Program-made: the position numbers and the translations under genes
From: Epithemia pelagica
Taxonomy: Eukaryota > Protista > Bacillariophyta
DNA: 64,000 nt
Direction: 5' to 3'
NCBI GenBank assembly: GCA_946965045.2
Contig: OX337234.1
Span: forward strand, 3,472,001-3,536,000
In this document: in pieces, positions 1 to 64,000 of the stretch
How positions within the stretch are numbered: position 1 is the stretch's first letter
Layout: the number at the start of each line of letters is the position of its first letter
Notes under the pieces: generated by a model
Seen by the model: the letters and a program-made list of their open reading frames with translations, nothing else
What the model was told of the DNA's origin: nothing
Databases searched by the model: none

Positions 1-462
1 TGGGATCACAGATGAATGGCTGAGTTTGGAGGTGACCACGGCAATCAGCGCTTCATTTGGTTCAGGAGTTGGCATTGCTCTCACCAAGCCTCAACTTTGA
101 GGTTGCCTTGGTGGAGGCGCATGTGAGTTTGTGCTCCCAGGCGTGAGGAGCCATGGACAAAGACTACAATGATTGCATCTGATCTCATTGAAGCATCATT
201 GGCATCATGACCTCCTTGGCCAGAAGACACCTTGACCGCCAAGACAGTGGGTTAGTTCCCGCAGGACTGTGACTGCACTTATCGAAAAAACGAGATCAAG
301 AAAATTATGAACGTCAAAATGCATCATGGTCATCCGTGCTTTACACGACAAACGCACGCGCGGGGTCGGACAGCCGATGATGCCGGCGACGTTGTGAGTA
401 CAATAATGTCAAAAATACACGTACGTTTTAAAAAAAATGAATCCGCGAATGAAAGCGTCTTA

Positions 463-1827
463 GGCCGATCCTATAGCATTGACAAAACCAAACCTCGAGA
501 GTGACGCCGGCTCTGGATTCAGTTTTGTCGGGTTTCGCCGTCCTATAGCACCGGCAAAACCAAAATCCAATTCCGCGCTGCATTCCCCCAAGGCCCCCAA
601 CAGTCCCCATATTCACTTTGAATAGTTGAATACTAAAAGTTTTGAAAGTAGGACATCAAGCCCGCATGTTTCTTGGGGTTAGGGTGACCGTTGAAGTCGA
701 ACGCGCGCCGCGCAAATGGTAACCGTCATTTGTCATTTCTGTAAGAGAAACATACACTAGCATAGAAAAAACACTATCCCTAATGTCATTTCGGATTATC
801 CCTAATGGTAAAAATTGGTTTGGAGGGTTAAAAAAGGGTGCGATTGGGGGGGTACCTTTGTTCGTCCGTCATCCGAAAGGAAAAAATTGTCTCGTATTTT
901 TTCCCAAAGCGCCAGCCGGGTGATATCGCCAGCCTCCCTTCGACCGTTCGAAATAGACGCGCCGGTCACGCCTTGTATTGCTGGCACAAGGGCCAGGAAT
1001 CGTCTCACTTTTCGAGCAACACCACAAAAGACGACCATGAGCACACCAAAAACCAAAAGAAAACCATCCAGCCGTACGAACGACCACAGTGACAACTTTA
1101 TGGCTAAAACCATCCACCTAGATCACAGGTGAAGGCGGAATACATCAAAGGAAGGATGACAACATGAAACATGATAATCAACCACTGCAATGAACAATCA
1201 ACCACTGCAATGATGAAGCGAAGGTTTGACAGCGTCATCATGGGGTATGTAAGCCCAGGAAGCAGGAAGCCTAAACTAGTAGTGGACTATGCTTTTATCT
1301 TTCCCATAGACAAAGTGCCAGGAGCTTGTGTTGATACTCCTAGAGGTGCATTGCATGTGTGTATTTCATGGTGTGTGTGTGATGATTCCGTGAAGCTTCA
1401 TCCACTACTACGTAAAGAGTACTCGCTTCTGAAACAGTATAGACTTTAGAGTACAAAATGGGCTTGTAGATTTCTCTGTGCATGTCTCGTCAAGTCTCAC
1501 GGCTCACGGTTCCTGTTTCCCATTCATGAGCGCAAGCGGCTACACAATAGGGCGAAGCCAGTTATTACAGTTGGCTGGGACGTTATAATAATGTGCTAAA
1601 TCAAAAGAAATTTGAAAGAAATAATTTTTACATTTTTAGGAAAATTTGGGAATAACCGTATGGACAGCAGACGGGAGGTACCCCCGCAATCGGAGCGAAA
1701 CCTGAGCTCAGGTTTTGTCGGAGCAAAAGTTGAAACGACAGAAAACCCGGATTTGACATCATATTTCCGGGTTTTTAGTGACGTGTCACGCTCCAGGTTT
1801 GGTTTTGTCAATGCTATAGGATCAGCC
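463..1827. mobile_element. Non-autonomous PIF/Harbinger-like (Tourist-type) TIR element, 1365 bp
   Basis: Inverted repeats of ~43 bp, GGCCGATCCTATAGCATTGACAAAACCAAACC... (463-505) vs 1785-1827 (3 mismatches by eye). TTA on both flanks (460-462, 1828-1830). A 3-bp TTA/TAA TSD with GG..CC ends is typical of PIF/Harbinger. No transposase ORF inside. Confidence 0.8.
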
Positions 1828-2050
1828 TTAATGAGGCTCAATCGTGATGGCATGGTTCGCTTTTTTGATGGGAAAGTATGTCAGAATGATTCTTATTTTG
1901 TTTTCCAAAATCCAATTTGTTCTTTCTTTTTCAGCGAACTGAAAATATACCGATTTTGACGACTATTCCATTGCTTTTCATCGGTTTACACGAAATAGTT
2001 GTCTCACACCGTATTGTTTGCCACGATTTCGTTTGCTTTTCGTTTCGTAG

Positions 2051-2971
2051 GATTGTCACTGGGTATACGAAAACAATCGTTGTGACAAAGTAAGGGATGG
2101 AAGGCACGTAGGGAGTGAATATTGCCCGGATAGTTGTGGGTATTGTGATGGCTGGAGCAAGCCATCACCGAGCCGAAAGCCAACGCGTAGACCGTCGCCG
2201 ACCCGAAAGCCTACGCGAATGCCAATCCCGTCTTACTGCCATAATTCCGTGGAGGTTGCCAGATATTGTTACGAAGATCACCACCCCGAGAAACTCAAAG
2301 TATATTTTGAGAACTGTCACCCAGAAGAAAAAGATTGGATTGGAATCTATGAGGCCCATCATGGGTATTTAGGAGATACCGCACAATGGTGGGGCAACTC
2401 TTTCATGTGGCAGTTTGCTTGTGGATCCAAACAGTGTCACCATCCAGAAGACAAAGGCACTCTCTTTTTCTCAAACTGGTGGTCAGATTTGGAAAATGGC
2501 AAGTACAAAGCGTATTTATTTGACAACAATAGCTATCATGTGAAGGCCTCATCTGATACATTTGAGGTTGGTCGTTGCAAGAATCATCGCCCATCACCAC
2601 CCACAAGGAAGCCAACTTCGCACTGTCGCAGCTCCATTGAGGTTGCCAGCCATTGTTACAGCAGCCGCCACCCCCTAAAACTCAGAATGTTTTTTGAGAA
2701 CTGTCACCCCAAGGAAAAAGATTGGATTGGAATCTATGAGGCCCATCATGGACACCTAGGAAACACACTCAAATGGTGGGGGAATTCTTTCATGTGGCAA
2801 TTTGCTTGTGGTTCAAAGACATGCAGTTATCGAGAACACGAGGGCACGCTTTATTTTGAAGACTGGTGGTCAAGTTTGGACAATGGAAAATACAAGGCAT
2901 ACTTATTCGATAATAATGGATACGAGGTGAAGGCTGTGTCTGACACTTTTGAAGTTGGCTACTGTCACTGA
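2051..2971 (+). CDS. Last exon of a Cys-rich protein: ShKT-like motif, P/T linker, two tandem ~114-aa DWIGIY (SKICH-like beta-sandwich) repeats; 5' exon(s) unresolved
   Basis: The frame of ORF 2219-2971 stays open back to a ...TTTCGTAG acceptor at 2050 and reads DCHWVYENNRCDKVRDGRHVGSEYCPDSCGYC (CPxSCGxC). Then PSPTRKPT repeats and two near-identical domains (about 2237-2578 and 2624-2965). Confidence 0.7.
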   Translation, partial: DCHWVYENNRCDKVRDGRHVGSEYCPDSCGYCDGWSKPSPSRKPTRRPSPTRKPTRMPIPSYCHNSVEVARYCYEDHHPEKLKVYFENCHPEEKDWIGIYEAHHGYLGDTAQWWGNSFMWQFACGSKQCHHPEDKGTLFFSNWWSDLENGKYKAYLFDNNSYHVKASSDTFEVGRCKNHRPSPPTRKPTSHCRSSIEVASHCYSSRHPLKLRMFFENCHPKEKDWIGIYEAHHGHLGNTLKWWGNSFMWQFACGSKTCSYREHEGTLYFEDWWSSLDNGKYKAYLFDNNGYEVKAVSDTFEVGYCH

Positions 2972-4135
2972 GTGAGGTTGATGATTTTTGATGATTTGCA
3001 CTTCCTGCTTCTTTGAAAAGCTTGCTTCAGCAAGTTAATCCAAATATGTGCACGCATCTTGTTTTGCATCGCCGGTCATCAATTCATTTTGCAAAGTGTG
3101 TGTAGTCATTATGTATTTATAGGTTTTATCTTTTTGAGACATAGGAAAGAATTAATCGTCTTTCGATGGGTTTTGCTCTTCTCAGCGCCTTCTGCACAGC
3201 AATGATGCAGCAATTTTGGCACTCCAGCTAGGGCAGCAGAGCATGGAACTCACATGTTTTTTACTTTCATCATCTGCTAGAGTCTCTAGATGCTGTTTGG
3301 ACGTCACTTGCTGGAGGAATAGCCCCCTTTTCGATAGGAGTACATAAATAATATCTAGGAGTACCTACACCTACGGTACTCCTCTATCTATAGGCCCTTG
3401 ATCCTTAGTACAACCAATGGAACAGGACACAATAACTCCACGCGGCTTCTTATGATGGTTGTCGATCGCGTTTTCATCCGGTATTGGCATACATCCTCAT
3501 CCCTAATTCCGCGACCTATTTATGCTGCTAGAGGCTAAAGACTCTTTTTTCCAAGATTGCATACAGAAAGAATATCTCTTTTGAGCCTTTCATCATGATG
3601 ATTGCGACCTTTGGCTTTGATCTGTCTTTTTGTATCCACCACACAAACTCTCTCTCCACTAACGACTCTCTCCATTGGTTGTGTGGTGGTGGTTCTATTA
3701 CTACCTATAGGAATACACGCCCACCATTCGACGACCTTTTGAGACAGGCCATACTCCCCCCATTGGTTTGCTGATGCAGAAACGAGAGAGATAGTGTATT
3801 GCCCGTACTCTTGCGAATCCAAAGAAAGCTCCACCGTTCTCCAACCACAAGATTTGGTTGAGACGTGGCAAAAGAAGAACAACAACAACACCTGCACGCC
3901 TCCTGTTCTAAACAATAGGCAGGAGCTTTGTGACGAGCATCGGACCACGGCAGCGTGGGCGCAGACAGGAAGTACAAGGACAAACGAATCATCGTTTTCG
4001 TTGCCTTTGTTGTTGGCCGTATCTACTCCTGGTACAAAATAAGGACCATTGATATTCCGAGATACGAGAGACCATTCCTCGCACAGAAGACTATAAAACA
4101 GTCAGTGCAACTTCACAGAAAGAGAGAGACAAAGG

Positions 4136-6478
4136 TTGGCTCCAGAACCTCTCACAAAGAGGACCAGAAATCAAAAGAGACACCCACATTCGGGAACCAA
4201 CGCCATCTCCACTGTAAACCAAACCAAGCCAGAACAGATCGTACGATACAGCAGCACCCAAGACAGCCAAAGTCCTTTTGCAATCATGGTGAAAGAGTCA
4301 GATTCCTTGCCACCGTTTCACGCCTCGTCTCCATCCTCTTCTTTGTACTCGAACAATCTTCCATGGATGTCATCTCTTGGTGGGAACCTGTCGCCAACCA
4401 AGGTTCCAGCTACTAGTACTGCAGCAGCAGCTGCTGCTGTTGCTGCTTCGTCACCACATGGAATTCATCGGAGCCAAATCATGGACTGGCAGATACCTCC
4501 TCGTTTCATTTCCAACCAGAATAGTAGCAGCAACGTGGTCCCTTGGTTGCCGGATGCTGCTGGACAAGCACTCCAAGAACAACGCCAGAAACAACAAGAA
4601 CTACTAGTACGCACACCAATTGCAGCCGCATCGGCCACTCATTTAAATCGCCCCGTGCAGTCGTTTCTACGTCAATCTCAAGCGAAACACAAGGTTCCAA
4701 CCAGTACTCCTACGCATCTTACTCCACAGCCAACCGCCACCCGTATGGCGCCCACCCATTTGCTCGATCAGCAGCAGCAACAACCGGCCGTTGTGGCATC
4801 CAGAACGGCAGCCGCTGTACGGCCCCCAGGAAACAACCAACAGTCTTCCTCTGACTCGTGCTGGATGGGATTGTTGGATCAGCATGCATCTAACGATGCT
4901 CCACTAGCAGCAACAAGGTATGCGTGGGCATCCCCGAGCACCACCTCGATTCCACGACATGTGTCCCATGAAATAGAAGCAACAGAAGCTGCTGCTGCAT
5001 CAGCTGCCAGAACCACAGCAGCACCCAACGAGAAAGAAGATCTTTCCGAGCTCCCCAAACTGCGCTCTCGTATGCGGGGCTACGTGCATGAGATTATTGT
5101 GCAACAACATCGCGAGGAAACAAAATCCTCGAATCGTTCGACTCCCAAGGCCGCAGCCTATTTGCAAGCCGTTGCCAAGGATTGGGAGCTGGTCCAAAAG
5201 GAAACAGATCCCTTGCAATTTGTTCGACGCTGCGATTATGATTTATGGGCTGGAGCACAACGATTGTGTTTGTATTGGACTGAACGATTAGCCTTGTTTG
5301 GACCGGAACGAGCCTTTTTGCCCATGGTCCAAACTGGTACTGGAGCCTTGACAAATCAAGACTTGTATACCCTTCAAGCGGGCTTCCCTTGTTTGTTGCC
5401 ACCTCCCATTGCACCATTGCCGTCGGAAGACGAAGAGCCAGAGGCGGGCACCAGCAAGAGCCCATCCTGTCTCTTGTTGGATCGGAGGAAATGGATTCCA
5501 TCTCAATGGTCATCGACAGAAAACAAATTGCGGTGCTTGTTTTATCTCATGCACATTTTGGCTCAAGAACAGGAAGCCCAAACCAAGGGTGTCTTGGTCT
5601 TGGCGGCTGTCATGACACCACGTTTTCCCGAGCTGAATTTGCAGTGGATGCATCGGGCAGCATACTTCGGGGCGAAAGTATTTCCTGTCAAGGCGCACTT
5701 GCATTTGCTCAACTTTGTACCTCACAGTAAGGCCACAAACCATAACAACCCGCAATCTTCGTCTTCGTCCTTGGTCGAACAAGCCATGGAATGCACCGTG
5801 AGCATCGTTCGACGGTATGCGCTTCCCAATTATCCCATTCACACTCACACACAACGTGGAGGAGGTGGTGGTGGAGGTCCATCGTCGGGTACGAGTCAAA
5901 CCAGCAAGTCATCCCTTTCTTCCAAGAACACTATTGTACAAGATCTGTTAGAACTGGGATTGAAAATGGAAGGAATCCCCATGGCCTATGGAGGCGAATG
6001 GAGGTTTGATGAATTCTTTCAATGGTGTCGTGAAAGACGAGAATGGGAGCAAGAAACCTTTCAAGATCGACTCTTGTCACCCGATGCATCATCCAACGAG
6101 AAAAGAACGGACAACGCGGAGGACAGAAGCCCATTCCACGCACTAGGAAATGGCCTTGATTTGAGTTGGTACGCAGCCGCAGGCGGTCAACACAAACGGA
6201 GAAGAGGAAACGACGGCCAACCGATCCCCGGGAGCAACTCAAAACCTAGTGCTACAAAACAAGACAAACAAGTCAAGAGTCGCATTGCCGACATGCTGCA
6301 TTCTCGAAGAAAGCGGGAACGCCGACAAAAAGAAGTACAACATCTCAAGATCGAATCGACCAAACTCACGCAGGAGCATACTGCTCTCAAGGCCCAACAA
6401 GAACGGTTGCAACAATTCCTAGAGGCAGCTCAAGCCATTGTCGAACAGCTAGAGGACGGCAAGACTGACATAGAATGA
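4136..6478 (+). CDS. Sec14/CRAL-TRIO-like + bZIP protein, paralog 1 (first ATG 4286)
   Basis: Long ORF with Q/A/S-rich N-terminus. Core ETDPLQFVRRCDYDLWAGAQRLCLYWTERLALFG...IPMAYGGEW resembles CRAL-TRIO_N + Sec14. C-terminus RIADMLHSRRKRERRQKEVQHL followed by heptad leucines. Confidence 0.8.
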   Translation: MAPEPLTKRTRNQKRHPHSGTNAISTVNQTKPEQIVRYSSTQDSQSPFAIMVKESDSLPPFHASSPSSSLYSNNLPWMSSLGGNLSPTKVPATSTAAAAAAVAASSPHGIHRSQIMDWQIPPRFISNQNSSSNVVPWLPDAAGQALQEQRQKQQELLVRTPIAAASATHLNRPVQSFLRQSQAKHKVPTSTPTHLTPQPTATRMAPTHLLDQQQQQPAVVASRTAAAVRPPGNNQQSSSDSCWMGLLDQHASNDAPLAATRYAWASPSTTSIPRHVSHEIEATEAAAASAARTTAAPNEKEDLSELPKLRSRMRGYVHEIIVQQHREETKSSNRSTPKAAAYLQAVAKDWELVQKETDPLQFVRRCDYDLWAGAQRLCLYWTERLALFGPERAFLPMVQTGTGALTNQDLYTLQAGFPCLLPPPIAPLPSEDEEPEAGTSKSPSCLLLDRRKWIPSQWSSTENKLRCLFYLMHILAQEQEAQTKGVLVLAAVMTPRFPELNLQWMHRAAYFGAKVFPVKAHLHLLNFVPHSKATNHNNPQSSSSSLVEQAMECTVSIVRRYALPNYPIHTHTQRGGGGGGGPSSGTSQTSKSSLSSKNTIVQDLLELGLKMEGIPMAYGGEWRFDEFFQWCRERREWEQETFQDRLLSPDASSNEKRTDNAEDRSPFHALGNGLDLSWYAAAGGQHKRRRGNDGQPIPGSNSKPSATKQDKQVKSRIADMLHSRRKRERRQKEVQHLKIESTKLTQEHTALKAQQERLQQFLEAAQAIVEQLEDGKTDIE

Positions 6479-7176
6479 CAATGGGACGACTACGAAAATG
6501 TAGACTTTCTACACGATCACCAGGTAGATGACGATGTTAACAAAGAATCGACGTCAAGACGTTGTCCTTTGGGACAGATTCAATCATCGTCTCCCTAATA
6601 TTGGCATTTGGTAGTCTTCGGACTTCGGAGATGGATATTCGTCAGTCCACATCCACATAGCACTATTATGTGTCGGTTGTAGGCTGTCGGCTGTCTGTTG
6701 GTCAGTTCCCCCAATCAATGTCCTACCAATGACCAATGAGGAAATAATACTCGTAGTGAGCCCTCTAGAACCGAGAACACTCGTATTGTAGCTCGTAGGA
6801 CTTATAGTCTAGCCCAGAGAAATTGCCCTTCTGCGAGCGACTGAGGGGCAATTAATTGCAGGGCATAGTAGGCCCTTCCACCGAGAACCGTACACGAATA
6901 TAAACCCAAAAAGATTATGAGATTGCTACACAGGAAAGAAGAACACTTGACTAGCCCGACACCCACAAATAATTGTCAGCTTCGTCTCTCGATCCTCACA
7001 TCATCATCAACAGCTTTTTCTGGACCGTTTCCGTGGCTTGGCCTTTCACCAACGTACCAATTCCAATAAGAGAGTTCCCATCCCCTGCCCAGTGATCGGA
7101 AGCACATGTTGTGATTTGTGATGGCCTGAAACTCATGATTTGTTTTTTCCGATTTTCTCATTGATCTGCCATCAGT

Positions 7177-7955
7177 ATGCCCGATGGACCAATCGTGTTC
7201 CATTCTCGTGCTAATGATCAAGATAAAAGTATGGAGGTAGACGGCTGCGAAACAAGAACGAACATGGTTCGTGCTGCTCCTGAAGTCTTGGGCGAAGACG
7301 ATTTGCATCATTTGCCGGAACTACGAAGTCGAATCCGAGGATATGTCGATACCATCATTCGATCCAACATGATTGCCCTGGAAGACTCCGCCGCTTATTT
7401 AGAAGCAACGACAGTGAACGCAGACGTGGTGCAAACAGAAACCGATCCCATTCAGTTTGTCCGACACTGCAACTACGATTTGTGGGCCGGTGCCAAACGA
7501 TTGTGTCTTTACTGGAAAATGCGAAAGCGACTATTCGGCAAAAGGGCTTTTCTTCCAATGGTATTGACTGGCGCGGGTGCCTTGACCGAGCAAGATTTGT
7601 ATACTCTCAAAGCTAGTTTTCCAGCATTGCTACCCGAATCTCCTACACATCCCAAAAGTCTGTTGTTGGATCGACGCCGATGCATCCCCGACCATGAATC
7701 GTCCACCGAAAACAAACTCCGTTGCTTGTTTTACCTCATGAAAGTCTTGGCCGAAGACGACCGCGCTCAAATTGATGGGGTGCTGGTTTTTGCGGTAGTC
7801 TTTACACCTCGCTTTTCTAAGCTAAACCTAGCCTGGATGCATCAAAGCATCTACTTGACGGCAAACGCCTTTCCAGTCAAAACACACCTGCATCTCCTGA
7901 ACTTCGTCCCATTGCAAAAGAAAGAATCTTTGGTCACACAAGCAGTGGACCTGGT
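7177..7955 (+). pseudogene. Sec14-like + bZIP paralog 2, 5' part (interrupted by Copia insertion)
   Basis: Same core motifs (ETDPIQFVRHCNYDLWAGAKRLCLYW...). Similarity to the paralogs stops at TSD CTGGT (7951-7955), where the LTR begins. Confidence 0.9.
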
Positions 7956-8725
7956 AGTTAAAGTACGGCTAGCTATAGACCTAGAACTACCTTTCGAAGA
8001 ACAACACCTAGACTCTATGAGAGTACACGTCTACCATGACATAGCTGTGCCATCTGTCCTGCAAGCTTTTGCGAACACGTGCGTGGACGGCTGACGAAGC
8101 TGTGCCCATGTATGTGACATGTCCGAGCCTGCGGCATAATGTTCCCTCTCTGAATAACCCTGGTGTTTTGTGATACACATTTACATATGCCCACTACTAT
8201 CTACGACAGGCAAAAGCCGGACGAGCTCCACTCGGAAGCAAAGTCCAGGCTATGTCTCACCTAAAACATACACGTCTCCAACTTACAACAAGATTCACCA
8301 AAGGATCATGGATACTTGGTTCAAGCCAATAGTTCCGCCTCTATCCCTCACAGTTTGAGTATATGGAACAGGTTCTATGCACTAAGAGAACAGGTTCCAT
8401 TAGTCCCTAAACGTAGAGCGTCTGTAGCGCCTTACCTAGAAGTCAAAGATGTTTCTTCACCGGGCCCAACGATTCGGGAAAAGTAAACTCTTTATGACCG
8501 AAAGGAAGTAATGAAAGAGCAATCATGAGAAACAAACACTTTCGATAGAATAAAGCTCACTTCTTATAAAAACCTGAAAGTTGTAAGCAACCTTTAGGAA
8601 GGAGTCAACCATACTAACCTAGTGCAAGGTGAGGGCCCCATCGTGTACCGAGTGAACTGGTTGACTACAGAAGTTCAGAGCACTAACCATCACGTCTTAC
8701 GTTAGTTTTTCTACATACATCAAGT
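7956..8725 (+). repeat. 5' LTR of Copia element 1 (770 bp, AGTT...CAAGT)
   Basis: Identical by eye to 17683-18452. Followed directly by the PBS. Confidence 0.95.
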
Positions 8726-8738
8726 GGTTATGAGCCCA
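8726..8738 (+). promoter_or_regulatory. Primer binding site GGTTATGAGCCCA (complementary to the anticodon arm of tRNA-iMet, half-tRNA priming)
   Basis: The reverse complement TGGGCTCATAACC matches the initiator tRNA-Met anticodon stem-loop. This is the same PBS type as yeast Ty5 and Drosophila copia, abutting the LTR. Confidence 0.75.
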
Positions 8739-8987
8739 AAGAGGCTGACGAACCGTACGCCTCCTCTATCGTATTGCCGACAAGACCGACGGACCGAACC
8801 AACCTCTCTTCAGTGTGAATTATTGTATTCATCAGGAAGGGAACGACAAATCTCCATTGCTACGTGGTTATCGACCCACTAGTAGCATCCAACCAAGCGC
8901 GCCGGAAGCCATCAAGGCTCCAACCAAGGTACCAACACGAGCGACGAGGACTCACCAACTTCCAGTGGTGCAGGAAGCTTCGACCTC

Positions 8988-11900
8988 GTGTCCATACCAG
9001 GTGACGAAGACACCGTATCCAGTACCGTTGATCTTCCAACACCTATAGCCAATCTGACGAACGAAGACGCCCTTGTTGACGAACAAGGACAGAGTATTGC
9101 TGCTTCGGAATCGCAGATTGTTGAGTCTCCACCAGGTCCATCTAACAACGACACCCAACATCAGGGTTTGATTGTTGCATCTCAACGACAAAGAAGGAAG
9201 ACCACCATGAGTGACGAGACTCCTACTCCTCCACCCGGTATCGATTACCGCCCCGACCCGCCGAAGATTGGCGGACTGGTCCGAAGCAAGAAGGACGAAT
9301 GGGTGGCCTGGACTGGAGGAAAACCCACGTACAAGTGGGATGGGTTAGAGGTAAAGGCGACAGAACCACTGCGAACGATGCAGATACGTACCCTGACAGA
9401 TAAGAAATACTACGATCGTATCTCCGGGCCTGACGAAAAGTACAGCAAGAAGACCGGTGATTCTAGCCGTCTCCAGGATGAAATCAAGCAGCACTTGATT
9501 AAACACGGCATGGATTCGATCGCATACCTCCCCAATCCTCATGATCCCAAAGACATGTTGTTCATTGTAATCGAGCACCCAAAATATACGATGAGCAAGG
9601 TGAAGGAATTGATGAAGACGCAGATTGTGAGTTATGACAAGTACGACAGAAACAACGACGTCAGTGCCCAGGACTACTTACTGGACTGTTTGGAAAAGTC
9701 CTTTAGGCACGAAGTTGAGGACCAGAGTCGGGAAGTGACGTGCTTCCCCGAGCTCTTCATGGTCCTTGTCACCATCGTGACACATGATTCCCCGCAGCAC
9801 TGGGAACAAGTGAAGCACGAGATGCGAGCTCTTGTGCCTCACAAGTACCCTGGCCACGATATTATGGCGTTGACTAAAGATTTTTTGGAAAAAGCGCGAC
9901 CGTTGATCGCAGCTGGACAGTACGACCACACTCTGACTGGGAACCTCCTAGCTAACATCCTCAAGACTGAATGGCCTGACACGCCTAAGTTCGACCTACT
10001 TACTCTGAACAAGCGTGTCAATGACGGTATTATCCATATTCGGTTTCTAGATCGCTCTATCGGAGACAGTCATATGAAGAAAGAGCGTCTTTTGTACACA
10101 GATGTTATCGAAGAGGCGAACAAGAAGTACCTAATCTGTGTCAAGGAAGGTGAATGGTCACCTAAACGAAGTTCTCCTGATTCTAAATCCGTCCCCTCGT
10201 CGTTCACCGCTAACAAGGCTACCGTTTCGAAGACTAAGAAGAAACGGCATTCTATTATGACTCAAGCTAGTCTTAATGCACTCATTCAGACACTTCGAAA
10301 CCCGCCGGGTTCCAATCCGACTCCAAGCAATGGACCAAACACCCAGCCTGGCTCCAATCACCGCGACAGGAAGGGAAAGCCGATTCACAAGCGTAACAAC
10401 ACTCGCGTTGATCGATCGCAGGCTCACCCTTGGAAGAAGATCCCTCCTGCTCCTGGTGCACCTGAGCAGCAGACGATCCAGGGTCAGCGGTGGTTCTGGT
10501 GTGGTGTTTGTACCCGTTGGAACACCTCTCACACCACGGCAAACCATATTGTTGGGTATAAAAAGTCTCCTGGCGACAAGGACAAAGCAAAACCTCGGAA
10601 TGCCACCCATGCGAAGAAACTTGAACTCGAAGTATCCGCTTGGCAGACCGAATTCGATCTCGACCAACTTGATCCTCCTGCCTTGCCCGTCGCTGCTTTA
10701 CCCGACTGTATGTCCCTTGCCTCTGTGGATTGTTGCGAAGCTCTGATGAATGATGATGATGATTGTTGCGATTCGGTTGATTGTTGCAAGGACACCGTCG
10801 ACCACTACGTCTTCTTCACCATTTGGGACATGTCACCATCCGATGACAGCTCGTCCATGGACTGCAGTTCCACCAACTCTGGAAACGACGATGATGACAC
10901 TGACCGGACACCGCCTATTCCGTTTGACGAATTGCGCCGCATCCTGTCACCCAACAACAATGAACCAACCGCCACCAATCACAACGATAGCGACCACAAG
11001 GATGATGACAATGAACCATGCACTTGCAACACAGAAACAAAAGAAAAGAAAACAAGCACAAATAATGAAACAGTCTCGATCTGTCGACCTCACAAGGACG
11101 ATGACAGCTCCACTGAAAGTGAAGACAACGAAGATGAGTATGCTGATATGCCACCACTTGTGGCACAAAAACTCACACCAGTTGTGGCAAACAAAGACTT
11201 ACCGAGTTCGGCAAGTAACAAGGAAGAAGAACAAGAAAAGAAAAAGGGAAAGTTGAGTGGATCGCATGCCAAGACACTGTACTTCGACAGGTGGGACGAC
11301 ATCGATATGTGGTACGGCAGTGACCACAGTCCCACAGACCAACGTACCTTCTCTAGCGTTGAAGCCAACGCAGCTGTGCACGACAAAAGCTTCGACAGCA
11401 CCAAGATCAAGCAGGAGGACGAACAGGATAGTGATGAGAATGCTGGTGGTTTGGACACAACCATGGATACACAAGAAGGATCGCTTATCAGCCATGACAA
11501 CAGCAGCGACCTTACCCACCTCAAGAACCTGCAAGAAGGACTCCTGGACGACTCGAAGCCGCCAGCTCTTCGGCGACCCGAGATCTCACCGGTGACGAAC
11601 CCGACGCCATTGCGCCATGACCAATTCCCGACTCCTGCCACTGAAGCTCTCGAGCAGTGGACTCGAGGTTTTGTACCTCGGCCACGTCCACGTGATCCAC
11701 GCATCTCCATCGAGCAAGAAGCCAACACAGCAAAAAGAGACGGAATGAGGTACGAAAGGGCGCAGTACACGGTGTACGCTCTTCGACATCAAGAACCAGA
11801 ACTTACCGTGGCTGTCGCCTACCAGCGAGTCAAGGACGAAGAATGGTTCGTGGGATGGTTCATTGATGGAACCAGAATCCCGAACCATCCGAATCCAGCT

Positions 11901-14900
11901 CCCGTCTGGCCCGAGATGAGTGTGCACTCAACTCCTCTTCCTTGCCTTCTTCGCTCTCGAATCATGGAGCACCGACCCATTGACCAGAAATATGATCAAT
12001 TTGTCTCGTTCTTGAATCAGAGTAACGCCACGCCTTCTCCCGTGAATATTTCCGATCCACCGCCCGTCGATCTACATTCAAGAAGCACAGCGTGTGAGAC
12101 CTTGGAGAACATGGCTGATGAATCTGTCTCATCCACCTCTTTCGTCGACAACAGTCAACTTGGTGCACTGTACGTACCAACAGATACCAGCGAAACCGAC
12201 GACGACTCTAGGACCAAAAAGCGCAGCGAAAATCCATTTGCAAAATACTATGCCTGTGCTGCCATGGTGGATCTCGACGACACCACAAACTTGCAAGGAG
12301 ACGATGCTGCAGAAAATGAAGCCGAACTGGCTCGCCATCCTGACACCATGGATGAACTGATCACAAGTGCGGCCGACCACTTATGGTTTTTGTATGCTGA
12401 GTATTCCCATGCAGCTGACCCGGGACTCAAAGATCTTTTGACTCTTCGGATTCAAAATACCCGTCGCATGATTCGCGACATGTGGTATTTTATTCTTGAG
12501 TGCGAACAAACACCAGGATCGCCCTACGAACATGCGGGATTGAGTCTCGTACATGATGTAGCCTATGAACTGACGAAATGTGGACCAATTTCACCACCGA
12601 GGTACAACTTGGATCGCCCCTGTCTTACGGTCACTCCCGATCGAGTCTCTTCTAATGACTCCATCTCTACTGTGACTGTTGACCAAGACAGGTCCTATCC
12701 TACAGATGACCACGCAAAGGTTTACATGGCTGCCTTTGACATGTCATACACCGAGTCAACCCGCCGTGATCGCCCTTACGTGACTCCGCCACGCGCTCCC
12801 GCGCCTGTCGACACTACTGTTGACTCAAGATCCCTGCGCCGTCACATGTTACGTGCTAGCTTCATCACGTTGGTTGTGGTGGTACCCAGTGTCCTCTATC
12901 TTCTGCCATCACCCCAACCCTCCACCTATGCAACTACAGTCTTCACAGACGGAATGGCCTCTCTCATGTCTAGCTTTGGCTACTACTGGATGGGAACCAA
13001 GACTTTATTTTATGGACTATGGGCTTTGCTCTGGAGCGTTTTGGCCCATCCATCATGCCAACCTGCCTTCCTTTCTTGGCTTTCCTGCTGGATTGTTGTT
13101 TTGATCTTGCTTCCCAAGACCATTTCACCCGTGACAGGCCATCCTTCTCCTTTGTTCAACTCCACATCGACACCTTCCATCCATCATTTCCGTGCCACTC
13201 TCCATCCGGTACCTCCGCCCTCTTCTACCTTATCATCTGGTGGATTGTGGAGTGTGGTGAGCAATGGACTGGCCTATGCAATGAGCCGCCGTTTCCCGCT
13301 CATTTACATCCGTTTGATTGTTGGGTCGTTTTGTAAGTTGTTGCATCTGGACTCTTTTGGGTCCACTCACGCTGCTCCTCCGTGTGCACCAGTCAGTACC
13401 CGTCCGAAAAGAGGGAAGAACACTGCATTCCCTTTGAATCACCCTCGTGTCAAGCGAAAGCCGTCGTTTCGATCCGTGACTTCTTCACCGGCACACAAAC
13501 GAGCACGTATGCGACAACGGATGCCGCGACCAATCCCTCTCCGTCGTCGCGCAACTCCGTACAACAACAACAACAACTCAGCACGTACCAGGTTTAATCC
13601 ACCCATGGGAACCCGCAGCTCTGTGATTCCCACGAATAGCTACCAACGCTTCCATTACAACAACCGAACCTCGTTCACGACGCCCAATCGTCGTAACAGA
13701 AACACCGATAACCACTCACCCACTCGAAGTGAAGCCTTGAGGAGCAACCGACAGTCATCAACCCCAAGACAAGTCTTTGGTTTGACTGCATACCTTGAGG
13801 AACTCCGCTCCCTCAACGCCTTTCAAGTCTTGGGGAACACACGCAACTACGACTCATGGAGGTACATCACTCCTGCTGGCTTGGAAGCGTGCCTTCAGGA
13901 TCCAATGGCCTTGAGGAGCGCAATGCCGAATGACGCGTCTTATCCCATCATCTGGGATAGTGGCGCCAGCATCTCCATCACCAACAACGAAAAAGACTTC
14001 GTGGGCAAGATCGAACCACTACCAAACTTCAAGGTGAAAGGCATCGCCAATCGCATGAAAGCGATTGGCCGCGGAGAGGTCTTGTGGAGCATCCTTGATT
14101 CTTCTGGAAACATCCGACAACTTCGAATTCCTGCTTTCCTGGTACCCAAGACAAGTGTCAGACTGTTATCGACACAGAGTTTGCTTCAGACGTATGACGG
14201 AGAAAAGATTGTGCAAGACGGTAAAACATTGGTACTCACCGGTTTACCTGAAGACACAACACGAACACAAGTCACTGTCGTTGTGAATCCGCAAAACAAT
14301 CTCCCAATGTCGTACGGTTACAACCATGAGGAAGTAACCAAGAGTTCGCATGCTCTCAACACAATCGTCAACGAAACATCAGAACAAAACAAGAATCTTA
14401 GTGAGACACAGAAGGAACTGGTACGTTGGCATCTTCGCCTTGGGCACCTATCGTTTCGTCGAATCCAGTTCATTATGAGAACTGGAATTCTCGCAAAAAC
14501 TGAGCAACAGCGTCGTTTGCACACAAAAGCAGCATCACTCACCGACTTACCTCTTTGTGCAGCGTGTCAATATGGAAAACAAAAGAGACGTCCATCACCT
14601 GGAACCTTGAGTTCCATTGTAAAAGACAGACGGGGAATAACAAAAGCCGGAAATCTTTACCCTGGTCAGTGTGTAAGCGTAGATCACTTTGTATGCTCCA
14701 CTAAAGGACGCTTATTTACATCCCGAGACAAGTCAAAATCTTCCGACCTGTACATGGGCGGCGCAATCTTTGTAGACCACGCTTCGGGGTACACCTGGAT
14801 TGGGTTCCAGAGTCATCTAAACACCCATGAGACCCTACGAGTAAAAGACTCATTCGAACTTTTCTGTAGAGATGTGGGAGTTGTGCCCCTACAGTACCTA

Positions 14901-17633
14901 ACTGACAATGGCTCTGCCTTTACATCGGCTAAATATACGGAGTCCCTACAAAATTTTGCACAAACTTATCGATTTGCGGGAGTTGGGGCACATCACCATG
15001 CCGGTATAGCCGAACGTGCAATACAAACCATTATGTCTATAGCAAGAACGATGATGCTACACGCGGCCATACAATGGCCCGAAATGGCTGATCCTTCTCT
15101 ATGGCCAATGGCAGTCGCACATGCAACTTTCTTAAGTAACCATGTCCCAAGCCTCGACACGGGCATAAGTCCCCATGACTTGTTTACACGAACAAGATGG
15201 GAGCAACGGAAATTCCATGACTTGCATGTGTGGGGTTGTCCCGTCTATGTATTGGACAAAGCCATGGCTGACGGTAAGAAGCTTCCACGATGGAAGCCCC
15301 GCTCCACGCGAGGAATTCTCATGGGCCTAAGTACCCGTCATGCTACAACTGTACCACTGGTACTCAACCCCAATACGGGATATATTACCCCTCAATTCCA
15401 CGTTGTCTTCGACGACTGGTTTAGTACAATTGCCACATCCGTTGAAGACCTTCCTGACCTTACCAGTCACGAATGGGACCGACTTTTTGGTGACTCACAC
15501 TACCAATACATTGAGGACGATGATGATCTAGACTATGAGTCTCCAGCTCCACATGATGTTCTACATCATTCCGACTTTGGCAACAAACAGACCACTGTAA
15601 CTCGATCTATTGAGACTCACGACCCCCCTTCCGTCCTCCCTAGTCATTCTAACTCTCCTGGTATCTACCCTCTTAATACTCCTGGCTCTGCTCCAGGCGA
15701 GAAACCGGTGCCGTTGTCAGAGGGAGTAACCCCTCTTTCTCCATCGACGCCCTTTTCTCAGAGGGAAACAGTCCGTACCACTCCTACCAAACTACCTACT
15801 ATCGCAGAGCAACCTTCTCCTATGACCCCTTCTTTGCCTGCACCCCCTTCTTTCGAGCCATCCACTCCTCAGAGGGAGCAACCACAATCGCCTCGCATCC
15901 CTACTCCAGCTCCCACACCTGGTCCAACTATGGTGTCTAGGCGTTCCGGACGAACTATTCGACCGCCCAAACGCTATGTACAAGACCTATGTAGTTTCCC
16001 AGCCTCTGTCCAGTCTAGTGACCTTCTCTCCATGATGAAAGCTTCCTTATCAGATCCTGACACCCTCAGTTATGATGAAGCTATGCGAGATAAGGATCTC
16101 ACCAAGTGGCAGGCTGCAGCTAGCAAAGAAATCCGAGAACTAGAAGAAAAAGGAACATGGGTAGAGGTGCAGCAGAGTGAAGCAACTACGAGAATTTTAC
16201 CCGGTACCTGGGTGTTTAAACGCAAAAGAACCCCTGACGGAGAAATTTCCAAGTTCAAAGCACGATATTGCGTTCGCGGTGACCTCCAGGAGTCAGAGCA
16301 AGAGAACTATTCCCCTGTAGTCAACTGGAGTACTATTCGCATTGTACTCACTCTCAGTCTGATTCTAGGATGGGAACTTGCATGCATTGACTTCAATAAT
16401 GCTTTCGTGCAAGCCACTTTGAATGAACCCGTATGGATCCATCTGCCTAGAGGATTTCGATCATCGTTAAAAGGAACTACATGCCTTAGGTTGGTCAAAA
16501 GCCTCTATGGATTGTCATCGGCACCTAGACTGTGGTATGACCACCTAATACAGGCCCTCAAGGAAGACGGATTCCAAATGAGTAAACACGACCAATGTTT
16601 ACTGTACAAGGAAAACATAATCATCTTTCTATGGGTAGACGACTGTGGAGTGTGCGCACCTACAATTACCTTAATTGACGAACTAGTTGAACGATTGAAG
16701 AAAAAGGGCTTATCACTGGAAAAAGAAGGAAATTTCACCAATTATTTGGGGATCAACTTTGTCCGAGATGAAAAGACCAATTCGATCACCATGACTCAAA
16801 AGGGACTTATCAACAAGGTAATTGACGCTACCAATATGCAGGACTGCAACCCGAATTGGACCCCTGCTACACAATTAGCATTGGGAAGCGATCCTGATGG
16901 GGAACCCATGAAAGAGAAATGGCAATACAGCTCTATCGTGGGAATGTTACTGTACCTTGCAACTAACACCCGACCAGATATAGCCTTCGCTGTGAGCCAA
17001 GTAGCACGATTCAACTCTAATCCGAAGAAATCACATGCGGCAGCAGTGAAAACTATAGTGCGCTATCTAGCACGCACCAAGGATAAAGGAACCATCTTTA
17101 CGCCAACTAACGATTTCAAGCTAGATTGCTATGTAGACGCCGATTTCGCAGGACTACATGGAAGGGAGCCTCAAGACAACCCAGTAAGTGCTAAGTCCAG
17201 GACTGGTTACATTCTTAGCTTTTGTGGGTGTCCTCTTATTTGGCGGTCGCAGCTACAATCATCAGTTGCACTAAGTACCCTCCAAGCCGAGTACCACGCT
17301 CTCTCCCAAGCCATGCGAAGTGTGATAGCTACAAGACGCGTGATAGAGGAACTTCTAGCAAACCTAGACCTGCCATTTGAGAAGCCGACCATCTTCTCTG
17401 AAGTATTTGAAGACAATACAGGTGCCTTCTATCTTGCAACTAAGCAAAGATTGACACCTAGGACAAAACACTTCAACACGTACTTACACTTCTTCTGGGA
17501 ACATGTAGGTGATCACCCAGGCGGAGTGAAGGTAAGCATGGTAGGAACCGAAGAACAAAGGGCAGATTATTTCACCAAGTGCCAAACTCGGGAACTCTTC
17601 GAAAAGTGCCGTAAGCTCAATCAAGGATGGTAA
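8988..17633 (+). CDS. gag-pol: Gag-Pol polyprotein of Copia element 1 (2881-aa ORF from GTG; first ATG 9207)
   Basis: Zinc-knuckle-like WFWCGVCTRWNTSHTTANH (~10491-10547). Protease IIWDSGAS (~13947). Integrase WHLRLGH/CAAC plus D(SVDH)-D(LTDNG)-E(IAER). RT WVFKRK, LYGL, WVDD. RNase H YVDADFAG...FEDN...QRADYFTK. No stops or frameshifts. Confidence 0.97.
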   Translation: MSIPGDEDTVSSTVDLPTPIANLTNEDALVDEQGQSIAASESQIVESPPGPSNNDTQHQGLIVASQRQRRKTTMSDETPTPPPGIDYRPDPPKIGGLVRSKKDEWVAWTGGKPTYKWDGLEVKATEPLRTMQIRTLTDKKYYDRISGPDEKYSKKTGDSSRLQDEIKQHLIKHGMDSIAYLPNPHDPKDMLFIVIEHPKYTMSKVKELMKTQIVSYDKYDRNNDVSAQDYLLDCLEKSFRHEVEDQSREVTCFPELFMVLVTIVTHDSPQHWEQVKHEMRALVPHKYPGHDIMALTKDFLEKARPLIAAGQYDHTLTGNLLANILKTEWPDTPKFDLLTLNKRVNDGIIHIRFLDRSIGDSHMKKERLLYTDVIEEANKKYLICVKEGEWSPKRSSPDSKSVPSSFTANKATVSKTKKKRHSIMTQASLNALIQTLRNPPGSNPTPSNGPNTQPGSNHRDRKGKPIHKRNNTRVDRSQAHPWKKIPPAPGAPEQQTIQGQRWFWCGVCTRWNTSHTTANHIVGYKKSPGDKDKAKPRNATHAKKLELEVSAWQTEFDLDQLDPPALPVAALPDCMSLASVDCCEALMNDDDDCCDSVDCCKDTVDHYVFFTIWDMSPSDDSSSMDCSSTNSGNDDDDTDRTPPIPFDELRRILSPNNNEPTATNHNDSDHKDDDNEPCTCNTETKEKKTSTNNETVSICRPHKDDDSSTESEDNEDEYADMPPLVAQKLTPVVANKDLPSSASNKEEEQEKKKGKLSGSHAKTLYFDRWDDIDMWYGSDHSPTDQRTFSSVEANAAVHDKSFDSTKIKQEDEQDSDENAGGLDTTMDTQEGSLISHDNSSDLTHLKNLQEGLLDDSKPPALRRPEISPVTNPTPLRHDQFPTPATEALEQWTRGFVPRPRPRDPRISIEQEANTAKRDGMRYERAQYTVYALRHQEPELTVAVAYQRVKDEEWFVGWFIDGTRIPNHPNPAPVWPEMSVHSTPLPCLLRSRIMEHRPIDQKYDQFVSFLNQSNATPSPVNISDPPPVDLHSRSTACETLENMADESVSSTSFVDNSQLGALYVPTDTSETDDDSRTKKRSENPFAKYYACAAMVDLDDTTNLQGDDAAENEAELARHPDTMDELITSAADHLWFLYAEYSHAADPGLKDLLTLRIQNTRRMIRDMWYFILECEQTPGSPYEHAGLSLVHDVAYELTKCGPISPPRYNLDRPCLTVTPDRVSSNDSISTVTVDQDRSYPTDDHAKVYMAAFDMSYTESTRRDRPYVTPPRAPAPVDTTVDSRSLRRHMLRASFITLVVVVPSVLYLLPSPQPSTYATTVFTDGMASLMSSFGYYWMGTKTLFYGLWALLWSVLAHPSCQPAFLSWLSCWIVVLILLPKTISPVTGHPSPLFNSTSTPSIHHFRATLHPVPPPSSTLSSGGLWSVVSNGLAYAMSRRFPLIYIRLIVGSFCKLLHLDSFGSTHAAPPCAPVSTRPKRGKNTAFPLNHPRVKRKPSFRSVTSSPAHKRARMRQRMPRPIPLRRRATPYNNNNNSARTRFNPPMGTRSSVIPTNSYQRFHYNNRTSFTTPNRRNRNTDNHSPTRSEALRSNRQSSTPRQVFGLTAYLEELRSLNAFQVLGNTRNYDSWRYITPAGLEACLQDPMALRSAMPNDASYPIIWDSGASISITNNEKDFVGKIEPLPNFKVKGIANRMKAIGRGEVLWSILDSSGNIRQLRIPAFLVPKTSVRLLSTQSLLQTYDGEKIVQDGKTLVLTGLPEDTTRTQVTVVVNPQNNLPMSYGYNHEEVTKSSHALNTIVNETSEQNKNLSETQKELVRWHLRLGHLSFRRIQFIMRTGILAKTEQQRRLHTKAASLTDLPLCAACQYGKQKRRPSPGTLSSIVKDRRGITKAGNLYPGQCVSVDHFVCSTKGRLFTSRDKSKSSDLYMGGAIFVDHASGYTWIGFQSHLNTHETLRVKDSFELFCRDVGVVPLQYLTDNGSAFTSAKYTESLQNFAQTYRFAGVGAHHHAGIAERAIQTIMSIARTMMLHAAIQWPEMADPSLWPMAVAHATFLSNHVPSLDTGISPHDLFTRTRWEQRKFHDLHVWGCPVYVLDKAMADGKKLPRWKPRSTRGILMGLSTRHATTVPLVLNPNTGYITPQFHVVFDDWFSTIATSVEDLPDLTSHEWDRLFGDSHYQYIEDDDDLDYESPAPHDVLHHSDFGNKQTTVTRSIETHDPPSVLPSHSNSPGIYPLNTPGSAPGEKPVPLSEGVTPLSPSTPFSQRETVRTTPTKLPTIAEQPSPMTPSLPAPPSFEPSTPQREQPQSPRIPTPAPTPGPTMVSRRSGRTIRPPKRYVQDLCSFPASVQSSDLLSMMKASLSDPDTLSYDEAMRDKDLTKWQAAASKEIRELEEKGTWVEVQQSEATTRILPGTWVFKRKRTPDGEISKFKARYCVRGDLQESEQENYSPVVNWSTIRIVLTLSLILGWELACIDFNNAFVQATLNEPVWIHLPRGFRSSLKGTTCLRLVKSLYGLSSAPRLWYDHLIQALKEDGFQMSKHDQCLLYKENIIIFLWVDDCGVCAPTITLIDELVERLKKKGLSLEKEGNFTNYLGINFVRDEKTNSITMTQKGLINKVIDATNMQDCNPNWTPATQLALGSDPDGEPMKEKWQYSSIVGMLLYLATNTRPDIAFAVSQVARFNSNPKKSHAAAVKTIVRYLARTKDKGTIFTPTNDFKLDCYVDADFAGLHGREPQDNPVSAKSRTGYILSFCGCPLIWRSQLQSSVALSTLQAEYHALSQAMRSVIATRRVIEELLANLDLPFEKPTIFSEVFEDNTGAFYLATKQRLTPRTKHFNTYLHFFWEHVGDHPGGVKVSMVGTEEQRADYFTKCQTRELFEKCRKLNQGW

Positions 17634-17673
17634 ACTGAGTCTACGGCATGTCGTAATTCCCCAATCACTCCAT

Positions 17674-17682
17674 GAGAGGGAG
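17674..17682 (+). promoter_or_regulatory. Polypurine tract GAGAGGGAG of Copia element 1
   Basis: Purine run immediately 5' of the 3' LTR. Confidence 0.85.
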
Positions 17683-18452
17683 AGTTAAAGTACGGCTAGC
17701 TATAGACCTAGAACTACCTTTCGAAGAACAACACCTAGACTCTATGAGAGTACACGTCTACCATGACATAGCTGTGCCATCTGTCCTGCAAGCTTTTGCG
17801 AACACGTGCGTGGACGGCTGACGAAGCTGTGCCCATGTATGTGACATGTCCGAGCCTGCGGCATAATGTTCCCTCTCTGAATAACCCTGGTGTTTTGTGA
17901 TACACATTTACATATGCCCACTACTATCTACGACAGGCAAAAGCCGGACGAGCTCCACTCGGAAGCAAAGTCCAGGCTATGTCTCACCTAAAACATACAC
18001 GTCTCCAACTTACAACAAGATTCACCAAAGGATCATGGATACTTGGTTCAAGCCAATAGTTCCGCCTCTATCCCTCACAGTTTGAGTATATGGAACAGGT
18101 TCTATGCACTAAGAGAACAGGTTCCATTAGTCCCTAAACGTAGAGCGTCTGTAGCGCCTTACCTAGAAGTCAAAGATGTTTCTTCACCGGGCCCAACGAT
18201 TCGGGAAAAGTAAACTCTTTATGACCGAAAGGAAGTAATGAAAGAGCAATCATGAGAAACAAACACTTTCGATAGAATAAAGCTCACTTCTTATAAAAAC
18301 CTGAAAGTTGTAAGCAACCTTTAGGAAGGAGTCAACCATACTAACCTAGTGCAAGGTGAGGGCCCCATCGTGTACCGAGTGAACTGGTTGACTACAGAAG
18401 TTCAGAGCACTAACCATCACGTCTTACGTTAGTTTTTCTACATACATCAAGT
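17683..18452 (+). repeat. 3' LTR of Copia element 1 (770 bp)
   Basis: Offset 9727 from the 5' LTR. The duplicated small ORFs 8170-8358 and 17897-18085 have identical translations. Confidence 0.95.
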
Positions 18453-18457
18453 CTGGT

Positions 18458-19001
18458 CACCAACATTGTTCGATTGTACGCCAAGCCTGACTATGCTGTT
18501 CAAGTTCATTCACATCGCGGAGATAATCATAGTATGGCACAAGAATTGATGGCGTTAGGTTTGTCCAAGAAACAGATACCCTTCGGCTATGGAGGAGAAT
18601 GGAAGTTTGATGACTTTGTCAAGTGGTGTCGACAACGCAAGTCCTGGGAGCAAACTATGTACAGGGATCAGCTCCTACTTCAGTTGAGGAGTCGACTTGT
18701 AACCCAAGAAACTGAGAATCTTTCCACCACGCAAAGCTTCGTCCATGGACACGACAGTGGAGAAGGAGAAGAAGAAAAAGTGAGGGAGGAGGAGCGAAAA
18801 AAGAATCGACGTCTGGCTGACATGGTTCACTCGCGACAGAAACGTGAACGCAAACAAAAAGAGTTTAAATGGCTTCAAGGGGAATCGCTGAAGTTACACG
18901 AGGAACACGATGCCTTGAACCGGGAACAAATGCGTTTGGAACAGTTGCTGAGGGAGGCCCAGGAAATCGAAGCATCCATGTCCCATCCTCGCCAGAAGTG
19001 A
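18458..19001 (+). pseudogene. Sec14-like + bZIP paralog 2, 3' part
   Basis: Removing the element plus one TSD gives the in-frame junction ...AVDLV-TNIVRLYAKPDY...IPFGYGGEWKF...RRLADMVHSRQKRERKQKEF, a 440-aa protein colinear with the paralogs. Confidence 0.9.
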
Positions 19002-19232
19002 AGGCCCGACAGCTGACTGAAGAGAACAGCTTCTTATTTTGGTTTGTATTTTGTGACATTCGATACTCATTTTCTGCCTAAAATTTGTCTATTAGTACTG
19101 CCCTATTTTTCGTCGCTTTTATTCGACTGGTCTCTGATCTTGCTATGATACCGTCTTCTCGGCAGCATCTTGTTGTATTTTGCTTCATCGTAAAACTAGC
19201 AAGTTCCATGTCCCAACTTGTTACATCATCAT

Positions 19233-19260
19233 GATGGATGATGGATGATGGATGATGGAT
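19233..19260 (+). repeat. (GATGGAT)4 microsatellite
   Basis: Seen directly. Confidence 0.8.
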
Positions 19261-19433
19261 AATTTGACATATGACGGATGATGGATGATGGCATCTACGT
19301 GCGAGGTGCGAGTACAGACAGCATGTACTCGTATCTCGTATGGGTGGTCGGTGGTCGACGTCGACGTGGTTGTGTTTGTATAAACGTCTCGCAGATAAAT
19401 GAGCATTGTGGATCATCGGAATCGGACCGGCAA

Positions 19434-20599
19434 CCCTCCGACTAGATGTCCGCTTCTTAGCTCGTCTGTTCGGGCAAGACAAACCCAATCTCACAGACAA
19501 AAAAATGAATGGAAATTTCACATCCATCGGTGGAAAGGCTGGCGTGATGTGACAGTTGGAAGATGGCAGGCGTTCTGCTCAACAAGACTCAAAATAGTGT
19601 TCTCAGTGGGTTCACGGGTCACAAAATCGATGCAGGCAACAAAACGAGGCAATGACCAAACCAACACCAAAAACGGCATGCTTCGTCCCTGGCCATCTCA
19701 TCTCATCTTTGTCACTGCACATCCATCATGGTAAGTTCTGGAATGGCTAATACTTGCATTGGAATGGACAATGTTTAGTTGTAGGCTCTCACTACGTTGC
19801 CAGTTGCCATAGTGTGTCATATGTTTGTGCCATGTAACATCCATTTTGGTCGATGCCATGTGGGGCTGCTGGCATCATTTGTAGGATCCTTATAGGACAA
19901 AATAGAGCTATAGACCTCAATTAGGAGTAGGTAGGATAAGTGGAGGAAGCCATCCATTTTTCCTCTGCTGTCGCTCAGTTTGGGTCTTTAGTGGATTGTG
20001 ATGTCGACCTGCTCCTGTTGTTCTTTTTTAGTTGCCATGAGCATGACTTGTCTTTCCCAGCAGTACAGGGGACTCTACACTCTATATGCTCCATAACGCA
20101 ACTAGGTAGAAAGAGACGTATTCTAAAATAGGACTGTATGTGGTTGCAAAGAGACAAGCCTACGGCAACGGCACGGTGTTGTGGAGGAGGGTCCACTTTT
20201 AAACGGACACAAACACTAGAAACAACCACACTTTTCCTAGAAAAAACAAAGAAAGGATGGGGTAGAGCAAAACACTGTCTATGGTCTATATGTCAAATGT
20301 CCATGGTGTGCAGATGATGGAGAATGCATTGTGATGGTGCATGTCCATTATCCATGTCAAAAGGTGCGTAGTGAAAATAATGTGGGTCGCAACTTGGGAC
20401 GACAATCAAGAATGGGGAAGACCAACGGTCAAAGTGCGCACGCCTGCTCACAAAATTTCAAAACGGTGATCCAGAAGGCCGGCGTGATCATGTTCATTTT
20501 GACCCGAAATTTTCTTCAAAAACGCAAAAAAACCAAAATTAAAATGGTTGGTCGCGGAGAGCGGCTGGGGGGCTAAGAAGCGGACACCTAGTCGGAGGG
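19434..20599. mobile_element. Non-autonomous TIR element, 1166 bp, superfamily unassigned
   Basis: 28-bp inverted repeats CCCTCCGACTAG(A/G)TGTCCGCTTCTTAGC (19434-19461 vs 20572-20599, 1 mismatch). No ORF. No clear TSD (flanks GCAA / ATTA). Confidence 0.65.
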
Positions 20600-21085
20600 A
20601 TTATTTTTATTTCTTATCTAATTTTACTTATGCGTCAAAGGCAGTTATATCAAATTATTTCTATTGCCCTTCTATTCCGGCAAGAGGCAAGAGGCAAGAG
20701 ACGACAGTCAGAAGGAGAAAGCGCTTTGGGACTAATGAAATCCTGTTCTCAGATTTTTATGTGTACAAGTAGAGAAAATCCTCTAGCTAGGAGTATCAAA
20801 CAATGCACCAAACGACAGTGCGATGGTTCCCTTACTCCTAGTTTATTCAATGAGCCCCGCCGAGGTAGGCTATGAGAGCTTGGCAAGAGCTACCAAAGAA
20901 TTGACGTCTCTAGGTACTCTCCACAAGAGAGGACAAGCAGCAAGTAGGTTACCAAGCTAGAGGGAGAAACGGCATATACTCAATACTACTAGAGGAGTAG
21001 CTAAGAGGCGTAGCTAGCACATTGTCCGGCAGATTCAGTCGCTCTTAGCTTCTTGGAACAACAATCTTCTGGAATCTGCCTACAA

Positions 21086-21166
21086 TGAACGAAATCTCCC
21101 CTACTTTAGTCTAAGTCTGGGGGTGACCCCTTATAATTTTATCTTTTATCGCTCTACTTTTGTTCA
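21086..21166 (+). repeat. 5' LTR of Copia element 2 (81 bp)
   Basis: TGAAC...GTTCA, identical to 27460-27540. Confidence 0.95.
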
Positions 21167-21624
21167 GTTTATCAGACCCACGTTTATAAGCACCATGGAA
21201 ATGGCAAGGCCTGGGAAGGCAGAGAATCTCCAGGTCGACCCTCATTTCATGACACATGAATCGACCTCCGTGCGGCTTGGGTTGGAAGAGGGGCCACGGA
21301 ATCGATGCACCATGGTCTTGTTTGCGGAAACAGACCGCTCATTCCGGGATGCGTTGTCTGATACTACAGAGCGTGTCACAGTCACGGGAACCACGGTTCA
21401 TGGACGCATGATCCTCTCTACTCCGCTAGGGAAAACAGATTGCAAACGGAACGCAAACGGCACCGCCAAAAGATACTACTCCCGAACGGACGAATTCCTC
21501 AATTATACACAAACCGCCATTGTCCATCCTAAAGAACCCGGTGCAGGTAATACGCGCAAAGATCATCTTCGCTCATAATTCTTACCTTGCGTTGCATTTC
21601 ATCCATTAAAGCGTTTCGTCGACA

Positions 21625-23373
21625 ATGGCAGCCGTGGCGCTTCGACAAGCATTTCAACGGCTTGGATTCCCGCAGGATACAGCCAACCATATGACAGATG
21701 CAGCAAATGGCGAGGGGATGGAGTTGGAATACCTCCGGGATTATTCAGACAACGATGTTGAAACCTTATGCTCGGCATTAAAGAAACCAGGCGGATTGAT
21801 TGCTGATGCGGCGGGGAACATGATCGTCAACCCTGGATTAACAGTACCACATCGTGCCGAGCGGAATTTGAAGTTGTTGTGTTACCTTTGTCGTCATTAC
21901 AGTCGTACCAGTCGTACCGTTGACTCCGGATCCATCCAATTGGCACTGTTGAATCCCATGGTGGCGTTGAAAGCCGAAGAAGATGACCATGAGGACCCCA
22001 GCACGCCCATGACACTCGCACGCGCAGTACCCGAGACAATCACAGAATTCATGGCCAACTGGCCTGAGCATCTCAGCCAATATCGTGGCCAGACTGGTGT
22101 CCCTCTTTCATATGTCATTCGTACCGAACAAAACCCGAAAGCCGAAGCAGACGACCCGGCATACGGACAACCTAACACCGTTTATCATTCGGCATTGCAA
22201 GAAATGGAAGCACGAGCCCCAATTACGGGCGCTACCTATGATGCAGACACCTCTCGTGTGTGGGTTTTATTGCAAGCGGCAGTTATCGAACACCGCAACG
22301 TCTACAATTGGATTTCCTCACATGCACGGAACCAGAATGGATACGCAGCTTGGACTGCATTCGTTGCGCATTATCGTGGTTCGTCTGCCGTGGAAAATAT
22401 CGTTACTTCATCCAGAGCTAAATGCCTCCAACTCCGATACACGGGAGAGAAACCTCGTTTAACTTTCGAACACTATGTTTCTTTGCACCAAAAGTACCAC
22501 AATGACATTCTCACAGCACGACCGGCAAGCGCATGGGATGATTGGACTCGTGTCCGTCAATTGACCGATGGCATCCATGCAAACCATATGATGGCCGGCA
22601 TTGCAGCGATCAAAGCCAATCCTCATTATCGGACCAATTTCGACGACGCTGTGAACCTCCTTCGAGACTTTGTGATTCAGACTAACCCTACTGCACACAA
22701 TATCAGCAACGTTCAGCATGGCGGACGTGGCGGCGGTGGTCGTGGCCATGGTGGTGGACACGGCGGAGGACGTGGAAATCGTGATGGAAGAGGACGTGGT
22801 GGAGGACAACATGGTCGTGGCGGACGCGGCGGCGGCTTCCATCCCTACCGTGGTGGTGGCAGAGGCGGTCGTGGCGGTCGGCAACGCGCTCGACGGGATG
22901 CACGAGGCATTTTAATTCCCGAGGACCGCTGGTACACACGCGAAGAGTGGGAGGAATTGCGCCAACAGCCCGGAGCCACACAGCATGTCCAAGAAATGCG
23001 TAACCAGCGTTTGAATCGTGATACACAGGCTGTACAAGTCCAGAATCACATCCTGGCATCTATAGTTTCTAATTTGGATGACACTCCTCCAGCGCCACAC
23101 GAGCGAGACCCTAACAACTTTTACTCTTTCCTATCTCCGCGACAGCGAATCAATGCAATGGCCCTAACTCACCGTGACAGCTATAGTGGTGTATTTCGTG
23201 ACATGTTTGAAAACCAGCGACGCGCGCAAAATGTCAATGCTATGGCCCAGAATCCCTTTGTTTTACCGAACCATTTGCGCGAACGTCCTGAAATTGCCAT
23301 GATGCAGCGACAAGGCACTCTCAACCAGCCTCCTTTGCTCATGCCTCCTCCTCCTCCCCGAGGTGGACACTGA
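21625..23373 (+). CDS. gag: Gag of Copia element 2 with RGG-rich C-terminal region
   Basis: 582-aa ORF with GVPLSYVIR, ARNQNGYAAW and YTGEKPRLTFEHY motifs typical of this Gag type. RGG box at ~22720-22890. No CCHC knuckle seen. Confidence 0.85.
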   Translation: MAAVALRQAFQRLGFPQDTANHMTDAANGEGMELEYLRDYSDNDVETLCSALKKPGGLIADAAGNMIVNPGLTVPHRAERNLKLLCYLCRHYSRTSRTVDSGSIQLALLNPMVALKAEEDDHEDPSTPMTLARAVPETITEFMANWPEHLSQYRGQTGVPLSYVIRTEQNPKAEADDPAYGQPNTVYHSALQEMEARAPITGATYDADTSRVWVLLQAAVIEHRNVYNWISSHARNQNGYAAWTAFVAHYRGSSAVENIVTSSRAKCLQLRYTGEKPRLTFEHYVSLHQKYHNDILTARPASAWDDWTRVRQLTDGIHANHMMAGIAAIKANPHYRTNFDDAVNLLRDFVIQTNPTAHNISNVQHGGRGGGGRGHGGGHGGGRGNRDGRGRGGGQHGRGGRGGGFHPYRGGGRGGRGGRQRARRDARGILIPEDRWYTREEWEELRQQPGATQHVQEMRNQRLNRDTQAVQVQNHILASIVSNLDDTPPAPHERDPNNFYSFLSPRQRINAMALTHRDSYSGVFRDMFENQRRAQNVNAMAQNPFVLPNHLRERPEIAMMQRQGTLNQPPLLMPPPPPRGGH

Positions 23374-26300
23374 CATCACGTGGACTCAATCACTCTCACA
23401 TCCGATACCCGTGTGCTTGACAAGAGTTGGCGACCGGACAACATTCCGCGCCATGTGTGCTCGACTAACATTGCGTTTAATGGTGATTCTAGAACAGAAT
23501 TGGACTCGCATGCTGATTCACCATGTGTTGGTCACAACACTTTAGTGGTTTCACGCACTGGTAAGAGCGTCTATGTAAATGTGGCATTGCCTTCAATGGG
23601 AAGCCGGAAAGCACCTATCATAACAGCGGCAGTGACCTATGACGCACCGGATGGGGAACAATACGTGGTGATCATAAACCAAGCGATCTATTTTGAGGAG
23701 CTACAGCACAATCTCATCGGAACAAACATGGTTAGAATGAATGACGTCGATGTCAATGACCGACCGAAAAGCCTAACCACAAACCCATCTGATGAGGACC
23801 ACGCCTTAGTATTCAAACGCGATGGGGTGACGATTCCCTTACTGATCAACGGCGTCATCTCATATTTCCCGACACGGAAAACGACGTGGGACGAGTACAA
23901 TAACTTGCCTCATCTACACTTGACTGCAGAATCCCCAGAATGGGACCCGCATTCCGATCAGTTACAACAAATGGAAGCCTCTATTACAGATGCAAACGGT
24001 AATTTGAGAGACACTGACTTCCGACAACCGCGCAGCGTATATTTGTTGAACCGTCTTATTACTTGTTCTAACCCTTCTGTGGCCGTGAGAGAATCCATGT
24101 CCGCAGCATCGGCTACACTTGCCTCTATCTCTTCCACTCTGCTCCCGGAAAGTTTGATTGCAGCAACGAAAATTTCCCGTGACAAATACCCGGGCATTTC
24201 GCCGGAACGCTTGGCCAAGAATTGGCGTATTGGACTAGAAGCCGCCAAACGGACCGTTCAAGTGACCACCCAACGTGGTGTCCGCACAATTCTGCACCCT
24301 AACGTGGAACGACGATTCAGAACCAGTGACCGTCAACTTCGATACAAGCATCTCAACACGGAATTATTCACTGACACGATGTTCTCAAAGGTCAAATCGA
24401 CACGGCAGAACACTTGTGCACAATTATACGTAAACGATCTCGAATGGCAGCGCTCCTTTCCGATGCGATCCAAAGCCGAGGCACACGAGACATTCGATTT
24501 GCTCTGTCACCGACATGGCGCACCAAAAGCTATTATCTCCGATGGCGCAAAGGAAGTACTCGAGGGCGAATTTCGACGCAAAGCCAGAGCGGCCGGTGTA
24601 CACTTGCGGCAGGTACTCCCATACTCACCATTCATGAACCGAGCGGAAAGCGCAATCCGAGAAAACAAGAAAATGACGGCGCGATTACTCATCAAATACA
24701 AAGCTCCACAGCGACTGTGGGACTATTGTTCTTCCCTTGTTGCCCTAATACAATCTAACACGGCGCACGATCTATATCAATTGGACGGCCAGGTACCAGA
24801 CAGTATCATCAAAGGTGAAACCGCGGATATCTCACGTCTTGCCGAGTTTGAGTGGTTTCAGTGGGTTAAATTCTATGACGATCCGATGCAGTACCCAGAG
24901 CCCAAAGTACAACTGGGCAAATACCTTGGCCCAGCTATGGACGTGCACCCAATTATGTCTTTCTATGTTTTGCGTTCTAACGGCACTGTGGTTGTTCGCA
25001 ACACCTTGCGCTCTCTCACCCACGACGAATGGCACAACGACGCCGAGCGACAGGAGCGATCCACTTTCCTAACAGGCATTCATGAATCTCTTGGACCCGC
25101 GTTTGCTGAATCTGATTTGGACACTGACTCACCACATCTTGTTTCTGCCATCACTCCCGAGTTTGACCCGTACGAGCCAGAGGCGGAACCGCCGGAAGCA
25201 GACGACTTTGACGAGGATGCATATGATGCTTACATTTCTGCCCAAGTGATGCTACCACGGGGTGACCGGATGGAAATGGCAAATGTTCGGAAACGCAAAC
25301 GCGACGATAACGGTAATCCTATTGGACGACACAATGCTAACCCGATTTTGGACACGCGAATGTACGAAGTGGAATTCCCTGACGGCGACGTGGCTGCTTA
25401 CACTGCAAATATCATTGCCGAGAATTTGTATTCCCAGGTGGACGAAGAGGGTAAGCAGTATTTGATGCTGGACTGTATTGTTGACCATAAGTCCGACGGC
25501 ACGGCAACCACGAAAGATGGACAATGGCACACGGTAAATGGACGACGGTGTCTCAAACGGACTACAAAAGGTTGGAAATTGTGCATTCAATGGATCGATG
25601 GTAGTACCTCTTGGGAACCATTACGACGCGTTCGAGAATCTAACCCTGTGCAAGTTGCCGAGTACGCCGTCACTGCTGGTATTGACAAGGAACCTGCTTT
25701 TATCTGGTGGGTAAATTCGACACTGAGACGAAGAGACCGCATTATCAAAAAGATCAACACGAAATACCAACGAACGACGCACAAATTTGGCATTGAACTA
25801 CCTAAGACCGTGGAAGAAGCACTCGCTATCGATAAGAAAACAGGAACGACTCTATGGCGCAACGCGATCCTAAAGGAGATGAAGAATGTCCGCAAAGCTT
25901 TTCGCATTCTTGAAGGCGACGACGAAAGACCACCTCCAGACTACCAGGAAATTGGCGGGCATCTCGTATTTGACATTAAACTTGGATCGTTGATTCGCAA
26001 AGCGCGATACGTGGCTGAAGGACACAGGACAGACCCTCCATCCACACTCACCTATTCCAGCGTTGTTTCTCGTGACACTGTGCGACTTGCCCTGACTATT
26101 GCAGCCCTGAATGACTTGGACGTTCTAACGGCCGACATCCAGAATGCATATCTGAATGCCCCAACATCTGAGAAGTACTATATCGTATGCGGCCTTGAGT
26201 TCGGAGAAGAGAATGTCGGTAAGAAAGCGTTAATCGTTCGTGCACTCTACGGGATGAAATCGTCAGGAGCTTCGTTTTGACATCACTTTGCTTCATGCTT

Positions 26301-27330
26301 GGACCACATGGGATACGCGTCCTGCAAGGCGGATCCCGACGTTTGGCTCAAGAAAGCTGAGAAGGCCGATGGCACACCATATTGGGAATATGTCCTTGTC
26401 TACGTGGATGACGTGATGGCAATTGGCACTGAACCTAACCGACCAGAACTAGATGTGACCCCAGAGTTGGACGCTGAATCGGCTAACTTCTACCAATCCA
26501 TGATTGGGGTCCTACGATGGGCCGTGGAATTGGGACGAATTGATATTGCAACGGAAGTATCCATGCTGTCAGCTCACCTTGCGTTACCTCGTGCCGGTCA
26601 TTTTGATGCGATTCTGAAAGTATTTGGTTACCTAAAGCGGAAGCACAACGCACGACTCGTATTCGACCCGACATACCCAGACATCAATTTCGAGGAGTTT
26701 CGACCCAATCCTGAATGGAAAAAGTACTACGGTAATGTATCAGAGCCTATCCCTCCTAACGCTCCCGAGGAAAGGGGACTACCAGTTGTGGTCCATGGTA
26801 AGGTGGATTCAGACCACGCTGGAGAGAAACTAACACGGCGATCGCGAACATGTTTTATTATCTATGTGAACAGCGCTCCTATTGTTTGGCATTCGAAACG
26901 ACAGACCTCCATTGAAACATCGACATTCGGAAGTGAATTTGTGGCAATGAAGACGATGATCGAAGCACTTCGGGGGTTACGATACAAATTGCGCATGATG
27001 GGTGTTCCGATCGACGGACCGAGCTATGTTCGAGGGGACAATGAGGCTGTGATCAAGAGTACACTTGCTCCAGATTCGACGTTGAAGAAGAAGAACAATG
27101 CTATCGCATATCATTACTGTCGGGAATCGGTGGCAATGGATGAAACACGGACGTGTTACGTGCATACGGATGACAACGAAGCGGATATTTTGACAAAAGT
27201 TCTACCACAAGGTCCAAAACGCACGAAGTTCATTCAGCAGTTACTTTGGGATGTTGAGGATGACCACCGATCAGTACGAGAAGCAGAGAAGCAGAAAGAG
27301 GGCGGCACGGTCCCGGTTGCACCGGAGTAG
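23374..27330 (+). pseudogene. pol: Pol of Copia element 2 (PR-INT-chromo-like-RT-RH) with in-frame TGA at 26278-26280 and an apparent RT deletion near 26436
   Basis: ELDSHAD protease. Integrase FTDT...ISDGAKE...NRAE. RT GHLVFDIK, ALYGMKSSG, YVDD. RNase H VDSDHAG...RGDNEAV...NEADILTK. ORFs 23380-26280 and 26299-27330 share one frame. YVDD is followed after 8 aa by RPELD, far closer than expected in intact relatives. Confidence 0.9.
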
Positions 27331-27459
27331 GGTAATCAGGATCCCTCCATTTGTCCTATTGGTTGGACTGGAAAATGCGTTCTATTTTGATAGATCCTCC
27401 GTGGCCCGAGCGACGAACTACCATTGTCATGTTAAACGGCAATGTACGTTCGAGGGGAC

Positions 27460-27540
27460 TGAACGAAATCTCCCCTACTTTAGTCTAAGTCTGGGGGTGA
27501 CCCCTTATAATTTTATCTTTTATCGCTCTACTTTTGTTCA
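27460..27540 (+). repeat. 3' LTR of Copia element 2 (81 bp)
   Basis: Identical to the 5' LTR and preceded by the PPT. Confidence 0.95.
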
Positions 27541-28742
27541 ACAATGGAACAATGGGAAGAAGGAGGAAACTGCCACACACTACATAGTGTGCCTACGTGT
27601 ACTGCCAACTGCGTGTGTTTTTTGCTTTTTGGAAATCGGTCGCATGTACACCGCAATCCTCAGTGGATGGCTCCCATAGAGATATTCTTCGATACCAATT
27701 AAGTTTTGGATTTTTGCGAGCGGGATTAGGGACTAGCTCAGTCCGTTCTACGAACTCCGAGCACGTACCACCGATCACCGATGCTTCCATCTTCATCTTC
27801 CGTCTTGGGTCTTGGAGCTTCAAAGTTCGAATATTCTCATTTCTCTGATACAGCAGGCAGAAGCAAGAGAGAAGGATCTTGCTGGATGTTTATGTCGCCA
27901 CTTTAAGTGCCGACATTCGATAGCATGTGCCTTGAAGGCTAGACTCAAGACTTCATGCTTAATGTGTCATGTCTCATGTCCCCTATCGAATGATCCAGAA
28001 GATCGTTTCGCTTCTTCGCGACCAGTCTGATACTAGGTAGAGTAGTAGCTGATAGTTCTGCATTCAATAGAAATTAGAAATAGAATTGCAGGCTGCAGCG
28101 TGAAGCGTGAAGTTGCATGCAATGAATGAGAAGGGTGAAGGAAAAATGAGAGGATTCGCATCTTGGTGCCGGAGCCGACCCTGCTTCGTCTACTCTTGGT
28201 CGTACAGTCGTTTGTGAGAACGTCAGACCATCGCAGTCGCATGTAGCACAACCATCCCGAAGAAGTTTCGAAATGAAGATTGATGCGCCCTACTATCCGA
28301 TCAAACGTCATTAATCACCAGTCAATATGACATGCGTCCATTGTGATCGCATTCGTCGATTACTACGTGAAAATGTGCTTCTCTTTCGATTGACGGATGA
28401 CGAAAATATTTTGACACATGACATTTCAAAGTACTTGGTGGGGTGATCTCTTTATCGTTGGAGGGAGGATCTCCCTCAGCAGCAGCACTTTTGTGGGTTG
28501 TGCCATGTGTGATGCGTGCAGCGGCACTTTGAGAGTGCCACTTGCCGTTTGTTGTTTCTTGTTTCTGCTGAGCCTTGTTGTCGATGATAGTCTTTTGGTT
28601 GAATGTCAAGATGCCAGATCCCATTCATGTGTTCATTTCCCTTGTTAGATCAGTCCAGTACATAACGACGAGAGTCCAATCCCCTTTTCTCATTTGTCCA
28701 AACCGTGTTTGAACATTTCTCCGTTTATAGCTGTGTGACCCC

Positions 28743-29269
28743 ATGTTTCCCTTTCATCATCACCATTATTCGGCCGCTTCTACTTCTCCACGGTCTTCCG
28801 TAACAAGAACACCCACAAGGTTCCACTCTTCTCCTTCTTCTCGAAGTGAGGAGGCACAACAAGTGGTTGCTGCTGCTGCAACAGCATCGTCTTCAGCGAT
28901 TGCTCGAGCACTCTGCCGGCAACCACAACAGCAACCATCCAATGTTCATCCAATAGTTCTCTCGTCACCGTCGTCATGGTTGCATCGACATCAACTTCTC
29001 CCCCCGGCAGTCGCCGACTCGACCCTCAAGCAACAGCAACAACAGCAGGTGCCTCGTGGTTCTCTGCCCCCTCCTCATTCTTCCTCCACGGAGCAGCAAG
29101 ACCTGTGGTTGGTTTGGAAGCAGCAACAGCAGTACCAGCACCAAGAGAGTCGGATTAACCTCGAGTCCTATCACAAGCGCTATTGTACAGCCATTGGCCT
29201 CGACTTGTTGTGGCCGGCCCCGAACACTGCTGCTCCTTTTTCCCCACCAGGGAATCGTCCAGCAGCAGC

Positions 29270-29301
<32 letters not shown>

Positions 29302-30935
29302 GGTTGGTCGCTAACAGTCATACACCAGAACAACAAGAACAACCAGCTGTTGTCAGCACTGGAAGAACGACCACAAATACAGTACCAGGCTCTCCGTCCT
29401 CCTCCTCCTCTTCCAAGCGATCCATTGCCTCTGTGGTGGAAGGAGTAACAGAAGCCAAAACTGCAAGGAATGTTCCGAAGGATGATCCACAAGACCCTCT
29501 CTCTCCTCAGCGAAAGCGACTGCGCCACCATGAGGAGAGTCGAAGTAGCAGTAACACCACTGCTCCGGTTCTTCTCGAGCATGAGTCAAAAGAGAACAAG
29601 AAGAATGACACCAAGGACCATGATGACATGTCTCAACTTCCTCACCTTCGTGTGCGGATTCGAGCCTATGTCGATGAACTAATTCGAGGGTCTCAGTCTG
29701 CGATACCTCGACAAGACGCTGCGGCCTACCTTCAAGCCATGGCGGTCGATGCCGACTTGGTTCATACAGGAACGGATCCCTTACAGTTTGTTCGACGCTG
29801 TGACTTTGATTTGTGGACCGCCGCCAAACGTTTGTGTTTGTATTGGACCGAACGATTGGCCCTGTTTGGACCGGACCGAGCCTTTTTGCCTCTCACCCTC
29901 ACTGGGACCGGTGCCTTGACGGAACAAGATTTGTTGACCTTGCATCCCGGCTTTCCAGCCTTGTTGCCGGAATCGGCCCATCACAAACAAAAGACTCTGT
30001 TGTTTGATCGACGCAAATGGATTCCTTCGCAGGATTCCTCGACCGAAAACAAATTGCGATGTCTGTTTTATTGCATCACGGTTTTGGCACAAGATAGTGC
30101 CGCTCAAGTGGATGGTGTCTTGGCTCTGGCCGCTGTCATGACACCGCGGTTTCCGGAATGGAATTTTGATTGGACGCATCGGGCCAGTTGGTTGTGTACT
30201 CATGCCTTTCCGGTCCGGTTCCACGCTCACATTCTCAATGTGGTACCACGACAAAAACATCCCTCCATCGTCCGACAAGCCGTCCAAGTTGTAACGAGTA
30301 TCATTCGGAAATATGCCCTGGATCCGAATTACCCGATTCATGTTCATACAGTCCAACGAGGCGAGAAAAAGGAACAAATGGAGGAGGAAGAAGAACCCAA
30401 TGCCATTGTCAAGACCTTGCTCGACCTGGGATTGACTCGCAAGGAAATTCCCCTCTTGTATGGGGGAGAATGGAGATTTGAAGACTTTTACAAGTGGTGT
30501 CACGAACGCAAAGAGTGGGAAGAGGAATATTACCGAGATCGATTGCTCCCCATTGACGGTAGTGGTAGCTCCACTGCAATCACCACCAATCCGTTGCAGC
30601 AGGCAGGCTTATGGAGGACGACGGTGCCACTCAATGGTCGGTCCCACAGTCCACACGGTGGTGCTCCGAAAGCGACGGATTGCCGATATGATTCATTCAC
30701 GCAAGAAGCGAGAACGCAAACAAAAGGAAGTCCAAAATCTCAAGGTAGAATCGGCCAAGTTAAAGGAGGAACATCAAGCCTTGTTGTCCGAACAAGAGCG
30801 TTTGCAAGGGTTGTTGTTGCAAGCGCAACAAGCCATTCGAGAGCACACGGCTTCCTTGGAGGGAGCAAATGTCGAGTGACCATGTCAGACGAGCGAACAT
30901 CCGCAGCAGCACTTCTTGTACTGGTGAGTTGCTGA
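28743..30935 (+). pseudogene. Sec14-like + bZIP paralog 3 with bZIP out of frame
   Basis: The 730-aa ORF has the complete Sec14-like core. The bZIP (RRIADMIHSRKKRERKQKEVQNL...) is in the +1 frame (ORF 30460-30879), implying a frameshift between ~30545 and ~30670. Confidence 0.75.
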
Positions 30936-31420
30936 AGGAAAAGATCATTTTCCGTGAAGACTGAAGATGAAAGAAGAATTTTTGTGTTTCCAAGAAAGAT
31001 TTTGGACACTTCCAGTAGATTTATTGTGAAACACATATGATTTCACATTTAAAAGAGTAAACAGCGAACTAAGTTTATGGACGATAACTAGGAGGATATG
31101 GAAAAGTATGTAGGTAGTATCTATGGAAAAGCGCTGCGAATTGTTGCATGTTCCCAAAGGGCGACGTTGATCCAAGAAGTAACATGTAAGATATAGAGAG
31201 AGAACGGAAGAGGGGAAACCCCCAAAAGGCAGTCGAACCCTGACATGTTGTCAATGCGTTGAGTGGACAATTCGAACAGTAGCGTGGTGTTCTTTTTACG
31301 GTTGTTGCATACAAATGCGAGTTCGGTGCCTGTCTTTTAAGGGTTGTGGAAAAGTGTTGGGTTTCAAGTGTGCGTTGGTTTTGTGAGCAGGGTGAGAATC
31401 AGGTAATACGGACCGAGTGG

Positions 31421-33079
31421 TTAGGAACAGGACAACCAGCGTCCAGAAAACAAGGTGGACGGACTGAGATCCGACCGAGAGGTTGGACAGTGGTGGAGAG
31501 AACCACCCGAGGACAAGGAGTCACGCTTCTCCAACTGGGGTTCGCCATAGCTCGCCCCGGAAATACGACGATGGTAATTGACTTTTCCCTGAGAAACACT
31601 GGAACAGGCAAACAATTTGATTTCCAATGGCTCGTCCCAATCGTCTTGCTCCTCTTCCAAGTTGTCAAGATCCAACAATTCGGTATCAATGCTACTGTTG
31701 TTGCTGTTGCCACTGCTGCTGCTGTCCAGAGACAAGTCGAGGATGCTGCTGTCGTGACGACCACTCAACAAGGAATAGGAACTGGATTCAATGGAGGGAA
31801 ACAGGGTACGGGGAAGCAAGAGGTCCTTGTGGTTTTCGCTCGTACTGGTCGGGGTCAATTTGTTTTCGTCATTTTCAAAAACCAGATTGGAACGACAGGG
31901 ACTGACACTTCTCATGCGATTCAATTCGTTTTGATTTTCCTGCAATACTTGTTCCAGTACCAGGACGCGATCGGCGACAAAGGACGGTTTGCAAACTCGT
32001 TCGGGGGTGTCACGGATAAGCTTGACGGAACGAGGACTCTTCTTCTTCTTCTTTTTGGTTGTGCTCTTGTCCTTGTCACTGGTTGGCGTGGTCTTGTTAC
32101 GGTCCATGTTACTTTCCTCAGCATCACAAGACTCGGATGGGCACGAACCAGGGGGTGTGACCACAGCGGGAGGGACGAGGTTCAACGGTTTCGGAGATCC
32201 ATTCACAAGAGTCTTTTCCCGAGTCGCATCACCATTGGCTTGCAAAATCTGACTTTGACTAAACTTTTTGGTTTCGAGAGGAGCCTTGGGTTCCTTGGTC
32301 ATCTTTGGTGAGGCATTCGCACTCGTCGTACCTGCCTGTCCCATCAGTTCGACGAGTCGGTGACTATCTAGCATGTCAATGCTTTGTCTATGAGGAGGAG
32401 GAACAGCCACCGTCTCTTGTGTACGCGATGAACTCGTCGAATGCCGGCGCATGGCTTGTTCTTGTTCCTGTTGCTGCTGCTGCTTTTTCTTTTTGTGCTG
32501 ACGCTTGCGACGACGGGGTGGTGGAGGAGTTCTGGCCAACAAGGCCACTTCTTTGGGAGGATGACGCGAATGATACAAGGGACTGGCATGACTGCCGCTT
32601 GCCGAGCTATTGGTCCAGCTCGTAATACTGCTACTACTCGTTGCCGAGGTTAACGAACCCGGTGAAATGGGAGGAGAGGAATAGCCTCCATGAGGCACTT
32701 CATAGTAGAAGGAAGGTTCATCATCTTCGCTTTCGTCATCATCGTCATGGTGGTCATTCTCATTGTCATTCGTATCGCGAGTCATGAACTTGCTCAAAGG
32801 AGAGACTGGTTGGTTTCCTTGACTGCCTTGGTGGTGTTCCTTCTGCTTGTCCTTCTCCGCAACACCTTGTTCCATGGTGCTGTGATCCAAACCTTGGTTG
32901 GGAACCAAACTCCTCGTAGGACTGGAACCTGCTTCGGGGCCATGTTCGACCTTTTCGTCTCGTTCCTTGGATGGAAGGGGCCGAGGCATGTCGTTCAATG
33001 TAGTCGACACGAGGGCAGCCGGTGTACGAGAGGTCAACAAGGAGGAGACAAAGAAAGGATTCATACTATCTCCCAACAT
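31421..33079 (-). CDS. Hypothetical Ser/Pro/acidic low-complexity protein (552 aa)
   Basis: Long ORF with typical disordered eukaryotic composition. No recognisable domain. Confidence 0.55.
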   Translation of the reverse strand: MLGDSMNPFFVSSLLTSRTPAALVSTTLNDMPRPLPSKERDEKVEHGPEAGSSPTRSLVPNQGLDHSTMEQGVAEKDKQKEHHQGSQGNQPVSPLSKFMTRDTNDNENDHHDDDDESEDDEPSFYYEVPHGGYSSPPISPGSLTSATSSSSITSWTNSSASGSHASPLYHSRHPPKEVALLARTPPPPRRRKRQHKKKKQQQQQEQEQAMRRHSTSSSRTQETVAVPPPHRQSIDMLDSHRLVELMGQAGTTSANASPKMTKEPKAPLETKKFSQSQILQANGDATREKTLVNGSPKPLNLVPPAVVTPPGSCPSESCDAEESNMDRNKTTPTSDKDKSTTKKKKKKSPRSVKLIRDTPERVCKPSFVADRVLVLEQVLQENQNELNRMRSVSPCRSNLVFENDENKLTPTSTSENHKDLLLPRTLFPSIESSSYSLLSGRHDSSILDLSLDSSSSGNSNNSSIDTELLDLDNLEEEQDDWDEPLEIKLFACSSVSQGKVNYHRRISGASYGEPQLEKRDSLSSGGSLHHCPTSRSDLSPSTLFSGRWLSCS

Positions 33080-35766
33080 AAAGACTCAAAGGACAGAGTC
33101 GAACCAATCAATAAAGGAATGAATGGATTGATGGATCTACAATCTCACTCTGACCAGCCCTCATTCATTCCGCAAGAAATGAATTTTATGTTCGAGTTTC
33201 CAAACACCGCTGCGGAACAGAGCAGATGATACTGTTTGAATTAATGATGGGTGGAGGAACAATACATCAGACTTTGGAACACTACATCATCCCACAAGAA
33301 CATGCTCCGATTGTGTGCCGCCTACCTTGAATCACCCTCACAAGGAATAAGATAGCATGTGTCACTCTCCACTTTGATTCCAGCCCGCCTTTCAAGGCAT
33401 CATTATACGCAAGTACAACTCCCACTTCGCACTCTAGCAAACGTTTGAATCACCTTCTCTCGTGCAAGTCTTTCATTCAATTGCATCCATGCCACAAGTG
33501 TGTGGATCTGTAACTACCCTTGTCGACCTCCTTGGGGGCACGAGTTTCTCCTCGTCCCTCCCATTTTTCAAACCATTTTTCTTCCGATCTTCCCACCAAG
33601 GTCGACTTGAATCTCGGACCGGTCGTCACAACGGCACGTTGAAACGCCAGCCATGCCACAACTTCCAAGATCCGAGCCAGCCGAAGTCGGTGGGACTGTT
33701 CAAGTCCGATCCACGTGTACTCTTCCACCAACAACGGAGATTGATTTTGTCAGGACCAAGACCAAACGAACCAGCACACAAGGCGAGCTTGTCCTGTTTC
33801 CAACCGGGAGTCGGCACCACAGAATCTTGCAATCGAGAATCGAGAGTGGTGTCTAGGAGGGGATCGTAGACGACCATCTCTCTCTCTCTCTCTCTATGCA
33901 GGAGCGATCCATCCGTCCTCTATCCCCTACACTACAATGTTCCAATTAGAGAATTCACGATCTGCTATGAAGCAACTCGTTTACAATCTCGGTAACACAC
34001 ACAAGAAACCAAGGAGGATCGACTCTGCGTCATCCATAAATCCATCATTCTTCTCCGTTTGTCTGTAGAGTGGAGAAGGACAAACGGCGTTGGATGCAAG
34101 GGATTGAAACCGGCCTCTGAGGCTCGCAGGTTTTTTTTGGCATCTTGCCTGTACCCCAAGTATTCACAGGCAGACGATTGCAGGACCAAGTTCCCTCGTC
34201 TCCAGTCGTCCATCCACTCGAGGAGTTCAATTCTCCTCCTCCGTGATCTACTCGAAGTGCAGTTTCCATTTGGAACAATACAATGATAAAAGAGCGGAGA
34301 CGTTTCAAAAAAAAAGAGTCTCTTTTGATCGAGGTCACGTAGAACCAATCGGTCATACAACCTTGGCGAACGTGTCAGAGGGCCAGTCAACACGGGTACT
34401 CCACCACGAACGATTCCTCGCACTAATTGTACCAAAGGACTGTCAAATTTGATACGTTCTACGGATGGGCAAACATGCGACTGTTTCCAACCGAGGCAAA
34501 TCGTTCAATCGAACGGGTAGTTTGGCTCGATGCAACTCGTATCAGGATAGAGCCTTGTGTCAGTAACGATAACCTGAGGATACGCACCAGAATCAAATTG
34601 GTACAAGGTGTCTTTTTTGGTTTGGATTTCTGGATGAACATGGATACTCCTATGTGGAGAAGCCAGTAACATGGAAAGTCATACCAACCATCAATGTCTA
34701 TTCATGGCAGCCAAGCCCATAGTCTTCTTTCTCTTTGCATCGTGCTGTTCTCCAATCTTCTTCTGTCCCTGGGGTGTAGTACTTTCACTCTTGCGCTAGT
34801 TCGACACACCACGAGAGACTCTGTTCATCAGCACCGACGCTCCACTGATGTTGAAAGACTCTTGCCCATACCAACAAAAGGAACCACAACCAACGAAACA
34901 CTACTAAATACAGACCAATACAAGCATTGTCTGGATCACTCTTGCCCGTTCGACGCCACAAACATTCGACACTTTCCCTGTTGCGTCCTTTTTGATTTGG
35001 ATCCCTTCGTTTCCGTTATGATAATATCTCTTGTCGGTTTCTTCTCGTCGTCTACGCTTTCCAACAGACATGTGACAAAGAAAGACGAGAAATGAGAAAT
35101 CTGACATGCCGATTCGTCCATTCCTATTCTTTGCGACCGATCTGGATCTATTCTAGCGGAAAGAAAGCGGAGGGGTAGCTCAATGAAATTGTTTCCTCCG
35201 CCGCATCATATTATGATGATTTCACTCCACCGCCATGATGGTCCTTGTAGGAGTGTCTGCTTGGATGACTCTTTCTGCCTCGTTGCGACAATGGCCAGCA
35301 CTGCACCATCCTCAGCGACACCCTTTTTCGAGTCTCTCCATCTAGGTAGTACGGAGGAACGCAAATTTTTGTTCAGAATGAATGAATGGGAAACACAACG
35401 CGACGTTTCGGACGGTGACGTCGAGAGCAAAACATCAATCTCTTCGATCTCGAATCTCGACCCCAATCCTGATCCTTTTCCTGTGTCCCTGTCCCCTGTC
35501 GTTCGTCCATGCCCCATGTCCCGTGGTCGCCCATGCCCACCGCTCACGGACTGACTGTGCCCCTGTTCTGTGTTCTGTGCAGTGTGCAGTGTGCAGGATT
35601 GGATTTCGCAATTCGCAATTCGCACAAACACGCACAAACGCACAAACAACAAACAACAAACACGCAAACGAGCAAGACGAACATAGGAGTAGGGAGTAGG
35701 GTACTATTGTACCTACAATACTGCTACACCTAGTTCCTAGTACTTAGCAGAAGAGTGCGAAGAAGT

Positions 35767-36044
35767 AGAGGTTGGACCCGCGAGCTCAAATCGATGCGGG
35801 TAGGTTACCCGCGCATCCCAGCCTTTACGGTTCCAAGTACCCGCGTGTTCCGCAGTTCCGCACTACTATAGGATTTTATGTACTCTGCACAAATGTGACG
35901 TACGGGCGGTCAGACCTAGCCTTTACTGTGCGTAGGTGCGAGTAGTGCGGATCGGAACCGCCAGTCTCTTTCGTTGCGGTGCCAGGGATCAGCGTCACGG
36001 ATTCGCGGATCCGATCCGCAGCACCGCGGTGCGGGTCCAACCTC
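35767..36044. mobile_element. ~280-bp MITE (hAT- or Mutator-like)
   Basis: Perfect 14-bp TIR GAGGTTGGACCCGC (35768-35781 / 36031-36044). Flanking near-duplication CGAAG(A/G)AGT. Internal ACCCGC/GCGGGT subterminal motifs and palindrome GCACCGCGGTGC. Confidence 0.6.
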
Positions 36045-36401
36045 GAAGGAGTGGGTGCGTACTTCAACAATACGTATACGGCGTCCGGCGTGTCCAAGGA
36101 CGATCCTGGCCAACCAAAGTTACTAAAGACATTCACCGGACAGAATGATGGCTTGGCAAGTGTGACCACGAACATCCGAGAACCGGTTGAAGGGAGGAGG
36201 AACTGCAACTGCAACAACTACGTAAATAATGGAAGAGTCATCTAAAAAGTTTAAAACAGATCGTCAACGGGCAACTATTATTTTGTGATTAGACGACGAC
36301 GACAGGAGACAGGAGCGCCCTATCATGCATGGTTCATTCCGAAGACGACATCGTTCACCATTTTCCGTTGATTTAAAGGCATTCCCATTCTCATCGTCAT
36401 C

Positions 36402-37952
36402 ATGAAGCGAGCTGATCTTTCGAACTTCCTGCTGGACCACCTTGTGGACCAGAATCATCATCAGAATCATAGCAATCATCATCGTCAGAATCACCATCAT
36501 CTGCAACCGATTCAGCAAGTCTCAATATCAGCACCGATGATTTCGGATCCACACCATACTTTATTACGTCGACAATATGGAGCACAGTCTGCCGAGTCGC
36601 TACCACCTCGGCTGCCAGCGACTGTAGCCGCCACAGCAGCAACGGCAACAGCGGTGCATCGGGAGGATCTTTCTCAGTTGCCCTCCCTACGAGCTCGAGT
36701 TCGAGTCCATGTTCACGGTGTCATTCTATGTCTTCCTTCTAGTCAAGATTCGCAAGCATATATGGAGGCAATGCAGAAATGTCCCGATCTTGTAGAAACC
36801 GAGACGGATCCAATCCAGTTTGTTCGATGTTGCGATTACGATATCCTCAATGCTGCCAAACGCCTATGTATGTATTGGACTGAACGTGTCAAACTGTTTG
36901 GTTCTCAACGAGCCTTTTTGCCTCTGGTTTTGACTGGAACTGGCGCTCTTACACCCGAAGACGTCCATACCATTCATGCTGGCTACCCTGCCATACTCCC
37001 CGATACAACTACGGGTCGCAAAGTTATTCTAGAGGATCGGAGTAATTGGACTCGCACGGCTAGTATGGAAAATAAGCTCCGTGCGTGGTTTTATTGCATG
37101 TGTATTTTGAGCAAAGACATTATGTCCCAAACGGAAGGCTATGTGACTGGATTGATTGTGCTGGTTACGCCTCGAGATCGTGACATGGATTGGAACTTAG
37201 TCCATCGTCTAGCGCATTTGGGATCTCAAGTCTTTCCTATAAAACCGTCTGGTCACTTTATCAGCATTCCCAATCGTCGAAAACGCAATCTCATCACCGC
37301 ATTTTCTCAAACAGTCATGGACATTTGTCGACACTGGTACGACAATCCTCAGATGCAATTTCATGTGGAATCCGAACCCAATCAAGTATTGAGAGAATTG
37401 ATGGGAGTGGGTTTTACCAAAAAGGGTGTTCCGCTATCCTTTGGTGGTGAGTGGAAGAATGAAGACTGGTACAATTGGTGCCAAGAACGCAAAGAATGGG
37501 AGCAAGAGTTGTACAGGGATCGATTGCTCAAGAAAGCTCCCAGTTCATCCAGTAGCGGGGATCATAGTGGATCTCGGTACGTTATGGGTGATCAAGTTTC
37601 AGAATTGGTTGGTGCGACGGCCTCATCAGACAGTTGTCAAGTTGATAGCGGCAACCGCCGTCATCCTGATCATCATCGTCACTCGGCTGCTGCACAACCA
37701 CAAGGAGGACTTGGTGGTGGTGATGACGATCCCATGGACGAGGAACAGGCACAAGCTCGGCGCGAAAGTGTACTGCGTTCCCGACGACATCGTGAACGGC
37801 GAAAAGAACATGTGAAATCCCTCAAGGAGGACCATGCCAAACTCTCCTTTCAAAATTCTCAATTACGCGCCGAACAAGAACGACTCGTGCGCTTGGTGGA
37901 GGAAGCCCAAAACGTGGTTTCCTTGATCTCTCGACAAGATGCCATTCTGTGA
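36402..37952 (+). CDS. Sec14/CRAL-TRIO-like + bZIP protein, paralog 4 (516 aa, more divergent)
   Basis: ETDPIQFVRCCDYDILNAAKRLCMYWTERVKLFG...VPLSFGGEWK. C-terminus RRESVLRSRRHRERRKEHVKSL followed by heptad leucines. Confidence 0.85.
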   Translation: MKRADLSNFLLDHLVDQNHHQNHSNHHRQNHHHLQPIQQVSISAPMISDPHHTLLRRQYGAQSAESLPPRLPATVAATAATATAVHREDLSQLPSLRARVRVHVHGVILCLPSSQDSQAYMEAMQKCPDLVETETDPIQFVRCCDYDILNAAKRLCMYWTERVKLFGSQRAFLPLVLTGTGALTPEDVHTIHAGYPAILPDTTTGRKVILEDRSNWTRTASMENKLRAWFYCMCILSKDIMSQTEGYVTGLIVLVTPRDRDMDWNLVHRLAHLGSQVFPIKPSGHFISIPNRRKRNLITAFSQTVMDICRHWYDNPQMQFHVESEPNQVLRELMGVGFTKKGVPLSFGGEWKNEDWYNWCQERKEWEQELYRDRLLKKAPSSSSSGDHSGSRYVMGDQVSELVGATASSDSCQVDSGNRRHPDHHRHSAAAQPQGGLGGGDDDPMDEEQAQARRESVLRSRRHRERRKEHVKSLKEDHAKLSFQNSQLRAEQERLVRLVEEAQNVVSLISRQDAIL

Positions 37953-39360
37953 CGATGGCCAGACAGGAATGAAGCACATATGTGAGATTTGACGGATAAT
38001 CTCATCTCTACAATTACCGACGGTGGATCACAGCTGTCCAGGGCTGATTCATCGTGGGCCGTACACTATCCTCTTCGGCTTTTGCTCTTTACTTTGTTTG
38101 TGGACGTATCAACTCGAATAAATCCAGGACAGTAACTGGTGGCATGGACAGTGACCGCTTCAACACGTTTGAGATTGCAATGTTCCTTGCCTTCTTGCCT
38201 TGACTGGTCTTGGGACAGCAATCGCAGAAATGGGGACGGCTTCGTCGCTGGTTCGCTGGTGGGTCGTCTGGAAAGTACCTCCTGTTTGCCATTTCTACTT
38301 CAGTGTCATGCTCATTCTGACATCGTCTATAGCGCGACTTTCTTCTCACTCACTGTAATATCGACTCTTTGTCCATCCTCCATCCATCGTACGAGTAGGG
38401 CTACGAGTTTTAGATTTACCAGTTGTTCTTCTATTGCACGACATTGCATTGCCTATTTGAATCTCGAGTGGTAAGTGTTTCGAGTCACGTTTCATAATAG
38501 CGACTACAACGTTTTATTCGCGATTCGGCAGGCTTTTCGTCCAATCAGATTTCACCCAACGACGACTTCGATGAGTCATGAGCAGATGCCTGCAAACATA
38601 TACAACATAGACCATACCATAGACAACTTCCTCCCAAGTTTCTCGCACTCCTACTACTTCCTAGCTATAGGAGTATGAGTACTGCACAGCTTAGCCCCAC
38701 AATGCGAAAGACGGTCCCTGGTCGGTGGGTAGCTCGGCACTCGGCATTTTATGAAATCATCTTGAATCTCATGTAGAACTAATCAAATGTGCAGACGTCC
38801 AGACTTCCGTGTGTGGGTCGAATTTCATTCGCCGTTGTCTCTCTGCGAGGAGCCCACAATCGAACAGAAGAAAACGCCACACTCGTTTATGGTATTGATA
38901 GATGCGTTCTACTCGTAGCGATTCTATCGTGTCCACACAAGCACCAGAGGATGCCATTGCAAAATGCAACACTTCTAGGTTCTAGGTAGAGTTGGAGTAG
39001 GTACCTCTAATCGTCATCGGGTTTATCACCTACATCCATTAGCATGGATATTCGGATCCCGTGAATCGTGAATCAGCTTGTCCGGTCTACTGTGCACACA
39101 GACAAGATGTGGGGTCGACAGCGCTTCATCGTGGTAACCAGGAATAGACGATTCGAATCGTTAGCCCCACCTGCAGAATGTTCGCCTCCAGCTGCCCGGA
39201 TGCCAAAGACGCGCTGCCACCACAAGGAAAAAGAAGCGACACGACGACAGAGAGTCAAAGGATCATTGCAGCAGCACGAAAGACCATTGTATATCCTCTC
39301 GAGTTGGCTTTTTGTTTGTTCACGCTTACAGAAGAAGTTGGTTCATACTTGCAATCCACA

Positions 39361-40595
39361 ATGACTTGGTTTGGATTAGCCTCTTCCTCATTTTCGTCCG
39401 TGGCACAACGGAATGCCCGTCGCATGGCGTCATCGCCAGTGAATCTTTCAATTCGTCGGTCCTCGACGGCCAATGTCTGGGTCGACAAGAATACAAGGGT
39501 GATTTGTCAAGGCTTTACCGGAAAGCAGGTAGGTGTGGTGGCGGATTGCGGTGTGGAGCTCTCCCTCTTCTTCCACAAGACGTGACAGCAGCGCGCATCG
39601 GTGAACGTGTGTGCAGAGGAAACTATCTGAAGCGGCTCATCGTACAGGTTCCCTATTTTCTGTTGATGTTGTCAAGCTTAGAACGGTTTTTTGACATTGT
39701 TCCTCATGTAATATTTGTACTGATTCTATGTTTGTTTGTTTGGTAGGGTACCTTTCATTCGACGCAAGCCATTGAGTATGGAACAAATATGGTGGGTGGT
39801 GTGACTCCCAAAAAGGGTGGACAAGAACATTTGGGGTTGCCCGTCTTTAATACGGTGCAAGAAGCGGTGGATACGGTTAAACCTGATGCATCCGTCATTT
39901 ATGTCCCTCCTCCCTTTGCCGCCGCAGCCATTTTGGATGCCGTCGAGGCCGAAATTCCTCTTGTTGTTTGCATTACCGAAGGCATTCCTCAAAAAGACAT
40001 GGCCAAAGTAAAGCATGCGCTCAAGCAGCAAAGCAAGACACGCTTGATTGGACCCAATTGTCCTGGTATTATCAAACCTGGCGAATGCAAAATTGGGATC
40101 ATGCCTGGGTACATTCATCAACCGGGCAAGATTGGTGTTGTGAGTCGCAGTGGAACCCTCACCTACGAAGCCGTGTGGCAAACAACTGTGACTGGGTTGG
40201 GCCAATCCACGTGTGTTGGCATTGGTGGTGATCCTATGAATGGAACCAACTTTATCGATTGCTTGGAACGTTTTGCCAAGGATCCGCAGACCGAAGGTAT
40301 TATCATGATTGGTGAAATTGGTGGCAGCGCCGAAGAAGAAGCAGCAGAATGGTGGAAGGAACATGGCAATCCCGACAAACCCGTCGTAGGCTTCATTGCC
40401 GGTACGACGGCCCCACCTGGACGACGCATGGGACATGCTGGAGCCATTATTGCTGGTGGCAAGGGTGGTGCCGCAGAGAAATTTGCGGCACTCGAACAAG
40501 CCGGAGTGCACATTAGTTATTCACCCGCCAAACTGGGAGAAACCATGCTTGCTGCCATGCAAGGAAAAGATATTCCACCGGAAGCGGCTGCCTAA
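39361..40595 (+). CDS. SUCLG1: Succinyl-CoA ligase alpha subunit, mitochondrial (exons 39361-39528, 39747-40595; 338 aa)
   Basis: Ser/Arg-rich transit peptide. [10 protein letters not shown]|GTFH across a GT-AG intron. [29 protein letters not shown] and the phospho-His motif RRMGHAGA. Confidence 0.97.
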
Positions 40596-42141
40596 TAGTT
40601 CTACTCGTTGTTTCGCCGGAACATGGACCATAGACGTTTCGATATCCTCTACCGGTCTCGATTTACGATTTGCCTTTTCTACCAGTATTAGTAATCGAAG
40701 AATCGCGACGGTATTTGGTAGGAGTAGCCGAGTAGAGGTGGATCATAATATGGCAAAATACCTCTAGTTAGAGGTGTCTATCCCTATGACTCGAGGGGGG
40801 AGGGGAATAGCGACTGGTCAGCCGCGGGACCGCTTGACTCTTACCCCCAAGCAGGGGTGAGTCGCACATCAGTCGATGCGCGATGCGCATTCGTATACTC
40901 ACCCCAACGGCTCGTCCTGCAACTCTCGACGATGATACAAAATTCCAAATTACACATTATTCTCCCCACATTCATCACGGAGGTGGGGGTGCGGTGCTCC
41001 AATAACACCCATAACATGTCCACTGATTCCCACAAACGCCACCGCCTCTCTCAGAACAAAGCCAGAGAGGCATATGCCGCTCAAAACGACTCTATATCCT
41101 CGAGATCGACTTAACGAGACGACCAGAACAGCATCGCCAAAAACCACAATGACACTTCTTCGTTGTACAGCAATCCTCCTTCATTGCAAGCCCCGAATGC
41201 CTTTCCAATCCCTTCTTCTATCCCTGTTGCCCAACCGTCCCGTCGTTGTTATGAAAAACCATTGGCAAACAAGCAACCACCTTCCCAAAACCAGCAGAAT
41301 GAAGAAAAGTGAGAACCATCTGGGTTTTTAGACAGTGGTGCGGCCAGCTCCCTATCCACCATTCCATCCGAGTCTACCCAAACCGGCCCGAATCGAGTTC
41401 AGTTTGCCTATCTTCCTCCTCCTTCTTCTCATCGGGGCACTCAACGTTCGTTTACCATTGACCGTCATGAAAACCCGATTGCTGCAAGCAACAGAGGTGT
41501 CTCCTCCATGTCCTTCAATCTGCTGCATCGACTCGATTCATTTGGCCAAGTGGAGTTTGGCACGCAATCAAAAGCTGATTGGGTCCACTGCCCACTCCCA
41601 TGACCGACGTCTTCTGATTTCTGATGAAGAATTCAAAAAGTTACAATACTCCAACTAAGACAACGATCTCTATGTCTCTCACGGCCTCAATGTGCATTTT
41701 GTTTAGGGAGCAACTTCTATTTTTTGGTAAGGCTACAGGCTACTCCTACATTCGTCCTCTAGGTTAGAAAATGAGAATTCGTTCTTTCCCAGACAGACTA
41801 TAACGCATAGTGAAGGGGGCCATCTCATGGCAACCTGGCTTGTTGGTTCTATTAGACCGTCTCGAAGGGCCTCCCGCAGGTCTTCTTGTCGCCCGGTAGT
41901 CGTTGGTCGTTTCTCGCGTTACCTAGTGGTACAAGGACATTGGTTGTGAAATCCCGTCCTCGTTCTTTCTGTTGAGAAGTCCTACTGTGATGACGGTTGT
42001 CTTCCTCGTGCCGTTTATTGTCCATGGTTCACCAATCACTAGGTGTAGACCCAAAGGATGATGGAGAAACAACGAAATGCATCGACTCTTTATAAGTGAG
42101 ACTCACACAGTTCGTCCAGTTGTATTTGAATCTCCTTCGTG

Positions 42142-43545
42142 TCATCCTCCTCCTCCTCGCCACCCTTTTCCTCCTCCCAGAAATCCCCGACGGGGTGTTG
42201 GTGAGGCTGACTGCGACGACTTGGGTGCTGTATTTGTGGAGGACGGTCGCATCCAGGATCGTCCTCCTTTGTGGTGTTTTGGTTTGTATTTTTGTGTCAA
42301 CACCTTGATATGAATCCAAGGCGCCATGCTCTTTTTGCGCGAATCCCAATGACACAAGGCCCTTCCTGGATTCTTGGTTTGGTCATTCATCTGTCGTTGC
42401 AAGCAGTCGACGAATTCCGTCCATTGCGTGGAAGGATCGGGCCAGTCCGTGTCGCACGAGTCAGTATCCTCAGTGTACTGGTGGTTGGTACCAAACAAGA
42501 CACGGCAGACTTGAACGACTTCATCGACCGTCAAGGGTCGTTCATCGAGCAAATCCAAGACACGGGCATGATCCTGTGCCATGCCCAATTCGCGACACCG
42601 ATGCAAGGGCGTGGCATAGTTCAGCCAGGGATTGTACTGTCCGACTTCCTTGGCTTCCTGGACGGCATCGTCCAGGACTTCGAGGGGCAATTCCAGTTGT
42701 GCATCCAAGGCATTGTAAAACTCTGTCACACTTGGTTCGTTGGTACACAGACGAATGACGAGCCAAATGGGCAATTCTTGCAACTGTTTCAAGGCATGCA
42801 CAAAGGCCATTTGAATATCGGAACCTTCGTGGCCCTGTTCATCAGTAGGCAAGCCATCGGTACAAAGAATGACGGCGATTTGTTGCCCCGTGTCTTGCAA
42901 TTGTGGTTGGAACTTGGTCACGGTTTCATAGATCCACTGAATGTGATGTGTCAAGGGTGTCACACCTTGTGGTTTTGTTCGTTGCAGAATACTCCGTGCG
43001 ATGCGCAATTCTTCGACTGATGTCGCATTCATTCCCATGGAGGACATCGTAGGGATGGTTCCATTCGTCGTTTGCGTCGGCGAACTCATGGGCTGTCTGC
43101 TGTTGATAGGGGAAGTACTTCCAACGGAAAATTCCGAAGCACAGTCCTTGTGCGAGGACGGATTCAACAATCGAAAATGCGTGGGCAACTGGAGGGCGGC
43201 AGCCAATTCGGCCTGTTGCAAGGCGGTATGTTGCAATTCGTCCCACCGTGTGACGGCCTGACCATGCCAAGTACCATTGCAGGTTTCCACGACACGATAT
43301 CCATCGCCAATGGCCATGCTTCCCGAATTGTCCAGAATCCAAATGCGTTGACAAAACACTTGCGACGACTCGACAATGGCGTCCAGCAAACCCTGGGTAA
43401 ATCCTTGAGAATGTTGCAGCGAATGGATAAATGGATTGTTGTTGTGGTTTCTCGTGGAATGTTGTTGTTGTGGACGAGTTGTTGTTGTTGTTGCGGGTGA
43501 CATGGCAAGAGGTGTTGTTGTTGTTGTTGTCGGTATTCCTGACAT
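42142..43545 (-). CDS. von Willebrand factor A (vWA) domain protein (467 aa)
   Basis: MIDAS-like WILDNSGSM...TPLT...ILCTDGLP, with low-complexity termini. Confidence 0.8.
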   Translation of the reverse strand: MSGIPTTTTTTPLAMSPATTTTTRPQQQHSTRNHNNNPFIHSLQHSQGFTQGLLDAIVESSQVFCQRIWILDNSGSMAIGDGYRVVETCNGTWHGQAVTRWDELQHTALQQAELAAALQLPTHFRLLNPSSHKDCASEFSVGSTSPINSRQPMSSPTQTTNGTIPTMSSMGMNATSVEELRIARSILQRTKPQGVTPLTHHIQWIYETVTKFQPQLQDTGQQIAVILCTDGLPTDEQGHEGSDIQMAFVHALKQLQELPIWLVIRLCTNEPSVTEFYNALDAQLELPLEVLDDAVQEAKEVGQYNPWLNYATPLHRCRELGMAQDHARVLDLLDERPLTVDEVVQVCRVLFGTNHQYTEDTDSCDTDWPDPSTQWTEFVDCLQRQMNDQTKNPGRALCHWDSRKKSMAPWIHIKVLTQKYKPKHHKGGRSWMRPSSTNTAPKSSQSASPTPRRGFLGGGKGWRGGGG

Positions 43546-44554
43546 TCTGTGGTTGTGTAGTCTTTCACTGGATACAAATCAAGAAAAGCAAAACCATGTC
43601 AGAATCTGAACGTAACTATGCGGTAACAACGGCCCCACGAGTGTGTTAAAATGGATGGGCTCGTAGCTGTGGCACGTTGAGAGAACAATGGAACCGAGAG
43701 AGCTAACACGTGTCTTACTCGCATCTTCGATCGTCTTTCAATTTGCGGATTCTCAAGCTTACCTCATACTCGTTCCACAACTGCACTGAACCGAATGAGG
43801 CAGCTACTATAGTTTCCAGAGGACAGTCCAATAGCAATATCTATATAGCAAACGAAAGTCGGTTGCATCCACAAAGAAACTTTAGTTGCGGCCTTGTCTC
43901 TCTTGTTGTGTTGTTGTTGCCAAATTTTGTAAGACGGTGGAAGCGATCGCCCATCTCCCCCCGCTCTCAAACACATGGAGTCGAAATGTCACAGTACATC
44001 AAAGAGTACGCTTATTTGCAGTTGAAAGCGCATGCCTTGTACTGTCTGGGGGGGATCCGACGATAAGACCGGCGAGCCTGCCATCACTGGAACGACCGGC
44101 GCGCACTACCTATCACATGAGTGTGGAAAAGGTAGGTCCTGAACCATTACAATAAGGAAAGCAACCATCACCACAACAACGTCTAGGCACAACTAGATGG
44201 TAGAGAGCAATGCAAACAGATGGAGTGTGATCAGAGGGGCAAGGTCGCACCGATTTCATTCTGCTATTGGATCCAGTAGAACGATGCACTCTCCTACTCC
44301 TGCCTCAAGACCCCAACACGGATATGGCTAGGAGGATTGAACTAGGTCGATTCCAAGAGAAGCATCCATCTTGTTTGGGCTTTAGAGGCGTAACAGGGGA
44401 TTCGCGCTTGGTTTTGCCCGCTCACGGATACAGCACCAGTTCAATCCAAGGAACTCCAATGCCCGCGGTACAGAGACAGCGAGAAGGAAACCATGGTCTT
44501 TTCATTGTCAGTTCATTTTCTTTGTGTCATTGGTACTGCTGCTGTTGGGAATGA

Positions 44555-46276
44555 CTAATTTTGTCCATTCCCATCGTTCTCGTGACCAGCTAGAGTCCTT
44601 ACAATTTCGTGTGCCTGGGCTAGAAACTGTTCCAAACGAGCCTTTTTGGCCTTTAACTGTTGATTCTCCTGAACCAAGGATTCCGATTCTTGCTGTAATA
44701 GTGCCATTTCTTGTCGCCGACGTTCTCGTTTCCTTCGTGAATGCAACAAGTCCGCCATGCGTCGTTTCGCCAACCGTTCGTCGACTTGCTGCTGATGTCC
44801 GGATGGCGTTGGTGCTGTGCTGGACGATGGATTGCCTCGTTTCCGATAGTTTGGAGCGTCGCCCGAGTTGGTCATGGTAGCCGACACAGCCCTACCGCTG
44901 ATGGTCTGTTCGAGATTGTCTGTCGCCGTCAGTATCTCTCGTCCAGAAAGGTGCGACAAGGTCGATCCATACTTTTCCAAGTGCTCGTCTTTTCGTTTTT
45001 GACACCAGGCATACCAATCGTCAATTTTCCATTCACCTCCAAAGCTCAGAGGAATTTCTCTCTTGTGAAGTCCCAGCTCCAATAAGTCTTGTAGGATTTG
45101 TCCCGGTTGCGTTTGAATATGTGTCTGAACATGAGGCAAGGAAATAAATCGACCAAACACTTGGACAGCTACATTGACCACATCCACGGGTCGAAAGGGA
45201 CGCTTGTGATTGGGTATGCTCAAGAAATGAATCGCGCGCATTCGGACTGGGAAGACACTGCATATACAATAGACTGCTCGTTGAACAAAGGTCCAATCCA
45301 AACTCTCATGGCGGGGTGCTACCGCCAAAATAAAGGTCCGAATACCTTCTGCTTGGGCTTGATCGTCTTGTGCCAAGACACTGTACACGTAGAAAAAGGC
45401 TCGCAATTTGTTTTCCCGCGTTGCTCCCGGAATCCAATTGCGTCGATCTACCAAAACAAATTGCAGTTTTTCTCCAGTTGTAGTAGTTATGTTGTCCTTC
45501 TTGTCGGAGGAGAACTGCAAAATGGCAGGAAATCCAGCCTGAATGGTGGATATATCCTCCTTGGTCAAGGCGCCTTGACCAGTCAGGGTCATGGGCAAAA
45601 AGGCTCGTTGTGGTCCAAACAGGGCCAACCGTTCCGTCCAATACAAGCACAAACGTTGTGCCCCAGCCCACAAATCATAGTTGCAATATCGGACAAATTG
45701 CAACGGATCCGTTTCCGTTTGAACCAAGTCTGCATTGCATTGCATGGCTTGCAAATAGGCAGCCGCAGAGGTTTCGTGATTGAACGTCTGACGAATCACA
45801 CTATCCACTTGGCGACGAATGCGTTGACGCAGTTCAGGCAGTTGAGACAAGTTCATGCCGTTCGCATTCCCATGATCTACGCGAGTTTTGTTGTTGTTTA
45901 TTGTTTGAAAGGGAGATTGCTGTTGTGGTTGTTGTTGTTGTGAGGAGTTGGACGACGATGGAAACAGATTCGATATATTCGGAATGGTAACTTGACTTGC
46001 AGCACTCATGACTGTTCCAGGAGCTTTCATTTGGTCTATCATGCTGTTTCTCGTTGCTTGACTTGTACCATATCCGGTCGAATGTATCCAACTCCCAGTA
46101 GCACTTGCTACAGTTTGAGAAGCAGACGAAGGACCCTGCGGATAATGGGGCCATTGATGATGTTCAGAAGATGACTGTGATTGCGGATGCCCATGAGAAG
46201 GAGACGGAAAGAGACTCATGTCCATCAAGCTCGTTTTGTACGTTGAATCGAGACGAGGAGGGACTGTATGGTTCAA
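44555..46276 (-). CDS. Sec14/CRAL-TRIO-like + bZIP protein, paralog 5
   Basis: ETDPLQFVRYCNYDLWAGAQRLCLYWTERLALFG...IPLSFGGEWK...KRRMADLLHSRRKRERRRQEMALL. Confidence 0.85.
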   Translation of the reverse strand: MNHTVPPRLDSTYKTSLMDMSLFPSPSHGHPQSQSSSEHHQWPHYPQGPSSASQTVASATGSWIHSTGYGTSQATRNSMIDQMKAPGTVMSAASQVTIPNISNLFPSSSNSSQQQQPQQQSPFQTINNNKTRVDHGNANGMNLSQLPELRQRIRRQVDSVIRQTFNHETSAAAYLQAMQCNADLVQTETDPLQFVRYCNYDLWAGAQRLCLYWTERLALFGPQRAFLPMTLTGQGALTKEDISTIQAGFPAILQFSSDKKDNITTTTGEKLQFVLVDRRNWIPGATRENKLRAFFYVYSVLAQDDQAQAEGIRTFILAVAPRHESLDWTFVQRAVYCICSVFPVRMRAIHFLSIPNHKRPFRPVDVVNVAVQVFGRFISLPHVQTHIQTQPGQILQDLLELGLHKREIPLSFGGEWKIDDWYAWCQKRKDEHLEKYGSTLSHLSGREILTATDNLEQTISGRAVSATMTNSGDAPNYRKRGNPSSSTAPTPSGHQQQVDERLAKRRMADLLHSRRKRERRRQEMALLQQESESLVQENQQLKAKKARLEQFLAQAHEIVRTLAGHENDGNGQN

Positions 46277-46923
46277 TTTCTTTTTGTTTGAAACAAGTCA
46301 GATACACGGACTTTTATTGTTCGTTGTTCGCCTTTGTTTTCGTCATAGGTTACGAGATAGCGCTGTTCATGACATGCGACATTTGCAGTGTCTACGGCAG
46401 AATCTTCACTATGACAGAACCAGGGGGCAACGTCAAACGTCATAGACACAAACAAAAAAATAATAGATTATTTATCCCCCCGAGCGGGGTGAGTCCAGGA
46501 CTTTAGTGATTGAATGCACGATGTGCATTCTCTTACTCATTCCACTATGACTCTCTAGCATCCTAAAAAAACAAATCTTCTGGGGAGTAAAAAACGAGTG
46601 GAGTAATTATTACTCCACCCTGATGATCGCGACGGCTGGTTGCTAACAGATCATGTATCAGTCGCTCGCACATAATGGGGCGCGGGACCACAATTTTGTT
46701 ATTGAAGCAGATTCTCTTAGACATAATATACTGCTACTCACAAAGGCTTGAACTATCGATAGACAAACAATGTGTGCCCAATATGGCTCGACAGAGGAGA
46801 TAAAATCGGGAACTAGTTTTGCTGATGCAAAACGAAACAGCGGAGTATTTGCTTGTATTGTATAACTCCTTTTCTGTCATTCTTGACAAGGTTACTGTAG
46901 AGCTCGAATGCCTTGGTGCATTC

Positions 46924-48495
46924 TTATCCATCATTATCGCCACCTACACGACTCCTTACAATCTCTTGTGCCTGGATCAGGCAGTGTTCTAAACGAGCTT
47001 GATGGCTCTTTAGTTGTTGATTTTCCTTCATCAAGGATTCTGATGATTGTCGCAGTGACGTAACTTCTTGTCTTTGACGTTCTCGCTTCCTTTTTGAGTG
47101 CAACAGGTCCGCCATGCGTCGTTTGGCAACTCGTTCATCGACTTCTTGCTGTTGTCGAGAAGCTGGTGATGAAGATTCTTGTGAAGAAGCGTGGAGGTTC
47201 GTCGCACTTCTCGCCACCGACACCCCTGCTTCTCGCTCATGAACAGAGTGATTCAACTGGAAGGATGAAACATACTTTTCCAAGTGTTCTTCTTTTTGAC
47301 TTCGACACCAGGCATACCACTCGTCGATTTTCCATTCGCCTCCATAGCTGAGAGGAATTTCTTTCTTGTGCAGTCCAAGATCCAATAAGTCTTGTAGAAT
47401 CTGTCCAGGCTTCGTTTGGATATGCGTTTGAACGTGCGGCAAGAAAATAAAACGGCCAAACACCTGGACGACCATGTTGACGACATCGAGCGGCAGAAAG
47501 GGACGCTTGTGGTTCGGAATGCTCAAGAAGTGTAGGGCCTTGATCCGAACCGGGAAGACTCGTGTTAAGAAATACACAATTTTGTGTACAAGGGTCCAGT
47601 CAACTCGTTCATGACGAGGAGCTACTGCCATGATGAATGTTCGAACCCCGTCCAATTGAGCTTGGCTATCTTGCGTCAAAACACTGTACACATAGAAAAA
47701 GGCTCGCAATTTGTTTTCCCGCGATGCTCCCGGAATCCAATTCCGACGGTCTATCAAGACCGACTTTGGGTTTTCTCCATCACTCATACTGAGGTTTGTA
47801 TCCTTCGAGGAAGACTGCAAAATTGCAGGGAATCCTGCGTGAATCGTGCTTATGTCATCCTTCATCAAGGCTCCTTGGCCAGTCAGGGTCATGGGCAAAA
47901 AGGCTCGGTCTGGTCCAAACAAGGCCAACCGTTCCGTCCAATACAAACACAAACGTTTTGCTCCAGCCCACAAGTCGTAGTCACTGTACCGGACAAACTG
48001 CAAAGGATCTGTTTCGGTTCGAACCAGCTCTGGAATGCGTTGCATGGCTTGTAAATAGGAGGACGCACATGTTTCGTGATTGAAACTCTGGCGAATGACT
48101 CTGTCCACTTGACAGCGAATGCGATGACGCAACTCTGGTAGCTGAGACAAGTCCATTGTTGTCAAATCAACTTCGTCGAAGATACGGTCATTCTTGGTTG
48201 TTGCCAACGCTCGTTGTTCAAAAGAAGCCAAAGTTGTTGAAGCAGCAGACGCAGGAGGAGTGGTGTTTACAGATGACAATGTGAAGGTGGCTCCTCTCCC
48301 TGAAGGAACCGCAATCAGAGTGCTTGCTCTAGACGAATTCGTTCCAGCTACAGTATAGGCTCCATTCAAAATGTTGGTTGGATCAGCCTCGGCTTCTGTC
48401 CTAGAGGACATCCAAATCCCTCTTTTTGTGGAACAAGACATCCCTTGGGGCCACTGTAGTCGCGAGCCATGAGCAGAAGGATAAAAGAGACTCAT
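46924..48495 (-). CDS. Sec14/CRAL-TRIO-like + bZIP protein, paralog 6 (tandem sister of paralog 5)
   Basis: 523-aa ORF whose core and bZIP (KRRMADLLHSKRKRERQRQEVTSL) are very similar to paralog 5. Confidence 0.85.
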   Translation of the reverse strand: MSLFYPSAHGSRLQWPQGMSCSTKRGIWMSSRTEAEADPTNILNGAYTVAGTNSSRASTLIAVPSGRGATFTLSSVNTTPPASAASTTLASFEQRALATTKNDRIFDEVDLTTMDLSQLPELRHRIRCQVDRVIRQSFNHETCASSYLQAMQRIPELVRTETDPLQFVRYSDYDLWAGAKRLCLYWTERLALFGPDRAFLPMTLTGQGALMKDDISTIHAGFPAILQSSSKDTNLSMSDGENPKSVLIDRRNWIPGASRENKLRAFFYVYSVLTQDSQAQLDGVRTFIMAVAPRHERVDWTLVHKIVYFLTRVFPVRIKALHFLSIPNHKRPFLPLDVVNMVVQVFGRFIFLPHVQTHIQTKPGQILQDLLDLGLHKKEIPLSYGGEWKIDEWYAWCRSQKEEHLEKYVSSFQLNHSVHEREAGVSVARSATNLHASSQESSSPASRQQQEVDERVAKRRMADLLHSKRKRERQRQEVTSLRQSSESLMKENQQLKSHQARLEHCLIQAQEIVRSRVGGDNDG

Positions 48496-48841
48496 CGTGA
48501 CCTAAAATGGTAGTAGTAACTCAGGGTTTAAGGGAGAGAAGGTCAGTCGGACAAATGAATGATAAGAGACTTGGTACCGAGAATTATCAATGAGATCAAA
48601 ACAAATTCATGAACCAGGTGATCTACGAGTTACAGGCGCCAAAAGCTCGGACAGGTAATGGTTTGGGACGCATCAGCGGTGACATCGGAGGACAAGTGAG
48701 TCAAAAGTCGGTATAAGATCATAGATCATAGTCTCAAATCTCCCAACGCCTCATTCGTATAAAAGTATATTCTCTTGGTACTCCTGGTATCGCCAATGGC
48801 CCATAATCAGAACTCATTGTCCTGAAACAAGGTTGCTACTA

Positions 48842-48930
48842 CGTCACGTCACGGACCCTCGCCGTGACGTGACGCGTCACGAACTTGACGAATCACTGGC
48901 CAAATTGACGAAATGTGGTCAATGGTGACG
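48842..48930. promoter_or_regulatory. Cluster of eight TGACG half-sites with a 13-bp hairpin and a 14-bp palindrome
   Basis: CGTCACGTCACGG-accctcg-CCGTGACGTGACG and CGTGACGCGTCACG, plus TGACG at 48886, 48906 and 48926. Lies ~350-430 bp upstream of paralog 6. A regulatory role is inferred. Confidence 0.45.
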
Positions 48931-49135
48931 AGCCGGGATACCCGTAACAACAGCACGATAGAACGATGACTTTTCTGTATTCTTATGAATGCATCGACTA
49001 GACTAAAGAGTTTCGAACTGGGCTGAAGCAAAAAAGAAAAACTAGCCAGCAGCGTGTTCATGTCAAAACATACCAATAAAAAATGCGAGGATTCAAGACA
49101 ACACATCCACGTCTTTGAAAAAGTAGAATTCTCCC

Positions 49136-50569
49136 TCAACAATCACCGAACAGGTCCTCCATTTCTTGAGGATTCATCATGGGAGCACTCAAGTCTATAC
49201 CATGTTCGACAGCGGCATTAAGAAAAATGGGAGAATGGCGATACCATTGAAACAGACAAGACGACCAGGTCTGGTCGTTGTGGTCATCTGTTCCCCCAAT
49301 AAAATGAGAGAATGGTGCCTTGTCGGTCGTATTGCTCGATAACGTGACGGTGGGCATGGCCATCGTCGTGTTGCTGGAGCTCCTCCAAGTTGTGGCGTGC
49401 TGGTGCGGCGTGTTGACCGCACCAGCATTGGACAATATTTGTGTCATCATGGGAAACGAGTGCTGAACAATGGTGACTTCTTTTGGAATGTCATCGTCAT
49501 GATGAATGCGTGATTTCATCGTGTCCTCGCCTCTCACACTGCTGCTGTTGCTGGTGGAGGACCCGTGATTCGTAGTCGTGGGCAAAAACGGCGAAGAAAG
49601 ACTCTGCACGGGAGTGACCACTTGCTGATGTCGAGGATCTTCCAGCAGACTCGTTTCGTTCGTCAGAACTAGCGACGTTGTTGCCATGGTACCTCCACCA
49701 GAAGCATATCGAGCGGCGGTAAGTTCGAGAGAACTGCTGAGGTGAATGCTAGAAGGACAAGGCTGTAACAGTGAGACGGCAGCATGATGTGCATTTTCAG
49801 TAGTAGAGGAATCGGGGACATCCAAGGCGACTGCGTCCTTCTTTTGTTCCTTTCCATGCTCTGTTCTCTCAGCGTTCTTCTTGTGCGATAGCACAGGGTT
49901 GCGTTTCTGCTTCTTGTTGGACAGCACTGGGTATTCCGCATCACGATTGTAATTACCCGCATGAAGGGAAGTCGCCTCCTTCCGTTTCTTGCCGTCCATG
50001 CTATTGTTGTTAGCAGGGGGGTCTTCTCTTGCGTGTTCATGCATTGTCTTGGTTTTGTTCTTGTTCCTTGCCTCCCACACCTGGAGTTCCTTGAGGTACT
50101 TTGCTTTCTCTGCCTTGGCAAAGTGGCGAAGTCGATCTCGTGCTTCCTCATCCAATTGTTTCCAACGAGCGGCCACGATTTGTGCCAGGTCATGAAATCC
50201 AATCTTGCCATGAGACCTTCGATGAGCTCGTTTTCTCCGACGCTGCAAATGTGCCTCATTTGCCTTGCGCATTGTCTCTTGCGTGATCATCAGGCCAGTG
50301 CTGTCGAATTGGTCCATGCCATGCTGTAAAATCCGTTGACGTTCCAGCTGAAAAAACAAGTTATAGGGACTCAGCGGCTTTTTGGGAATAATGTGAGTCC
50401 TGTTGTTGTCCACGAACGTGGCTTCTGCTGAAGCTGTTGCTACAGAATCGGCGACGCTTGTCGTAGCATTAGCACAGGGATCGTCGATCGTTGTAGATGG
50501 TAGCATTCGGATTTGGGCATTGCTGATTGAATCCAATGTCATGGTGGACAAGAAACATTCTCCAATCAC
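49136..50569 (-). CDS. HMG-box transcription factor (477 aa)
   Basis: PKKPLSPYNLFFQLERQRIL...RRSHGKIGFHDLAQIVAARWKQLDEEARDRLRHFAKAEKAKY, a diatom-type HMG box. Confidence 0.9.
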   Translation of the reverse strand: MIGECFLSTMTLDSISNAQIRMLPSTTIDDPCANATTSVADSVATASAEATFVDNNRTHIIPKKPLSPYNLFFQLERQRILQHGMDQFDSTGLMITQETMRKANEAHLQRRRKRAHRRSHGKIGFHDLAQIVAARWKQLDEEARDRLRHFAKAEKAKYLKELQVWEARNKNKTKTMHEHAREDPPANNNSMDGKKRKEATSLHAGNYNRDAEYPVLSNKKQKRNPVLSHKKNAERTEHGKEQKKDAVALDVPDSSTTENAHHAAVSLLQPCPSSIHLSSSLELTAARYASGGGTMATTSLVLTNETSLLEDPRHQQVVTPVQSLSSPFLPTTTNHGSSTSNSSSVRGEDTMKSRIHHDDDIPKEVTIVQHSFPMMTQILSNAGAVNTPHQHATTWRSSSNTTMAMPTVTLSSNTTDKAPFSHFIGGTDDHNDQTWSSCLFQWYRHSPIFLNAAVEHGIDLSAPMMNPQEMEDLFGDC

Positions 50570-50684
50570 CTCTTAGCATAAAGTCATTGGGTCAAAGAAT
50601 TGCCAGTATTATGAAACCATCAACAGATGTCGTGTTCACGACCATGAATCGAATGATTGGGGGTTGACATTTGGCATGATAGTA

Positions 50685-52377
50685 CGAGCTCCATCAATCG
50701 ATATGGGTAACCGTAGTGGCCCGTGCTTTTCATACCCCCACTGTTTTTTCTACAGTGATTCTAACTTCGTAGGGACACCACTACGGTCATTTTGCACTGC
50801 GTAACACCACCATGACACACTCAAGCCGGTGTGCACCTCCAACGAAAGGTGCCAGCTCTCTTGCGACCATCAAGGATGCCTAAGAATCAAGTGTACCGTG
50901 AGGGAATGGGTGGGCAGGGATGAGTTGGCTTTTTTTATGGACCGACGGCAAGGTTTTGAAGTCTTCCTTATTTGGCATCCGAAACAGAGGAAGTGACCTT
51001 GAGAAGAAGACGACGACAACCGATAGAATGCATCCAGCAAGTCACCGATCATACGTCCGCATGCAGCAATCAACTCCTCGTTACTTTATAGACCGAGCAC
51101 AACATTGGAAAGCCTCGACCGTTGGTGGCTCAAACGCAACAAAAGCTGATTTGTCCAGACAAAACAAACGTGAACCGTGGGTGGAAGGACTGCGTCTACT
51201 GCGACAGACGATGGTGGTGCCGGTGGTGCGGCTGATTCCCACAGCACAATTTGAGTGGAAGAAGGAGGGGATGCCGTGAAGCTGATGGGCGGTGGTCGAA
51301 GAGCCTTGCGAGTCGACAACACTCGGCAACAACAACAACAACCCAAAACCCAAACACAACAATCAACTACTCACTCCTCGCTGCCACCGAACGAACAACA
51401 ACAACACTCGGCAACAACACTCGACAACGACACTCGGCGGCAAGACTCGGCGACAAGATGGTGTCGTCGTCCTCCTTCTTCTACCTTGCGACGAAACAAT
51501 CAACTCCTCGTCTTTTCGTTGCCCTCACCCAACAAATCGAAGCCTCGTCCACTGGTGGTAACAAGCGACGACAACGACAACCACAAGCGGCTCAACTACA
51601 AATGGCGAAACAATCGGCGACGATGTCACAGCTGATCGATCGAATGAACGAAAGAACGAATGAACGACAACAACAACACTCGGCGACAACAAAAATCCAA
51701 ACACAACAATCAACTACTCACCGCCACTGATCGAACGAACGAACGGATGAACAGACAACAACAAAAACAACACTCGGCAACAACAACAACCCCCACGCAA
51801 CAATCAACTATTCGCTGTCACCGAACCCTCTCCCCGAGACTGTGCCCTTCAACAACAGCAAGCGGTGACAACGACAAGCGACGACAACGGCATGCGACAA
51901 GACAGCAAGCGACAACAACGACAAGCGGCGACAACGACAAGCGACGACAGCGACTTCCGACGACAATGACATACTCAACAATCAACTGCTCGTTTCGGCC
52001 AAACGGCAAAACATTCGGCGACCACGGCACGGCAACAGCACCATACTCAACACCGAAACGATTGCCTATTGTACGACCTACGACACAGAGAAGCATGTAC
52101 TAAGCTAGATAGATGTTCTGTACTAGTAGCTGTTTATATGCATACTCGTAGAGGAGGCGGGTTGATTATTGTGCTAGCGCCGCCTCACCATGGTGATGGT
52201 GTGGGTGCAGTTGGTGAGAAGAATCTCGCAACAAAATGTGCAAGAGTATGAGGGCAATTCATTTTACTTTAGGAAAATGTATAGTGTAGTGAATCTCGTA
52301 GGGCCGGAAGTTCAACCGAGTATCGGAAACGTGAAGCACGGGCCACTACGGTTACCCATATCGATTGATGGAGCTCG
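50685..52377. mobile_element. Young non-autonomous Tc1/mariner-like element, 1693 bp
   Basis: Perfect inverted repeat 50681-50728 / 52334-52381 (48 bp including flanks), parsed as TA TSD + 44-bp TIR CGAGCTCCATCAATCG... A GTAC TSD parse is also possible. No transposase ORF. Confidence 0.8.
51318..52000 (+). repeat. A/C-rich degenerate modular repeat array inside the 50.7-52.4 kb element
   Basis: Recurrent modules CAACACTCGGC(A/G)ACAAC, CAACAATCAACTA, GAACGAA and AAGCGACGACAAC. Confidence 0.8.
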
Positions 52378-54008
52378 TACTCGTACTTTGTAGTCGTTGC
52401 TGGATTAGATGGAACACTTCTCCGGTCCCACGTCGGCACGAAATAATAATGATCAAGGTGAAAAATCGAAGAGCTTGATTCTGAACATAGATAGTGTACA
52501 AACACATTGTAGAGAACGTGGCTTCGAATAAATGATAAACATCCCCAAAACATTAGCCTCCCCCAGTCCCTACCAATTAAAATGATTCTTTTGACTCCCT
52601 CTGTCTATGAGAGACAAAAGCCGTTGTCCAGATTTCGCCATTATCCTCTTCTGAACTGTTCTTAGCTGTGGATCTTCATTGGGATAGATACACTGAATAA
52701 GGAAGGGGTTTAAAGGAAGTGCCGGAAGCTGAAAGTTCGCGATTCCAATGAAGCCCTTTTTGATAATGGTATGGGAACGATCTACGAGTATCATAAATAA
52801 TTATTCTTCGACGTGTTTATCACTTGTTTATCATAGAAAGATCGTAACCGCTCGGTAGCATGGACTGGCTAAACCTTAGGGACTTTTTGTCAGCGGCTGA
52901 GATTATTTCTACCTACCTACCTACTTTTTCCCTCAAGGGTTTTGCCGCTTCAGTGTGGCAAATGGGGGACTATCTAGCGGTTTTCAACAGGAACCATTAA
53001 CCAGTGGCTAAGCGGAAAGAGGACCAATTAGAAAACATTATAGTCTGTTGGGTGAGATGCGATCTACGAATATCTAATACTCTCATGTTTTTCTATTTCC
53101 CGTCTCGATAGTCCGTTGCCTTCCTAGTCCTCCATCGAAAGTATCCCGACTAACTCCTCCTATAGGAGTAAAAGTAACACCATGCACCAAGGAAATGGAG
53201 AATTAGGAACACGGCAACATCTACGGATCAGAAGTAGGAATAGGAATAGTCTGGAATACGAATTGCTCCTGCCAACTTGTCCGCCATATCATGGATCACG
53301 CTCTTTTGATGGGGTCTTTTCCCTCTTCTCGCAGGTCGCTCTTTTAAGGCTACACATTCCGCGCAAGGAGCAAGGTATTTCGCGACACAACGAGCAGGAA
53401 GAAAGCACCAACCACCACATCCACTGGAAAGTCGATCCGAAACCACATACAAATGTAGCTCGTCTAGAGGTCCCATCTTTTGCATTCTTTTTCTGTTGTT
53501 CCAGTCTCCATGAGGGTTTGAGAAGCAAGAGAAACAATAAACAATATCAAAGATCGTGATTAATTATACGTTGCCGATTGACGATAATGTCCTTACTGGA
53601 GAATCCCTAGTCGATGTACAAGATTTATGATGTTGTATGCTCTTGCTCGTTGTTCGCTTTGTCAGACATTTCTATTATTCGTCCCTCACCAAGCACATCA
53701 CAAAGCACACCAATAACCAGTGAGTTTTGTTCTGGTCGTAGACCTAATAGTAGTATACATAGACGAGAGACGAGGTTCGATTTGGGAAGATGCACGGTAC
53801 TCCCCCAAAAGCTCTTGCGAACGGCGTCGGATCAAGAGCCCAATGTAAAGCTCACTCCTGTTGTCATACTACGAAGCCGATAACACATGCGCTATTGGAG
53901 ATTGGACAGCAGAGAAACTTCCAGCCCATAGGAGAGAGTTTAATATCCGCGGTAACCGGCAAAGCCAACCTAGGAAGGTAGTCCTACCCAAAGCAAGCTA
54001 CCAGCCTA

Positions 54009-55605
54009 GTGCCTTCTCTCCGGGTGTGCCCATGACGGGCGAAAACGTACCGTTGGGCACATGTTTTCAACTAGGAATAACTCGATCAATATTAGCCCTA
54101 CGACAGTGATCTGATGCATCTTACCAATCTTTAAGGCATCCTCTGTCACCATTTGATGCTCCATTTGGCCTACATAGGACATATGGGGGTCATAGGAGTG
54201 CCTCTATTAGAAGCTTGTGGTGTGTGCAACGTGTGTGGGCACATTATGGGCACATTATAGAAACTCATGTAAAGCTCGGCTTTTAGACTTACTTCGTCCT
54301 AGTATTTGAACTTGTAGGCAACACTTGGCTCCTGAGTCTCAGAGAACTCAAAGGACAGGTTGCTACTCGGTTGTTGTGGTCGCTGGCGTTGACGACGAGC
54401 ATTAACAACAACGTCGATTCCTGTCAAGTTTTCATTCTCGTTGGCTCCAGACGGCGTGGTGACGAGGAGGACAAGTTGTGCATTTGATGAGGCCACCATT
54501 TCTTGTTCATGTTGATCTTGCTCTCATTGTTGTGGTTGTTGTTCTTGGGTGGCCACGTGAGTAATTGCAGTGGTCTGAGGGAGCTGCTGTCCCTGCTGCT
54601 GTTGCACTTGTCGTGCTCCTGCTGCTGGTGGACGGTGCGGCGCACGATAGATATCTCCAGGGAATCTGTCATCGTGATTTATCTTTCGAAGCTGGTAAGA
54701 TGTCTTGTGTAAGAGTTCACGCGTCCTGCTTCCATCCCTCATGTCGAGTAGCTCAACTTCCCAAGCCTTGCTGCCCCGGGCTTGCACAATGATTACAGGT
54801 TCATTGCTGGCCCTGATGAAAGCCCTGGACCCAGGACCAAGCTGACTTCCTCCAGCCATTCCTTCTTCTTCGTCGTCGTCTGTTTTGTCTTGCTGTTATC
54901 ACTACCCTCGACACTGTCCTTCTCTCGTTGTCTTGTTGTCGTGCTCAAGAAATTGACACTTTTTGTAATGATTCCTATTACAAAAAGGTTCAAATACTTG
55001 AACGCAAAAAGCTTCCATAGAGCATTCCTCATCCTGATGAACAATCCCGATGGGGACTGTTCAAATAGCACAAGAACATGTGTTACCATTGTATGATTGT
55101 TGGATTGGTGTGTGCGTTCAAAATTTTGGGGTACACATTTTTGTCAAAGAATCTTCTGGGTGTCCCCCGTGGGGTTCGCACTTCCGAATCAGCGCCGACC
55201 TGAACACGCCAGGCCGGACATGGCCGGGACGTGGCTGGGAAAGTCGACCATGGGACAAAAAATGGCGCAAAAGTGTTGCAATGCATCTGCCAAAAACGTC
55301 TCGACGTCTTATCATGGTCATAGGACTGTCATGCGACCTCCCATAATGGTGGGCCCACATGTGCCCAAGTGTGCCCACATGCACCATCACGGTGCACAAG
55401 CCCCCAATGGAGGCGCTCATATGACCTAGATATGTCATATATGGGTGTCATGGCATATCAAATGGTGACAGAGGATGTCTTGAAGAAAAAGTTTGAGCAT
55501 CCACATGTTGCCGTAGGCCTAATATTGGTCATGTTATATCTAGTTGAAAACATGTGCCCAAAGGGTCGTTTTGACCTGTAATGGGCACACCGCTAGAGGA
55601 GGCAC
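54009..55605. mobile_element. Non-autonomous element with long (~250 bp) degenerate TIRs, ~1.6 kb
   Basis: Exact inverted blocks TTGGGCACATGTTTTCAACTAG (54053-54074 / 55540-55561) and CATCCTCTGTCACCATTTGAT (54137-54157 / 55457-55477). Ends CCTA|GTGCC...GGCAC|TAGG, giving a TA or CTAG TSD. Confidence 0.75.
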
Positions 55606-55931
55606 TAGGAGTATAGTGACTATACCTATACCCCCAGGTGCAAGCAGCATGGCAAAACGATGTGATGATAGGAGTCTGTTCGAGCCAGAGCCAGGTAGAG
55701 TGGCTTTTTTCGTTGGGCCATGGGTATGAAACGTTCGCCAGAGGAACTGTGGACTTCACGAGTCGGAATCAAATACGATTAGGATTAGGAGGATAGGTAG
55801 GAGTAATAACTAGAATCTTGAGTTGGAATCCGAGGAGATCTCATGGTTGAGAAACCAAGGACGCATGAGGTGCAAGGGATACTATGGCGTTTTATGGGTA
55901 GACTCTCATCTACCTTTCAAACGAGCGACCA

Positions 55932-56396
55932 CATGCGACTGGAAATCACCCTCATTAATACACCCCAGCAGATTCGGAAAAGGGGTTGGTCGCATGTGTT
56001 CTGATGACAATAAAGTCAATTCCGAGTACATTTACCCCGCGGAGGCGTAAACGCTAATCAACCCCACAATCATGTCACGCTCTCGTCACTCTATAGCAAT
56101 CGAGAAGAGAAGATACCAACAAGACATGGTATCACCATTGACGACGTCTTCGTCGCCAGAGGATAATGCCAAGTATCCAATGGTCGTCGAGGAAAGGGCG
56201 TATACACTACATGTTGTTGTCGCTGGCTGTCGTGGTGGTGGCCCTGAAATATGGCGGGAGTATAGGAAAAGGTACTCTTGCTCAAAAAGACCACATTCGC
56301 CGCGACAATGTGCTTCCAGACCTCGACTTGGGGTGTATCCAATTCCAACTGGCAGACGGAATGATGGTTGTCATTGCTGTGTTGTTGATACAATTG
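55932..56396. repeat. Chimeric partial duplicate of 58518-58769 joined to 60289-60499
   Basis: Shared strings CAATTCCGAGTACATTTACCCCGCG and GACGACGTCTTCGTCGCCAGAGGAT, then GCCAAGTATCCAATGGTCGTCG...GATACAATTG. About 1.5 kb is missing at the junction near 56168. Confidence 0.85.
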
Positions 56397-56445
56397 GCCG
56401 AGTGCAATCCTGGCCCAGGCACTCGGGGGTGCACAAGCTCACCAC

Positions 56446-58366
56446 TCATTCACGGTCATCAAGATTTCGTTTCAAAGTGAGTCTCTGCGCTTGTGCTATC
56501 TCTACCCTGTTTCCATTACGCTCTAGCGCTTTTGCCACATGATCGCAGTTGAAAAACAACGGGGTGCTGATTTCTTCCAGTATCATGTAATGTCCATCAT
56601 ACATTGAAGAATGCACCAGTCCGATGACCTCAACGTTGTCCCTCACATTGGGATATTTCTTGTCGATGAAGCCCCGTGCAGCTACTATTGCGCTTTCTAC
56701 CCGTGATTTATTGTCGTCAACAATCAACAGTCCCTTGTGCTTGGCTCCCGTGTAGTTAGTTTTGCCTTCTTTGAAGAAGCGACTCGCATGTTCCTGTAAA
56801 AATGGCTGAGAGGAAAATGAATGTGATCAGTGGCAAACGCTGTAGAACCGCCGAGTTGCATGGGCTGATTTCACTTACTGCACCCCGAGATGCCAAAACG
56901 GTATAAATAGCGAAATTTTCATATGCGTCATTGTCCTTTTTTAAGGTCACGACAATATTTGTTTTCCCTCTCCCGCCCCGCGGGTTTGCAACCGTAACGT
57001 TCAATTTCTTTAGAACAGCTGAGATTGCGTCATTGTAGTTGTCTTCATGAGGCATGTGGAGGTGATTTAATGAGCTCTGTAACTTCCCGTCCTCATCGGG
57101 GATGCTGTTGTCGACAACATTCGCCAAGGAAAGGTAAGGGAGAAAACGAGCCGTCAGATCAGCAGTGCTTGAGGGGGTTTTCTTTTCTGGCATCAACTTG
57201 GCACTCAAGCCTTGAAACCCAAATGCATCATAGTAGTGCTGTGCCATGATTGAATTTGAGATCCCGAAGCGCGCCGTGGTTGTCTCAGTCCAGTCACACG
57301 CGACGAATTCCTGGTCTCCTTCCGTTCGCTCTGGTTCCAAGAAGCCAGCAATTGTTAATTCTCGCTCCTTCCCATTCAGCTCTGAGGCAAACTTGGAGCC
57401 TCCATATAGGACTTCAGCAAACTCACGTGGGATATTCGTCCTATCCCCATATGGGCCGTTGACTCTGACAGCTCGCGACAGTTTCAAATGACCTCTCAGG
57501 CCCACATCCCATCCTCCGCCCCCCTTCTGTCGGCTCTGCTCCAGGGACTCCTTCACTTGTGACAACGTGTCTTGATAATCCCACACTTGGTCTCGACCAT
57601 TCTGGGAATCTTGAACCCATTTCAAGGCATGCATGAAAAGTCCACGGCGACCGGCGCAAAACAGTACAAGGAATTGTAGCTAGTCTGCACTCAAGTAAAC
57701 ACTCGCTCGTTTGAGAAGCTCCGACAACTCATGCATGTCGGGAATGGGTGGGTACCACATAAACTTTGCATTGATTTCCTTGGGGGTGCCAATGAGTGCG
57801 TTGTTGCTCTGGAGCAATCCGGTCGCTGCAGCGGAAAACAAGAGCACTCTTGGCCGATCACGGCTCGACCAATTTTTCGGCTGGCACACAACCAAGTCGT
57901 TCACGTTGGCAGACGAGAAAAGACGATGGGCTTCGTCGATAACTATTGTCTTGTTGGCCCTGGCAATTTGCTTCAAGGCTTTAACAGCGGCATTGTACGC
58001 GATTCCCTCCACCTCTGGCAGGTGCAAAACACCATCATTGTAACCCGCTGCTTCGATGATGTTATGATACCACCCAATGTCGTCCGCGGATGGTTGCAGT
58101 TCCACAAACTCTTCCGGAAAATTCTCTACCATATATCTGACAAGAGTGCTCTTTCCACAAGCTTCACCTGCTCGAATAAATACCACATTGTCGTTTGGTG
58201 TGTTGGCCATTAGTGTTTGGAGTTTTGCAATGGTGCTGTCCACGGATATGAAAACGTCGCGGTCCGCTTCAGCCACGTTTCCGGTTTGGATCCGCAGTGG
58301 CGGCGGGTTGCTTGCAGCAGCAGGAGCAGCAGTGGGTGGGATTGCTTCGGTCGTAGTTCCTTCCAT
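56446..58366 (-). pseudogene. Crinkler-related P-loop NTPase + restriction-endonuclease-like (REase) gene with an in-frame TAG (57680-57682) and intron 56794-56878
   Basis: Walker A AGEACGKST and Walker B IVIDEAH. The frame continues through the stop (AD*LQFLVLFCAGRRGLFMHAL). C-terminal PHEDNY...GRGKTNIVV...FAIYTVLA...|EHASRF after splicing GTAAGT...TTTACAG. Family assignment is by motif recall. Confidence 0.7.
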
Positions 58367-58726
58367 CGTCGTCCTCGTCCTTTGCGGTTTCGGAATAGCA
58401 TGAGTGTGTCCCACAACGACAGGGAGAAAAACAGGAGCGTCGTCGTTGACTTCCCTCTGTATACATGAAAGTCTGTCATTTCACTCCTCTCTATGATTGA
58501 ACGGATGGATGCAAACGCGACTGGAAATAGACCACACCCCAGCAGATAAGGATAAGGATTTGGTCGCATATTTTCGCGATATTTCGTGATCACAATAAAC
58601 TCAATTCCGAGTACATTTACCCCGCGCGCGGAGGCGTTAACGGTACTCAAACCCCATGGAAAATACACAATCATGTCACGCTTCACGCTCTCGTAGTCTA
58701 TACTCTAGCAATCGAGAAGAGAAGAT

Positions 58727-59754
58727 ATGGTATCACCTTTGACGACGTCTTCGTCGCCAGAGGATGATGTTGTATTCTTGTTTCATTCCGTGTCGGATGC
58801 CATAACCCTGGCATCCATTGCTCTTACAAGCAGCGGAAGTAACAGCAGCCACCAACAACCACCATCCAGTGACAAGTCGATCAACAAGGAGGAGGACGAA
58901 TACCAGGCCTGCCTGGACCAGATTCGAAACCGGCAACCACAAGACGATGACGAACCCGCCAAACCCACGGAAAGGGGAATTCGATTTGGTGGAGTCTGTC
59001 GAGTCCATGCAAATGACGACACAGCTGCAAGAAGGACTACTTGTCACTGTGAGGCAACCAATAAGTCCTTTGAAGTGGGTTTGGTGGTAGTGGGTTGGTC
59101 CGTGTTGATCCAACGATTTTCGGTTCCGTCATCCTCCTCTGCAGGAGTACCCATTAAGATACCGGCCATTCTCTTTCGGTACGGAAAAACAAGTTATTTG
59201 ATACCTGTTTCTGGTACTACAGACGTGTTGTCGTCGGATTGCATTGCCCTCATGGCAAGAGTCGCCCACTTGGATCCAGGATCTCTCAAGGTAACTCAAA
59301 ATATGCATACTATGCTCTCATTTCTTGGACAAGAATCCTCCCTCACCACGATTTGTCGCCTGGCTTGTTTGCGTTTCCATGTCTTTTTGTGTGTCTTGGC
59401 CTCTGCTAGATTTTGCACAAGGGCAAAGTCTTGTATCCGCCCAAACCATCCGCAGCATCTTCTATCAGTAGCCAACTTTTGCAGCAGATGCTCACGTTGT
59501 CCCACCTGACGGATTCCGACCAGAAGAAACCAGTGACGCATCATCGTCTCATTTCCTTTTATGGAAAACCATCCTTGTTGGTGGTAGGAACCCCTTATGG
59601 TCAGCAGGTCCCTTCCAAAGAACAAAAAGGCCACAATGATGACGACACGCATAACACGCCCTGGATGTGGGTAGTCGTTCCTCTAGTGGTCGTCGTGGTC
59701 GGTGTCTACCTGGCCTCGAACCACAGTCACCCTGTGGCCCCGAAACCATCTTGA
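58727..59754 (+). CDS. Ubiquitin-like domain protein with C-terminal TM segment (exons 58727-59290, 59410-59754; 302 aa)
   Basis: Splicing AAG|GTAACT...CTAG|ATT yields LFRYGKTSYLIPV...LDPGSLK-ILHKGKVL...SLLVVGT (UBL-like strands and the L-I-x-K-G-K-x-L motif), followed by hydrophobic WMWVVVPLVVVVVGVYLA. The N-terminus is uncertain. Confidence 0.55.
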
Positions 59755-60175
59755 TCAAAAGGGCGGCAGAAAAAACAAGCAGGAACAGAGCCTCATTGTC
59801 TCTATACTGCCCAAAACACACGAGACAAGACTTCTGCAAACACACTACAAGATGTTTTTTTAACTGAAAGACAGGAAATTGAGCTGTCATTCTCTCCAAA
59901 TCTATGTGAGTCTCGCGCAGAAGGATCGTTCCCACAAGTTTCAACGGACGAGAATGGCTTGGTATCAACCTTCAAGGACGCAAACCAATGCTACAAACGG
60001 TGCCATACAATAGCAACTCTTGTCAAATGTCTATCGCGGTTCGGTTGCAGTGACACTCTCCGAGATTGGCAAGCAAGGACAACAGTGGTGAGCAACAATG
60101 CCATCACACCACCAATAACACAATGACAGCACTAGTAGCAACCGAATTCAGGGTCAATGGGAACGCCCCTGTGCC

Positions 60176-61812
60176 TCATCGTTTGTCGTTCCTGGTCTGA
60201 TTGGAATCGGAACGACACTTGGCATGATGCGCCAGTTCCTGCGTCACGATACGGTGGGATTCTTGAACAATGTCCGGGGGTGCAACCCGCCAAGTATCCA
60301 ATGGTCGTCGCGGAAAGGGCGTATACACCACGTGTTGTTGTTGCTGGCCCTGAAACATGGCGGGAGTGTAGGAAAAGGTACTCTTGCTCAAAAAGACGAC
60401 ATTTGCCGTGACAATGTGCTTCCAGACCTTACCTTGGGGAGTATCCAATTCCAATTGGCAGACTGGATGCTTGCCATTCCCGTGTTGCTGATACAATTGA
60501 TTGCAGGCATCTTCAAACAGAGTCCAATTTTCATAGGGAGAATCGGATACCGAAAAGATTTGAATGAGCAAGTGACGATCGTGGGGCAATCCAATGGGAC
60601 GTGAGGTTCGACAGGCACGTCGATTGCTACGATGACGATACATCCAACATGGTCTCAATTGTTGCAATCGTTTGGTTGGTGACAAGGATCCATGGGAGGG
60701 GGTTGGTGGCAAAAAGTGTTGCAACAAGGCCAGGTAATGTGCATTGGGCAAATATCGTCCTTGATGATGTTCGGAACAGGGTGTGACATCGCCTCGTCGA
60801 ATGTGAATGGCCACACGAAAATAGGACGACTGCATCGTGGTGTCATGGAAGAGAGAAGAAGAATTCGAGGCTCCCTGCATGTCCTGATTCTTGGTCTTAT
60901 CGTCGTCTACCGATACGGCTCGGGTGGTAGTGGTATGGTGGCGCATTTCTTGTAACCACGGATCGGCCAAACTATTGGTAAAAAATGTCGACGGTGGTTC
61001 TCGAACACTATGATAGAGCTTTCGATCGGTAAATCCTTGCCCCAGAGTGGCATTGGGACAAGCCATGGGCAAGAGGTGGTTCCATCCCATGGTTTGGAGA
61101 ATGTGTTGGACGGCTGCCGCCCTCGAGACTTGATGCTTACGATACAGGTCTGGACAATATCCGCCATAGGGCAACCCCTTCATTCGTGCATAATAACTGG
61201 CATCCATCATTTCCGTAATCACCATGCCTGCGATGTGTTGCATCAATCGTTAAAATAGGTAAGGAGAGTACTAGTTTGAGTAAAAGAGTGAGAATTGTAA
61301 TGCGACAGAGTGCCGTTTGTTTGAAACCAAACGCTAGGCGCACAGACAAACCCAGACACCTGGAAAGGAAGCGTGCCTCTTTTCAATCCCTGAGGGAATC
61401 TAGGGACTCCCTCCAAACACACGAGAAACACGACATAGCAGCAACAAAACGTAGTTATTGGACGGTGAATATACGTACCAGATCGATCGTGTCGAGCTCT
61501 GGCAAAGACAGCCACGGGAGAAGTCGTGGTTGTCGTTGTAGAGTTGTTGGTGGTGTTCCATTTCGGATAGGGGGATGCCTCGGACAAGCGTGTCGTGGAT
61601 GGTTCCATGAGAGGAATCCAATCCAAAAACGAAAAAGAAGCGTCTGATGACGATCCACCAATGGAAGAGATGCGAGAGGCATTCCAAAAAGTCAGTAGTG
61701 TTGCACCCATTGACAATACTGCAAGACCAACCAGACGATGCTTCATCTTGCAGCAGGAACCGAACGAGCGTCGTGAATGCGTTCCACAACCACCACCGTG
61801 ATTCCCTGCCAT
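60176..61812 (-). CDS. Type II membrane GT11/GT23-like (fucosyltransferase-like) glycosyltransferase (exons 61812-61479, 61227-60176; ~461 aa)
   Basis: Signal-anchor RLVGLAVLSMGATLLTFW. ARHDRSG|MVITEM across a GT-AG intron. VAIHIRRGDV and VFLSKSTFSY motifs typical of GDP-fucose-binding GT-B enzymes. Confidence 0.7.
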
Positions 61813-61844
61813 TATTATGAAACGAGAAGATGATGCGGATCCGT

Positions 61845-61916
61845 TTCTGCTTCTGCTTCTGCTTCTGCTTCTGCTTCTGCTGATGCTGATGCTGATGCTG
61901 ATGCTGATGCTGATGC
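61845..61916 (+). repeat. Compound microsatellite (TTCTGC)6(TGATGC)6 just upstream of the glycosyltransferase ATG
   Basis: Seen directly. Confidence 0.9.
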
Positions 61917-62572
61917 TTTTCCCTTGTGTATTCGACTGCAGGGGCAATGGACGGCAACGAAACGAGTAGCATGAATGACAGCAGTTGTCGTGGTCGTCAT
62001 TGCTTCTCGATGGCTTATGCTTCGCTTCAGGGTCGCCTTTATGCACAGGATCAGTCGTGGCGATCATTCACGAGTACCTCTGGGACTCTCAATCGTGTTG
62101 GTCCCATTCACGAACCTCGCAGGTCCTTCGAGTCCCCGCGGGAGCGAACTCTTGATGTTCCTCTCGGCTACCTCCTTATCCCGATGTCAATTTGTTATGG
62201 TAGTTGCTTTATCCAGACATGGAAGAGCGGGATTACTGGTGTTGTTGCTCGACCATTGCCTTCTCAACAACCTCTTGTCTCTCTAGAAAACCAGAGTCGA
62301 ATATGTTCTCCTCGTCGCCCAGATACCACGGAGAAATCATGGAGGGTCGTTTGATGACAGTTCTCTAGTAGAAAGGGTTATAACAGATGGTTGGATTGAC
62401 TTTCTTAATATTGTGTTTCCCCCGCTTATTGCTAGGTATCTGTGTATACTATCATATGAATTGAACGATCTCTCATCTGGCATGCGTTTTTGTGGGTCTG
62501 CATCGAAGAACTGCCAGTGAATTTGGTATTGACATAAAACGGCTTCCTCCTCCAATGGGGCTGGTCTTTGTA

Positions 62573-64000
62573 TTAAGCCACGGCGATGAGAGGTCCCTCG
62601 TCTTGAAAGGGCTCTTCCTCGTCCTTCAAGGAATCGTCACTATACTCCCGATGATTTTTGGAGTTACCTTGTTGTGATCCCACAATAACTCCTCCGGATT
62701 CAATTTGTTCCATGAGTTTCTCTCGATCCTTGTTGTCGCCAGACAGGATCAGGTCTTGTTCGTCTTCGAGAGGATCGTCCTCTTCTTCTTGTTCCTTGGC
62801 AAAGGCTTGGAGGGCTTCTTCCTTGAATTCTTCGACAATTTGTTGTCCTCGGGCAAGCCATTCGAGTTTGTTGCGGGTGGCATAGTTCAAATACTCATCA
62901 CTCGATACGCCAAAGACACCGCATTCCTTGAGTTTCTTGGCCAGGGGAATAATGTAATGTTCCAAAAAGCCCAATTCGCCTTGATACCAAAACTCCGAGG
63001 GATCCTTGGTTCCACCACGACCCTGTTTGTAGGCCCGGTAGAGTTCCTGGAACAAGCGACCATTCCATTTTTGGTAAATTTGAAAATGTTGCATCGTATG
63101 GGCGACATCCGAAGCTTGAATCAAGTGCTCCAAGACAATCGTCGCTTTGCGATTGACAATGTCGGTCGCATCTTCGTTGGGGGCACCCTCCGAAAAGGCT
63201 GTGGCCCAACGACGTTTTCGTTCCGCTCCCAAATCCTTGTCGGCAATCTATGTAATTCACCAACAACACAAGTGTGTGAGAACAAGTCATGCAAGAACAA
63301 TCCATGTTGTTGTCATGTGTTAGATTCCTTACATCTGTCGCCATGACGGAGTTTACCAAGAGTTGACGGAATCGTTTAAGTTCGGCGGTGGTAGAATAAA
63401 TGGCGTATCGAAGATCCTTGTACTGATCTTGCATCAACAACCCCCAAGCCAAACTCACGGAATTTTGTTCCGCCACACTCTTGTTCTGGTACTGCAATGC
63501 CAGGGGATCTTTTTCCTTGACCAGTTGGGCATTGGGCACACCGGTATGATCCAAATCATGGATAATGGCCGACAAGGCACCTGCGAAGATGATAGATATA
63601 TGTGATTCAACAACAATGAGTGTCTGGAAATGAGCAAAGGAAAACAATTGCATGTGCTCATGGACTGCTGGACTCGAGATGATATGTACTTACAAGCAAA
63701 CTGGGTAAGTGGATCCGAGGTGATCCCGTAGGTGTGGTCATGGAGCATCTGTTCTGTATTGGTTTGTTGTTCGTTGTCGGTAGTATCAAAGGCCGGCGCA
63801 ATAATACGGGACATGAGTTTCACGACGGACATGGCCACATGAGAGGCATGTTCAAAATTGTGAAAAGGATTGTCCTGGTAAAAACCGGCAATTTCGGTAA
63901 CCAAGAGCTTGAGCTGTTCCTTGACAATATCCGACAGTTCTACCCGTACTGATGTACGACCGCTGTTGGACGACGTGTTGCAAGGAGGGAGTTTGATGAT
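62573..64000 (-). CDS. 3' end of a class I cyclic-nucleotide phosphodiesterase domain protein (introns 63581-63693, 63248-63332); runs off the window
   Basis: NPFHNFEHASHV, IIHDLDH, SVAEQNS, VMATD|IADK and LIQASDV motifs, all joined by GT-AG splicing. It resembles diatom cyclase-PDE fusions, but the cyclase part is not visible. Confidence 0.92.

Follow-up and report, generated by a model that had tools for sequence, protein, structure and literature searches.

Within a stretch of 64,000 nucleotides of Epithemia pelagica (hereafter, the window), six related genes each join a core with hallmarks of a lipid-binding fold to a C-terminus with a basic region and leucine heptads. This locus raises the question of what these two modules are and whether the first could control the second. 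To answer it, we combined an inventory of the gene copies with profile searches, fold models, and a survey of the wider family.

Six gene copies and their condition

Based on the ORF listing and on family HMMs run over all six frames, exactly six copies of the core plus basic/zipper module occur in the window, all at the positions given in a preliminary description of this DNA, and no further copy of this combination was found elsewhere in the window (Table 1). Across these copies, E-values range from 1e-18 to 1e-132 for the core HMM and from 3e-19 to 1e-24 for the zipper HMM. The N-termini are rich in Q, S, T, and P and differ between copies, in agreement with the variable Q/S-rich N-terminus described earlier; that of g1 is long and Q/S/T-rich. 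In contrast, the core had been put at approximately 260 aa, whereas the conserved core measures approximately 290–300 aa. The ORF of g1 opens at TTG, and its earliest ATG is at approximately 4289. Because the 4136 and 44555-strand starts are both TTG codons from a bacterial ORF caller, the genuine ATG start of each gene is located further inside the ORF. The genes g5 and g6 stand in tandem and share 71% identity over shared columns.

Table 1. Positions of the six gene copies and of the retrotransposon within g2
Feature	Position	Strand	Remarks
g1	4136-6478	+	intact; core 5027-6073, basic/zipper 6248-6448
g2, 5' part	7177-7955	+	N-terminus and core as far as the copia insertion site
copia-type retrotransposon inside g2	7956-18457	+	span includes the second CTGGT copy
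g2, 3' part	18458-19001	+	core end (to 18674), linker, basic/zipper 18777-18971
g3	28743-30935	+	core intact 29613-30545; zipper module out of frame
g4	36402-37952	+	intact; core 36657-37526, basic/zipper 37728-37922
g5	44555-46276	-	intact; core 44963-45859, basic/zipper 44597-44797
g6	46924-48495	-	intact; core 47269-48159, basic/zipper 46954-47154

Disruptions affect g2 and g3, and the other four copies are intact. The region contains two copia-type elements, one of which splits g2 by 10.5 kb. This element carries a polyprotein ORF of 2881 aa (8988-17633) and is flanked by a 5-bp target duplication, CTGGT, at 7951-7955 and 18453-18457; with the element removed, g2 is an open 440-aa frame encoding an intact protein. 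In g3, the frame of the basic/zipper module (30667-30840, stop 30877-30879) is shifted by +1 against that of the core. An intron does not restore the frame, since the GT..AG intervals in 30559-30660 are all in the wrong phase or only 14-48 nt long, and the defect is thus a linker frameshift or an assembly error. Both g2 and g3 score like intact copies, so their damage is recent. A selfish, transposon-borne origin of the family is unsupported, as the copia elements were inserted into or beside the genes and do not carry them. The window genes belong to the host genome, that of a raphid pennate diatom.

The dN/dS ratio is 0.17 for g5/g6, the pair to which the estimate was restricted because dS is saturated in all other pairs and renders their ratios unusable. 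Additionally, contigs of one sequencing run (X4), a probable transcriptome, cover g5 end to end (44222-46457) with no joints, and on this indirect evidence g5 appears to be transcribed and unspliced. The same run barely covers g6.

A Sec14-type core and a bZIP-derived C-terminus

Each of these proteins starts with a disordered segment rich in Q and S, followed by the entire CRAL-TRIO/Sec14 fold; a second disordered stretch then links this fold to a basic region and four-heptad leucine zipper at the C-terminus. In single-sequence Pfam searches, g4–g6 score 13.5–17.3 bits on CRAL_TRIO_2 (PF13716), below the cut-off of 23, and g1–g3 have no match to it, whereas a relative in P. tricornutum, XP_002178350, reaches 196 bits on the same model. 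The scores of the window copies reflect the sensitivity limit of single-sequence searches, which is why the assignment was based on a family profile and a modeled fold. Against the PDB, the family profile matches CRAL-TRIO chains only, namely CRALBP (8.3e-8) and alpha-TTP (0.0035). The AF2 model of the g6 core (pLDDT 86.9, pTM 0.86) adopts the Sec14/CRAL-TRIO fold with its gate helix; all of the best 50 Foldseek matches to it in the PDB are Sec14/CRAL-TRIO structures. Structural comparison by VIA gave a Z of 18.3 with CRALBP (rmsd 3.3 over 246 residues) and 17.8 with alpha-TTP. Moreover, the nearest Atlas cluster to the model is a diatom CRAL_TRIO cluster (TM 0.72). A separate Atlas feature search scored just 0.76, which is a lead at most. 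Collectively, the profile match and the predicted fold assign the core to the CRAL-TRIO/Sec14 fold of the CRALBP/alpha-TTP type and bear out the earlier assignment.

Conservation is uneven along the core, with 3.0–3.6 bits/column in the CRAL_TRIO_N-like region and linker and 1.5–1.8 bits/column in the gate helix and the preceding helix (core residues 191–204). The pocket and gate helix are thus the least conserved parts, a pattern that would fit paralogs reading different ligands. An attempt to read the ligand identity from the alignment with CRALBP gave no readout, since the residues that flank the retinal aldehyde there align with hydrophobic residues in the present family; the polar residues of CRALBP near the aldehyde are not kept.

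For the C-terminus, the best PDB match of the zipper profile is GCN4 (E 0.002), in a gap-free alignment. Three family-invariant arginines, R514, R517, and R519 (g5 numbering; invariance taken from the unbiased alignment A4), align with the DNA-contacting R240, R243, and R245 of GCN4. Leu occupies four d positions, and the spacing from the basic region to the zipper is exactly canonical (R-x9-L-x6-L...) and ungapped relative to GCN4. Asn is more frequent than any other residue at the third-heptad a position (49 of 98 family zippers); within the window, it is present only in g4–g6, while g1–g3 have His. Furthermore, the region was modeled as a single 73-residue helix (pLDDT 89–98) downstream of the disordered linker. 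The proposal of a C-terminal basic region with leucine heptads is thereby upheld, and the alignment indicates that the C-terminus is homologous to bZIP domains, in the GCN4 register.

A basic-region Asn (N235 in GCN4) is invariant in bZIPs and defines base recognition. This Asn is absent from all six window copies, being replaced by Asp in g1, g2, g3, g5, and g6 and by Ser in g4, although other members of the g4 clade keep it. Among 98 distinct family zippers, the site is occupied by Asn in 46, by Asp in 41, and by other residues in 11; the P. tricornutum relative has Gly. Asp in five copies puts an acidic side chain at the predicted DNA interface. On Pfam bZIP_1/bZIP_2, the window copies score 11.7–15.2 bits against cut-offs of 22–28, while 6 of 34 relatives match bZIP_1 and 5 of 34 match bZIP_2 (best E 5.9e-8), and one relative, P0025, carries a precomputed PF07716 annotation. 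As judged from sequence comparison, the whole family derives from bZIPs, with the window copies forming a non-canonical class; where Asp, Ser, or Gly stands at this site, the protein probably differs in DNA specificity or serves as a heterodimer partner.

Extent of the family in diatoms

Searches beyond the window yielded 583 clusters scoring <1e-30 against the family, with members in Epithemia, Amphora, Entomoneis, and Phaeodactylum (XP_002178350). This taxonomic range rests on 30 sampled clusters, because word-index homolog searches, whether started from a family alignment or from the P. tricornutum protein, returned almost no further named relatives. Both modules are present in 148 of 170 fetched relatives, always as one or more cores followed by a single terminal zipper, and many members have 2–6 tandem cores. 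Merging of tandem genes was rejected as an explanation for the latter, since the zipper is single and terminal with no alternation of cores and zippers, and one three-core member is a single 2940-nt ORF. The survey thus indicates that a very large family of diatom proteins has conserved the Sec14-bZIP fusion. In the phylogenetic tree, the window copies fall into three well-supported clades, two of which also hold Epithemia genes and all of which are placed among Epithemia genes; these lineages are therefore old and have been retained.

No description of a Sec14-bZIP fusion was found in the literature, including searches with P. tricornutum accessions, in line with the earlier description, whose author knew of no characterized protein of this kind. 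Pfam finds nothing in most family members, and XP_002178350 is labeled only 'CRAL-TRIO domain-containing protein'; transcription-factor censuses based on domains would miss the family. Diatoms account for a large share of marine primary production, and to our knowledge few of their signal-to-gene pathways have been described. The Seminavis genome paper noted a pennate signature for 40 genes of the CRAL-TRIO superfamily and read them as phospholipid metabolism (PMC7335047).

Proposed function and comparison with known systems

With a slight leaning in its favor, we infer that the six genes encode lipid-sensing one-component transcription factors in which the Sec14 pocket would gate the bZIP. 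The zipper would form parallel dimers and place the conserved arginine-rich basic helix on DNA, while a small hydrophobic ligand would load the pocket and shift the gate helix between open and closed states. Loading may alter membrane association, nuclear entry, dimerization, or potency, so that lipid or isoprenoid signals would act directly on transcription through a single protein, in the manner of the START domains of plant HD-ZIP III/IV factors. Candidate ligands are carotenoid or apocarotenoid derivatives, tocopherols, quinones, sterols, oxylipins, and phosphoinositides. The members with 2–6 tandem cores are a poor fit to a simple one-ligand switch. A broader reading, which we put forward tentatively as falling short of probable, gives raphid pennate diatoms, and perhaps diatoms in general, a large receptor-like class of transcription factors of their own, with one to six Sec14 pockets per protein that would sense lipophilic metabolites and control a bZIP directly. 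Diatoms would then have arrived independently at the principle known from animal nuclear receptors and from the START-HD-ZIP factors of plants, and Asn/Asp switching would give distinct DNA-specificity or decoy classes.

Other explanations have to be weighed against ligand gating. In one, these are transcription factors whose Sec14-like domain senses no ligand and serves as a constitutive protein contact, higher-order assembly, or stability module, its pocket unused or filled by a structural lipid. The strongest conservation indeed lies in the N-terminal helical region and linker motif and not in the pocket, arrays of 2–6 cores resemble scaffolds, and the structural matches include Sec14 modules that function inside large signalling proteins, those of neurofibromin and Kalirin. 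However, the complete fold with its gate helix is kept and modeled with high confidence, and a variable pocket on a conserved scaffold is also expected from ligand diversification; we regard a non-sensing domain as unlikely. Similarly improbable in our estimation is that the proteins do not bind DNA and are dimeric lipid-transfer or membrane-contact proteins, the basic/zipper helix being only a coiled-coil dimerizer, a patch for targeting to the nucleus or to membranes, or a decoy titrating true bZIPs. The loss of the invariant Asn from every window copy and from approximately half of the family, with Gly in P. tricornutum, and the failure of the Pfam bZIP models on most members point in this direction; in contrast, the invariant arginines aligned with those of GCN4, the canonical spacing, and the retention of Asn in approximately half of the family argue for DNA binding, and Asn-substituted oomycete bZIPs are expressed, with one of them, Pibzp1, reported to be functionally required (PMC4046829).

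Finally, the cluster might be the decaying remnant of a lineage-specific expansion, eroded by transposons and with no current function. Two disrupted copies, the two copia-type elements, and the scant coverage of g6 in the probable RNA run are what such erosion would leave. Yet four copies keep long open frames, the youngest pair (g5/g6) has the low dN/dS given above, the damage to g2 and g3 is recent, and the family spans at least four genera with its window clades retained among Epithemia genes, which makes decay highly improbable. If the factors are ligand-gated, as we favor, diatoms would possess hundreds of direct metabolite-to-transcription switches, lipid-pocket domains would have been fused to DNA-binding domains in a third independent case, and algal synthetic biology would gain a new ligand-switchable module. 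Since XP_002178350 belongs to the genetically tractable P. tricornutum, the idea is directly testable.

Compared with CRALBP and alpha-TTP, the window family shares the fold over approximately 240 residues (Z 17–18), with an N-terminal helical domain, an alpha/beta pocket, and a gate helix, as well as the C-terminal ..P..(Y/F)GG.. motif and profile-level sequence homology. In contrast, identity is approximately 20%, and those proteins are stand-alone soluble carriers, whereas the window family adds the Q/S-rich N-terminus, the bZIP, and up to six tandem cores. Human SEC14L2 (tocopherol-associated protein), which has a Sec14 fold, was reportedly identified by Yamauchi in 2001 as a ligand-dependent transcriptional activator; however, it has a GOLD domain in place of the bZIP and no DNA-binding domain of its own.

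Among stramenopile bZIPs, those of oomycetes in which Asn is substituted (C-R, R-R, and V-R classes) form expanded families, and Pibzp1 has Cys at this site (PMC4046829). They resemble the window family in conserving the Arg and the zipper while replacing the 'invariant' Asn, but their substitutions are Cys, Arg, and Val, whereas those of the diatom family are Asp, Ser, Gly, and His, and a Sec14 domain is not reported in them. Aureochromes, in which a bZIP is fused to a LOV sensor domain (PMC4937327), likewise combine a bZIP with a small-molecule sensor in the same algal group. However, the sensor of the window family has a Sec14 fold, not LOV/PAS, and is N-terminal to the bZIP, which is the last module; the window copies have no Pfam match to PAS/LOV, and no link to flavin or light is implied. 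In plant HD-ZIP III/IV factors, the START domain promotes dimerization and transcriptional potency and binds phospholipids (PMC10226595; 10.1101/2021.10.20.465175). The logic is the same, with a lipid-transfer-type pocket, a DNA-binding module, and a leucine zipper in one polypeptide, but both halves have unrelated folds (a START helix-grip against Sec14, a homeodomain against the bZIP basic helix), the domains come in the opposite order, and the factors belong to another lineage. Neither a homeodomain nor a START domain was found in the window copies by Pfam or fold comparison, and the resemblance to the HD-ZIP START factors is one of analogy rather than membership.

Paralogous copies and inserted elements

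The preliminary description had placed six Sec14-bZIP fusion genes, as candidate lipid-gated transcription factors, at positions matched by our ORF list and by a six-frame scan of the window with family HMMs. The scan gave exactly six copies (g1–g6), in which a core of ~295 aa is followed by a basic/leucine-zipper module. Their long N-termini vary in sequence and abound in Q/S/T/P, and the copies are interspersed with other genes, including several unannotated ORFs. The HMG-box ORF adjoining g6 is predicted from its sequence to be a further DNA-binding protein gene beside the cluster.

Family copies and neighboring features in the window
Feature	Position	Strand	Description
SKICH ORF	2219–2971	+	250 aa; SKICH-domain match 8.6e-6, barely over the Pfam cut-off
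g1	4136–6478	+	intact
g2	7177–7955 and 18458–19001	+	interrupted by copia
Copia polyprotein ORF	8988–17633		2881 aa, uninterrupted; within g2
Candidate second retroelement	21625–27330		three successive ORFs (582, 966, and 343 aa)
g3	28743–30935	+	zipper out of frame
g4	36402–37952	+	intact
vWA-like ORF	42142–43545	-	467 aa; no Pfam match; D-x-S-x-S motif (..LDNSGSM..) recalling the vWA MIDAS site
g5	44555–46276	-	intact
g6	46924–48495	-	intact
HMG-box ORF	49136–50569	-	477 aa; match 2.7e-6

The copia-type retrotransposon within g2 is surrounded by a perfect 5-bp target duplication, CTGGT (7951–7955 and 18453–18457), and its ends are AG...GT, not TG...CA. Removal of the element leaves an open 440-aa frame containing core and zipper; since the host ORF is thus intact, the insertion is recent, perhaps very recent. 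Between g2 and g3, the first of the three successive ORFs carries a Gly/Arg-rich region and the second matches RVT_2 (copia-type reverse transcriptase, 4.9e-9); together they look like a second, copia-like retroelement with stops between its parts. For g3, the zipper (30667–30840, stop at 30877–30879) lies in frame +1 with respect to the core, and the frame changes within the linker at 30559–30665. A frame-restoring intron was rejected, as this linker has no GT..AG interval of the correct phase. Because the out-of-frame module scores 65.6 bits, on par with the intact copies, the change could be either an assembly error or a true recent frameshift that leaves the protein with Sec14 alone.

A CRAL-TRIO core and a bZIP-derived C-terminus

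Single window sequences matched Pfam CRAL_TRIO_2 only below threshold (E 0.006–0.09). When a profile of 47 core sequences (alignment A3) was run against the PDB, only CRAL-TRIO proteins were matched, including CRALBP (8.3e-8) and alpha-tocopherol transfer protein (alpha-TTP; 0.0035). The AlphaFold2 model of the g6 core, built with the family alignment, has a pLDDT of 86.9 and a pTM of 0.86, and all 50 of its top 50 Foldseek matches in the PDB are Sec14/CRAL-TRIO structures. With VIA-align, the model superimposes on CRALBP with Z 18.3 (246 residues, rmsd 3.3), on alpha-TTP with Z 17.8, and on yeast Sec14/Sfh with Z 11–14, while unrelated folds stay at Z < 5. The alignment covers model residues 9–292 and thus includes the CRAL_TRIO_N helices. 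Among ESM-Atlas clusters, one of diatom CRAL_TRIO proteins lies closest (TM 0.72). Conservation reaches 3.0–3.6 bits per column in the CRAL_TRIO_N-like helices and the linker motif after them and is 1.5–1.8 bits in the gate helix and the helix ahead of it (core residues 191–204), which favors a picture in which the scaffold is conserved and the pocket varies. Hydrophobic residues occupy the core positions aligned with the CRALBP residues that flank the retinal aldehyde, and this alignment does not point to a particular ligand.

For the C-terminus, a profile of 34 sequences (A4) run against the PDB matched GCN4 best (E 0.002); weaker matches were mostly bZIPs (C/EBP-beta, Fos/FosB, NFIL3, and Jun) together with two unrelated coiled-coil chains. 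The alignment with GCN4 is gap-free. In this ungapped register, the family-invariant R514, R517, and R519 (g5 numbering) correspond to GCN4 R240, R243, and R245, four Leu occupy the zipper d positions, and the third-heptad a position most often holds Asn, the GCN4 residue. The Pfam thresholds for bZIP_1/bZIP_2 are exceeded by some relatives (best 5.9e-8), and PF07716 is present on the relative P0025. From core to C-terminus, the AlphaFold2 model of g5 consists of the Sec14 domain, a linker that is disordered (pLDDT < 50), and an uninterrupted helix of 73 residues (pLDDT 89–98). Collectively, the profile, AlphaFold2, Foldseek, VIA-align, and Atlas results bear out the Sec14 call that had been made from motifs in the preliminary description, and the GCN4 alignment, the Pfam matches of relatives, and the g5 helix indicate that the basic region and leucine heptads it noted are bZIP-derived.

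At the bZIP-defining Asn site (GCN4 N235), Asp is found in g1, g2, g3, g5, and g6, and Ser in g4. Among 98 distinct family zippers, retrieved with a pattern that fixed Arg so that only the remaining positions are informative, this site holds Asn in 46, Asp in 41, and His, Gly, and Ser in 3 each. In the more diverse alignment A5 the consensus residue is Asn, and this residue also prevails in the clade that branches first in the midpoint-rooted tree. Asn is therefore probably ancestral, with the Asn/Asp change, a single transition, probably recurrent. Substitution of this Asn has a precedent among stramenopiles in oomycete bZIPs, which are expressed and one of which, Pibzp1, was reported to be functionally required (PMC4046829).

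Family extent, phylogeny, and prior knowledge

An exhaustive search with the core profile yielded 3157 cluster representatives at E < 1e-3, 583 of them at < 1e-30, and both modules were present in 148 of the 170 proteins fetched. In many relatives, two to six tandem cores precede a single terminal zipper. This arrangement excludes mis-merged tandem genes, and one three-core relative is encoded by a single 2940-nt ORF; Amphora P0049, one of the multi-core relatives P0049–P0070, has six to seven core stretches in 1941 aa. Labeled members belong to Epithemia clementina (dozens, many of them sharing a 3.1-Mb contig), Amphora coffeaeformis, and Entomoneis sp. or derive from MMETSP transcriptomes. 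The Phaeodactylum tricornutum member (XP_002178350 / B7FUN4) has three cores and a zipper whose Asn site is occupied by Gly; the protein matches Pfam CRAL_TRIO_2 at 3.9e-58 and has no bZIP match in Pfam. All named taxa are raphid pennates, in what is a sample of the clusters and not a census.

In the maximum-likelihood tree, the window copies split among three well-supported clades: g1–g3 together with two Epithemia genes; g4 with a paralog from the same contig and Epithemia P0008; and g5, g6, and the near-identical g5 copy P0001, with no Epithemia gene within the clade. Based on this spread, the cluster represents old lineages brought together, not a recent burst. The P0001 core is 98% identical to that of g5 and lies on a second contig of 1.7 Mb (L001; ERZ21939226 ctg1356l, 1394170–1415657), where its neighbors are a further ORF of family size and an HMG-box gene. 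This locus mirrors the window at 44.5–50.6 kb and probably represents either the second haplotype or a segmental duplication.

The literature, searched also under the P. tricornutum accessions, yielded no account of a Sec14/CRAL-TRIO-bZIP protein. The Seminavis robusta genome paper reports 40 CRAL-TRIO superfamily genes that bear a pennate signature, ties them to phospholipid metabolism, and draws no transcription-factor link (PMC7335047). These 40 genes may belong to the same family as the window copies. The joining of lipid-pocket domains to DNA-binding domains is a known principle, as in nuclear receptors and START-HD-ZIP proteins; the Sec14-bZIP architecture is new, in a very large family that is represented in a tractable model organism.

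Selection, expression, and candidate function

The youngest pair, g5/g6, has a dN of 0.18 and a dS of 1.08 (ratio 0.17); the remaining pairs among the window copies are saturated. Three sequencing runs of one study were compared over 44000–49000. Two (contigs of 120 and 197 Mb) cover the entire interval, whereas the third, X4 (39 Mb), covers 44222–46457, that is, g5 and its flanks, with no joints, and g6 with one 151-nt piece at depth 2. Such coverage would be expected of a transcriptome, and X4 is presumed to be an RNA run; from this pattern, g5 seems to yield an unspliced mRNA, with g6 expression weak or absent in the sample concerned. The two DNA runs differ at many single bases across 44.9–48.6 kb, so the sample looks heterozygous. 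At 47777, in the g6 core, one base is missing in one X1 contig (depth 134) and present in X3, a difference that would fit either a frameshift allele or an error in the contig.

The analysis establishes the architecture of the family, its conservation, and purifying selection. In the most likely mechanism, the zipper would mediate dimerization, the arginine-rich basic helix would contact DNA, and ligand loading of the Sec14 pocket would control the protein, possibly through nuclear entry, membrane association, dimerization, or potency. Alternatively, the protein could be a transcription factor whose Sec14 domain serves as a ligand-independent interaction or stability module. It could also be a dimer that serves in lipid transfer or as a decoy, with a basic helix that does not bind DNA, as the Asp at the bZIP Asn site would suit; however, half of the family retains Asn, and the invariant arginines align with GCN4 basic-region arginines, which contact DNA. 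A cluster in decay is likewise opposed by the selection, the retention across genera, and the apparent expression.

Among known systems, aureochromes provide a stramenopile example of a bZIP joined to a sensor domain. In functional terms, the best analogue is the plant HD-ZIP III/IV START domain, a phospholipid-binding domain that promotes dimerization and activity (PMC10226595; 10.1101/2021.10.20.465175).
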